A stretch of DNA of 64,000 nucleotides, taken from the NCBI RefSeq assembly GCF_963921235.1, contig NC_086108.1, positions 71,488,001 to 71,552,000 of the forward strand. The letters are read 5' to 3'. The notes beneath the pieces are model-generated. The model did not search any database and was not told where the DNA came from. It saw only the letters and a list, made by a program, of their open reading frames with translations. Origin of the DNA: Mobula hypostoma. Lineage: Eukaryota. The position numbers and the translations under genes are program-made. Shown one piece after another: positions 1-64,000 of the stretch (position 1 is the first letter of the stretch; each line of letters opens with the position of its first letter).

Positions 1-990
1 GATTTCCCCTTAAGGAAACCATGTTGTCTTTGGTTTATTTTATCATCTGCCTCCAAGCATCCTGAAACCTCGTCCGTAATAATGGACTCCAATACCTTCC
101 CAAGCACTGAAGTCAGGTGATCTAGTCTACAGTTTTCTTTCTGCCTCCTTCCCTTCTTAAAGTGTGGAGTGACACTTGCAATTTTCCAGTCCTCCAGAAC
201 CGTTCTAGAAACCAATGATTCTTGAAAGATCATTACTAATGGCCTCCACAATCTCTTCAGATACCTCTTTCAGAACTCTGGGGTGTAGTCCACCAGATCT
301 AGGTGATTTATCTACCTTCAGACCTTTCAGCTTCCCAAACATCTTCTCCTTAATAATAGCAACTACACTAACTTCTGTCCTGACACTCTTGAATTTCTGG
401 CATACTGTTAGTGTCTTCTACAGTGAGGGATGATGCAAAATCTTTTATATGATATGAGAAGTTTATTTTATATAAATGGCTAGCTTCTTTTCATATTTTA
501 TCTTTTCTCTCCTTATCGCTTTTTAGTTATCTTCTGTTAGTTTTTAAAAGCTTCCCAATCTACTACCCTCCCAATAATTTTCTCTTTTTTGTATGTACTG
601 TCATTGACTTCCTGCACCTATCCAGCACTTTCTGAATTGCCCCCAGAAACTCCAGCCCCTGCTGTTCCGCTGTCATCCCTGCTTGTATCCCTTTCCAATC
701 AACTTTGGCCAGCTCCTCTCTCAGCCCCCTGTCATTCCCTTTACTCCGCTTTAATACTGATACATCTGACTTTATCTTCTCCCTCTCAAACTGCAGAGTG
801 AATTTTATCATATTATGATCACTGTCTCCTAAGGGTTCCCTTACCTTAAGCTCCCTAATCAAATCTGTTTCATTATGCAATGCCCAAGCCATAACTGCCT
901 TTCCCCTAATGGGCTCAACTACATGCTGCTCTAAAAATCCGCCTAGTAGGTATTGTACAAATTCCTTCTCTTGGGAATCAGAACCAACCT
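1..990 (-). mobile_element. CR1 LINE ORF2 fragment (endonuclease end to RT start), degraded, with internal deletions
   Basis: Minus-strand translation gives IFQESL..EDWKIASVTP..KKG..QHGFLKGKS. ORF 563..892 contains EPLGDSDHNMIKF, the APE endonuclease SDH motif. Confidence 0.9.
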
Positions 991-1266
991 CTACTGCCCT
1001 TAAGTGACTTCAATCCTGAAAAATAGTTCTTTAACCACAATTTTAGCTGTGGCTTCTAATATCTTATTCATTGACATTTTTTTTTAGTTGTTATTCAGCA
1101 GTAGATCACAGTGATTTATCATGGCCAATTGGATTTCTACTTCCTAACGGTAGAGCAAACTGAGACACATTAATGCAAAACATTTCAGTCATTAGATGTT
1201 CTGTTAATAGTATTCCTGATTAAAGTTATTACGCATAGTCATGTACCAAATCGAATTGCATCTGCC

Positions 1267-1330
1267 ATGAGACCATAAGACCATCAGACATAGGAGCAGA
1301 ATTAGGCTATTCAGCCCATCGAATCTGCCC
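1267..1330 (-). mobile_element. CR1 3' terminal fragment
   Basis: gaccataagaccatcagacataggagcagaattaggc resembles the CR1 tails at 4981 and 49500-49574. Confidence 0.65.
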
Positions 1331-3517
1331 TTCAAAGTGAGTTGGGCCCTTTGACCAGATTGATAATATCTTTCTGAAGTCTGTTACTATTCTCCATTTT
1401 TGAATATTGCTTCAACTGTATGTTTTAAAGAAAATCCCTAATACCCAAGACAAATTCATGATTATCGATTAAGGAAAGAAGTGGTCCCTATTTTTGAGTA
1501 TTGGCGAATACTTCAAGAAAGTTCCATTTAATCTAGACATAATTCATCAATTTTCTCTGCTCTCAGATGCATCATGTTCACATCGTCATCATTGCTTTAG
1601 TCTTATAGATTTATTTGAGATAAATATTTTACTTTCAAATATCGAAGCACTAAATTTGAAACCAGATTTAAAATATTTTTGACCACCTTCCCAAGTTTTC
1701 TGTCATATTGTCATATCACCTGTTTATTCTTCCCTCTTGTTCATTTTGTCCACACCATTCCTGCTCCTTTGACATTGTTTATAAAGCTTGTTCATAAACA
1801 GTGTGCTTGCATGTATGACCTTCTTGTAGAGAAATGGACTGATGTCAAAGTCTAGACAGAAATATAGGTCATGGTGACATTTTGTCCTTTAACGTAACCT
1901 TCCCCAGCCATCTATATTTTACATAAAACTAATTTATTGTTAAATCAAACCTTCATTTTGTTCCTTGCTTCTCTAACACTTTTCTTGCTTCAGTATATGA
2001 CATGCCTCCATTTCTTTCACCTTCTCTACAAAATCCTTGTTCTTGATTGCTCCTCTCATTGAGATATCCTTTTTATAAATCAGTCTCTGTACAGAATTAC
2101 TCCTCATCTTCAGTAGTTTCAATTTCTGTGTTTGTTTACTTCATTTTCAGTGTCTCATACCCATTCCTTTGTAGCAGCCAATGCTCCTCTGACTACAACA
2201 TGGTTACATTGCTTTTTGGATCAAACCATACTCTGAAAATTTGCATTAACGAAACAGTTCATCCAAACCAATGAAATCTGCAGTGTGAAGTGCCCAGCCT
2301 TCTAAGAAACAATGAACTTCAGATCTGTGAAGATAAAAAACACACAGCTCTAATTAGCAGAATTTCTAGGCAACTGAACTTGATTTTATCCTGACTTAAC
2401 TAATTATAAACAACAATAAATTCCTCAACTTTAGAAAGGGTAAAATGAAACCAATATCCTTTCACTTCATTTTGCACCATAACAAATGTACCTAGTCACT
2501 GTACTACTTAGTTGTCACACACAGAGCAAACCTGCCTGTGTAACAGTAGTTAGCTAAATTCGATTTCTTGATGGTAAATAGATTTCGTCTGCAACTAAGC
2601 CCCTCAGCTCACACATATCAAGATTTCAAATAAAATGTTAATAAGTATAAAATCATAAAACAAAATTGAGAAGAAGGCCAATAATTTTGTTTAGCTGACT
2701 TATGCAATGCAACTGCTTAAGAATAACCTATGAGTTTCAATTTGTGATACGCGGCCAAGCCTAAGGCTGATATTTCTCTAACATTCACTGGTGTTTGTTG
2801 AAATTGGCAAGGCAACGAAGACTTAAGTGGATTTATTTGTTCAATATGAGATAGCTATAACCTTGAAATACTGGGAATTTTCAAATTCCATGGGACTTTG
2901 CTGCAATCCCAGTAGATTTGAAAGTGAAAGGCCTTTGGTTTATATCTCACAGCACCCTGAAATACTATGGGCTGCAGTTGAAAACATTTCTTATCAACAA
3001 CAAACAGACACAGTAGTGCATAAAACTGAGATGTTCTTTCTAGATCTGAGAGTTGGTTTATGGTGTTTCCCAGTGATTGTGCATTTTGATAACAGTAGCC
3101 ATTCTGATTAAATTCTTTAAATACACAATGGTTGAAATGGTTGATTGAATAAATGATAAGCAAATCAAATTAATTCATGCCAAGATTCCGATACAATTAG
3201 GTGTTGTTGGCTTATCTGGTACAAAATATGTTTTCTTTTTGGAGAGTTTTAGGAAGGGTGACAACGATTGAAATTCCAAGTTTTTTTTAATGCCACTAAA
3301 ACACGGAACTGTTCTTGGAATAAATTTGCATAGTATAATTCAAAGATCTCTGTGCAGGAGAAATGGTCTAAAGACAGCAGTTATCTGTAAATGGTCTCCT
3401 TGAACTTAAAGATTAGCTTTATTGGTCACGTTGAAACATATACTGAAGTGCGTCATTTTGCATCAACGACCAACACAGTGTGTGGCTGCACTGGGCACAG
3501 CTTACAAGTGTTGCCAA

Positions 3518-4551
3518 GCATCCGTCCTGATGAAGTGCATTGAGAGGTTGCTCATGAAACATATCGACTCCAGCCAGAGGAGTGACTTGGATCCGCCCTA
3601 ATTTACATGTTGTCACAACAGGTCGAAGGCAGATACCATTTCACTCAGCCCTGGAACATCTGGAGAATGAAGAAGAATACATCAGGATGCTCCTCATTGA
3701 CTACAGCTCTGAATTCAACACGATCATCCCATCAAAACTCATTAATAGCTCCAAGGCCTTGATAGCTCCCTGTGCAATTGGATCCTCGGTTTCCTAACTT
3801 GCAGACCCCAGTCAGTTCAGATTGGCAACAACATCTCTCCGCCACCACCATCCAGGTCATGCTTTCTTCTCACTGTTGCCGTCGGGAAGGAACTGCAGGA
3901 GCCTTTGGTCTCATACTGCCAGGTTCAGAGCCCTCAGTCACCTCCACACTGAACTAATCCACAATCTATGGACTCATTTTCAGGGACTCTACAACTTCAT
4001 ATTCTTAAGTAAAGTAAAGGCATCCGTTAGTCTTGCGAGACCATGGATCTGCGCCTGGAAAGTCTTCACTCTCCAGGGCGCAGGCCTGGGCAAGGTTGTA
4101 TGGAAGACCAGCAGCTGCCCATGCTGCAAGTCTCCCCTCTCCACCACACCGATGTTGTCCAAGGGAAGGGCATTAGGACCCATACAGCTTGGCACCGGTG
4201 TCGTTGCAGAGCAATGTGTGATTAAGTGCCTTGCTCAAGGACACAACACGTTCCCTCGGCTGGGGCTCGAACTCATGACCTTCAGGTCACTAGTCCAATG
4301 CCTTAACCACTTGGCCACATGACCACATATTCTTAATATCTCAATAAATCTATCCATTTATTTATTTATGTATGTTCTTTTTTGTAATTGCACAGCTTGT
4401 CTTACACACTTTGGCTGCTTTGCCTGTTTTTTTGTTTGTAGATTTTCATTGATTCTATTATGTTTCTTTGAATGCCTGCGAGGAAATGAATCTCAGGGTA
4501 GCATATGGTGACATATACATACCTTGATAATAAATTTACTTTGAACTTTGA
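3518..4551 (+). mobile_element. Rex1/Babar LINE fragment (RT part plus 3' UTR) with an internal deletion
   Basis: ORF 3582..3797 contains [32 protein letters not shown] follows, then the tail aataaatttactttgaactttga. Confidence 0.85.
4009..4325 (-). mobile_element. tRNA-derived SINE with a CORE-like domain, full length, 11-bp TSD
   Basis: The minus strand has an A box (tggccaagtggttaagg), a B box (gagttcgagccc), CORE-like gtgtccttgagcaaggcacttaa and a (TTTAC)n tail. TSD CATATTCTTAA at 3998-4008 and 4326-4336. Confidence 0.88.
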
Positions 4552-4946
4552 CTGCTTCCAGTGCCAACATAGCATGTTCACAACTTACTGACCCCATCCC
4601 ATACCTCGTTTGGAATGTGCGAGGAAAACTGAGCATCCAAAGGAAAAGCACACAGTTGAGGGGAGAAAGTACAAACTCCTTACAGACAGCAATTGAACCC
4701 TGATCTTCCATTAACTGGCACTGTGAATATTGTGATAACTGCTATGCTACTGAGCACTTCACAAGGAAAACAAGGAGAGCACAAAATGATAAAATATAAC
4801 GCTTTGCAACCAAGCAAATATGGGCATTACTTGTAGACTTACTTCTCACCTTTTTACCTCCATTCAATTTATAGTTATGATGAAACAGATTGGTTTAATC
4901 ATGGGGATGGAAGAGATTAGGCAGATGCTAGAAGTCTTATGGAACA

Positions 4947-7900
4947 TCCACAAAATGCTGAAGGAAATCAGCAGGCCATTTATAAGTCCATAAGACCAGA
5001 AGGTTTAGGAACAGAATTAGGCCATCTGGCCCATTGCGCTGGCTTTACATTTCATCGTGGCTGATCCAATTTTCCTCTCAGCCCCAATATCCTGCCTTCT
5101 CCCCATATCTCTTCATGCCCTGACCAAGCAAGAATTGATTAACCTTTGCCTTACATATACATAAAGATTTGGCCTCCACAGCTGACTGTGGCAAAGAATT
5201 CCACAGATTCATCACACTTTGGCTAAAGAAATTCCTCCTCCTCTTCATTCTAAAAGGTCTCCTCTCTAGTCTGAAGTGTGGCCTTTGATCTTAGACTCTC
5301 CCACCACGGGAAACATCCTCTCCAGATCCACTCTATCAAGGCCTTTCGCCAATCGATAGGTTTCATTGAGGTCAACCCTTATTCTTTTGAATTCTAGTGA
5401 ATACAGGCCCAGAGCCATCAAGCAGTCTTCACACGACAAGCCATTTAATCCTGGAATCACTTTTGTGAACCTCCATTGAACCTTCTCCAGTTTCAGCAAT
5501 CCTTTCTAAGAGTGTGATCTGAAATCTGCTCACAATACTCCACATGGGGCTTCATCGGTGCTTTATCAAGTCTCAACACTACATCCTTGCTTTTATATTC
5601 TAGTCCTCTTGAAATGAATGCTAACATTGCATTTGCTTTCCTTACCACAGACTCAACCTGCAAATTAACTTTTAGGGGATCTCAGATTTTTGTATTTTCT
5701 CTCCGTTTAGAGAATAGCCTATCCTTTCATTTCTTCTACCAAAGTGCATGACTATACGCTTCCCAACACTGCCATCTGCCATTTCTTTGCCCATTCCTCT
5801 AATCTGTCTACACCTTTCTGAAGCCTCTCTACTTCCTCACACCTATCTGCCCCTCCACCTATCTTTGTATCGTCTGCAAACTTTGCAACAAAGCCATCAA
5901 TTCCATCATCCAAATCATTGACATATAACGTAAAAAGAATCAGTCCCAACACAGACCCCTGTGGAAAATCACTAGTTGCTGGCAGCCAACCAGAAAAGGC
6001 TCGCTTTCTTCCTAATCTTTGCCTCCTGTGAATCAGCCACTGCTTTATCCAAGCTAGAATCTTTTCTGTAATTCCATGGGTGTGTAGCTTGTTAAGCAGC
6101 CTCATGTGTGACACCTTGTCAAAGGCCTTCTGAAAATCCAAGTACACAACATCAACCAATTTTCCTCTGTCTATCTTGCTTGTTATTTCTTCAAAGAATT
6201 CCCACAGATTTGTCAGGCAAGATTTTCCCTTGAGGAAACTATGCTTATTCTATCATGTGCCTCCAAATACCCTGAGACCTCATCCTTAATAATTGACTCC
6301 AACATATTCCCAACCACTGAGGTCAGACTAAATGGCCAATAGTTTCCTTTCTTCTGCCTCTCTCCCTTCTTGCAATTTTCCATTCTTCCAAAACCGTTCC
6401 AGAATCTAGTGATTCTTGAAAGATCATTACTAATTCCTCTACAATCTCTTCAGCCACCTCTTTCAGAACCCGGGAGTGTACACCATCTGGCCCAGGTGAC
6501 TTATCTACCTTCAGACCTTTCAGTTTCCCAAGAACCTTCTCTATAGTAATGGTAACTTCACACACTTCATGCCTCTGACACTTAGAGCTTCCAACATATT
6601 GCTAATGTCTTCCACTGTGAAGGCTGATGCAAAATACTTATTCAGTTTGTCTACTATTTCTTGCCTCCCATTACTACCTCTCCAGCATTGTTTTCCAGCA
6701 GTACAGTATCCACTGTCACCTCTCTTTTACACTTTATGTGTCTGAAGAAACTTTTGGTATCTTCTTTAATGTTGTTATCTAGGTTACTTTTGTATTCCAT
6801 CTTTACCTTCTTAATGACTTTTTTAGCTCCCTTCTGTTTGTTTTTAAAAGTTTTCCAATCCTGTAACTTCCCAATCATTTTTGCTCTACTATATGCCCTC
6901 CCTTTGGCTTTTATGTGGGCATTGACTTCTCTTGTTAGCCACGGTTGTGTTGTCTTTCCTTGAGAATACTTCCTCTTTGGGATGTATGTATCCTGCATCT
7001 TCCATATTGCTTCCAGAAACTCCATCCATTGCTGTTTTGCCATAATCACTGCCAGTGTTCTTTTCCAATCAATTCTGGCCAAATCTTCTCTCATGCCTCT
7101 GTAATTCCCCTTACTTCACTTAATATGAATACATCTGACTTTAGCATCTCCTTCTCATATTTCAGAGTGAATTCGATCATATTATGATGACTTTCCCCAA
7201 AGGGTTCTGTTTCCTTAAGGTCTCTAATCAATTCTGGTTCATTGTACAACACCCAATCCAGAATAGCTGATCCCCTTGTGGGCTCAAGCATGAGCTGCTC
7301 TAAAAAGCCATCACATAGGCACTCTAGAAACTCCCCCTCCTGGTATCCAGCACCAGCCTGATTTTCCCAATCCACCTGCATATAGAAATCCCCCATGACT
7401 ATTGTAACATTGCCCTTTAAGCATACATTTTCAATCTCCCATTGTAATTTGTAGATCACGCCCTTACTACTGTTTGGGAGTCTGTATACAACTTCCAATA
7501 GGATCTGTTTACTGTTGCAGTTCCTTAGCTCTATCCACAGTGGTTCAACACCTTCCGACTCTATGTCACCTCTTTCTAATGATTTGATTTCATTTTTTTA
7601 CCAACAGAGCAACACCACACCCTCTGCCTTCCTGCCTGTCCTTTCAATACAATGTGTATCCTTGGACATTAAGCTCCCAGCTATAAATCTCCTTTCAGCC
7701 ATGATTCAGCGATGCCTACAAAATCATACATGCCAATCTGTAACTATGCTGCAGGTTCATTGACCTTATTCCATATACTGCGTGCATTGTCATCTATGGA
7801 GGGAATTAACTGGTCGATATTCCAGGCCAAAACCTTGACTGGAAAGGAAGGTAACAGAAGTAGGAAAGTGAAGGTAGAAGGAAGGGAATGAGTGCAAGCT

Positions 7901-8062
7901 AGAAAGTGGTAGGTAAGACCCTCTACCAGTTTGTCCTTCTCCCAGCCTCTCACCTTCTTATTTTAGCTTCTCCTGCCTTCAAGGGGTCTTGGTCTGAAAT
8001 CTCGATGGTATACTTTCCTCCATGAATGCTGCCAGACCTGATGAGCTCCTGCAGCATTTTGA
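4947..8062. mobile_element. Penelope-derived fold-back element (4947-4978 plus 7790-8062) interrupted by a CR1
   Basis: cacaaaatgctgaaggaaatcagcaggcc resumes at catctatggaggg after the CR1. It ends with the inverted copy gctgccagacctgatgagctcctgcagcattttg. Confidence 0.7.
4981..7788 (-). mobile_element. CR1 LINE, nearly complete ORF2 (APE endonuclease plus RT) and 3' UTR, frameshifted
   Basis: ORF fragments run from NARSIWNKVNE (endonuclease start) through MGDF, GESHHNMIEF, KSPGPDGVH, VYLDFQKAFDKV and PQGSVLG to FADDTK. The 3' tail is at 4981. Confidence 0.95.
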
Positions 8063-8183
8063 TTGGTTTAATAAGTTGTGTTTCACACCAAAATTCCACA
8101 TTAGAAGAATATTATTGAAACTGTTGCCTAGGCACGTTCTGCTCCATCCTGTCTTTCTGAGATTAGTGTATATCACAGACTAA

Positions 8184-9310
8184 TTGGCTCTTCTCGCGGC
8201 CTTGGATCACCTGGGCAATACTAATACTTATGCCAGGCTGCTGTTTATTGACTATAGCTCAACATTTAACACAATCATTCCTACCCGTTTTATCACAAAG
8301 CTCCAAAACACAGGCCTCTGTACCTCCCTCTGCAACTGGATCCTTGACTTCTTCACCGGAAGACCACAGACTGTGCGGATCCGAAGCAACATCTCCACCC
8401 CACTGACAATCAACACTGGAGCACCTCAAGGATGCGTGCTTAGCCCACTGCTCTACTCTCTCACACCCACGACTGTGTGGCTAGGCCCAGTTCAAATGCC
8501 ATCTATAAATTTGCTGACAACATAACTATGGTTGGCGGAAATTCAGATGGTGACGAGAAGGCATACAGGAACGAGATATATCAGCTAGTTGAGTGGTGTC
8601 ACACCGGCAACCTTGCACTCAACGTCTGTAAGATCAAAGAATTGATCTGAACTTCAGAAAGGGTAAGACAAGGGAACACACCCCAGTCCTCATAGAGGGA
8701 TCAGAAGTGGAAAAGCAAGCAATTTCAAGCTCCATTTTGTCAATATCCCTTAGGATGCTGGGCTCAACATTTCAATGCAGCTACAAAGAAGGCACGACAG
8801 TGGCTATATTTCATTAGGAGTTTGAGAAGACTTGGTATGTCACCAAGGACACCTGCAAATTTCTACAGATGTACCGTGGAGAGCATTCTAACTGGCTGCA
8901 CCATTGTCTGGTACGGGAGGGGGCTACTGCACAGGATTGAAGCGAGTCGTGGAAAATTGTAAACTCTTAGCTGCATCATGGGCACAAGCTGCATCAGCGC
9001 TGGACTTTGGGGCAGATGATCCTGAGTTCGAATCCAGCTGGGTCCCAACCTGGGTAGCAGCAGTATCTGTGTGGAAGAAAGGCCTGGCAATCTACTTCCG
9101 TATTGTGTCACGAAAACCCTATGGACAACGACACTACGCATAGGGTCGACATGAGTCGACAACAACTTCTCAGCACTCAGAAACAACTACAACATACATC
9201 TCTGCTTACTGTAATTCACATTTTATTTTTATGTGTTGCAATGTACTGCTGCACGTAACAAATAATATATCATATGCCGGTGATAGCTTATCTGATTCGG
9301 ATTCTGACTA
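8184..9310 (+). mobile_element. Rex1/Babar LINE fragment (RT to 3' end)
   Basis: [18 protein letters not shown] and [12 protein letters not shown] in ORF 8184..8525; aaatttgctgac (KFAD); tail tctgattcggattctga. Confidence 0.88.
8990..9195 (+). mobile_element. tRNA-derived SINE with an RTE-like 3' tail, nested in Rex1
   Basis: B box gagttcgaatcc. The 3' end catagggtcgacatgagtcgacaacaac...aaacaactacaac resembles an RTE stem-loop followed by a (CAA)n tail. Confidence 0.7.
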
Positions 9311-10550
9311 ATATGTGGATTGCACCACGTGGCTGCTCTAGTTCAAAGAATCAACTGAATCAGAAGAAAAACAAGTCACTATAAGAAATGGATCAGTATA
9401 TGAATGAGCACTTAGCATCACCATACTTAAATAAATCTGTACAGTAACTCCAAGGAAGGGAGGAATTTGCATTTCCAAAGGGCCAGTTGTATGGACAGGA
9501 CATTATTAAATGCTTCATGGTCAGTAAAGTGACCTTGAAGTGTTGACATTGATACAATGCTTTCAAAAGCAGCAGCTGATTTCCTCGCAGCGTGGTCTAC
9601 AGATACCGACTGAATAATGAGGTGCCTAGCTGGTAGTGTGCTCACGTGTACACATATCTGGATTCAGCATTATAGCCAGCGTATTCTAAGAATAACAGAG
9701 TACATGGCCAGTTTTATCTTGAAGCCCGAAAGCCCAATTCACTTTGACACTATAAGTGTCAATTTACCAGTGGTAACAGGTTCAATTGCTCTTTAGTTTA
9801 TGTATCTAAGTGGAATTGACAAGGCTGCTGTCAGAGAACAATAAACCACTGACAGACATCACTATTATAGATCACTCTGCATGGCTGGAGTTACTCTGAT
9901 ACCAAATTCACATAAGGACACATATCCAAATATCTTACACATTCATTCACAAGTCAATTTCAGATTAAATTTGGCCGCTTCGTTCCCGTGTGTGATTTGC
10001 ATCTAAAATTCATTACAAGAAGGTTTCTGTGTGGTTGTGGGGTGGAAAGTGAGCGTCTTATAGACAAAAATTCCTTAAAATCTGCCATGAAAATTAAGAG
10101 TTCCTGGAAGGTTTTCTATTAATTGCCTCTTATTACTCAATCCAATTCATACAGCCTTTCCAAAAAATGAAATCAACCATATCAAAAAATAGTTTTATCT
10201 ATTGTACCTTCGCCCCATAACACAACTGATCATATTGGAGAGAACTGAGCGAATGTCATGACAAGTTCACATCCTGCTGAACTCCTATTGTAGCTAATTC
10301 TTTTCATATGTTAAAACATTGGGTTTCAATTTATGCAGGAAAACAAACTGAACTGAAGAATGTGATCCCAAAACTCTTATAAAATCCAATGTAATCTGAA
10401 GGAATTAAATGTATTCAGTTGTTTTGGAACAAAGCATTGGTAACAGCCATGTACTCTAATTTATTTGTGAGTTTTGAGTTGGCATCTTTTCAAGATTGTT
10501 TATTGTCATTCTTCAGTACATGAGTGCACTGAAGAATGACTGAAGTGAAG

Positions 10551-10880
10551 TCTCCCATCCACTACATAATGTACTGGGTGGGCACAGGAGTACATTCAGC
10601 CAGAGACTCATTCCACCGAGATGCAACACTGAGCGTCATAGGAAGTCATTCCTGCCTGTGGCCATCAAACTTTACAACTCCTCCCTTGGAGGGTCAGACA
10701 CCCTGAGCCAATAGGCCGGTCCTGGACTTATTTCCATCTGGCATAATTACATATTATTATTTAATTATTTATGGTTTTCTATTGCTATATTTATACTCTA
10801 TTCTTGGTTGGTGCAACTGTAACGAAACCCAGTTTCCCTCGGGATCAATAAAGTATGTCTGTCTATCTATCTATCTATCT
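10551..10880 (+). mobile_element. Young Rex1/Babar 3' fragment, 5'-truncated
   Basis: Encodes ...HRKSFLPVAIKLYNSSLGGSDTLSQ*, nearly identical to 35935-36250. It has AATAAA and a (TCTA)n tail. Confidence 0.92.
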
Positions 10881-12134
10881 AAATGATTGTTATTCTGGAT
10901 CCGATGCAGCTTAAAAAATAACAATAAGCATAAAGTACACAACAAAAAAGCACAATAAATATAGATATGAAAGCGATTCTATAAAACACAATGTACAAGT
11001 AACTTAAATTCATAGTCTGATTGTATGTACATAAAGTGACACTAGGTGATGTGTATTTTGTAGTGTGGTGTGGTTAATGAGTGGATGTGTTGGTCAGCCC
11101 ATCGGCTTGAGCAAAGTATTCTGGTTGGGTGAAGTATCGGCTTGGGGGAAGTATTGGGGGGAATTTTCTGGGTTTAAAGAGCAGACATGTACAAATTAGC
11201 AGAATTCGAAGATTTAAAAATAGGAACAGAACCACTTATCAGTTAGCATCTGAATTAAAGAGTATTTTGTCCCATTTATCAGATTGTGCTAACTACTCAC
11301 AAACCAAAACACCTTTATTGTTCGTTCAGTTTCAAAATCGACTGAAGGACTGGGTTGCTTAGATTGTGGGGATGTCTATATTCAGAAATAATTATGTGTT
11401 ACTGCCACAGTATTCATTGTACATGACTTTGAAACAGGAGAATGTTAAATGAAATATTGTTTCCTGAGATAACAGTTATGATTTGGTTTATTTATTCTCG
11501 AATCCAGGCAGAGCCTGGAAGACTGATATTTACTGGCTGAGTGGAAGAGGTGGTGGTGCATCTTATCCATGGTCTACTGATATATCTCCTATTACAACCT
11601 GTTGTATCAGTTTGTAAAGCAGTCTTAAGTGCAAGTGGAAGAATGTGAATGTAGGGAAGTCAGAAAACCTGAAATATTTTGGAAATTTGCCCAGTTCACT
11701 TCTAGACATGTTGGAAACTCTAAAATGGCTCTTTGAACTTAGAATGGAATTTCATATTCCTACTTTCAAAGAGGCTATTGCAAATCAAACAATTTTGTAA
11801 CATCGGTTCTCATTTCTGGCCTCCTTCTTTCCAGAGAAAAAATGTTCAGTCTGCCTAATCTTTCCTGATGCACATGTCCCCTCAATTCTGGTAACAGCCT
11901 TGTAAAGTTCCATAGAATTGTCATATTTAAACATTTTCTTTCTTTCTTTATTTTTGAGATCAAGGCTTTGCTGGCAGGGCCAGAATTTATTATTAATCTC
12001 TAACTGCCCTTGAAAAGTCTCCTTTAACCACTACAGTCCTCCTGGTCTAGGTAATCCCATGGTGTTTTTGGGTAAGGAGTTCTCAGATTTGAACCCAGTG
12101 AGGATGAAGGACTGGTAAAGTATTTACAAATTAG

Positions 12135-12710
12135 GATAGTGCATACCTTAGTTAGACTGCACATGGAGTACTGTGTTCAGTTCTGGTCACCTCACTACAG
12201 GAAGGAAGTGGATACAATAGAGAGAGTGCAGAGGGGATTTACGAGGATGCTGCCTGGATTGGAGAGCAGGTTTTATGACAATAGGTTGAGTGAACTTGGC
12301 CTTTTCTCCTTGGATCGACAGAGGATGAGAGGTGACCTGATAGTGGTGTATAGATGATGAGAGGCATTGATCATGTAGATTGCCAGAGGCTTTTTCCCAG
12401 GGCTGAAATGGCTAACATGAGTGGGAATAGTTCTAAGGTGCTTGGAAGTAGGTGCAAAGGGGATATCAGGAGGAAGCTTTTACACAGAGAGTGGTGGGTG
12501 TGTGGAATGCACTGCCAGCAACAATGGTAGATGTAGGTGCAATAGGGTCTTTTAAGAGGCTCTTAGACGGGCACATGGAGCTTAGAAAAACAGAGGGCTC
12601 TGCGGTAGGGTAATTCTAGGCATGGTTGGAGGTTGCATGATCGGCACAACATTGTGGGCCGAAGGGCCTGTAATGTGCTGTAGATTACTATGATTCTATG
12701 ATTCTATGAT
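12135..12710 (+). mobile_element. CR1 3' fragment
   Basis: LVRLHMEYCVQFWSPHY..ERVQR..RMRGDL, followed by an (ATTCTATG)n tail. Confidence 0.92.
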
Positions 12711-12854
12711 TTACAGGGGAAATTGGTGGTAATGTTCCCATTGGCCTGTAATCTTTGTCCTCCTTTGTGGTAAAATTTGCATGCTTGTAAGACAGTGTTG
12801 GAGTAGCCTAGGCAAGGAACCTCCATGCATTTTATAAGTGCTATACACTATAAC

Positions 12855-13342
12855 CCCTGAAAATTTGGAAAGGTCAGGTTTGGGCTGATGGTGGGGTCCG
12901 GGGCCCGAGTGTATTGAAGCGACAGGGCCCGGTTCCAAGAACGAGGAACAACCTGATGTTTGGACGATTTAAGCACCAGGCCAGATTGATAAGGTCAGGG
13001 TGTTGGGACCGGAGGCAAGGGACAGATCGATTCAGCTTACTGTTCCGTGGAGTTTACTCGAATTTGCGCTAAATTTAGACTGTGGCCTGCTTTGGCTTCA
13101 GTGATGCCTGGCTTTGTGTCTGTGGAATCACCTTCATCAAACTTCAGTTCTAAATGCTATTTGCTTACTTTTATTGCTTGCATGATTTTTTTTCCTCTCT
13201 GCATATTTAATGTTTGATGGCCTTCTTTTTTTAGGGGGTTCTTTTGGGTTTCTTTGTTTTGTGTCTGCCTATAAGCAGACGAATCTCAAGGTTGTATAAT
13301 GTATACATACATTGATAATAAATGTGCTTTGAACTTTGACCT
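12855..13342 (+). mobile_element. Non-coding element carrying a Rex1-type 3' tail (putative non-autonomous retroposon)
   Basis: It ends gaatctcaaggttgta...aataaatgtgctttgaactttga. Its 3' ~200 bp align with the reverse complement of 38495-38700. Confidence 0.6.
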
Positions 13343-13860
13343 TTACTCCAACTTCTCAATGTTTTTCTTAATGGGGAGTATTCAATGCTGGCAATAAATG
13401 CAAAAAGTGAGAAAATATTCAAGGGCCTACCATCCTTCAATGTGAATGGCAACTAAATTTGAAAAAAAGACATAATATCAGTATGAAACTTAAATATTTA
13501 TGTTCTTTAAATAGAAAGAGTATTGACTTTGATGTTTTGTATTCTGTGACTTTGTTCCTTCTGACTTTGAAACCAGTTGCAAGAGATAATGGCAAAAATG
13601 TTGTTTCTGAATTATAATGAATCCTCTTCTTATCGGTTTTTTTTGTCTTGAATAAGTTTTTTGAGGCTTTGTTTACACAATTTTATATCTTCAAAGTTGC
13701 TGGGATTTGAACAGGTGCCATTAGAGCCTTAATTTTCAGAAGTTCAGTCTGATTTGACTAAGCATAAGCCCTTTGAACTGAAAGCCAGTACATTCTGTTT
13801 TTTACACTGCAAGATAATATAAGATTTGCTTTTTCACCTGTTAAGTATGAATGAACAAAA

Positions 13861-14310
13861 CAACACACACAAAATGCTGGAGGAACTCAGCAGACCAGGC
13901 ATCATCAATGGAAAAAAGTACAGTCGACGTTTCGGGCTGAAACCTTTTAGCAGGACTGGAGAAAAAGGCTGAGGAGTAGATTTGAGAGGTGGGGGGAGGG
14001 GAGAGAGAAACACCAGACAATAGGCGAAACTTGGAGGAGAAGGAGGAGGAGGAGGAGCAGTAGTAGTAATAGTAGTAGAGGGGGAGGGATGAAGCAAAGT
14101 GCTGGGAAGTTGATTGGTGAAAGAGGCAGAAGGCCTTGGAAGAAAGAAGAAAGGTGGGGGGTGGGGTGGAGAACCAGAGGAGGCGATGGGGCCTTTTCGG
14201 CCTGAAACGTCGACTGTACTTTTTTCCATAGGTGCTGCCTGGCCTGCTGAGTTCCTCCAGCATTTTGTGTGTGTTGCTCGGATTTCCAGCATCTGCAGGT
14301 TTTCTCTTGC
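13861..14310. mobile_element. Penelope-derived fold-back element with inverted pLTR copies
   Basis: About 80-bp inverted arms (13861-13940 and 14195-14276). The flanking near-TSD is TATGAATGAACAAAA (13846-13860) and TATGAAAGAACAGAA (14312-14326). Confidence 0.85.
13921..13958 (-). ncRNA. Degenerate minimal type-I hammerhead ribozyme motif (Penelope pLTR)
   Basis: The minus strand reads CAGTC-CTGCTAA-AAGG tttcag CCC-GAAAC-GTC-GACTG. Stem I is intact but the CUGANGA core is mutated. Confidence 0.6.
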
Positions 14311-15084
14311 TTATGAAAGAACAGAAAATGGTTTTGACACCTATTCAGTTATCAAATGCAAACAACAGTGTTGGTCTTAAATCCCCCCTATTTGGTCCTA
14401 ATCACTATTGTCTCGCTTCCCTTTCAGTTGAGGGGTTAAAAGTCCTAATCAAGTTAGAAAGCTTCTTCTTGCTGGATGAAGAGCAAGCTCACAGGGCCAC
14501 GGTAAAAATACAATTCATCTGTGTCACTGACCGTTTACGTCCAAGCTGCTTAATGACAGCCTATCAGTCAGTAGTTGGAACTAGTTACCGTGACTCACTC
14601 CTATTCAGAGGTGCCCACTCTTCCTTTTGGCAAGCTGAAATGTCTGGCAATGCATTGACATGATGGATCAGACAAATTATTGCACAGGACTAGTGGAACT
14701 GTGCTTATGGTTAAACCATTAGCTGCTTGTGGATGATTACGGAACAAACTGAAAAATGAATTGGAATATGAGGTATGACACATATGGCACAGCATGAAAT
14801 AAGATAGCTTGGCACAAAGAGAAAGGATACAAATTTGAAAAGAATGGATGGAATTCACTAGGTAAATAAAACACTATCCAAAATGAAGCCTGTATTTTTA
14901 CTCCCTGTGGCTGAAAGAATTCTGGCAAATCATGGCATAAGCTTCTTCTAGACCTAGAAAAAGGTTCTGAGATGATGATTTGTATATGATATTATGGCAA
15001 TGGAATGCAGACAAATAAAGTTCAGCAGAAAATGACCTATAACGAGTACGCTTGCTCAAAGTAGTACCTAAGAATACTTAAACG

Positions 15085-15190
15085 CAGCATCTCAGCCCTG
15101 ATAAAGGGTCTCAGTCCGAACCATCAACTCTTTTCCACAGATGCTGCCTGCCCTGCTGAGTTCCTCCAGTATTTTGTATCTGCTGCATCT
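15085..15190 (+). mobile_element. Penelope pLTR fragment with degenerate hammerhead
   Basis: cagccctgataaagggtctcagtccgaacc...gatgctgcctgccctgctgagttcctccag. Confidence 0.7.
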
Positions 15191-15571
15191 ATATATTAAA
15201 CAGGAATATGTTGAAAGCATCTTCGAGTGGCTGGTCTGAATTTAATGGGGTAGGAAACAATGTTCTCAATGTTTCTAGTTCAGGAGTCATGTTGTGAACG
15301 ATTGCTAATTAACCTTCCTTCTGCTGAGGTTTCCTGAATTTGGTTTCAGCTGTGCAGTGCGGAGACAGTAAACTGGCATCTCATTCTCAGAATGCAGGAA
15401 AATGTTTCTGAAGATTATAATAATTCAGCAGGGAGTGTTCAATTGTTAACTGCAATCCATAGTAAACATTGCAATAAATATCACCACAGAAGCCAATCAT
15501 TTGGCCTATGAAGATTTGGCAGCATTATTCTCCACTTGAGCTACATAGTCAAACCCGGTTCCTGAACTTTG

Positions 15572-16665
15572 GGACAGCATGGTAGTGTAGTGGTTAGCAC
15601 AATGATTTACAGTACAGGCGACCCAGGTTCAATTCCCACTCCTATCTGTAAGGAGTTTGTATTGTTCTCCCTGTGACAGTATGGGTTTCCTCCCACAGTC
15701 CAAAGATGTTAATTGGTCGTTGTAAATTTTCCCATGATTAGTCATAGTCATAATCATAGTCATACTTTATTGATCCCGAGGGAAATTGGTTTTTGTTACA
15801 GTTGCACCATAAATAATTAAATACTAATAAAACCATAAATAATTAAATAGTAAAATGTAAATTATGCCAGGAAATAGGTCCAGGACGAGCCTATTGGCTC
15901 AGGGTGTCTGACCCTCCAAGGGAGGAGTTGTGAAGTTTGATGGCCACAGGCAGGAATGACTTCCTATGACGCTCTGTGTTGCATCTCGGTGGAATGAGTC
16001 TCTGGCTGAATGTACTCCTGTGCCCACCCAGTACATTATGTAGTGGATGGGAGACATTGACCAAGATAGCATGCAACTTGGACAGCATCCTCTTTTCAGA
16101 CGTCACTGTCAGAGAGTTCAGTTCCATCCCCACAATATCACTGGCCTTGCGAATGAGTTTGTTGATTCTGTTGGTGTCTGCTACCCTCAGCCTGCTGCCC
16201 CAGCACACAACAGCAAACATGATCGCACTGACCACCACAGACTCATAGAACATCCTCAGCATCATCCGACAGATGTTAAAGGACCTCAGTCTCCTCGGGA
16301 AATAGAGATGGCTCTGACCCTTCTTGTAGACAGCCTCAGTGTTCTTTGACCAGTTCAGTTTATTGTCAATTCGTATCCCCAGGTATTTGTAATCCTTCAC
16401 CATGTCCACACTGACCCCCTGGATGGAAACAGGGGTCACCGGTACCTTAGCTCTCCTCAGGTCTACCACCAGCTCCTTAGTCTTTTTCACATTAAGCTGC
16501 AGATAATTCTGCTCACACCATGTGGCAAAGTTTCCTACCGTAGCCCTGTACTCAGCCTAGGCCAGGATTAAATTGGGGAATTGCTGGGTGGTGTGGCTCA
16601 AAGGGCCGGAAGGACCATCTCCACATTGTGCCTCAATAAATAAACATTTAAATAAATAAATAAAC
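15572..16665 (+). mobile_element. V-SINE (HE1-like) split by a young Rex1; parts at 15572-15740 and 16559-16665
   Basis: A box tggtagtgtagtgg, B box ggttcaattccc, V-domain tgtaaggagtttgt...cctcccacagtccaaaga and a (TAAA)n tail. Confidence 0.82.
15741..16558 (-). mobile_element. Young Rex1/Babar 3' fragment
   Basis: ORF 15891..16490 is nearly identical to the C-terminus of ORF 34540..36099. (GACTAT)n tail. Confidence 0.95.
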
Positions 16666-17734
16666 AACTTTTCATTGTTTACTTGAGCAGCATCTCATAC
16701 AGGTGATGAATTTACCAACACCAACTTCACGCATTTGATTGCAGAGCATGCTGAGAGAGGCCTAACTCGGAATTAATTGCTTGCTTGGCTGGAGAATATT
16801 GAATGTTGCGTAGGTGACATAAAGAGGAGAACTGAAGAAGGAATAATATACACAGATATGAACACAAAACATGTAAAATCAGAATAGCAACAAAAAACTT
16901 CATGCTTTGTGCTCTTTTCTCTGTTTCTTGGACATCATTGGTTGTTTTAGCTTAAGCTTTTACCTTGCACACTGTTTATGTCCTAAAGAGCAGAGCACTT
17001 CTGTGCGAGATTCATATTAGTGTGCCTGACCTTTTCCTAGCAGTAAGTGTGCTCCTAATGACGCTATTTAGATCCCAATCAAAATGACAAATATAGATCC
17101 CATTGTTCCTCTTTGCAGACTATTTAAGTCTCATTATAATTGTAAAAGCTGTTTTACTTTTTTTGCAATAAATTACTTTAGGAATATTCCACTCTACTTT
17201 TCACATCAGAGAATTCAATGTTTGATTAAAAATGGTTGCTTAACAACCAGAGGCATTGAACATATCTCCGTCAAAAAAAAATTCCAGTCTGCTATATCCT
17301 GTCAATGAAGTTTCTTATTGAAAACTCTGCGAAGCACCTTCCTTCAGCATGTTTCATCGCACAATGGCATTTCCTTCCCAGCTGAAGCATTAATGATGTG
17401 GGTTGAAAGTGTCAATGAAGTCCTGAAATGTTAACTGCATGTACATGGATGGATAGACTCCCAAGACAAAAAGGTATGCAGAAAGTTAGCAAGTACTAAT
17501 GAATGTCAGATCTCTGCCTCCACTAGCAGAGCTGCGAACTGCAACATCCCATTGCGCACAGGCCTTCAGTTTGAGAAGCCACATGTGGCATGAAATTAAA
17601 ATGTTTCTTTGAGAAACTTTAAAAGACTCAACATGCCTACAACACATTGCCAAACAATTACATAAAGAATAATATTTCTGTATTGCTTTTTTAGATTAAA
17701 AATCATACAGTTTGAATGGGAAGATACATTTCAA

Positions 17735-18255
17735 GGTTATTAAGTCTGCAGATGGCACAAAAATAGGTGATGCAGCAGAGAGTGGAAAAGTTTATCAAAA
17801 TCTGCCGGGTGATCTTGATCAGCTAGGTAAGTGGGTTGAAGAACGGACATGGTATTCAATCCAGATGTGTGCAAGGTGTTGCATTTTGGGAAGTCAGACC
17901 TGGGCAGGATGCAAACAGAAGAGTAATGCAGAACGGAGGGACCTAGCAGTTCAAGTACATGGTCCTCTGAAAGGGGCGCCATAGATAGACAGGGTGATAA
18001 AGAAGGTGTCTGGCCTGCTGGCCTTCATCAGGCAGGACATTGGGCACAGGAGGTAGGACATTACACTGCAGTTTCTCTATGTTGGTGATGCTCCACCTGC
18101 AATAACGTGTACAGTTTTGGTCAGCCTTTAATAGGAAAGATGTCATTAAGCTGGAAAGATTGCAAAGACGACTTAGGGAACTTTGGCAGGATTCAAGAGC
18201 TTGAGCTATCGGAGAGGTTGGGCAGGCTAGGGCTGCACTTATTGGAGCAATGGAG
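17735..18255 (+). mobile_element. Old CR1 RT/C-terminal fragment
   Basis: KSADGTKIG..DLDQLGKW, a degenerate FADDTKIG, followed by VQFWS. Confidence 0.8.
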
Positions 18256-18487
18256 TACAGTGTACACTGCTTCGAGCCTCATTTAATGATCAATCTCATA
18301 GCAGAGGTTATTTTGTTCCACCCCACCTTCCCTTTTTAATCTCTTTCTATTTCATTGGAAAGCTCTGTAAACAGGAAGGTAAGCTGCAATTTCAGTATCA
18401 CTTTTTAATCTATATTTCCATAGTACTTCTGAATTCCCTCCTCCAAGTGATTATTGTTGCCTTAAGCTTATCAACCCTATAGATTCT

Positions 18488-19370
18488 AAGTTCAAAGTTC
18501 AAACTAAATATGTTATTAAAGTACCTACACATTAGCATATACTGCACTGAGATTACTTTTCTTGCAGGCACTTACAAGGAAAAAAATACGACAGAATTTT
18601 ACAAAAAATACTACACATAAACAGACAAAGACTGGCAAACATCAACTGTGGTGTGCATTAATAAGACAAACTGTGCAAGTAAAATTAATACTGAGTACAT
18701 GAGATGCAAAGAATCTGTAGGCTGTAGAATCTGTTTAGAATAGTTGTGAATTAAATTATCCATACCAGTTCAAGAGCCTAATGGTTCTAGAGCGATAGTG
18801 TGGGACCGAAGTCTCTGTACCTCCTACCCCAAATTAGTAGTGATAAGAAGGATGGATAGTGGAGGTCTTCGATGATGCTAGCTGCTTTCTTGTGGCAGCA
18901 CTCCATGTAAATGTACTCAGTAGTGGGGAGGGTTTCATCTGTGATGGACTGAGCTGTGTCCACCACTTTCTGTAATCTTTGCCATTCACGGGCATTAGTG
19001 CTTCCATACCAGGCCAAAATGAAATCAGTGTGCATCTTCAGAAGTCTGTCAACGTTTTTGGTGAAAAGCTAAAACTGCACAAACCTCTAACTAGTGGCGC
19101 TGTTCTGCCTTCTTTCCGATGAGACTAATGGGCAGGTCCCAGGACAGATCTTCTGCTATGTCGACGCCAAAAACCGTAAACCTACTGATCTTCTCTACCT
19201 CGAATCCCCTAATGAGGACTGACTCATGGACCTCCAGCTTCTTGTAGCTCTATCGTTCCAGGAAGAACCAGCTCTATGGTTTTGATGGCTTTGAGTGAGA
19301 GGTTGTTGTTGTGGTGCCACTCCACAAGATTTTCAATGCCCATTCATCACCAGCTTGATTTGACTACCAC
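18488..19370 (-). mobile_element. Old Rex1/Babar 3' fragment
   Basis: ORF 18787..19035 contains AWYG..RLQKVVDTAQSIT..KKAASII. Reversed (TTTGAAC)n tail at 18488. Confidence 0.8.
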
Positions 19371-20794
19371 CAGGTTACACTTCGGTACATACAGGCAGAT
19401 TTCTTCTTTGAATCCACATTTGCTCTTCTGTTCTGCATTATATTATCCACATGGTGCTCTCCTCATTATTAACTATTCTTCCTGGTATTTAATGAATGAT
19501 TTATAAAAATATTCTCCACCCATGTCAACAATATACTGCCAATATTTTTCAATAACATAGACAGACATGTCCACACAGTTACATTCCTCACTGTTACCAT
19601 GACACATCATTTGCATTTATGCTGATGACTTGGTCAGTGGACACTATTACAAAAGATTTAGTACCCTTAGTTATTAGAAGTTAAAAAAAGGACATCTTAA
19701 TTGTTTAGATGTTATCAATACTACTTAAAACGCCCGACCTCCTTCTGTGAAACTTTCTTCTTTCCTGCTCTCTACTTTTACTTTTCAATATGTAACTATT
19801 TCATGAAAATTTTGGTAACTTGTTCCAAAAACTCTTTAGTGTCTTTTGCCTTTATTTTTTACATTTTTGTTTTTAAAGCTGTTGTAAAACAACCCACTGA
19901 GCTGAAGGTGGTTTATGTTTTTTCTCTCTTCACATGGCTGGGAAAAGTATTCTCATCAGCCTTTACCAGAAGCTATCCCTCTTTTTTTCACTCTTTAAGA
20001 TGAATTGTTTTGCTTGGCTAAGTGTTTAAGAAATAAAATGTCCATTTCTAACTTGTTTCAGTTTTAGTTTTGGATTTTTTAAAAAACACTAGATGTTAAT
20101 TTCTGTAGCCAAAAATTTTGTTCCAACCGCAAGATATGGTAACATATGTCAGTAAAACATTCTTTCCTGATAAGTGTGACAACAAATTGAAAGCTAAAGT
20201 TTTCATGCAGATGAAATCTAGAGATTCAATGATTGAGTAAGTTTGTATTTATCTCAACAACAGCTTCAAATAGAAGGCTCTGCACGAAACTGAATTTTTA
20301 AAAAGGAACAAGGAACCGCTAGATGGACTGACTAAATGACAATCAACAGATTCAAATATTTGGCACATACATAGCTGTCCTTGAACATCTCCCAGTTGCA
20401 GTTCTCTCTGAAGATGAAACATCTATGGATTTTTTCACTTGTCTATTTCACAATGTTAAATTCTGTTGGAATACAACCAAAACATTAGGGCACTTCAGTA
20501 TTTGCATTTTAGTTCCATTGATTTTACCTATTTATTTCTCAGTTTTAATATCAAACTCTTACTTGTAGACTTTATATTGTGCAATATTTAAATAGTTGTT
20601 TGGTTTTACTTTTGCATTCTGTTTAAATATTTAAAATATAGGAACAGCACAAAGTCAATTCACATGCTTCATTATGTAGGGGATTTTAATGACCATGTTT
20701 TGAAACAGTGATTTAAATAGTATAACAATCTCTTCTTCAGGGTGTTGATACAATGTTCTGGAGTTTTCTCTGTCTTATTTTCTAGTGACAGTTT

Positions 20795-21740
20795 AACTTT
20801 TCAGGCTGGAAGGAAGTGTCTGGTGCTATACCCCAGGGATCAATTCTTGCTCCTCAATTGTTTGCTACTTCTATCTTGTTGCAGAAGGAAATGCAAGGTT
20901 TCCAAGCTTGTTGTTTAAACCAAAATATGCACAAGGGCACGACATGACAAGGGAACTGTGATGCCGCAATGGAATAAAGACAGACTGAATGAAAACGTGG
21001 AAAATGGAATTGGAAGTGAGCTCCTAAACTTCAGTAAAAGGAATCAGTAGTAGGGATAGAGTGAGACCGAAAATGAGTGAAATTCAGAGTGATCTGGGTG
21101 TCACAATAACTTGGCAGGCAGGTACAACCAGTAGTTAAGAAGGCAGATGGTGTTTTGGGCTTTCTTGCAATGGGATTTGGAATTTAAGAACAAGGTGTGT
21201 TTATTACAGCCCAGGGTGTTAGTCTGATGGTGGAGGAGGGGCGGGGTGCTACACCAGGAATGCAGTGCATAGTTTTGGGTCCCCTTACCCAAGAATAGAC
21301 ATGAAAAGATTCCTCAGTTTAATACCTGGGAAGTCTATCAAGAGAGGCTAGAGTGTTTGTTCCTGTCTTCTCTGGAGAATCAGAAGTGATCTTATTCAAG
21401 CATGTAAGATTGTAAGATTCTAAGTGGGCTTCACAGAGTAGATGTGAAGTTTTCACAACTGGGTGAGTCTGGATCTGGGGGTGGAGGACAGTTACAAAGT
21501 AAGACTGACGTCCAAATAAATTCTTTACTCATTGGGTAGTGGATCTCCGGAATTCTCTGCCCCAGGAGATGATGGAGGCCAGATCACTAATTATAATTAA
21601 GCTGGAGATAAATAAATATTTTCTCATAACCCTCTGAAATGACGGTTTCAAGGAACTGGTACAGAAGAACCCAGAACAGATCAGCCCGATCATATTGAAT
21701 AGTTGGGCAGGCTAGAGTGACCTCTATGCTTATACCTGTC
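20795..21740 (+). mobile_element. Highly decayed CR1 (RT to 3' tail)
   Basis: ggtgctataccccagggatca (PQGS), gtgcatagttttgggtccc (degenerate CVQFWSP) and a reversed gatcagcc-type tail segment. Confidence 0.7.
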
Positions 21741-22526
21741 CCTTTTTTCTTGAGCTCTTGTGTGTTCTCTAAAGTTGCTGAAGCAGTCTGAAGTGTTTCC
21801 ATGGCAATCTGTCACTCAGTTTACTCCAGGAACGTACATGCCAGTGTGTAAGTTTACTATGGGGCCACGACCATGCTGATTTGAACCTCTGTGGTTTACT
21901 GAATAACAGTCAAGAGTGAGAATCTTTCCACTCCCTAACAGTGGAATGACAAGGAAGGATATTGGCAATGCACTTAACTCACTCTTCAGGGCATATTTCT
22001 CTGGGAATTCTTCATATGCCCAAGAAACTTTAGGATGGGTGGTTTCATACATAAGTACAGAGGCAGTGCTGTTTGCGATGGTTTCTCTATCCCAAAGTTA
22101 TCTGATAAAGCTAGTCCAAAGAAGCAGACGTAGCTACCGGAGATGGGAGTGTGCATTTCACTGACAGTTTCTACAGGCTGATGTCTCTCATTATTATATT
22201 GATCCTATCAAACTTATTTCTCATCAGCATGCTGCCCGTAGTAATATCATCCAAACATGCAGCATGTTTCCGAGTGTTTACCGCTGACACCAAAATCTGT
22301 CTCCTTCTCTTCCCTTCCCTCTTAATCCCTCCATTGTCTCTATATTGATTGTTTATGATGAGAGAAAATGTCCTTAAATTAAATATTAATTTCTCTGTAA
22401 TTAAGTCTCTGTAGTGAGTTCCTGTCGCAAATTCCATTCTCTGGCAACCAGTTCCACCGCTAACCATGGGAGGTAATAGAAACTGAAGCCAATTAGTTTC
22501 TTGGAGCTGTATTTTGATTCACACTG

Positions 22527-22930
22527 AAGTTCAAAGTTCGTTCAAATCATACACACTGAGATTTATTTTCTTGTGGACATTCACAAAGAAACACAATAGA
22601 ATCAATGAAAAACCGCCCACAGCAAGATGGACAAACAGCCAATGTTTCAACAAACTGTGCACATAGAAAATAGAAAAAATTGCAAAATAATAATAAGTAA
22701 ACAAGCAATAAATTTTGAGAGCATGTGTTGTAAGGTTCTTGAAAGTGAGCCCATAAGTTGGGGAATCAGTTCATGTTGAAGTGAGTGAAGTTATCCTGTC
22801 TGGTTCAGGAGCCTGAAGGCTCCTGTACCTCCTTCCCGATGGCCTGGATGGTGGCGATATCTGATGATTGATGTGCTTTCCTGGGAGTGCTCCTTGTGGA
22901 TGTGCTCAATGGTAGGGAGGACTTTGCCTC
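22527..22930 (-). mobile_element. Rex1/Babar 3' fragment
   Basis: Reversed gttcaaagttc tail. ORF 22791..23018 contains LPTIEHI..HHPGH. Confidence 0.75.
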
Positions 22931-22949
22931 TGAGATCTTCAGTAAAACT

Positions 22950-23055
22950 GCTTAAGCTCAATTCTGCAACATCTCTATAGCACCGCTGTCTCAGCTCACC
23001 ATCTGCTGAAATCCTCATCCATGCCTTAGTTGTCTGTAAACAAATATTATTTGGC
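22950..23055 (+). mobile_element. L2 LINE fragment
   Basis: ctcagctcaccatctgctgaaatcctcatccatgccttagtt translates to LSSPSAEILIHALV, an L2 post-RT motif. Confidence 0.55.
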
Positions 23056-23057
23056 TA

Positions 23058-23275
23058 CACCATCATGCCCTCAGTAATAATCAACAGGCTCCAAAACCGG
23101 GGCCTCTGTACCTCCCTCTACAACTGGATCCTTGATTTCCTCACCAGTAGATCACAGTGAGTGTGGATTGGAAATAACTTCTCCTCCTCACTGACGATCA
23201 ACACTGGTGCACCTCAGGGATCCGTGCTTAGCCCACTGCTCTACTATCCCAACACCCATGACTGTGTGACTATGC
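23058..23275 (+). mobile_element. Rex1/Babar RT fragment
   Basis: [26 protein letters not shown]. Confidence 0.85.
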
Positions 23276-23952
23276 AAAGTTCAAAAGTTCAAAGTAAATT
23301 TATTGTCAAAGTACATAAATGTCAACCTGAGCTTCACTTTGACAGAATGTCAGAGCGTCATAGGAAGTCATTCCTGCCTGTGGCCATCAAACTTTACAAC
23401 TCCTCCCTTGGAGGGTCAGACACCCTGAGCCAATAGACTGGTCCTGGACTTATTTCATAATTTACTGGCATAATTTACATATTACTATTTAACTATTTAT
23501 TACTATTTTCTATTACTATTCTATTACTATTTATTATTTCTATTACTATTACTATTTCTATTACTATTTATTATTTATGGTGCAACTGTAACGAAAACCA
23601 ATTTCCCCCCGGGATCAATAAAGTATGACTATGACTATGACTATGACTATTTTCTTGCGGGCATACTCAATAAATCCGTAATAGGATAATAATCATAATA
23701 GAATCATAATAGAATCAATGGACTGCACTAACTTGGGAATTCAACCAGTGTGTAGATAACAACAAATATGCAAATACAAAAAGAAGAAATAATAATAATA
23801 AATATTGAGAAAATAAGATGAAGAGTCCTTGAAAGTGAGTCCATAGGTTGTGGGAAATCATCTCCTTCGGTTCAAGAGCCTGATGGTTGAGGGGTAATAA
23901 CTGTTCCTGAAACTGGTGGCGTGAATCCTGAGGCTCCTGTACCTTCTTCCTG
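23276..23952 (-). mobile_element. Rex1/Babar 3' UTR fragment hosting a young Rex1 copy
   Basis: Reversed tail aagttcaaagtaaatttatt. The body matches 37730-38090 and 58320-58510. Confidence 0.75.
23351..23650 (+). mobile_element. Young Rex1/Babar 3' end
   Basis: ERHRKSFLPVAIKLYNSSLGGSDTLSQ*, an expanded (CTATTACTATTT)n tract at 23500-23575 and a (GACTAT)n tail. Confidence 0.92.
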
Positions 23953-24447
23953 AGAAGATTGAAAGAGTACAGAGAAAATTTATGAGGATGTTGCCAGGAC
24001 TTGAGGACCTGAGTTATAGGGAAATGCTGAATAGGCCAAGACTTCATTTCCTGGAGAGTAGGAGAATGAGAGGAGATTTGATAGAGGTGTACAAAATTAT
24101 GAGAGGTGTAGATAGGGTAAATTCAATCAAGCTTTTTCCACCGAGGTTGGGTGAGACTAGAACTAGAGATCAGGTTTAAGGGTGAAAGGTGAAATATTCA
24201 GGGGAAACCTGAGGGGAAACTTCTTTACTCAGAGGATGATGAGGGAGCGAAACAAGCTGACAGTGGAAGTAGTGGATGCGGGTTCAATGACAACATTTAA
24301 TAGAAGTTTGGAGAAGTACGTGGGTGGGAGGGGAATGGAGGACTACGGTCCAGATATGGGTTGATAGGACTGGGCAGAGTAACAGTTTGACATGGTCTAG
24401 ATGGGCCAAAGGGCCTGTGCCTGTGCTGTAGTGTTCTATGTCTCTGT
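23953..24447 (+). mobile_element. CR1 3' fragment
   Basis: RMLPGLEDLSY..RMRGDLIEVYKIMRG..NFFTQR, followed by a tail. Confidence 0.9.
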
Positions 24448-26227
24448 GTAACTTCTCGTTTAGAGAACATGATCAGAATTTTCCTTGGGCCTGCTCCAAT
24501 TGATTGCTGGAGCTTTCATTCACGTTTGTTAGAATCTAATCATAACACATCTAGGTTTCCACAGATTTTAATCAACACCAACTGATTGGAAGAACATCAA
24601 GGAAATTTCCACATTTAAACAAAAAATACTTCTCTGATAATTAGAGTGTAAGTAGTGATATATTACATTTATTACACAACATTAATATACACTAATATCC
24701 ACTAATTGTGTATAGTAAGTTCTGCATTGGCTGTATTACTGAGACACCAATCATTCAGGGAGACTGAAACAGTAAATGTAGATGAGGGCAGCTTCCTGCA
24801 AGCAGAACGAGGAAACAGCCCATGACACAACTCTTTGGGACCTAGCTGTAGCACAACTATAATATCAATATCGTTCTTCTGTTTATTTCCCTTACCAGCC
24901 GTTGCTCACCACTGTAGCTTTTTAACCAAATTTTACTTTAAAGTTATACTGAAAAAAATGTCAATTATAGCTTTTATGGAACAACTGTAAGCTCTTGAAT
25001 TACAGCAACAGAACCCAAATGTGCAGTAGTGCTCTTAAACTTCAGCTTCAGCTATTCTGGCACATTCTTTCTCCTTTCTGAAATCCTCGGGTCAACAGTT
25101 CAATATTGCAACCATCAGCTGAAGTCGGTCATGAAATGGGTGTCTGGTTTATTTATGTTTTTAACTTTATATAAACCTGACACCTCAATGATGGTGAATA
25201 AGAAATAAATCTGCATGTTGTACGCAAATGGAAACATAGTTATCTATTAATTTTAACATGAAACAGAAGATGTCTGATAATGGAAGCCAAAGAGCTGTGG
25301 GTAATTATCAGTGTGGATAATGTACTCCTCACATTAATTGTAAAGACACATTTTACGAGTAGAGTTATTTTCTGTTAAACTTTATCGTAAGTGGAATCTC
25401 ACAGGGTGCTCAGGTTTACTTCTGTTCTAGAATCTTAGAGCTGGCCGATGGACTCCTAATATCTTATCTGGATCCTTTCCAAACATTCAGCGAAGCCAAA
25501 GGAGTGAAGTGAAACATTTACTTCCTGTAATTCTTAAAGAAATATCTTAACATATTGCATACGGCATATTTATTAAATGCCATTCTATGCATTCCATTTG
25601 TCGGTTTGGTATTTTTAAATCATATTTTTAATGAAGAACAAATTGGCACTTGTCCCCATGGAGGTAAATGAGATAGGAATGAACTAGTATTCTAATTCCA
25701 TTCCATTTTCATCATTTTCCTGTAGGAATGGAAAAATCTTTGTAATAACTCAAGTTTCAAAGCCTAGCTTATTGAATTCTAATTTAAAATATGATTAAGT
25801 GGAGGGCTTTGGTAAGAAAAATATAAATGGAATCTGAGCTGCCTTGGGATGGATGAATGCTGACTAGCGATGGTTTGTTGTGCATTATTAAGGCAACAAT
25901 GGCATTGAAGTGCGAGGATCAGAATCTGAGCAGAGCTCCCATCAATAAATAGCACATCTTACAATCGCTATAAACTAAAAACAGAAAACACAGAATGTGT
26001 ATCAGCGTCTGTCGTCGTGGCTGTTGATGAAAGGTTGACATCCAAAACACTAGTTGTCATTTTACAGAGAAAATCAAGCGACAATACAAAATAGAAGTTT
26101 CACTGAAACATGCCCAATCACAATTAAATTCTAATTCTAATCAGAAATTAATATAGTGCATATCATTTGTCCATGATCAATTCTGACATTTTTTGGAATA
26201 TCCGATTTGTCAATACAGTACTTTTCC

Positions 26228-28050
26228 CTCAAGGTCAACAAAGTGAAAGAGCTGGTCATTAATTTCAGAAAGGGTGCAGTGATGTACATGCTCCTGTCTA
26301 CATCAATGGTGTTGAGGTTGTGATGGTTGAGACCTTCAAGTTCCTAGGTGTGAACATCATCAATAACCTGTTCTGCTCCAACTAGGTTGATGCCATGGCC
26401 AGGAAAGCTCCCCAATGCCTCCACTCCCTCAGACTGTTAAGGAAATTTAGTGCGTCCCTGTTGAATCTGACCAATTTTTATCAATGCACCATAGGAAACA
26501 TATCACCATCACACCCCCGAAACTGGTGGGAAACCTGTCCTCGCTGGGTCTCAGCACCTCCCTCTGCAATTGGATACTGGACTTCTTAACAATAGGGCCA
26601 CAGTCAGTCCGTGTGGGCAGCAACATCTTTCGTCCCATTACGCTGAGCATTGGTGCTCCCCAGGGCTGTGTGCTCAGCCCACTGCTGTTCACACTGCTGA
26701 TGCATAACTGTGTTGCAGGATCCAGCTCAAAGCGTGTCATCAAATTTGTGGATAACACAGCAGCGGTTGGCCTTATCAAGAATGATGATGCGATGTAGCA
26801 CAGAGAGCAAGTGGAGTGGCTGGTGGATTGGTGTGAGAAGAACCTGAGCTTGAATGTGGAGAAGATGAAGGAGATCATTGTGGACTTCAGGAAGGTGCAG
26901 ACAGACCATCCCCCCCTGTGAGTACACAGCTCCTCTGTAGAGAGAGTTAAGTGCACCAAGTTCCTGGGAGTTCACATCACAATGACCTCACCTGGCACCC
27001 AACCTGAACAAGGGGATAAGGCAGGAACTGGATACTGATTGTGGATGATCAGCCATGATCACAGTGAATGGCAGTGCTGGCTCAAAGGGCCGAATGGCCT
27101 ACTCCTGCACCTATTGTCTACTGTCTATTGTCTAAGAGGGCACAGCAACGCCTCCACTTCCTAAGAAGTTTGAGGTAAACAAGGCTCCCCCCTCCCCCTC
27201 TGCTTCTTAACTGTGTTTTACAGGGGCACCGTTGAGAATATTCTAAGAAGTTACATGGCCATCTGGTATGCGAGCTGTCGAGCATCGGTCCAGAAGTTCC
27301 TGCAAAGGACTGTGAGAACAACTGAAGGGATCATAGGGGTCTCCTTCCCATCTGTCGGGCACATTTATCAGGACTACTATGTGTGTAGGGCCCTTAGTAT
27401 TATTAAGAATCCCGCCCATTCATCCAGCACCCTCTTTGACTTTCTACCATCAGGCAGGAGACTATGATGCATAGAAACAAGAACGGTCAGGATGAGAAAC
27501 AGTTTCTTCCCCCAGGCCATTGGGATTCTGAACTCCCTGCTCCATCATATTCAGTGTCACTGGTTAATCTGTTCCATTCCTTATAATATTTAATATTACT
27601 GCACTTTAGTTTGGTATTTATGTGTGATTCATCTGTAGATTTTATCCTTACCTTCATAAGTTATTGTGTGTTACGTGCGTTATGTGTACCACTGTGCTTT
27701 ACACCCTGGTTCAAAGAAACATTGCCTCATTTCTATATACATGATATGGTTATATAAGCTAATACATGCATATAGTTAAATGACATAAACTCGACTTGAA
27801 TGGACCTCTTGTGCAATAAGATGGCTTCTTGGACTCACAATCTACCTCTTTGTTATGATCTTGCACTTCATGAATTACCTGCACTGCACATTTTTGGTAC
27901 CTTTTACACTTTATTCTGCATTGCTATTGATGATCTTATTCTAGCTCAAGGCACTGTGTTGTGAACTGATCTGTATATTAGACAGTATGCAAGGCAAACT
28001 TTTCATTGTATCCTGGTACATGTGACAGTAATAAACCAATACTAGTACCA
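26228..28050 (+). mobile_element. Cluster of Rex1/Babar fragments from two nested families
   Basis: KELVINFRK at 26246. ORF 26484..26798 contains [19 protein letters not shown], and ORF 27213..27467 contains FYRGTVENIL..LPSGRRL. Tails lie near 27800 and 28050. Confidence 0.85.
27000..27133 (+). mobile_element. Short CR1 3' tail nested in Rex1
   Basis: gatcagccatgatc...ggccgaatggcctactcctgcacct followed by (ATTGTCT)n. Confidence 0.8.
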
Positions 28051-28181
28051 ACAGGGACTGACCATTTTCATACTTCTGCATTGTTATAGAAATCAACAGG
28101 TCAACAGTAAGACTGAAGTTTATGGTAACCAGCTATTAAATATAACAAGGTACTGCTGAATGTTATTCCAGGTATGTTATT

Positions 28182-29600
28182 CCGGGGAATTATAGACCGG
28201 TTAGCCTAACGTCGGTGGTGGGGAAACTGCTGGAGTCAGTTATCAAGGATGTGATAACAGCACATTTGGAAATCGGTGAAATCATCGGACGAAGTCAGCA
28301 TGGATTTGTGAAAGGAAAATCATGTCTGACGAATCTCATAGAATTTTTTGAGGATGTAACTAGTAGAGTGGATAGGGGAGAACCAGTAGATGTGGTATAT
28401 TTGGATTTTCAAAAGGCTTTTGACAAGGTCCCACACAGGAGATTAGTGTGCAAACTTAAAGCACACGGTATTGGGGGTAAGGTATTGATGTGGATAGAGA
28501 ATTGGTTAGCAGACAGGAAGCAAAGAGTGGGAATAAACGGGACCTTTTCAGAATGGCAGGCAGTGTCTAGTGGGGTACCGCAAGGCTCAGTGCTGGGACC
28601 CCAGTTGTTTACAATATATATTACTGACTTGGATTTGGGAATTAAATGCAGCATCTCCAAGTTTGTGGATGACACGAAGGTGGGTGGCAGTGTTAGCAGT
28701 GAGGAGGATGCTAAGAGGATGCAGGGTGACTTGGATAGGTTGGGTGAGTGGGCAAATTCATGGCAGATGCAATTTAATGTGGATAAATGTGAAGTTATCC
28801 ACTTTGGTGGCAAAAATAGGAAAACAGATTATTATCTGAATGGTGGCCGATTAGGAAAAGGGGAGGTGCAACGAGACCTGGGTGTCATTATACACCAGTC
28901 ATTGAAAGTGGGCATGCAGGTACAGCAGGCGGTGAAAAAGGCGAATGGTATGCTGTCATTTATAGCGAGAGGATACGAGTACAGGAGCAGGGAGGTACTA
29001 CTGCAGTTGTACAAGGCCTTGGTGAGACCACACCTGGAGTATTGTGTGCAGTTTTGGTCCCCTAATCTGAGGAAAGACATCCTTGCCATAGAGGGAGTAC
29101 AAAGAAGGTTCACCAGATTGATTCCTGGGATGGCAGGTCTTTCATATGAAGAAAGACTGGATGAACTGGGCTTGTACTCGTTGGAATTTAGAAGATTGAG
29201 GGGGGATCTGATTGAAACGTATAAAATCCTAAAGGGATTGGACAGGCTAGATGCAGGAAGATTGTTCCCGATGTTGGGGAAGTCCAGAACGAGGGGTCAC
29301 AGTTTGAGGATAAAGGGGAAGCCTTTTAGGACCAAGATTAGGAAAAACTTCTTCACACAGAGAGTGGTGAATCTGTGGAATTCTCTGCCACAGGAAACAG
29401 TTGAGGCCAGTTCATTGGCTATATTTAAGAGGGAGTTAGATATGGCCCTTGTGGCTACGGGGATCAGGGGGTATGGAAGGAAGGCTGGTGAAGGGTTCTG
29501 AGTTGGATGATCAGCCATGATCATAATAAATGGCGGTGCAGGCTCGAAGGGCCGAATGGCCTACTCCTGCACCTATTTTCTATGTTTCTATGTTTCTATG
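28182..29600 (+). mobile_element. Young CR1 LINE, 5'-truncated, with an open RT frame
   Basis: It begins at PGNYRPVSLTS and ends with a (TTTCTATG)n tail. It is near-identical to 53823-54811. Confidence 0.97.
28215..29501 (+). CDS. CR1 ORF2 reverse transcriptase plus C-terminal domain (428 aa, truncated copy)
   Basis: QHGFVKGKSC, YLDFQKAFDKV, GVPQGSVLGP, FVDDTK and HLEYCVQFWSP. Confidence 0.9.
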   Translation: MVGKLLESVIKDVITAHLEIGEIIGRSQHGFVKGKSCLTNLIEFFEDVTSRVDRGEPVDVVYLDFQKAFDKVPHRRLVCKLKAHGIGGKVLMWIENWLADRKQRVGINGTFSEWQAVSSGVPQGSVLGPQLFTIYITDLDLGIKCSISKFVDDTKVGGSVSSEEDAKRMQGDLDRLGEWANSWQMQFNVDKCEVIHFGGKNRKTDYYLNGGRLGKGEVQRDLGVIIHQSLKVGMQVQQAVKKANGMLSFIARGYEYRSREVLLQLYKALVRPHLEYCVQFWSPNLRKDILAIEGVQRRFTRLIPGMAGLSYEERLDELGLYSLEFRRLRGDLIETYKILKGLDRLDAGRLFPMLGKSRTRGHSLRIKGKPFRTKIRKNFFTQRVVNLWNSLPQETVEASSLAIFKRELDMALVATGIRGYGRKAGEGF

Positions 29601-29917
29601 TAATAAAATTCATATATAATATTCATACTGAAAAGGGGGGCTAATTATTGCCCTAACATCTGCAATGTTTTTATTTTGGATATAATTACATGATAAATGT
29701 CAGTTTCAAGTTTCAAATCAAAATTACAGCACTAAACACAAAGGATTACTTCCAGAACATTTGGTGTCTTAATTTGTATTTTGCAATTGCTGTGAGAAAA
29801 ATATTAACTCCATTTCTGTATTATTCAGAACCTTTCAGGTCTGCACGCATAGAAAAGGAGCATTCGTGCTCATACAGCAGACAAAATGCAAAATACAGCA
29901 CATGCCAACAATCCGAA

Positions 29918-30067
29918 TTAAAGGAAAATAGAAAATATTGGAAACCCTCAGAGAGTCAGACAGTACCTTTGAAGAGTAAAACAAGAGACTTTTGATCTGA
30001 AATACTAAAGCTGCCTTCTGAGTGCCTTAACAGCTGAGTGCTTCCAGCATTTCTTGTTTTTATTCCG
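29918..30067. mobile_element. Old fold-back element related to the Penelope pLTR family
   Basis: Imperfect inverted ends (aaatagaaaatattggaaaccctcag and ctgagtgcttccagcatttcttgttt) with internal gatctgaaa. Confidence 0.45.
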
Positions 30068-30540
30068 AAGCCTGGCCTCAACTGGGTTTCAGAATATTGT
30101 TTTCCAGCGTTCCCTGCATATTAAAGCTGTGTCCAAAGAGCCAGGCCTATTATCAGTCCATCAGAAGATTGACTCAGTCAGATTATTTAAACTGAAGACA
30201 TTTCAAATGAGGTCTTTTGTTTTTACAGGTGTATTTGGTGATATGAAGTTTGATTCAAATTCTTCCTAATAAATAGGTATGGCTCTCAGAAATGCTCACT
30301 CTTGTACTGTGATTTCTACAGGGAAGAGTCAAATCAGCTTTCAATGAACATGATCTATTGGAACTCGTCAAACTAGTTTGTGAGGCCCAGCAGATGGTAT
30401 GGGTCTCTGAAAATTTTAACCTTTTAGGAGTTAGGGCTAATTCTGATCACAAATTTCATTGCCATCATTGACAGAGCAATGTACTCTGTTAAGCAGACTT
30501 AGGCATGATCAGTGCTTGGGAAGGAGACCACTGTAAGTGC

Positions 30541-31373
30541 TGTGACGAAAAACCAAGTTATCAGAAGATTGATGCTAATGAGAGAGAGATAAGGGAGACA
30601 AATGGAGAAACGTTCAAAATGTTAGTGAGAGAGGAGAGAGATTAATGAAAAGAGACACAATTCAGAATATTGACAGACCGGTTGCTTTGAACCTGAACTG
30701 TTTGAAGTTTGATGGACAGGCGATACCCCAGCAGGGGGATAAAAAAACAGGTTCGCTAGGGCACGACACACACCACGAGATCACGAGATAACGAAACCCT
30801 GGAAGAGCAGTGTGCCCCCACAAGTTGGTGCGAGTTTGGAGGTCCGGTTTGCGGGAACTGACCATAGACTCACAGGGTGAAAAGGTACGATCGGTGGGAG
30901 CCTGGTGTGTGTGTCTGCCCTTGCCTGGGTGCTGGGTTTACTGTGGAAGAACAGTTGTATCTGGAACGGAGGGGTCACAGTCGGTGACCACAGTGGGATA
31001 GAAGACATAAAAGGGTCCACCCAAAACCAACCTCAAAGAACATCAAAGGTCTGCTTGAATCAAATTTGCATCTCTCTCTCTCCAACGGCACAACAGCGAT
31101 TATTGCGAACAGTACTAAGCTGAACTGAACTCTGCGCCACTTGAGACTGATCATTTTACCCCTAGACTGCGATGGAGCTTGGTTGATTCCTATTACCATA
31201 GTTCTGTGTACATGTGCGTTTTATCATTGCTAACCTGTTGCATTTATATCCTTATGATTAGAGTACTGTGTTACTTATTTCTTTAATAAAACCTTATTAG
31301 TTTCTAGTAAACCAGACTCCAACTAGTGGTCCATTACTGCTGGTTTGGCAACCCAGTTACGGGGTACGTAACA
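30541..31373 (+). mobile_element. Solo LTR (833 bp), Gypsy/ERV-like
   Basis: Termini TGTGACG...CGTAACA. 4-bp TSD GTGC at 30537-30540 and 31374-31377. TATA-like cataaaa near 31005 and AATAAA near 31285. Confidence 0.9.
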
Positions 31374-32129
31374 GTGCTATCTGCAATAAACTTAGACTGA
31401 ATTGATATCCAAACTGGAAGCTCAGTCACTTTGTCAATTACAGAAAACTGACATTAGCCATCAGTGGATGATTTGACGGTGATTTATGATAGAAAAAGAC
31501 CACATCCTTGATTTCCTTATTGATTTTTTTCAACAATAACCTAGCCAGTGTTCTTTTCTGAGCTTGGAAGAACATCATAAAAGTTCACCTCAAAATAATA
31601 ATTGCTGGAATCAGTCTGCAAGATCATTTGTTACTTGTTCGTGTTGCATGTTCTAATATATTTATTTCTGCTTTCCTTTCCTCCCCTGACTGCAGCAGAC
31701 TAGATACCAGCAGCAGCCAAGAGGCAGGTGCATGGCTCACTGTAAGTCTTTCACAAACTTTGTTCTGAGCTTAGCACGTATAAGCTTCTTTTGAACAAAT
31801 TCATCCAGTTTTCCTCTGACTCTAAGGACCTTGAACCTGCCCCTGTGAAATGGCTCTCACAATGGTGGACCTGCACTAGAGCTATTGTGATGAGCACAAA
31901 TACTTTATTCCAATGTGTGATGAGGAGTATGAGAACGAAACGCATTGAATACGATCAGATGATATTTTCTTCTCCTCCTGATCACTCCAATGAATTCAGC
32001 ACAATTTAAATTGTTGCCCAGCAGCCTAATGCACTCTACAGGGGGAATGAATAACAGTAATGACAATGCTGGGGCAGAAACTATGGAGATCAGAGAAATT
32101 TAAATAAACCTAGGCATTGAAATACATAT

Positions 32130-32485
32130 ATTTCATATGGGCCTTGACAATGCAGTGCAAGGTTTATATTTCCATTGAGTAGGGTTTCTAGAACGATTGG
32201 CTACTGTTGTAGAATGGTCTGATCATTTAGCTCGAGATGAAAAGACATTTCTTCACCTAGAAAAGAGCAAGTTTGCAGAACTCTCTACCCACAGGCTGTG
32301 GAGGCTTAGTAACTGAGTATCTCCAAAGCAGATTGATAGTTTTTTTATATTAATCTAATCGTGGGTTAAGGAGTTAGTGCAGGGAAGAGGTGCTGAGATG
32401 AAAAATCATCCGCAATCTTATTGAACGGCAGTGCAGGTGTGAGGGACTGAATTGTCAGCCTGCAGCTGCTCTCTTTTGTTCTTCT
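32130..32485 (+). mobile_element. Old CR1 3' end
   Basis: Decayed tttcttcac..ctctctacccacaggctgtggaggc..ttgaacggcagtgcagg. Confidence 0.6.
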
Positions 32486-33796
32486 GTTGTTACTGTAATT
32501 AAATGGACAGGTAGAAGCACCAGTCAGGGGAATATACAAATGCCACCTAAATTAACTGTCAAGCAGCGCATTCATGAAGAGGTTTTAGCCATTGTGAATA
32601 ATAATTTAAGAACAATAGTTTAAGAATAATATTCAGTCGGGGTTTTAATGAGGTTTGTCTAATATTCTGACAGTTTAATCTATGCACCCATAACTAATAT
32701 GCACATTAATCCTGGCAACTTATTGATAGTACTTTTATGCAACGTTGCTGTGCTGTCCACAATTCAGTCACATACTTTTGAATTTCATCTTGCGAATCAG
32801 GTAGTGACTTACTTATTACAATAGTGAGTATTGGGAGAGACTGGCAGCTGAAGAAGACAACAACCTACGTGCTAGAGACTGGGCTGAGTTTCTTGCCAAA
32901 GGAGATTTGTCGTAGCAGAGGAAAGAAAGGAACTGAATTCATACCAGGGTGTTCATATCAGTAGCACCGCCAATTTTACTCATTTATATCATTGCATCAG
33001 CCACTTACAAATTAGCTTGCAATGGTTTACTTTCAGTTACAATGGTAAGACTTATGTAGCAGTGGGCTTGATAAACAGCTGAAAATCTCTGTATAAGCTA
33101 TGCTTGCAGGTATCACATATTCAGAAAGGATGTCAGTTTTTGGTGAAATAGCAAGGTAGATAGGAAGAAGTTATTCACCAAAGCTGCCCGAGGTCAACAA
33201 CCTCACTGGACTGCCAAGGGGCATTAGACTGGATGTGACACTAAGCTACAGCCATGTGCCGTACGTTGGAGTGGTAAAATAGCAAGGTGGCTCCCTGCTC
33301 TACATTCTTCATCTGTCTACTCCTAGGAACTAGAAGCAGGCAGAAACATATGCAAAATGTCTAGGCTCTTGTGCTCACAAGTAGTGTTTCCTTTTTTAAA
33401 TTCAATTTCCAGGATGAAGGCTTCATCCAGGATGAATGCAAGACCAGCATTTCTTGCCCATCTCTTCCTGCTCTGATGAGATGCATTCTGGAACCACTGC
33501 TTTAACACAGAGCCTGTCCACAACTGAATGGTTTTCTGTGCTGTTTCAGGGTAGTGAAGAGTAACCCAGAATGATATGGGCTAGCAGCAAATTTCATAGC
33601 ATCATGGTGCGACGTGGGACAAAGCAGACTTTTTGTCCCTATGTCCCACTGAGCCTATGCTGACATCACCCAGCTGTCCTTACACTTACAGCACCCAAAC
33701 ACATTACTGAGAATAGGTGTATGTTTTAAAACGCGGATGGCCTAATTAACTGAATTCAAATTTCATAGCTGTTGTGGGCCGACTTCAACTCATAAG

Positions 33797-33900
33797 AAGT
33801 CTGTAGATGCTGGAAATCCAAAGTAACACACAAAAAATGCTGGAGGAACTCAGCAAGTCAGGAGTTGAAGAGGGGTCGTGGCCCGAAACATTGACTGTTC
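33797..33900. mobile_element. Penelope-derived short element
   Basis: gatgctggaaatccaaagtaacacacaaaaaatgctggaggaactcagc joined to gaagaggggtcgtggcccgaaacattgactg. Confidence 0.75.
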
Positions 33901-34187
33901 AATAGTTCAATAGTTCCACTTAATACCAGAGAAACTAGACAATTTCCAACCTGAAATCCTTGCTCTTCACAGATCCAGGAAAACAGAAGGGTACCCCAAA
34001 GAATGAATGAAAGTAACAACGTTAAACCCCAAAGTCCCTTCTCCCTCCTCCCACGCACAAGCAGCAGCAAAGTACAAAACCCTCCCCCTCCCCCACTTAC
34101 CTCAGCAAAAAAGCATCAGCACCCACAACCCACCAGCAAGCAATAACAAAGCCCCCAAGAAAGACCATGATCTGCAGTACAACAAAG

Positions 34188-34320
34188 ACTGCAGATGCGA
34201 GAAATCTTAAGCAACAGACACAAAAAGCTGGAGGAACTCAGCAGGTCAGGATCTGATGAAGGGTCTTGGCCCAAAACGTTGACTCTATTTCCCTCCATAG
34301 ATGCTGCCTGAGCTGCAGAG
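34188..34320. mobile_element. Penelope-derived short fold-back element
   Basis: gctggaggaactcagcaggtcagg, then ctgatgaagggtcttggcccaaaacgttgact, then gatgctgcctga. Confidence 0.78.
34253..34284 (+). ncRNA. Hammerhead ribozyme-like motif with an intact CUGAUGA core
   Basis: CTGATGA-A-GGG tcttgg CCC-AAAAC-GTT-GACT. G12 is changed to A and the 5' strand of stem I is altered. Confidence 0.6.
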
Positions 34321-34419
34321 CCTGTACTTCCTCAGGAGTTTGCGAAGATTCAGCATGACATCTATAACTTTGACCGACTTCTATAGATTTATCATAGAGA
34401 CTGCATTGACTGGCTGTAT

Positions 34420-36251
34420 GAGAGAGGTCTGGAGTGGGATGAGGACCATCACTGGGTTCTGACAGACTAGCAACAGAGGAGCTGAAGGCAGTGTGGACAG
34501 GCCAACAAAATTAACCTGTTCTTTAACAGATTTGACATTGTGGCCCCTGCCCATCCCCCACATGAATCATCTGTTGTCGGCCCCCAACCAACACATATTC
34601 CACTCTCCCCTCCTACCCCTTCTCACAGTCCCCCACCCTGCTCTCATGACTATACCCCTTGCCCACACGAAACCACCACAGTGGGCTTCACAGCTCTACA
34701 GGTGAGAAGGCAGCTGAAATGTCTCAATCCAAGCAAGGCTGCAGGACCGGATGGTGTCAGTACCAGGGTGCTCAAAGCCTGTGCACCTCAGCTATTTGGA
34801 GTACTTCGCCATGTATTCAACCTGAGCCTGAGGCTCCGGAGGGTTCCTGTTCGGTGGAAGACGTCCTGCCTCGTCTCTGTGCCGAAGACGCCGCGCCCCA
34901 GCGGCCTCAATGACTACAGACCGGTGGCATTGACCTCCCACATCATGAAGACCCTGGAGAGACTTGTTCTGGAGCTGCTCCGGCCTATGGTCAGGTCACA
35001 CTTAGATCCCCTCCAGTTCGCCTACCAGCCCCGACTAGGAGTTGAGGATGCCATTGTCTACCTGCTGAACCGTGTCTACGCCCACCTGGACAAGCCAGCG
35101 AGCACTGTGAGGGTCTTGTTTTTTGACTTCTCCAGTGCGTTCAACACCATCCACCCTGCTCTGCTGGGGGAGAAGCTGACAGCGATGCAGGTGGATGCTT
35201 TCCTGGTGTCATGGATTCTTGATTACCTGACTGGCAGACCACAGTACATGTGCTTGCAACACTGTGTGTCAGACAGAGTGATCAGCAGCACTGGGGCTCC
35301 ACAGGGGACTGTCTTGTCTCCCTTTCTCTTCACCATTTACACCTCGGATTTCAACTACTGCACAGAGTCTTGTCACCTTCAGAAGTTTTCTGATAAATCT
35401 GCCATAGTTGGATGCATCAGCAAGGGAGATGAGGCTGAGTGCAGGGCTACAGTAGGAAACTTTGTTACATGGTGTGAGCAGAATTATCTGCAGCTTAATG
35501 TGAAAAAGACTAAGGAGCTGGTGGTAGACCTGAGGAGGGCTAAGGCACCGGTGACTCCTGTTTCCATCCAGGGGGTCAATGTGGACATGGTGGAGGGTTA
35601 CAAATACCTGGGGATACGAATTGACAATAATCTGGACTGGTCAAAGAACACTGAGGCTGTCTACAAGAAGGGTCAGAGCCCTCTCTATTTCCTGAGGAGA
35701 CTGAGGTCCTTTAACATCTGCCGGACGATGCTGAGTATGATCTACGAGTCTGTGGTGGCCAGTGCGATCATGTTTGCTGTTGTGTGCTGGGGCAGCAGGC
35801 TGAGGGTAGCAGACACCAAAAGAATCAACAAACTCTTTCGTAAGGCCAGTGATGTTGTGGGGATGGAACTGGACTCTCTGACGGTGGCGTCTGGAAAGAG
35901 GATGCTGTCCAAGTTGCATGCCATCTTGGACAATGTCTCCCATCCACTACATAATGGACTGGTTGGGCACAGGAGTACATTTAGCCAGAGACTCATTCCA
36001 CCGAGATGCAACACAGAGCGTCATAGGAAGTCATTCCTGCCTGTGGCCATCAAACTTTACAACTCCTCCTTTGGAGGGTCAGACACCCTGAGCCAATAGG
36101 CTGGTACTGGACTTATTTCCTGGCATAATTTACATATTACTATTTAATTATTTATGGTTTTATTACTATGTAATTATTTATGATGCAACTGTAACAAAAA
36201 CCAATTTCCCCCGGGATCAATAAAGTATGACTATGATTATGACTATGACGA
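34420..36251 (+). mobile_element. Young Rex1/Babar LINE, 5'-truncated, inserted into an older Rex1 (34320-34419 plus 36252-36786)
   Basis: Long ORF with a (GACTAT)n tail. Possible TSD TGTAT at 34415-34419 and 36252-36256, and the host sequence resumes on both sides. Confidence 0.95.
34540..36099 (+). CDS. Rex1/Babar reverse transcriptase (519 aa; catalytic FSDD altered to FSDK)
   Basis: KAAGPDG, NDYRPVALTS, DPLQFAY, FFDFSSAFNTI, GAPQGTVLSP and KFSDK. Confidence 0.9.
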   Translation: MAPAHPPHESSVVGPQPTHIPLSPPTPSHSPPPCSHDYTPCPHETTTVGFTALQVRRQLKCLNPSKAAGPDGVSTRVLKACAPQLFGVLRHVFNLSLRLRRVPVRWKTSCLVSVPKTPRPSGLNDYRPVALTSHIMKTLERLVLELLRPMVRSHLDPLQFAYQPRLGVEDAIVYLLNRVYAHLDKPASTVRVLFFDFSSAFNTIHPALLGEKLTAMQVDAFLVSWILDYLTGRPQYMCLQHCVSDRVISSTGAPQGTVLSPFLFTIYTSDFNYCTESCHLQKFSDKSAIVGCISKGDEAECRATVGNFVTWCEQNYLQLNVKKTKELVVDLRRAKAPVTPVSIQGVNVDMVEGYKYLGIRIDNNLDWSKNTEAVYKKGQSPLYFLRRLRSFNICRTMLSMIYESVVASAIMFAVVCWGSRLRVADTKRINKLFRKASDVVGMELDSLTVASGKRMLSKLHAILDNVSHPLHNGLVGHRSTFSQRLIPPRCNTERHRKSFLPVAIKLYNSSFGGSDTLSQ

Positions 36252-37021
36252 TGTATCACAACTGATATGGAAACAACAATACTCTCGAAAATAAACTCCT
36301 GCAAAAAGTAATGGGTATGGCCCACTCCATCAAGGGTAAAACCCTCACCACCATTGTCTACATGCAGTGCAGTCGCAGGAAAGCAGCATCCATCATCAGG
36401 GACTCACCAACCAGGTCATGCTCTCTTCTTACTGCTGCCATCAGGAAGAAAGTACAGGAGTCTCAGGATTCACACCACCAGTTTCAGGAACAACCAGCAA
36501 TCTCTTGAACTGAAGGGGTTCACCACTCATCTTCACTTGCCCCATCGCTGAAATCTTCCTATCATCTATCGACTCACTTTCAAGAACTCTTCATCTCATG
36601 TTCTAGAAACTGGTTGCTTATTTCTTTCTTTTTTGTATTTGAGAGATCGTTGTCTTCTGCACTCTGGTAGTCCGCCCTGCTGGTGTGGCCTTTTATTGAT
36701 TCTATTATGGTTGTTGGATTTATTGAGTGTGCCCGCAGGAAAATGATAATACATTTACTTTCAGCTGTAAACTTTTGAACTTTGATAGGGTCAGAATCAT
36801 CGGTTTGCTGATGACTGCAGAATGTGCAGTTCCATTTGTATGTCCTCAGCAAATGAAATGAAGCAGCTCATGCTTGCATGCAACAAGATGTGGACAACAT
36901 TCAGGCATGGTCGGATTTGAGGAAGGTTACATTTGTCCTGCAAAAGTCGCAGGCAATGACCATCTCCTACCAGACAGAGTCTACGCACCTGTCCTTGATA
37001 TTCACTGGCAGTTGCATCATT

Positions 37022-37720
37022 GATTCAGATTCAGATTCATTTTATATGTACATTGAAGCACACAGTGAAATTCAACACAACCAACACAGCCTAAGGATGT
37101 GCTGGGACCAGCCCGCAAGTGTCGCCATACATTCTGACACCAACACATTCGCAGAGCAATGCAAGCAACAACAACAGAACCACTGCAGCAAAGTAACAGC
37201 GGCAAGACAAGCTCCTTTCCTCCCACCGCCCAACAACCAACATACACACATGCACAGACAATCTTCCAGTCCCAGGACAGGCTGTCCCTGGGCCTCCAGC
37301 CTCCTGTGGACTTCTGGACTCGCAGACCCAGGTCTTCGACCATCAGGCCAGACTTTTGGACCTCTGATCGACCTTCAGGCTTTGATCTTCAGTTTTGACC
37401 CCCGGATTTGCCAATAAAGATGAAAGAGGATCCCAAACTGCAGGCCTCGAATTCCGGTTTCATTGACCTGCGTACCTAGGAATTCAACAGTCCTCATGCC
37501 TCCTGCCTGCAAGGATCTCTGATCCCAGAATGGGCCAATGTCTCGCTGACCTGGAGGGTTAACACCCTTGTCCTCATCGGCACGCAGGTTTGGCATCTGA
37601 CCACGATGTCCTTTGTCACACATCCACTTTGCTGATCTTCAAATATGGAGTGTGGAGCAGAGGCTTAGTCACATGACTGACTTCAGCTTCCACCACGGCC
37701 CTGTCTGTAAACCCTAACCT
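37022..37720 (-). mobile_element. Non-coding retroposon sharing its 3' end with the V-SINE/Rex family
   Basis: Reversed (TCTGAA)n tail. 37050-37145 matches the SINE 3' segment at 3425-3515. Confidence 0.5.
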
Positions 37721-37729
37721 CTGCCCTGA

Positions 37730-38090
37730 AGTTCAAAGCAGGTTTATTATCAAAGTACATATGTGTTACCGTACACAATCCTGAGATTCATTTTCTTGTG
37801 GGCATTTGCAGTAAATACAAAAAAAGCCAAGTATAATAATAATAATAACAACAACAATAATAATAATAAAAAGATAAAAAGCAATAAACATCAAGAATAT
37901 GGGATGAAAATTCTTTGAAAGTGAGTCGGTAGGTTGTGGGAACAGTTCAGTGTTGGGGTGAGTGAAGCTGAGTGAAGTTATCCTCTCTGGTTCAAAAGCC
38001 TGATGGCTGGAAGGTAATAACTGTTCCTGAACCAGGTGATGTGGATCCTGATGCTCCTGTACCTTCTTCCTGATGACAGCAGTGAGAAGC
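37730..38090 (-). mobile_element. Rex1/Babar 3' UTR fragment
   Basis: Reversed gttcaaag tail and an LLPSGRRYRS-type end (tcaggaagaaggtacaggagc). Confidence 0.8.
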
Positions 38091-38494
38091 CTAGTAGGCT
38101 TTCTGTTCAACGAAACTCCACTCTCTATCCTCAAGACTATCTCTATGAACCTAAAAACAAATGCAGTCTGAGCCAGGACCTCGACAGAAACTGCAGCTCT
38201 GCACCATCTTGACCGGAAGTCCACGTCATTAATATCCCGAGGGAATCACTGATCAGAAGTACAAAATGGACAGAAATACATGAACAGGTCATGGACTAGG
38301 TGTACGGGAGTGACAATGGTGACAATGATTACACCCACTCAAATAGCTTCCTACAATATTTCTCTTTCTTTCAATGTCCTCGGTAGATTTAGCTTATGCC
38401 TCTGCTCGCAGATTCACTATGTAAGCATTTCCGTGTGTCAGTGCAACCAGAAAACACATTTTTAACAGTAGCCTGCTTTGTATCTCAGCATGTC

Positions 38495-39200
38495 TTGAAT
38501 TCAATCAAAGTACATTTATTATCAAAGGATTTCCAAATCATACTCCTTGAGATTTGTTTACTTTCGGGCAACCAGAAAGCAAGAAACCCAAAGAACCCAA
38601 TTAAAATAAAGAAAGACCGTAACCACTGTGCAGAGAAAGAGGAAAAAAAACACATCATGCAAACAATAGATGCAGACGACAGCATCCGAACCAGATTGAG
38701 TTATAGATCCACTCCCCGGAGAGCTGGAGTAGTAGGCCCAAGCCTCGATCTCAGCTCATCATTTTAGCAGAGTAAAAAATGCCATGACACTCGCAGAAAT
38801 GGCAGCCATTGGGGAGAGGAATGAACATCACGGGAGAGCAGGCGAAATCAGTGCGATCCTTGCCTCTGCACTAGCCCTTTTCAGTCTATCTGGGTCATTG
38901 TCTAAATTGTCCAAGCACCGAGTAGTGCCTCCCTCTAGCACCAGGCCCTGGTGTGGTGACACACCCGGACCGCACAGCCCAAAGCCGTTCTCAATCTCAC
39001 CAAATCGGCTCGGCACTTGGAGCGATTCACCCTTGCACCCGGGTTAGGAGGACGGGCATCGAAACTCTTCTGCATCGACTCCTTTCCAACAGCGACAGCG
39101 ATAATAACTCCATCTGTGGCTGTGTCTTGAACACGTTATTACATTCCAGCTTTAGGATGGCCCATCCTCCGAAGCAGCTTCACCTCTACTGACTTCTTCA
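38495..39200 (-). mobile_element. Non-coding element with a Rex1-type tail, related to 12855-13342
   Basis: About 200 bp of shared 3' segment followed by a CpG-rich body. Confidence 0.55.
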
Positions 39201-39398
39201 TTGTTTGCAGTGATAACTGGCCACAATTTACTTCAGAAGTTTAGTGATCCTGGAGGTCGAGTCAGCAGACATCGAGGAAACCAACAATTCCCAGGTTGGC
39301 AAGTCCCTGACTGGAGGTCTGTATAGGTGGGAGTCACAAAGGTCAGTGACCCCACCTTCCATGTCACTGGTATTGGAGGTATGTGTGAATCTTGAAGT

Positions 39399-39755
39399 TC
39401 AAACCTGTGACTGGTGTGTACAATGGTTGAGGCCTGAGTGTTAAACCCATGATCAATGAGTCCTGGAGCTGTTGTCCTGGTCAAACCTGTGACTGGCAAG
39501 TCCTATGGACGAGGCCTGAGGGTTAAACCCATGATCAGTGAGTCCTGGAGCCGCTGTCCTGGGGCCAAAAGGTCAAACCTGTGACTGGCGAGTCCTATGG
39601 ATGAGGCCTGAGGGTTAAACCCATGATCAGTGAGTCCTAGGGTTGAGGCTCGAAGGTCAGACCTATGACTGGCGAGTCCTATGGATGAAGCCTGAGGGTT
39701 AATCTCATGATCAATGAGTCCTGGGGTTGAGGGTCAAAGGTCAGACTGGTGATTG
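39399..39755. repeat. Minisatellite, about 4.2 copies of an 82-92 bp unit
   Basis: Units start tcaaacctgtgactgg or tcagacctatgactgg at 39399, 39481, 39573 and 39657. Each contains gaggcctgagggttaaacccatgatcagtgagtcct or a close variant. Confidence 0.92.
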
Positions 39756-40575
39756 AAGAGTTCATCTGCCATTCCTTTTTGTTCCCCCATTACTACCACT
39801 CCAGCATCATTTCAGTGGTTCGATATTCACTCTTGTCTCTCTTTTACTCTTCATATATCTGAAAAAGCTTTTGTATCAGCTTTTATTCTATTGGCTACCT
39901 TGCTTTCATATTTCATCTTTTCTCTCTTTATGGCTTATTTTAGTTGCCTTCTATAGCTTTTAAAAAGCTTCTCAATCCTCTACCTTCCCACTAATTTTTG
40001 CTAAATTATATGCCCTCTCTTTTGCTTTTATCTCACCAGCCACAGTTGCCTCATCTTTGGGATGTATCTTTCCTGCACCTTCCAAATTGCTCCCAGAGAC
40101 TCCAGACATTGTTGTTCTGCCATCATCCCTGCTAATGTCCCCTTCTAATCAACTTTGGCTAGCTCTTCTCTTGTGTCTCCGTAATTCCCTTTACTCCTTG
40201 ATAATACTAATACATCCGATTTTGGCCTCTCCTTCTCAAACCGCAGGGTGAATTCTACCATATTATGATCACTGTCTCCTAAGGGTTTCTTTATCTTAAG
40301 CTCCCGAATCAAATCTGGTTTATTACACAACACCCAATTCAGAATTGCTATTCCCCTAGTGGGCTCAACCACAAAATGCTCTAAAAAGTCATGTTGTAGG
40401 CATTTTACAAATTCCCTCCCTTGGGATCCAGCTGCAACCTGATTTTTCCCATCTACCTGCATATTGAAATCCCCCATGATGATCACAACATTGCCTTACA
40501 TACCTTCTCTATCTCTGTGTCCTGTTGTAATTTGTAGCCCACATCCTGGCTACATTTCAGAGGGCTGTATATAAT
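39756..40575 (-). mobile_element. CR1 ORF2 endonuclease fragment with deletions
   Basis: ORF 40145..40486 contains IIMGDFN..EPTRG..LGDSDHNMVEF. Confidence 0.9.
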
Positions 40576-40689
40576 TTTTAACACAAGTTGGTTAACACAA
40601 ACAGTGTAATTTACAGTATATTTGAATGTACATAAATAAATCTGAATCTGAATCTAAAACATCATATGGGAAGGAGATTCGTTCTCCTC

Positions 40690-40745
40690 AACGAAAACCA
40701 ATTTCCCCCAGGATTAATAAAGTATGACTATGACTATGACTATGA
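40690..40745 (+). mobile_element. Young Rex1 extreme 3' tail only
   Basis: aacgaaaaccaatttcccccaggattaataaagtatgactatgactatgactatga. Confidence 0.85.
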
Positions 40746-41064
40746 AGTTCTCATTTGTTTTTCTGTCCTGTGTCCTTGGTAGGATAGACCGAGCAGCAGC
40801 CCTATCTGTGGGACAGAGGGGAGGTAGCGACAAGGTTGCATGCTCTTGTGGGAGGGAAGAAAAATTAGCATCAGTTGGCACCAGATAGGTTCTCAGCCAA
40901 AAATAAACTACTTCAAAGAAAGATTGAATAATTAAATCCAAAACCATTCTTTCAGATATTGTGGGGAAAAAATAGGAAAGTGCACTGATTCAGGGCTATG
41001 GTACTGTGCATTAGGATAGATTTCATGAAGATTTACTTTATAACAAATTTGCTTTACCAGTTTT

Positions 41065-41240
41065 GTTGGCTAAAGATAGTTGAATAGTTTTTGATTGTTG
41101 TAATATGAGTTAATTAAGGTTTATGGGGAAAGGCAGGTAAGTGTGGCTGAATCCATGGCCGGACCAGCCATCATCTTACTGAATTGCAGAGCAGGCTCGG
41201 CAGGCCAAATGCCTGTTCTTGCTCCTATTTCGTATGCTTA
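41065..41240 (+). mobile_element. CR1 3' tail fragment
   Basis: ggtttatggggaaaggcagg..cagccatcatcttactgaattgcagagcaggctcg. Confidence 0.65.
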
Positions 41241-42689
41241 CTGTTGACGAGACATACGGCAGCTTGGCAAGAAGGTGGATGAAGCTGTGCAATTGATTGA
41301 TTTGTTAAATAATAGCTAGACTCTGGTACAGGAAGAGATTAGGGATGATACTTTGCAAAGATTAAAGTGTGTCACATTACTTCTTGGGGAGTGTAGTTAC
41401 TTTGTCTGTATAGTTAACTGAGGAGAAGATGATGATGGGTTCTAAATGCTTAATGCAGACAGTTGTTGCCTTTTGTAATCAATAATACACCAAATTCTGA
41501 CTGTAACCTTAGATTTATGGAACAAATATACATTCCAGCTTGTCATTTGAGTTGGTCCGTGAGGCAAGGAGCCATGATGTAACCAGTCAGGTATGTAGTG
41601 CTGTGGAGAGAATTGCTCGCATGACAATAACAACTGAATTATGGTGACTGCTTGAGCTATTACATTACCTAAGGTAAGCTGCCAGACAGAAAGGCATGCT
41701 CGGTACAGGGACACCAGCATGTGGATCAAGGATTTAGTTAGCAAAGCAAAACTCCCATGGATATCCCCTGCAGAAGCAAGAGCCTCCACCTGACACAATA
41801 TTAGCCTGCAGAGGCCTTACCTTCAGGCCTGAGGTGATCTCCCCTTCCTCTGCTGTTTTCATCCCTTTGCTTCACTCTCTACTCTTGCACCTACACTTCT
41901 TTCCAACATCTCTCCTCACAGTCTTTCACATCCCCTGTTCTTGTCTGTCAATCCTTACCACTCCTCCTTATCCCTCACCTTTATACAGCCCTGTGTTCTA
42001 CCCTCTGTCATGATCTGCTTCCTCTTCCTCCTCACTGGCTTGCGTTGCTGTGTTCCTCTTGCCTACAGCCATCTGTGGACAGAAAGTGTGACAGGACAAT
42101 GCAGCAACAACTTCCAATGCCTTGTTCTGGTGCTTGGACTCAGCCTAGCCTCTGATGCCTCCACCATATGCAGAGAATCTGGACTGCTCTTCTGTGGCTT
42201 GAAGCCCATTCTAGGGCAACCTTCTAACTTGCATGAGATGCTGGCCTGCTGTGCACTGTGCACACGGTGCCTACGTAGGATTCCAGAATGATAGTCACCT
42301 CTAGACCATTGTTTAGAGACGTTACAGACCTCTGTGGTAGGTATGGGAGCTGGTGACTGACATCAGCAAAGGCATATGTTGATCACTTTATCATGTAATG
42401 TGACCACGTTGCAACAAGTTGAAAAACACCTTAGTTCATTTCCTGAATGCTATATTTGTTAGGAAGTAGAGCCTTGCATGTCTTTCCTTTTCATTTGAAG
42501 CAGTGTGTGAAGGTAAACATATCTTGGTGTGGCTTTTTAATTAAATGTTCATCATTGAATTTCTAGCAGCTTTATCCACTGGACCTTTTGTTTTCTTAGT
42601 CGAATTGCAAGGTTTGATACATTCATAATGGAATTTGGTAGAATTACATTGATGCTGGGAAATTGTTTGAATGAGATTGTGAAAGATAA

Positions 42690-42995
42690 GATCTTTAAAA
42701 ATTAGCTTTATTTATCAAATGTATATTGGAACATACCGTGAAATGAGTCATTTGTGTCAAATCAAATCAGCAAGGATCGTGTTGGACATTTCTGGCACTG
42801 ACATTGCATGCCCACAGCTCACTAACCCCAACCACTTGTCTTCAGGATGTGGGAGAAATCTGGAGCACCTGGAGAAAATCTATACGGTCGCAGAGAGAAT
42901 ATACAACCTCCTTACAGATGGTGGGGGAATTGAACCCTGTTCTTACAGCTGTCATTGTAAAATGTTGTTCTAACCTGCGCACTACTGTGCCATCC
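42690..42995 (-). mobile_element. V-SINE (HE1-like), uninterrupted
   Basis: The minus strand has a tRNA head (gggttcaattccccc) and V-domain tgtaaggaggttgta..ccaggtgctccagatttctcccacatcc. Confidence 0.78.
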
Positions 42996-45559
42996 CACTG
43001 ATTATCCAAAAAAGTAGTACTCCAGTCAACATACTTGGGTTCTTCGTAAGGACGTGGTGATGCTATAAGTAAAATCTTCGTCAGTGAGTTGCAGCTGAAG
43101 TATTGGCAAAGAAATCTTTTACAGAGAGCATCTCAGTACTTGCTGTAATCGCTTGAAGCTCATTAATTATTAAGGACAGGCTGTTATGGAAGGACACCAT
43201 TTGTTTACAGTAATGAACTGAGGTGGTATCTTTGGAGCAAAGGAGAGCACATTCATATCCACTTGCCCATTGTAGGGAATGTTGTTCATCCTTGCTCAGC
43301 TCTAGATGTCAGGATAATTGAGTTATGTGCTTTAACTGGATCCTTTCGCGTTCATTATACAGAAACCATAATGGGTGAGAAACTGCAAGATTTTCACCTG
43401 CAGATGAATTCCTGAGACAAGCAGCAAGACATCCTCTCCCGGTAATGCTGATGCATTCAAATATCCATTGTGTTTCGTTAGGTTAGTTTATCCTGTTATA
43501 ATGGGACAGCCTGGGCAATCCCAGGTCTTATGCAATGCACTTTACTATTCAGATAATAATTGTAATATTGACTAAAATAATTTGAATGAACAAATGAAAG
43601 GTCTAAGAGAACTTGGAAACCTTCTTCTGCCCCCAATTTTAATGCCTATCAAGAAAAATTTTATTAACAGGTGTTACATGAATGTGGCTGGAGAGCCTCA
43701 CCAATGGTGGCTTCAAGATTTAATCAGGCATTTGCAACCTCTGACTCAAGAGAATGTGTTACAGGGATTGCATGTTAGACTGTAACCCTCATTCACATGA
43801 TTTGTTCTCTCTAGGTACCTGCTCCTTGAAGTATCAAACTTGAAAAAGATTACACAATAGCAAATAACTTGTAGAAGCACAATACTTGCAGCAGATGGAA
43901 GCTCTGCAAAAACTCAAATTCACAGAGCTATATTGGGAATCCTGATAGCCCTGATCTTCTAACCATATCCATTGCCTGGATTTGGCTCTTCCAGTAAATT
44001 ATATATCATTCATCCACACCATTCACAGTGTTACATACAGCAGTCCACTTCTTCTTGGGGATGAATTAGTTGTGTTCTTAAATATTGGTAGATGTACATA
44101 ATGGCTGGACAGGAATTGCAAATTTCTCCAATATCACAAGGACCAGCCACGATCCTGATTCTTCTTTGAAAACCTTTCTTGTTCAAGCAAACACACTTAG
44201 AGATGAGCGGGACAGTAGTGCAGCAGATGGCGAGGATGTTTCACTGCTTTCAATTCTCATTGCTGGTTCTGTTTGTGTAGAGGTTCCACATTCGGCCTGC
44301 GACCATGTTGATGATGTGCTGGTTGAGAAGTTAATTGGATACTATATATTACCTCCATTTCAATGAAGTGTTGAGAGAATCAGGGGGTGTTAATAAGCAT
44401 TTGTGAGAGAATAGAGTACAGGGAACTGGGTGGAAGAATGGGATTCATGGGATTGCTCTGAGAGCAGACATCGTCCCACCGAGCAGGTGGCATCCTTTTA
44501 TATTTTAAGGAAATATAGAAAATATATGCTACTACAACATAGAGTAGATCAAATCTATTTTAACCTCCTCATGGCACTGCATTTCTCCACAACCCCTTCC
44601 TTCACACACAAACACCAATTCCCAATTCTTTTGGTCCACTGTAGCAAGCATCAGCCAAAACATTCATCTGGATGTTCTCTTTACAGGAGGCAGCAGACAG
44701 AATCATTGAAATTTCTGTGTGGGAAACAGTCTGGTTGTGTCTCTTCTAGCCTAGAGCTACAGACTACACTTTAAAACATAGAATTATTTGGTTTTAATTA
44801 TCAATTAACTCATGTCTGCCCTCTGAATGTTTTTCTGCTGTTGGTTCTTATCAGTGACGGCACAAAACACAATTGCTCAGTTTTCTCAGGGAGCTAGCCG
44901 AAATTTGTTTCATTTTCAGTCAGAACAGCAATTCTCTTGCTTTTAGCTCACTTTCTATCCGCTAATCTCCAACCCCTCCCTAACCAGACCCTCCCTATGT
45001 TTTTCCGAGTCCAGGACCCAGTCATGGAGGCACATTGGTCAACAACCCAACACATCTGGTTTAGGAGCAGCCTGGAGAGTCTCTCTCCATGTGGGAGATG
45101 TCCAGTGAGCCAAATTCCTCTGTGAAAAAAAACACAGGAAATGTCCTGTTTCCTAACAGAATATTTTTCTCCCAAACGTTGTTGATTTACATTCAGTTTG
45201 TGAGGTTTCAAAAGCAGGACATCAATCACTGAGGAGAAACAGATATTGCCTCTTGCTTTCCATGAAAGGGGTTTTCAATAGTTTGCCTGATCCCATGAAG
45301 GCCAAGATAAACCAAGGCCACACTCCTCTTTACAGTTCCTTGACTTCAAAGCACACCCCAGCACTCAGTATTTTCAATCAGGCGATGAAACCATACAATT
45401 GAACGGAGATAATTTGTAATTTGACAAGAGGCAGGGATGTGATTCTCCCCACCCTCCACTCAACGTCCATTTCTTAACCAACTACAAAATAGATGATTGG
45501 ATCCAGCTGATTGCAACATTCTGCTTCTTTTGCTTTATTATAATTATTATTTCAGAAGA

Positions 45560-45930
45560 ATGGTAGCTTAATGGTTAAATTACTGTATTGGTGTCTTGGG
45601 GCCTACACTTTTCCTCTGGAGACATGGAGTCAAATTCCGCATGAGGTAGCTGGATAACTTAAATCAAGAAATTAAATAAATCTGGAATTAATAACCAAAG
45701 CTTGTATGAATAATGGTGAGCATGAAACTACTGGACTGTAATAAAAAAGACTGTTTCACTAATGTCTCTTCAGAGAAGGAATTCTGTAGCCCTTACTTGG
45801 TTTGGTCAATGTGTGACACCAAATCCTCAACAATGTGGCCAACTCTTAACCAGCCTTTGAAACAGCTTAACAAGCGACTTAGAAGAGGGGTAATTAACAG
45901 TGGGTAATAACTACAGCCTGGCTGGTGAAT
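45560..45930 (+). mobile_element. Old tRNA-derived SINE
   Basis: A box tggtagcttaatgg, B-box-like gagtcaaattcc and a LINE-like 3' part (aatgtggccaactcttaacc). Confidence 0.55.
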
Positions 45931-46224
45931 AAATTAAAATGTTGTGGGTGATATACTTCAAAAGAACTTAATTTCTGAAATTCTAGAATTCTAGCCCCTG
46001 CTTTTTCAGGCTTCATAAAAGGTTTTCACAAGAAACAAGTAATTTTTTGTTTCAGTTGTTTCCAACCTCCTGACTTCTGTGAGTGCTCAGGAGGGTGGTG
46101 ATGCCAGCATTACTCGAGTTGGACTACAACTAATCACCAAGCAGAAGAATGTGACGAGACCTACCTTTTCAATCAGGTCTGCGCTCAAGATTATAAGGGC
46201 AGTTTTTTGAGTTGGACTGTGACC

Positions 46225-49200
46225 AGTCATCGAGCGGGATTCATTAGAAAAGGTGAATAAAAATAATGCAAGTGCAAGCTGAGCGGCTATTCCTGGAGCG
46301 GGCTTTGTTGTGAGTGGGTCAGTATTTGAGTGGCTTTGGCTCATCTGGCTTGGGTGAGGTAAAGTATCTGTTAAGTTTCTCTTTTTGTTCTTAATTCTTC
46401 ATTCCTCATCTATTAGGGCCGAGTAGTCTAGTGAAAATTTGTATTGCGTATGAGACGTGGGAAGTCTGGGAGACCTCCAGTCTCCTGGATAACCACATCT
46501 GCATCAGGTACACCGAGCTGCCACTCCTCAGAGAACATATTCAGGAAATGGAGCTGCAACTCGGTGACCTTTGGCTGATACAGGTGACTGAGGAGGTGAT
46601 AGATAGGAGCTATAGGGTGGTAGTCACCCCTAGATTGCAGGAGACAGGTAACTGGGTGACTAGAAGGAAGGGAAATGCAGCCGGTGCAGAGTACTCCTGT
46701 GGCTGTTTCCTTCAATAATAAGTGTACCACTTTAGATACTGTTGACGGAGACAACCTACTGGTGAGAGCCGCAGTGACCAGGTCTCTGGGACTGAGTCTA
46801 GTGCTACGGCTCAGAAGAGAAGAGAGGTGAGAAGGACTTCAGTAGTGATATGAGATTCCATAGACAGAGGAACAGAGATGAGATTCTGTGGGCACAGTGG
46901 AGGCACCCAGATGGTATGTTGGCTCCCAGGTGCCAGCGTCAGGGATGTCTCGAATCCGGTCAATGACATTCTAAAGCAGGAGAGTGAACAGGCAGAAGTC
47001 TTGGTACATATTGGAACCAGTGACATAGGTAGAAAAGGTGAAGAGAGATTTTAGGGAGTTATGTAGGAAGCTGAAAACAGGATCTCCAGGGTGGTAATAT
47101 CTGGATTGCTGCCTGTGCCAATTGCCAGCAAGGGTAAGAGCAGGATGATCTGGCTGAGGAACTGCTGCAGGGGACAGGTGTTCAGTCATGGATCACTGGG
47201 ATCTCTTCTGGGAAAGGTAGGACCTGTACAAAAGGGACAGGTAGCACCTGGTTCAAGGGGGACCAAAATCCTTGCGGGCAGGGTTGCTGGAGTTGTTCAG
47301 GAGAGTTTAAAGTAATTTGGCAGGGGCTGTGATTTGGAGTGATAGTGCTGAGGATGGGGTAGTTGGTTTACAAACAGTGTGTAGTGAGACTGCTAGCAAG
47401 GAGAGGCTGATGACAGGGCAAAATTGCAGTCAACAGGGTGAGTTGCATTGTAAAAGGCAGACAAAATGAAAAGGGTGAATAGAGGACTGAAGGTGGTATA
47501 TTTGAATGTATGCAGTATATGGAATAAGGTAGATGAATTGAACAACAGTAACAGGTTGGCATGTATGACATCACCGAATCATGGCTGAAAGAAGATTATA
47601 ACTGGGAGCTTAACGTCCAAGCATACATATTGTATCGAAGGGACAGGCAGGTAGGCATGGTTCTGTTGGTAAAGTGAAAGCAAATCATTAGAAACAGTGT
47701 CAAAAGATGTTGAATCATTGTGGGTGAAGCTAAAGAACTGCAAGGGTAAAAAGACCCTGATGGGACTAATATACAGACCCCAAACAGTGGTAAGGATGTG
47801 GTCTACAAATTACAATGGGAGATAGGAAATACATGTTAAAATGGCAATGTTACAATCATCATGGGGAATTTCAATATGCAGGTAGAATGGGGAGAATGCC
47901 TATGAAATGGGCTTTTAGAGCAGCTCTTGGTTGAGTCTACTAGGGGAAATGCTATTCTGGACTGGGTGTTATGCAATGAACTGGATTTGATTAGAAAGAT
48001 TAAGGTAAAGGAACCCTTAGGGGAAAGTGATCATAATATGAAAGAATTCACCCTGAAATTTGAGGAGAGCTAAAGTCAGATGTATTAGTATTACAGTGGA
48101 GTAAAGGGAATTAGAGACATGAGAGAGGAGATGGCCTAAGTTGATTGGAAAAGAACACTGGCAGGGATAATGGCAAAGCAGCAATGGCTGGAATTTCTGG
48201 AAGCAATTTGAAAGGCGCAGGATATATACGTGCCAAAGACAAATAAATATTCTGAAGGCAAGACGACATAACTATGGCTAACAAGAGAAGTCAAAACCAA
48301 CATAGAAGCCAAAGAAAGGGCATATAATAAAACAAAAATTAGTAGGGGTTTAGAGGATTGGGAAGCTTACAAAAAGCAACAAAAGGGAACTAAAGAAGTC
48401 ATTAAGAAGGAAAATAGAAAGTAAGCTAGCCAATAATATTAAAGAGAAATTTCTTCAGATGCATAAAGAGTAAAAGAGAGGCGAGGGTGGATATCAGATT
48501 GTTGGAAAATGACACTGGAGAGGTAGTAATGGGGGTCAAGGAAATAGCGGATGAACCAAATCAGTCCTTTGCATCGTGGAAGATGCTAGCAGTATTGTGG
48601 AAGTTCAAGAGTGTCATGGGGCAGAAGAGTGTGAAGTTGAAATTACTAGAGAGAAGATTTTTGGGAAATGGAAAGGTCTGCAGGTAGCTAGGTCACTTGG
48701 ACCAGATGGTATAGACCCCAGGGTTCTGAAAGAGGTGGCTGACAAGATTATGGAGGCTTTAGTAATGATCTTTCAAGAATCAGATGGGATACAGTGTCAG
48801 GAAGTGTATGGCCATGCACTTTGCAGGAAGAAATAAAAGGGTAGACTATGTTTTAAATGGAGAGAAAATTCAAAAATCTGAGGCACAATAGGACTAGGGA
48901 GTCCTTGTGCAGGATTCCCTAATTGTTAATTTGCAGGTTGAATTGGTGGTGAGGAAGGCAAATGCATCATTTCAAAATGACAAGAATATAAAAGCAAGTT
49001 ATATTACTGAGGCTTTATAAAGCACTGGTAAGACCTGACTTGGAGTACTGTGAGCAGTCTTGGGCTCCGTATCTAAGAAAGGATTAAGCTAACATTGGAT
49101 AGGGTTCAAAGGAGGTTACAAAATTGCAAGGATTGAAAGGCTCATCATCTGAGGAGCATTTGATGGCTCTGGGCCTGTACTCACTGGAATGAGGGGTGAC

Positions 49201-49574
49201 CTCATTAAAACCAATCAAATATTGAAAGGCCTCGATATGGAGAGAATGTTTCCTATGGTGGAGGAGTCTAAGACAAGAGAACACAGCCTTAGAACAAGGG
49301 GCCTTCTTTTAGAATGGAGATGTGGAAGAATTTCTTTTGCCCGAGAGTGGTGAATCTGTGGGATTTGTTACCACAGACAGCTGTAGAGGCCAAGTCATTG
49401 AGTATATTTTATGCAGAGGTTGAAAGATTCTTCATTAGTCAGGGCATGAAGGGATATGGGGAGAAGGCAGGAGTCTGGGGCTGAGAGAGAAAGTGGATCA
49501 AGCATGATGAAATGGTGGAGCAGACATGATGGGCCAGATGGCTTAATTCTGCTCCGATATCTTATGGTCTTATG
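46225..49574 (+). mobile_element. Near full-length CR1 (5' UTR, esterase ORF1, ORF2) with the RT core deleted
   Basis: ORF1 remnants ..DSI.RG..LPGASVRDV..VLVHIGTSDIG are SGNH-like. The ORF2 endonuclease starts near 47480. The frame jumps from IFQES directly to post-RT sequence near 48785. (CTTATGGT)n tail. Confidence 0.92.
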
Positions 49575-50677
49575 AACATAGGCAGCATGTACTCCGAAAA
49601 GAGAAAAGAGAAAACTTCCAATTATTGGCTGCCTTGTTGCTGTTACAATGCCTCACTCTGATTGTATTACGTGAAAGCAATAATGTCACTTTTGTGGAGG
49701 TGGAAGGGGAGGCGGAGAGGGAAAGATCAACTGGAGGCAATGCTTTGACCTGAAACCATTGCTAATGCTGGGACAAGCTGAAACGTGGGCTTTCTCTGCT
49801 GGTGCAGGCCTAAGCTGGCACAAAGAATTTCCTGCCTGCATACTGTGCTACCTGCTGCTTTAATGTCATGCAGATGGATTCATGGAGTTCAAGCTGAGCA
49901 GTGCAGATTTCTGTAGACTGTGAGCAGCCTGATGCATCTGCGTTGGGTCAGAGCAGCTGCAACTACAGAAGCTCCAGTGAGATGAATGGAAGATATCAGC
50001 TGCCAGGAGAAATGCAAAATGTATTCAAACTCATTTAAATAGCTTAATTAGTTGACGAATAATAATCAATTATATAATTTATTCAATTACTTTTACATAA
50101 TTTTTAAGTAGTAATTTTTAATAGCATGTTCATGCTTGGTCAGATCAAAGATGTTCACAAAAAAATAATAATATGAAGTTGGCCAGATGGCCTGGTGCTG
50201 GGGCTCTGCCCACTGAGAAGGCTGCACGGTTGTGCTCTACTTGCCTGCTGGCTGAGCTTGGAGCCATGCTGGAAGGTGCAGTATGCTTGAGGGCAAGTGG
50301 CTGTTGGTTTCAGATCAATGGAAGCGCTAGCCCAATCTGTTTCTGGGCAGCTTTTGCAAAGTCTTGAGAACAGACTGTCAGAGAAATATCAGGATGAAGA
50401 AAATACACAGAAAACAAATGACATGTCTGATTTTGATAAGTAAACTGGTAGTTTTTCCTATAAAAGACATGATGGTGGATTGATCTCACTCACTCCTTGC
50501 CTTTCTCTGGAAACTCAGGACAGAAAAAATCCAAATCCCAGAGTGGAGATGAAGATGTGGTACCCACATACTAATTCAGTTGGAACATTTTCAAAAGGCG
50601 GGTAACCTGAGGGAACCATTAGTTGAGGAGGTCACATGCTGAAAAATTTGGATGACAATAAAAAACCAATTTGTGCC

Positions 50678-51000
50678 AAACAAGCGAAAATCTGCAGAAA
50701 TTCGAGCAACACACACAAAATTCTGGAGGAACTCAGCAGGCCAGGCAGCATCTCTGGAAAAAAGTACAGTCGACATTTCGGGCCAAAACCTTTTGGCAGG
50801 ACTGGAGAAAAAAAGATGAGGAATAAATTTGAAAGGTGGGGGGAGGCGGACGATAGGTGAAATGGAGGGGGAGGAATGAAGCAAAGAGCTGAAGAAGTTG
50901 ATAGGTGAAAGAGACAGAAGGCCATGGAGATTAAAAAAAGGGGGTTGGGGAGGGAGCACCAGAGGGAAACGATGGTGGGCATGGACATAACATGAGAGAG
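50678..51000 (-). mobile_element. Penelope pLTR fragment with a degenerate hammerhead at 50767-50804
   Basis: The minus strand reads CAGTC-CTGCCAA-AAGG ttttgg CCC-GAAAT-GTC-GACTG. It is similar to 13861-14190. Confidence 0.82.
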
Positions 51001-52089
51001 TGACAATCAAGAAGGAATGAATTCTAGCCTCTTTCAGAGTCTGTGAAAAGAACAAAGGTTCATCGCCTGCACTAAGAATGGGACAGCTGAAAGCCAACAA
51101 TCTCATTCGGTCTCATGCTGAGTTTACAAAATGAAAAAGCACAGAAGTCAAGGACACGGCTGACAACAAACAGGGCACAAGTAGAGACTGTGGCAGACAT
51201 GAAATGGAAACGCTCCATCCCAGCTTTGAAGGCTAAATGGCTGGCTGTTTCCCAGCAGTTCCCTCTCCAAATGCGTCATTGCTACAGCTGGACAGTCCAT
51301 GGGCTGACAGAAAATTGGACTTTGCTTCTAAAAGCTTCACTGAAGTAGCAAAGGTGCCAGGTGTGCAGCATCCCAAGCAACTCTGTAGTTGGAGCACTCA
51401 CCCGATTGAGACCTGCCGGATGTCAAAGCCCAATGTCAGACTGCTGACCCCCAGAAAATGTCAAAGACCTTAAAAGATATCGAAGAAGTGAGAAACCCCT
51501 CTTGACGGAATGAAGGTGAATGTCAAGATGTTCTTCATCCTCAATGGCGTTGTGAAAGTGAAAGTGATTCAGGTGGAAGCACGTCATACTTAAATAATGA
51601 TCTGGACCTATTAAGGGTCTCAATGTGCTCTGTATATAGTATATTGTGTATGCATTCCTCACATGGAATTCAATACTGATAATTCATACCCAGGTCTGTT
51701 AACGCACAGTCGACAACAGTACCAAAATAAAAAGCCCAGTGCATCTATTATCTTGACTGAAGGATACATGAGGACCTGTATATCAAAGAAAACCCTTGAA
51801 ATATTAATAGAATATAGAAAATATTGGAAAATCAACCAAAAATGTTAATTCTAATTTCTTCCCACATGTAGCTTGTTCTTTCCAGTATTTTCTATTTTCA
51901 TTTTAGTTTTTCAACATTTACAGTTTATTTCAATGTTCATCTCTTTGAACCGTTGTCGATGGAATCCACACCATTCCCCAGAAAGCAGCTTGTCACATTT
52001 AATTTGATATATTCTTTCACGTGTGCTAATATAGGCGAGGCACCGACTCCTGTTTTCAAGTACATGCGGACATGAATATCCCTTTATTT

Positions 52090-52310
52090 TATTAAAAATT
52101 GAACAGTCCAAAGTTCAGAATCAATTTATTATCAAAGTACATAATATGTCACATACTGTACCCTGAAATTTATTTTCTTATGAGCATTCAGAGCAAAACG
52201 AAGAAATACAATAAAATCAATGAAAAACTACACCCAAAGACGGACAAATAACCAATGTGCAAAAGAGGACAAATAATTAATAAACAAATAAATAAACAAA
52301 CAAAACAGGA
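52090..52310 (-). mobile_element. Rex1-type 3' tail fragment
   Basis: aagttcagaatcaatttattatcaaagtac..ccctgaaatttattttc. Confidence 0.65.
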
Positions 52311-53215
52311 CAGCAATCTTGCAATTTAGTTATTTAATTAAATAATGTATACTTGTATAAAGAATTATCTAATTGGCTAGTTTTAATTATATAATTAAGT
52401 ACTATTATGATCGAAAATTTTCCATCAAACTTAAAAATAACCACTTTCCTGTTAATTTTACTGTTTACCAGAAATTTCAAATTCATGTCGAAACTGGCAA
52501 TGGTCTGGCCCATGTATTTAACACTATAAAAATGTCTTGGCATTTCTTCAGCTATATTTTGAAGTGTGCAAGATCTTCCCACTGAAAACATAATAGAATG
52601 AAACTAAACCATTTAATGTAAGTACATCTTCATGTATTTCAACAGCTCAATTGGGATTGGAGTTTTCTTCCTGTTACAGGACAATTAAGATGCAGGGAAA
52701 AGGTTCTGCATGAAACAATAAATTATAAGTTGTAATATTGAAATGTTATCTTTCTGTAGACCTTTTCATAATAATTATTTAACGATGGAGTTTCCAAAGT
52801 TCAGTTTTAATACTGTCTTTTTCTTTTTTGCGAGATCAATTGCTCAAACAAATGCAAGAAATGCAAAGATTATAGTGAAGCTTGTGAAATTTAAAGGCTT
52901 GCTCCTGCTGATGTTTGTAGTGAAGGAACTGGGTGTATATGAGTGCTGACTAGAAAGAACAGCTAAGCTGATCAATTGATGCAGTAATAAATTTGAAGAA
53001 TATTCTTTCACTCAGAGAGCCGAAGACATTTTCTTTTTTCACTGATAATATCCCATTTAACTCCCAAACTACAGAAATTTAATGCACTCCAAAATTCTCA
53101 ATTAGAAAAAGACATATTCTTTAGGTATGGGCTTTATGTCAGTGTAAATTCAGAGGGTGGTATGATAGTCCAACACTGTCCAAATCACTCTGAATTCTTG
53201 TGAACTATCCATGAG

Positions 53216-53586
53216 TGTAACGATCCTCAGATGAGTGGACCCAGGTGTGTAGCAAATTTAGGACTTGATAGTAGAAATTAATGATGAAGGTTTATTCAGA
53301 GAATAATACAGGGAATAATCAAACTAAGAGCTCACGGGACGGTAGTTCACACAGAACTTGAATGTAGAATAACCTTAAACAGAACATAAAATACAGGAAA
53401 CCTATGCAGGTTGAAATCAAAAACTAATGAAGAATAGGATGCATAAGGAAACCGTATTCACATAATGAGCATCACAAAAAAGCCACAATGACAGCTTAAC
53501 GATACAAGTAGTCATTAAACAACTCTAATATAAATTGTTTACCTGTGCTACCTGGCGCCCCTTGCTGGCCCGAAGGGTTCATGACA
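53216..53586 (-). mobile_element. Solo LTR (371 bp)
   Basis: Termini TGTAACGA...TCATGACA. Flanks ATGAG and ATGAA form a 5-bp TSD with one mismatch. Reversed AATAAA near 53291. Confidence 0.7.
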
Positions 53587-53822
53587 ATGAACTCCAGTTA
53601 AAAAGCAGCAGAATTCACTGATGTTGATGTAACAATTCACCAGACATGACAGTAAATTTTAAAAAAACATAACATTTAATTTTTTCTCTGTTATGACATC
53701 AGAAGTATGACATAAGAGGCTCAGAAAAAAAGTGGATGTAGATTTGGCCAGTTTCAATTCAAAACTACTCATGGAATTATTGTACAGAAACTGAAGGCAG
53801 TAAGGATAAAAAATACAATATA

Positions 53823-54811
53823 TTTACAATATATATTAATGACTTAGACGAGGGAATTAAATACAGCATCTCCAAGTTTGTGGATGACATGAAGCTGGGC
53901 GGCAGTGTTAGCTGTGAGGAGGATGCTAAGAGGATGCAGGGTGACTTGGATAGGTTGGGTGAGTGGGCAAATTCATGGCAGATGCAATTTAATGTGGATA
54001 AATATGAGGTTATCCACTTTGGTGGCAAGAACAGGAAAACAGATTATTATCTGAATGGTGGCCAATTAGGAAAAGGGGAGGTGCAACGAGACCTGGGTGT
54101 CATTATACACCAGTCATTGAAAGTGGGCATGCAGGTACAGCAGGCAGTGAAAAAGGCGAATGGTATGCTGGCATTTATAGCAAGAGGATTCGAGTACAGG
54201 AGCAGGGAGGTACTACTGCAGTTGTACAAGGCCTTGGTGAGACCACACCTGGAGTATTGTGTGCAGTTTTGGTCCCCTAATCTGAGGAAAGACATCCTTG
54301 CCATAGACGGAGTACAAAGAAGGTTCACCAGATTGATTCCTGGGATGGCAGGACTTTCATATGAGGAAAGACTGGATTGACTAGGCTTATACTCTCTGGA
54401 ATTTAGAGGATTGAGGGGGATCTGATTGAAACATATAAATTTCTAAAGGGATTGGACAGGCTAGATGCAGGAAGATTGTTCCTGATGTTGGGGAAGTCCA
54501 GAACGAGGGGTCACAGTTTGAGGATAAAGGGGAAGCCTTTTAGGACCGAGATGAGGAAAAACTTCTTCACACAGAGAGTGGTGAATCTGTGGAATTCTCT
54601 GCTACAGAAAACAGTTGAGGCCAGTTTATTGGCTATATTTAAGAGGGAGTTAGATATGGCCCTTGTGACTAAAGGGATCGGGGGTATGGAGAGAAGGCAG
54701 GTACAGGGTTCTGAGTTGGATGATCAGCCATGATCGTACTGAATGGCGGTGCAGGTTCAAAGGGCTGAATGGCCTACTTCTGCACCTATTTTCTATGATT
54801 CTATGTTTCTA
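53823..54811 (+). mobile_element. Young CR1 3' fragment, sibling of 28182-29600
   Basis: ORFs 53880..54380 and 54452..54733 are nearly identical to the corresponding parts of ORF 28215..29501. Confidence 0.95.
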
Positions 54812-54883
54812 AATGAAAGTCTGTTGGGTCACAATATTTCCATTAAATCATGGTGAATTCAAACCCATTTAAACTCCTTAGGT

Positions 54884-55076
54884 AACACACATAAAAGTTG
54901 CTGGTGAACGCAGCAGGCCAGGCAGCATCTCTAAGAAGAGGTACAGTCGACGTCTCGGCCCGAAACGTCGACTGTACCTCCTCCTATAGATGCTGCCTGG
55001 CCTACTGCGTTCACCAGCAACTTTTATGTGTGTTGCTTGAAATTCCAGCATCTGCAGATTTTCTTGTGTTTGCATT
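54884..55076. mobile_element. 193-bp Penelope-derived hairpin element with a 16-bp TSD
   Basis: About 75-bp inverted arms (54884-54958 and 54960-55034). TSD TTTAAACTCCTTAGGT at 54868-54883 and 55077-55092. Confidence 0.92.
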
Positions 55077-55479
55077 TTTAAACTCCTTAGGTGATACTTT
55101 ACATTTTGTAGTTAATGATTTCTGAAGATAATAAAGTAAATGATACTGTGGCTCAATAGCACTCTGGTAGATAATCCCCATAATCCTCATTTTCATGACA
55201 AAAAGATGAGAACTGTCAAAATCACTCTTTGGAAAAAAACTCATCCCTCACAATCTGGCAATAATCCAGCAGTCTCACAGTGGGACACATGATTAGAGAG
55301 TGTAGGAGATGGACGATTAAAGCTTAATATAACTTAAAATGTTGGCATTGTGGAACAGTGACCATTGCATCTATGGAGGAGATCGATGTCTAATTTGCAG
55401 TTTTTAAGGCTAAAATCATTCCTACATCTTTTTGGTGCAACAGTGATCTTTTGTCTCCCTCACCATCCATCATATGAAA

Positions 55480-55650
55480 TCCTCCTTTTCATTCTTTCCT
55501 TCTCATCCTTCTGTCCAGGTAAAGGGTCTTGGCTCAAAACTCTGGATGTCAGTTTCCCTCCACGGATGCTGCCTGACCAGCTGAGTTCCTCCAGGAGCTT
55601 TTTGTTGTTCCACATTCCAGCGCCTGCAATCTCTTCCGACTTTGTTTTCC
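55480..55650 (+). mobile_element. Old Penelope pLTR fragment
   Basis: aaagggtcttggctcaaaac..gatgctgcctgaccagctgagttcctccagg..ccagcgcctgca. Confidence 0.7.
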
Positions 55651-57141
55651 CATAATCATTGGAACTACCAACCCAGCAGTGTTATGGAAATATCTTCACC
55701 AGGAAGACTGTAGCTTTTCCTGAGGTGACGTGTGACTGATTCTTCATGAGCAGTGAGGGACACACAAAAAAGGCTGTCATAGCAGGGAACACATGCATTA
55801 CAAAAACACTATACAAGTTAAATAGAAGGCTTCCCAGACTTTGAAGCTTAGTAGAGTATTGCAGGCATTCAACCACACTTAAAATTCAGGAAGGAAATGA
55901 GGAAAAGTGGTGAGGGTAAATTTACGGGCGAGTTTGCTCGTGTCTGTTTTCCTCACTATTGTAGCACCACAGAGGTTCAGCAGAAATGCTAACCTGGCTC
56001 ATCAACATGATTTCTACTGAAGTTAAAGCATCATAGCATCAAGAAATTCTCCTCCAATACACCATCACAGCTGAGCTTATCAACCACCTCTGTGGTGGAA
56101 GTGTATCCCAGTAGATACTCAAACTAGGAACTCGATATGATCAGGAAATAACAAGTGATGAGGTATGTTGGTTTCAGGTATTTCATCACTTTAGGGATTA
56201 TCTTTACAGAAAGTGAAATTGAGTTTTAAAATAGATTTATATGTGGTGAAACACACACTTATTACAGTTTCCTATCAACAGCTCCCAAATCTGAACCCAG
56301 AGGGCTGATTTATCTCGAACAAAAGTCATTGAATTTATCAAAAGTGGGAATTAGAATCAACACTGGAATAAATTGTACATCTGAAATGCTTCTGGCTTGT
56401 TTCTGTAGAGGCATAAACTGTCCTGGGATGAGACCTCCACCTGTAAGGTTTCTGGGATTAACTTGGTGTTCCTGCCTGTGTTTGCACCATCCCAGTTTTC
56501 CCTGTCAGTGCTTGCCCAGCCCCTGAGTTCAGTGATGATTTCTGTGACCTTTGCCTGCACTGGGACCAGGAACACATATGCTTCTACAGCAACTTTAAGA
56601 GTCCGCAGTGCCGAACTTCATTTTGAAAGGCAGAGAGAAATTAGTTAATGTGAAGGTATTTCTGAGGTGCCTCATTAGTCATCGTTCACCACACTGCCCC
56701 AACATGTTACGCATTCCAATGTGGAATAGGTAGACCGGTTTCCAAGCAGAACATGGGGAGGCGATCCTACTCTGCGTATGCATGCTGGAACAGGTCCTCT
56801 CCAGCTTATGAACACCTGACCTATGTACAAATTATACACACGAACAAGTGTTCAGGAGACCTGAGGGATGAGTCGCTGTTTGCTCCAGGTGACTATTTTT
56901 GACACTCGCTGGAATTTTTCCACATCAAACATCATCTGCACTGAATCAGACAATGAACTACAGAGTTAATGAGGGATTCAGAGGGCTCAACTCTTTACAC
57001 AGTAAATAGTTTTAAGCTGGAATACACTGGATATTCAGTGACAAGCAATAGACCATAAAGTGATATAGCACTGGCTTTACACTCTTCCTGTACTAAGGCA
57101 ACCAGGATACATCTAGTGCAGTTTAACTGAAGTTTTATGTA

Positions 57142-59342
57142 GTTCAAGTTCAAAAGATTCAAAGTAAATTTATTATCAAAGTACTTATATATCACCAAAT
57201 ACAACCCTGAGATTATTTTTCTTGCAGGCATACTCAATAAATCGAATAACCATAATAGAATCAATGAAAGACTGCACCAAAAGGGCAGATGCCCAGTGTG
57301 CAAAAGACAACAACTATGCAAATACAAACAGAAAGAGAAAAAATAATAATATGTATTTCTGATAAGAAGTATACACCACTAAATTTAAATGAGAGCACAA
57401 CCCAGAAAAATGAAGACATTATCACTATTGAAGAGAAGGTTAACCAATGGAAGAGCATGATCCTCCATGCAAGATATCCCCACGATCTGAGCGCACTAGG
57501 TGTCGACAAGGAAGTGTCAAATGCCTGGCTCAGAGTTGGAGACCTCTTCCTAGAAACAGAACGGTTCCTTGTGGCAGTACAGGGTCAGGTGGTTAATACA
57601 AAAATGCTGAACACATAATCAAAAATACATAATAAAAGATAAGCAAATTCAAGATGATAAATGTAGAAAATGCCAAGGAAAACCTGAAACAATCCAGCAC
57701 CTCAGTTTAGCACAATTTGATTACCTACTCAGGCACACTCAAGTGGCAAACATTATTCACCAAAATCTTGCTTTAAAATACAAACTCATAGAATAATTCA
57801 AACCTTACTGTAAATACAAGCCTGATCCAGTTTTAGAGTCAGAATATAACAAATTATATTACAACTAATTAGTTATTACAGATATGACAATCCATAATAA
57901 TCATTCGGATATAATAATACAGGATAAACAAGCAAGAACAACTTACTTAATAGACACAGCCATTCCAAACACATATAGCTTACAGAACTCAATAAGTGAA
58001 AAATGCCAGAAATACGCCGAATTAAAAGAGGAAATTGAAAGACTTTGGAACAGGAACAGGATATACATTAACCCGATAGTAATATCTACAGCTGGTATTA
58101 GCTTAAAGTCACTACACACTGGCATTAAACAATTAGGGCTGCACAGTAATATCTACGTAAATCTTCAGAAAGCCACAATACTGAACACCACTAGAAAGTT
58201 TCTATCAGTTGAGAAATGAGTGTGCTTGACCATGGGCATACCTCTGGTTTTACCTGCCTGTGGAAAAAATAAATGATAGTAGTAGTAATAGTAGTAGTAA
58301 TAATAATAATAATAATAAAAACAGCTAAATAATAAATATTGAGATGAAGAGTCCTTGGAAGTGAGTCTATAGGTTGTGGGAACAGTTCACTGATGGGGCG
58401 AGTGAAGTTGAGTGAAATTTTCCCCCTCTGTTTCAAGAGCCTGATGGTTGAGGGGTAATAACTGTTCCTGAACCTGGTGGTGTGAGTCCTAAGGCTCCTG
58501 TACCTTCTGCAGCAGTGAGAAGAGAGCATGACCTGGGTGGTGGGGGTCCTTGATGATGGACGCTCCTTTCCTGTGACCACTCTCTATGTGGATGTGCTCA
58601 CTGGTGGAGAGCCCCTTACCCATGATGGACTGGACAATTCAAGGGCATTGGTGTTTCCATACCAGGCTGTGATGCAACCCATCAGTACACTCTACACTAC
58701 ACATCTATACAAGTTTGTAAAAGTTTCAGAGGTCATACTGAATCTTCACAAACTCCTAAGGAAGTAAAGGCACTGTTGTGCTTTCATCGTAATAGCATTT
58801 ATGTGCTGGGCCCAGGACAGATCTTTCGAAATGATAGCACCAAGGAATTTAAAGTTGCTGACCCTCTCCAACTCCGCTCCCTCAATGAAGACTGGCTCAT
58901 GGGCCTCCAGTTTCCTCCTCCTGAACTCAATAATCAGCTCCTTGGACTTGCTGACACTAAGTGAGAGGTTGCTGCTGTGACACCACTCAGCCAGGTTTTC
59001 ATTCTCCCTCATATGCCAATTCATCACCAACTTTGATTCAGCCTCCAAAAGTGGTGTTGTCAACAAACAAACATGGCTTTGGAGCTGTGCTTAGCCTTGC
59101 AGTCATAAATGCAAAGCGAGTAGAACAGAGGGCTAGCACACAGCCTTGTGGTGCACCTGTGCTGATGGAGATTGTGGAGGAGATGTTGCCAATTCGAACT
59201 GACTGGAGTCTGCAAGTGAGGAAACCGAGGATCCAGTTGTACAAGGAGGTATTTGTGCTGAGATCTTGAAGCTTTTTGATTAGTCTTGAGGGGATGATAG
59301 TAGTGAATGCTGAGCTGTAGTTGATAAGAGGCATCCTGATGT
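57142..59342 (-). mobile_element. Rex1/Babar LINE (RT to tail) interrupted by an R4/Dong element
   Basis: ORF 59038..59361 contains [20 protein letters not shown] and ORF 58746..59066 contains FKFLG..LYFLRSL. The tail is at 57142. Confidence 0.88.
57351..58318 (+). mobile_element. R4/Dong-clade non-LTR retrotransposon 3' fragment (zinc knuckle plus restriction-like endonuclease)
   Basis: SNAWL..ETE.F..A.Q.Q; KCRKCQGKPETIQHL near 57660; HSDIIIQDK..LIDTAIP..EKCQKYAELKEEI..PIVIS. It ends in (TAG/TAA)n. Confidence 0.88.
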
Positions 59343-59985
59343 AGTTCAAGTTCAAGTACACGCTTAACTGCCATTCAACCGTACACGAGTACCCACGAAC
59401 TCAGCCAAACCAGACGGCATTACTCCAGGGCCGGGTGCAAAACACAGTACCTCCAGTCACACACACAGCACAAGGCACACATAGCGCATATAAGATATCA
59501 GTAAAATACAGTCACACAAAAAAAGATTGTATGTTCATGAATGTTGCAGACGTCTGCAGTCAAACACAATATCGCTTGCCTTCAGCTGCGCGAACACTGG
59601 GGCAGCATCGACTCCGGCTTAGACACCATGCTACGCCACCTCTGGTGGAGCGCGGTGACTCTGGTGCCTCTCTCCTGGGACCTGTAACAGGCGACACCAC
59701 GGCTTGAAGCCAAGTCCTTGTTATGATAGAGCCCACGCAGCTTCCCTGCTGTCGGCCAATAAATCAGTGAATTGGACTTGCAACGTTCCACATTAACAAA
59801 GTCCTACAGGGTCTTGCAATCACAGGGAAAGAGACTAAGATGATGACTCACTGTTGGACCTTCACCTTCAACACTGCCTTCGTGCACAGAGTCCTCTGAG
59901 GCCTCTCTGGCGCCAGCACCAGCACGATCCTCACCACGTCCGGCTCCGTCACTTTCTTTGCCAATGAGCAACTCACTGATGGGGT
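59343..59985 (-). mobile_element. Unclassified non-coding retroposon-like segment
   Basis: Reversed (TTGAAC)n tail at 59343 followed by a CpG-rich body. Confidence 0.4.
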
Positions 59986-60226
59986 AGGTCTACAGTACTT
60001 TATCGATTTCTGGTACTCCTGTGTGGTTCTTGTATATCGGTGAGACCCAATGTAGATTGGGAGACCGCTTCGCCAAGCACCTACCTCCGTCCGCCAGAAA
60101 AAGCATGATCTCCCAGTGGCCACCCATTTTAATTCCACTTTCCATTCCCATTCTGACATGTCCATCCATGGCCTCTTCTACTGTTATGATGATGCCACAT
60201 TCAGGTTGGAGCAGCACCTTATACTC

Positions 60227-60783
60227 TGTTGTAGTGTGGATGAAATCACCAGAGAGACAGAGTCACTGGTAGATACAAAGCAGCTTCTTTATTCGACACA
60301 ACAAGCAGGCATTAGGAGACTCTTTTTGTAGAAAGGTCTGCTAGCCCAATGTGGGCTCGATATTTATATGCTAAACACAAAGGCAATCGCTACTTACAAG
60401 GTTATAGACAATGCATAGACAACGCTTCGGATTGAAGCTACATACAAAATATCACACCTCCTAACTTCATCCTTTCCTTCTGACGCCAACATATCTGGGT
60501 TGGTATCCACAGCTTTAGGAATGCAATTAAATCCACAATACATTTATTTGGCATTTTACATGCTAACATAGAAGACAACTAATATTTATAATGTATAGAT
60601 AATATTGTCTTCGAAACTACAGCATCTAGTCAAACTACGGCGCCAGAATCATCTCGTATTCACACCTTTTTAGGAAGTGCATTGTTGTGGACTCAATCCA
60701 TGGTACTTTGTCAAATAGAAGTCTGGTGGCCAAAATCACTTATGTGTAAACAAATCATCTACCCAAAAAAATTCACTCTAACA
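60227..60783 (-). mobile_element. Solo LTR (557 bp)
   Basis: Termini TGTTGTAGTG...CACTCTAACA. Perfect 5-bp TSD TACTC at 60222-60226 and 60784-60788. The minus strand has TATAAATA near 60361, then AATAAA near 60288. Confidence 0.9.
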
Positions 60784-61117
60784 TACTCCATCTGGGTAGC
60801 CGCCAACCTAATGGCAGATACATCGATTTCTTGAATTTCTGGTAATGCCCCACCCACCCCTCCTTTCTCTATACCCTATTTCCATTTCCCTCTCACCTTA
60901 TCTTCTTGCCTGTCCATCACCTCCCTCTGGTGCTCCTTCCTTTTTTACTTTCTTCCATGGCCTTCTGCCCTCTCCTATCAGATTCCCCCTTCTCCAGCCC
61001 TGTATCTCTTTCACCAATCAACTTCCCAACTCTTTACTTCCCAGTTTTACCTATCACCTTGTGTTTCTTGCTCCCCTCCCCCCACCTTTTCACTCCCACT
61101 CCTCATCTTTTTTTCTC

Positions 61118-61155
61118 CAGTCCTGCTGTAGGGTCTTGACCCGAAACATTGACTG
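61118..61155 (+). ncRNA. Degenerate hammerhead motif in the Penelope pLTR
   Basis: CAGTC-CTGCTGT-A-GGG tcttga CCC-GAAAC-ATT-GACTG. Stems I and II are intact but the core is mutated. Confidence 0.6.
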
Positions 61156-61274
61156 TTTATCCTTTTCCATAGATGCTGCCTGGCCTCCTGAGTTCCTCTA
61201 GCGGTTTGTGTGTGTTACTTGGATTTCCAGCATCTGCAGATTTTTCCTTGTTTGTACTTCAAGTTTTTAATGTT

Positions 61275-61590
61275 CAGCAGGCTCTTGTGATCCTAAAAAT
61301 ATGTTTAACCATGATAATAACAGCTACGGTTGACCCCATAGAAGCCGCTGTGATCGAACACCCCACCATCTTAGAGGAAATGGCCTCTGCTGTGGACTTT
61401 TTTGCTGGTGGGCAAATTGGAGTGGATCCAAGTCAATTCTCAGGCAGGAGTTGATATGTTTCATCATCAACTTCTCGAAATACTTCATCACCCTGGGTTA
61501 AATCCTACTGGATGATAGTCCTTGAAGCAGGTCACCACGTACTTCTTAGGCACTGGTATAATTGAAGCTTGCTTGAAGCAGGTGCTTGAA
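61275..61590 (-). mobile_element. Rex1/Babar fragment
   Basis: The minus strand reads ..CFKQASIIPVPKK..DYHPV..MKYFEKLMMKH..LDPLQFA. Confidence 0.75.
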
Positions 61591-61819
61591 CTGTATCATG
61601 ATGTCCTTACTGTAATACTCAACATCTGTACTAATGAAGGGAAGATGCCATATATCACTGGTCCCCAACCACCGGGCCGCAAGGCATGTGCTACCGGGCC
61701 GCGAGGAAACGATATGATTTGGCGATATGAGTCAGCTGCACCTTTCCTCATTCCCTGTCACGGCCACTGTTGAACTTGAACGCACGCGAGGTCATTACCC
61801 GCACGTCATCCATGTCAGC

Positions 61820-62112
61820 GCGGGAAGGAGATCAACTCCTCGAGCTTGCAAGTGCCGGTGGGCTGAAAAGTATGTTTGACATAACATCTCTGCTGGCATT
61901 CTGGATCAAAGTCAAGGCTGAATATCCTGAGATAGCCACGAAAGCACTGAAAACGTTGCTTCCATTTCCAACATATCTCTGCAATGAATGCAACGAAAAC
62001 TAAATTGCGGAATAGACTGGACATAAGGAACCCCCTTCGAGTGTCGCTGTCTCCCATCACCCCTCGATACGACTGTCTCGTTGAAGGGAAACAAGCCCAG
62101 GGCTCCCACTGA
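61820..62112 (+). pseudogene. hAT transposase C-terminal dimerisation domain remnant
   Basis: FWIKVKAEYPEIATKALKTLLPFPTYLC, then after a frameshift KLRNRLDI..LRVSLSPITPR..KQAQGSH*. Confidence 0.88.
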
Positions 62113-62235
62113 TTCAGCGATATTGGTGTGTTGCAATGATTTTATATGTTCATACGGGGAAAATATGTGCTGTGTGTTTAATATCCAAACGTTACTTAAA
62201 ATGTTATGATGCTATTGACTAATAAGTGACTTATA

Positions 62236-62439
62236 TAACCATATAACAATTACAGCATGGAAACAGGCCATCTCTGCCGTTCCAGTCCGTGCCGAACGCT
62301 ACTCTCACCTCGTCCCACCGACCTGCACTCAGCCCATAACCCTCCATTCCTTTCCTGTCCATATATCAGTCCAATTTTTCGTTAAATGATAATATCGAAC
62401 CTGCCTCTACCACTTCTACTGGAAGTTCGTTCAACACTT
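62236..62439 (-). mobile_element. CR1 3' tail nested in the hAT element
   Basis: taaccatataacaattacagcatggaaacaggcc...; flanking ACTTATA at 62229-62235 and 62440-62446. Confidence 0.75.
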
Positions 62440-62889
62440 ACTTATAGCTCCCCTGTCCTCCCTTGATAATTGACTTATCACTATACTCATGTGAGGAAAA
62501 TATGCGCTGCGTGTTTAATATTAAATTCGTTGGATAAACCCCTTTAGAAAGGAAACTGAGTGCATTAGCCACTTATCACCTATATTCCAGTCGTGATTAA
62601 CACTCCCCCCCCCGAACAGAATCGCCAAAAATGATTTGTAGGGCAAAAAAAATCGGCACGTACACGCATGCGCACTGGTGCCCGCGCAAGGCTTCATGGT
62701 CATTGTAGTCTTTCTTGGGATAGACAATGTATTTGACTGCTACTCTCGTCCATTGGCAACCCTACCCTCCCACCCCCCGGTCGGCCGGTCCGCAAGAATA
62801 TTGTCAATAATAAACCGGTCCGCATTGCAAAAAAGATTGTCGACCCCTGCCATATATCTCCCTTACTACCTTATCTGCTTGCATAGACA

Positions 62890-63489
62890 TGTAATGCTGA
62901 GCTATATCGGCTCGTATTTATCTAGGGGAAACCCCGTCCGCCAGCCAACCGTATCTCCCAGTTGCGTCAGTTGCTGTGCAATGCCACCTGATTCCACCTC
63001 AAACATCAATCGTCAGCCAGCACACAATGCACATTTTACTGATTACACTTTATAAATCTTACTAGGACTATGAGATTAATAGAGATACAATATAAAAGGA
63101 AAAGAAAAAGGCGCCAGACTTATCAAAGTTCAATTTCTTCGTGCACACAGTTGGAGCTCGGGACCTTCTTTCTTCCCCCTGCGATCCACTCTGACCTCCG
63201 CGACTCGCAGCTCGGGACCATCCAAGGTGATGGACCAGAGCGCTCCCAGCACGCCTGTCTTACTCCCGGTTTCTCCTCCAAAAGCCCACCAAAAACACTG
63301 TTTCCCAGGCATATGAGACAGAATATCACCCCAAAAAAGAATAACATGGACACCCATTGGTTCATCTTCTCTCTTATTAATAATATAACCCAAACAAGCT
63401 GCAGCGGGAGAACCTTCTCAGCATTTAACATAACAAAGAAGCCATTTTGATTAACATACACAGTAACATTAAAGAAGAAACCCCTTACA
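62890..63489. mobile_element. Solo LTR (600 bp)
   Basis: Termini TGTAA...TTACA. Flanks GACA and GACT form a 4-bp TSD with one mismatch. CpG-rich interior. Confidence 0.7.
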
Positions 63490-63629
63490 GACTCTTTCTG
63501 TGAAATATGGACCTGGACTTATATCCCAAGATCCCAATGTACCGTAATGTTATTAAGTTGTATCATTTAGTAATACAATAATATTATATGCAAGTTCTCT
63601 CTGTATCTCAATACTGTCTTCTTTCTTCT

Positions 63630-63915
63630 TTCATTCGTCCTCCCAAAGTGCAACACCTCACAATTGCCCAGATTAAACTCCATCTATACTTCTCTGCCCA
63701 TCTGTAACTGTATTCTTTAATAATTCTTTACACTGTCCACAACTCCACTAATTCTGGTGTCATCCACCCATCTACATTTTTATCCATATCATTGATATAT
63801 ATCACAAACGGCGTAGGTCCCAGCAACGATGCTTGCAAAACACCGGTGGTCACAGCCAGAATAACAGCATTCCATCCCTACTGCCTGCTGTAGGCAAGCC
63901 AGTCCTGAATCCAGA
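63630..63915 (-). mobile_element. Old CR1 RT fragment
   Basis: ccaaagtgcaacacctcaca..aaactccatct..ggtgtcatcc is the reverse complement of DDT..MEFN..CEVLHFG. Confidence 0.7.
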
Positions 63916-64000
63916 CTTACATTTCAGAATCAAGTTTATTATCACCGACATGAGTCTTGGAATTTGTTAACCTAGCAGCAGCAGTTAATTCTCTGCTTTA

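Follow-up and report, generated by a model that had tools for sequence, protein, structure and literature searches.

Minimal hammerhead ribozymes (min-HHRs) were described on the ends of Penelope-like elements (PLEs), in the pseudo-LTRs (pLTRs) of metazoan elements, by Cervera and De la Pena in 2014, together with many dispersed, truncated single copies and some opposite-strand pairs 100–700 bp apart (PMC4209133). These motifs have a type-I layout with a short stem I, an extra base between positions 9 and 10.1, a G10.1–C11.1 pair, and a loop-less palindrome at 15.2–16.2. In EN+ PLEs, a CX2-5CXXC linker and a CXXC inside the GIY-YIG domain are marks of Neptune and Nematis (PMC8557442), and PLE insertions are known that are truncated at the 5' end, that consist of solo pLTRs or of pLTRs inverted head-to-head, and that bear a 30–40-bp tail (PMC8557442, PMC3846280). 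For the Anolis Poseidon element PAc, the available text reports that two reverse transcription start sites make the tail, that targets are AT-rich, that insertion is unaffected by hammerhead mutants, and that no RNA reads end at the cut (PMC11167929). Non-LTR retrozymes also carry type-I hammerheads and are PLE-related, non-coding, and high in copy number, but consist of ~170–400-nt head-to-tail tandem units expressed as circular RNA (PMC7229834; bioRxiv 10.64898/2026.07.22.740005).

The window analysed here, a 64,000-nt stretch of ray DNA, contains 15 segments of one repeat at 10 loci, as detected by blastn and nhmmer, which together span ~2.5 kb (4% of its length). The nine places listed in the original prediction all contain related sequence, and a tenth, absent from that list, is a pLTR fragment on the minus strand (4921–4978; blastn E 4e-10) comprising only the part downstream of the hammerhead. 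A faint trace at ~29900–30090 (E 0.001–0.3) was excluded from the segment and locus counts. With high probability, these loci are dead insertions, truncated at the 5' end and in part inverted, that derive from an abundant EN+ PLE of Neptune/Nematis type in a cartilaginous fish, probably a ray. Neither sharks nor rays are mentioned in the available parts of the text or supplement file 2 of PMC4209133, and a search of mainly open-access literature yielded no paper that describes the motif specifically in a shark or ray PLE, apart from a 2026 preprint on tandem hammerhead repeats in one chondrichthyan. The window adds a ray example in which all copies are mutated, of little significance as found; its value lies in copy number, with which large-scale tallies of core variants and 5' ends could test the role of the PLE ribozyme in vivo.

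Coding sequence is present at only one of the 10 loci. There, a 5'-truncated and frameshifted GIY-YIG endonuclease remnant on the plus strand (59980–60226, by tblastn, the 5' edge being approximate) is split by a 557-bp solo-LTR-like insert with TG...CA ends (60227–60783), flanked by a 5-bp duplication (60222–60226 and 60784–60788). The final codons and stop follow at 60784–60845, identified by their match to P0001, a Mobula hypostoma PLE protein, and then a pyrimidine-rich 3' untranslated stretch (60846–61117), which is common to the copies at 13861–14189 and 50678–50998. Downstream lie a decayed hammerhead motif (61118–61155, with C6, T9, and a non-palindromic stem III, and a predicted cut between 61150 and 61151) and the remaining pLTR with a tail of ~37 nt (61156–61253), whose 3' end is common to 6 of the 15 segments. 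The motif starts 272 nt past the stop codon (60843–60845), which bears out the proposed physical attachment of this copy to a GIY-YIG remnant.

In tblastn searches, residues 285–302 and 304–351 of P0001 matched 59980–60226 at 79–83% identity (E 3e-21), and residues 350–377 matched from 60783 on (E 8e-5); the fragment at 60056–60226 is 79% identical to P0001 and 72–74% identical to two Hypanus sabinus proteins. The Pfam GIY-YIG model was matched by P0001 (E 5e-4) and P0002 (E 2e-3), both below the gathering score, and gave no match on the two short endonuclease fragments of the window. These comparisons support a Penelope-derived source, an EN+ PLE with a C-terminal GIY-YIG domain upstream of the pLTR. 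Both ray homologues, P0001 and P0002, have a CX4CXXC linker and a CXXC inside GIY-YIG, as Neptune/Nematis elements do, and this would place the element in that group, the linker being known from these two proteins only, as the window copy starts downstream of it. No full-length element or reverse transcriptase was found in the window, and all that is known of an autonomous partner comes from incomplete proteins in other rays.

At 13861–14312, an inverted arm (13861–14189, minus strand) with 3' UTR, hammerhead (13958–13921, with C6, A8, and A10.1), and pLTR but no tail is followed by a direct arm (14195–14312, plus strand) that begins inside hammerhead stem-loop II and ends in the tail, the whole lying between a 13/15 duplication at 13846–13860 and 14312–14326 (null 6/20,000). 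A complete small insertion at 54868–55092 has a 16/16 target duplication (54868–54883 and 55077–55092) around an inverted arm without tail (54884–54953) and a direct arm with tail (54952–55076), which are joined inside the hammerhead; core positions 3–9 are missing, and the insertion folds into a single long hairpin (z −20.6). Inverted, tail-bearing arms at 33862–33797 and 34250–34181 are paired, respectively, with a short direct hammerhead piece (~33860/33873–33899; locus 33797–33899), whose apparent core is ambiguous in that nine of its bases have an inverted match in the flank close by, and with a direct arm that begins at core C3 (34253; locus 34181–34342). The latter is the sole copy with an intact core 3–9, but its position 12 is A and the 5' strand of its stem I is missing. 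An old head-to-head pair (7791–8062) consists of a minus arm (7919–7791) with a deleted core and a plus arm (7935–8062) with a motif at 7971–8008 carrying four core mismatches. Unpaired copies comprise a 5'-truncated minus-strand copy with 3' UTR, hammerhead (50804–50767; C6, A8, A10.1), pLTR, and tail (50678–50998), a short plus-strand copy running from the hammerhead 5' edge and lacking the tail (15084–15186; motif 15093–15130, with A8 and C15.1), preceded by a 9-nt inverted pLTR scrap, and an old, strongly decayed plus-strand copy with tail and five core mismatches (55481–55647).

Relative to the predicted cut, 5' ends fall at −261, −237, −107, ~−90, −66, −37, −28, −20, −20, −18, −5, +28, +28, and +30, and at ~−610 (minus its insert) for the GIY-YIG copy, a truncation ladder that runs from the GIY-YIG gene into the terminal repeat; the −5 value, from the minus arm starting at 54953, is partly fixed by the bound chosen within a palindrome. 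Of the 15 segments, six have their 3' end at +101 to +103 and three at +64 to +66, ~37 nt apart, the interval being the PLE 'tail'. Head-to-head inversions occur at 5 of 10 loci, with the junction inside the hammerhead motif at four of these five, and target duplications, both AT-rich, at two. Truncation, inverted arms, an optional 30–40-nt tail, and target duplications are likewise found in Neptune/Nematis EN+ PLEs, although duplications measure 15–16 bp in the window and 8–10 bp in rotifer examples (PMC8557442, PMC3846280). This combination is the published, ordinary PLE pattern, and the repeat is not a separate retrozyme family.

The predicted high copy number is supported, the repeat being very abundant in related fishes. 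Across four sequencing runs, with no run that carries the repeat on record as RNA, 63,485, 82,813, 7,665, and 9,609 contigs aligned to the window, and in the two large runs the summed depth, which is not equivalent to copy number, reached 1e5–1e6 over the GIY-YIG, UTR, and pLTR parts and 200–500 over the outer flanks. In run X19, depth falls from ~7e5 to ~2e2 beyond 61271. The 557-bp insert has lower depth than the PLE parts in all four runs, and none of the 15 joints listed, of 672, bridges it. Elsewhere, an 18-base window motif had 13 matches in metagenomes, attributed to chance since all 13 lacked flanking likeness, and none in viral contigs; a 24-base pLTR motif had none in genome or viral contigs. 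P0002 matched none of 66 candidates in genome contigs and one of six in viral contigs (L014, 30% over 43 residues).

What did not survive of the original prediction is a distinct non-autonomous, retrozyme-like family, as the repeat lacks a fixed 5' end. A related reading, which we consider unlikely, is a separate family that resembles SINEs, arose from the pLTR of the PLE and is moved in trans by the PLE protein, its template being a short RNA that would start near the hammerhead 5' edge. Six of 15 segments do start between −37 and −5 and three between +28 and +30, nine of 10 loci are without coding sequence, and non-autonomous pLTR-derived elements are known in Chlamys (PMC8557442) and have been proposed for vertebrates (bioRxiv 2026.07.22.740005). 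However, the clustered starts are mostly inversion junctions rather than free 5' ends, other copies reach 66 to 610 nt upstream without a fixed boundary, and in the runs the pLTR has about the same abundance as the UTR and GIY-YIG parts, as far as depth, which is not copy number, reflects this.

A true non-LTR retrozyme, in which tandem hammerhead units self-cleave, circularise, and retrotranspose as circles, is highly improbable. A type-I hammerhead motif does lie within a dispersed high-copy repeat, and a 2026 preprint counted tandem hammerhead repeats, which it presents as retrozymes, in the single chondrichthyan sampled (bioRxiv 2026.07.22.740005). In the window, however, none of 14 TRF rows overlaps a hammerhead copy, lengths vary, paired arms are head-to-head rather than head-to-tail, none of the 15 segments begins at the predicted cut or is a permuted unit, 5' ends run into the endonuclease gene, and the motif belongs to the minimal PLE type, which PMC7229834 distinguishes from retrozyme hammerheads.

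Under the favored reading of dead PLE insertions, an autonomous PLE would carry a minimal type-I hammerhead in its pLTR, ~270 nt past the GIY-YIG stop codon, and its protein would nick AT-rich DNA. Reverse transcription would begin at either of two 3'-end sites ~37 nt apart and would usually halt early, often in or beside the hairpin of the hammerhead; folding back or a switch of template at that point could generate the head-to-head arms. Since it sits within ~100 nt of the start site, the hammerhead would be copied as a passenger and would thereafter decay neutrally. The motif of the source element probably has only weak cleavage activity, exerted by dimers or assisted by protein. Cleavage does not set the ends of the window insertions. 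PAc is alike in its two 3' ends and tail, its AT-rich targets, and a pLTR hammerhead cut that does not mark copy ends (PMC11167929), and differs in belonging to the Poseidon clade, in lacking the cysteine linker, and in that its activity has been measured, whereas the window family is known from sequence.

The type-I layout proposed for the consensus fits the minimal form of PLE pLTRs in each of the features listed above (PMC4209133), with a 5-bp stem I, the extra base between 9 and 10.1, G10.1–C11.1, and a loop-less palindromic stem III; stem II has 4 bp in the window family and 7–8 bp in the Schistosoma family. As originally noted, no copy has a fully intact core: all eight core-covering copies carry one to five core mismatches. 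The by-eye core held at most positions. The majority base is as expected at C3, U4, G5, A9, G12, A13, A14, A15.1, and U16.1, with a non-G at 17, and majorities amount to 6–7 of 8 copies in the 5' half and 10–12 of 12 in the 3' half. A strict majority of the eight copies failed to reproduce positions 6 (A in three, C in three, G and T in one each) and 8 (A in five, G in three), and G8 is recovered only by reading columns 7–8 as a decayed CpG in a CpG-aware consensus. In the stem III palindrome (15.2–16.2), C is present in 9 of 12 copies and G in 6 of 12, the remainder being mostly CpG-type changes. An excess of G8-to-A changes (5/8; P 0.008 at the window CpG rate, 0.11 at a rate of 0.35) might reflect selection against active copies, but this reading was rejected, as the P value is post hoc for one of 11 positions and the five copies include two close kin.

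The monomer minimum free energy structure comprises the 5-bp stem I and a 4-bp stem II in three of four consensus versions, and pairing over the eight copies is 94% for stem II and 70% for stem I. In ViennaRNA, a double-hammerhead dimer reached −19.9 kcal/mol against −29.3 to −37.3 for competing, non-catalytic duplexes, under a nearest-neighbour model that ignores core tertiary contacts. Covariation among the eight copies showed no excess over shuffles (130–306 of 500 as high); decayed paralogues would not be expected to covary. Rfam at E ≤ 5 returned three weak matches, no hammerhead among them; its models for this ribozyme presuppose a stem III closed by a loop, and we accordingly did not count this result against the motif. 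That the likeness is coincidence or a meaningless relic in a hairpin-rich transposon end is barely credible: no site in the window passes the min-HHR descriptor even with two mismatches allowed, Rfam and covariation are silent, the folding of individual copies does not surpass that of shuffles (z −0.9 to −1.6), and G8 requires CpG reconstruction, but the reconstructed consensus passes with 0–2 core mismatches depending on version (0 of 20,000 shuffles with ≤2), the pLTR is the published site of the motif in PLEs (PMC4209133), and A9 (window position 61129) accounts for 89–99% of aligned contig depth in all four runs of related genomes.

The three copies reported to read CTGC do carry C6 (13958−, 50804−, and 61118+), a variant not found in the available parts of PMC4209133. 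As a subfamily they hold together only in part, since 13958− and 50804− are close relatives (82/91 identical) and 61118+ is unrelated, with 79–81% identity to C6 and A6 copies alike. The A6/C6 ratio was also sought through spurious protein translations of the motif, with no match in two word-based protein searches and two HMMER matches, both to unrelated repeat proteins. The two close relatives are independent insertions that share three ribozyme-disabling changes (C6, A8, and A10.1), and their source element may have carried these. It is conceivable, if doubtful, that a ray PLE subfamily amplified after its hammerhead core was already crippled. If so, ray genomes would represent a natural in vivo experiment in which PLEs retrotranspose without need of cleavage by the ribozyme, and the hairpin would serve mainly as a site of reverse transcriptase stalling and fold-back. 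C6, as in three of eight window copies, is also found in the A6C hammerhead of phage Bcep176, one active ribozyme whose activity is low in Mg2+ and better in Mn2+ (PMC3088659; PMC7151607), whereas the C6 copies of the window, seen solely as DNA sequence, carry additional defects.

The copies described here are very probably dead, truncated insertions of an abundant endonuclease-positive (EN+) Penelope-like element (PLE) carrying a minimal type-I hammerhead ribozyme (min-HHR) in its pseudo-LTR (pLTR); the repeat is real and was correctly spotted in the original prediction, but is of an already known type. This reading draws on the window copies, partial ray proteins, and contigs from four public sequencing runs. 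With four window copies as queries, blastn and nhmmer recovered all nine places where related copies had been claimed and added a tenth locus at 4921-4978, bringing the repeat to 15 segments at 10 loci (~4% of the window). A heavily decayed pLTR trace at 29897-30090, possibly head-to-head (nhmmer E 0.05-0.3, blastn E 0.001), was excluded from all segment and locus counts.

The alignment, anchored on the GAAA box, covers the 3' half of the motif in 12 segments and a collinear 5' half in eight. Majority states comprise a 5-bp stem I, a 4-bp stem II with G10.1-C11.1, and an extra base after A9; core positions 3, 4, 5, 9, 12-15.1, and 16.1 are in the hammerhead state in the majority of copies, and 15.2-16.2 hold C and G, intact or changed by CpG decay. 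This layout is that of the min-HHR of PLE pLTRs, as given in the available part of PMC4209133. Among the eight copies, core position 6 has A and C in three each and G and T in one each, and position 8 has A in five and G in three; because these two are not clean, the core originally put forward is a reconstruction rather than a strict majority. Columns 7-8 (CA 2, TA 3, TG 2, AG 1) follow the pattern expected from decayed CpG, and G8 is restored in a CpG-aware consensus. That consensus passes the min-HHR descriptor with zero mismatches (A6) or one (C6) and the plain-majority consensus with one or two, while none of 20,000 shuffles passed at ≤2 mismatches. G8 is replaced by A in 5/8 copies, above the background TG-to-TA rate; an ancestral CpG at 7-8 and the kinship of two copies could explain this excess, although two steps are then required for three copies.

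Three of four consensus versions were predicted to fold as stems I and II. Covariation in stem pairing did not rise above that in shuffles. The predicted double-hammerhead dimer scored −19.9 kcal/mol versus −29.3 to −37.3 for competing duplexes; efficient dimer cleavage is therefore unsupported, under a model that omits tertiary contacts. Core mismatches numbered 1-5 in each of the eight copies and no site passed a descriptor scan of the window, in agreement with the prediction that no window copy has an intact core. An Rfam search of the window returned no hammerhead match. The window copies are probably inert.

Three copies carry C6, and had been suggested to mark a subfamily. Two of these, 13958- and 50804- (named by start coordinate and strand), are related (82/91 identical, with C6, A8, and A10.1 in common), but the third, 61118+, is no closer to them (79%-80%) than to the A6 copies (78%-81%). 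According to the portions available of PMC3088659 and PMC7151607, A6C occurs naturally in hammerheads and is weakly active in Mg2+ but works better in Mn2+. On two related copies, it is possible but doubtful that the shared C6/A8/A10.1 defects were already in the source element; searches of genome, viral, and metagenome contigs for further copies added none. If the defects were in the source, a ribozyme-poor subfamily would have spread successfully, consistent with the result for an anole PLE (PMC11167929).

The predicted attachment of the 61118 copy to a GIY-YIG remnant was confirmed; the hammerhead starts 272 nt past the endonuclease stop codon (60843-60845). The remnant was delimited by tblastn with P0001, one of three ray PLE protein homologues, as a first part at 60030-60226 (residues 285-351, one frameshift) and a second at 60783-60866 (residues 350-377). 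The translation of 60056-60226 is 79% identical to P0001 and 72%-74% to P0002 and P0003; their source lists all three as uncharacterised, P0001 from Mobula hypostoma and the other two from Hypanus sabinus. The remnant is split by a 557-bp insert (60227-60783) that begins with TG, ends with CA, is flanked by a 5-bp target duplication, and resembles a solo LTR; it is itself repetitive in contigs of the sequencing runs. A tblastn search with a ray PLE protein found no other PLE coding sequence or PLE reverse transcriptase (RT) in the window. In P0001 and P0002 the GIY-YIG domain is C-terminal (Pfam E 5e-4 and 2e-3, under the gathering score), with a CX4CXXC linker and a CXXC within the GIY-YIG core; such features mark the Neptune and Nematis clades in the accessible text of PMC8557442. 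A weak match to P0002 (30% over 43 residues, E 5e-4) was also seen in IMG/VR contig L014 (3001-3129).

Abundance was sampled in contigs from 4 of 24 listed runs, from other organisms, which carry no expression or RNA-end information. The four runs contributed 63,485, 82,813, 7,665, and 9,609 contigs. The two large runs covered the GIY-YIG piece, UTR, and pLTR alike to a summed depth of 1e5-1e6, against 200-500 for the outer flanks, with a sharp fall beyond ~61270; depth is not copy number, but the high depth of all parts indicates that coding end and terminal repeat are abundant together. Core position 9 was A in 89%-99% of depth across runs, among the positions listed.

Relative to the predicted cut, segments form a truncation ladder, with 5' ends at −261, −237, −107, ~−90, −66, −37, −28, −20, −20, −18, −5, +28, +28, and +30, and at ~−610 in the GIY-YIG copy, its insert left out. 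On the 3' side, 6/15 segments finish at +101 to +103 (+103 for the reference) and 3/15 finish ~37 nt shorter, at +64 to +66, the other six ending elsewhere or being decayed. Head-to-head pairs occur at 5/10 loci, with one arm starting within the hammerhead in four of the five. A perfect 16-bp duplication surrounds the unit 54884-55076 and a 13/15 duplication surrounds 13861-14312 (null 6/20,000), with none above chance at the other eight loci. The sections available of PMC8557442 and PMC3846280 count among typical PLE traits truncation at the 5' end, pLTRs inverted head-to-head around palindromic junctions, solo pLTRs, and an optional tail of 30-40 bp. For an anole PLE, the part of PMC11167929 available describes two RT start sites that generate the tail, AT-rich targets, hammerhead cleavage only with protein, normal in vitro insertion of hammerhead mutants, and no RNA-seq reads terminating at the cut. 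By extension from these works, reverse transcription of the autonomous element's RNA would set out from the 3' region at AT-rich sites that have been nicked and would usually abort within a few hundred bases, and inverted arms would arise by fold-back at hairpins. Lying ~100 nt from where synthesis would start, the hammerhead is retained in most of the scraps, and its cleavage does not determine where they end.

The main rival reading, a short non-autonomous family of its own, is improbable: it draws on the clustering of segment starts near the motif, but most of these starts lie at inversion junctions. A true tandem retrozyme is barely credible, both testable features being absent: 0/14 tandem-repeat rows overlap a copy and 0/15 segments begin at the predicted cut, so the separate retrozyme-like family originally proposed is not upheld. 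By testable features and mode of working, the repeat belongs with the min-HHR-bearing ends of EN+ PLEs and differs from the non-LTR retrozyme as defined in the available parts of PMC7229834 and a 2026 preprint (bioRxiv 10.64898/2026.07.22.740005). Within an incomplete coverage of the literature, we found no paper devoted to a min-HHR of this type in sharks or rays.

Where the arms of the 33797-33899 unit join, nine bases (33863-33871) match the left flank (33782-33790) inverted; they also resemble the hammerhead core, possibly reflecting microhomology used in insertion. The 54884-55040 insertion folds as a near-perfect ~75-bp hairpin (z −20.6), which would be a source of double-stranded RNA if transcribed.

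Elsewhere in the window, a 131-aa open frame at 63123-63518 (−) with a hydrophobic Cys-containing stretch gave no match in a Pfam search and might represent exon content, and ~61660-62100 resembles a DNA-transposon (hAT-type) remnant. A minisatellite (42/84-bp period, ~4 copies of the 84-bp unit) occupies 39395-39743. Two young LINE families are present: a 451-aa open RT frame at 28146-29501 (Pfam RVT_1, E 3e-32) has a partial second copy 25 kb away at 53823-54811 (95% identical), and a 537-aa open RT frame at 34486-36099 (Pfam RVT_1 and ALKBH8_N) has an 818-nt inverted copy at 15741-16558, also 95% identical.
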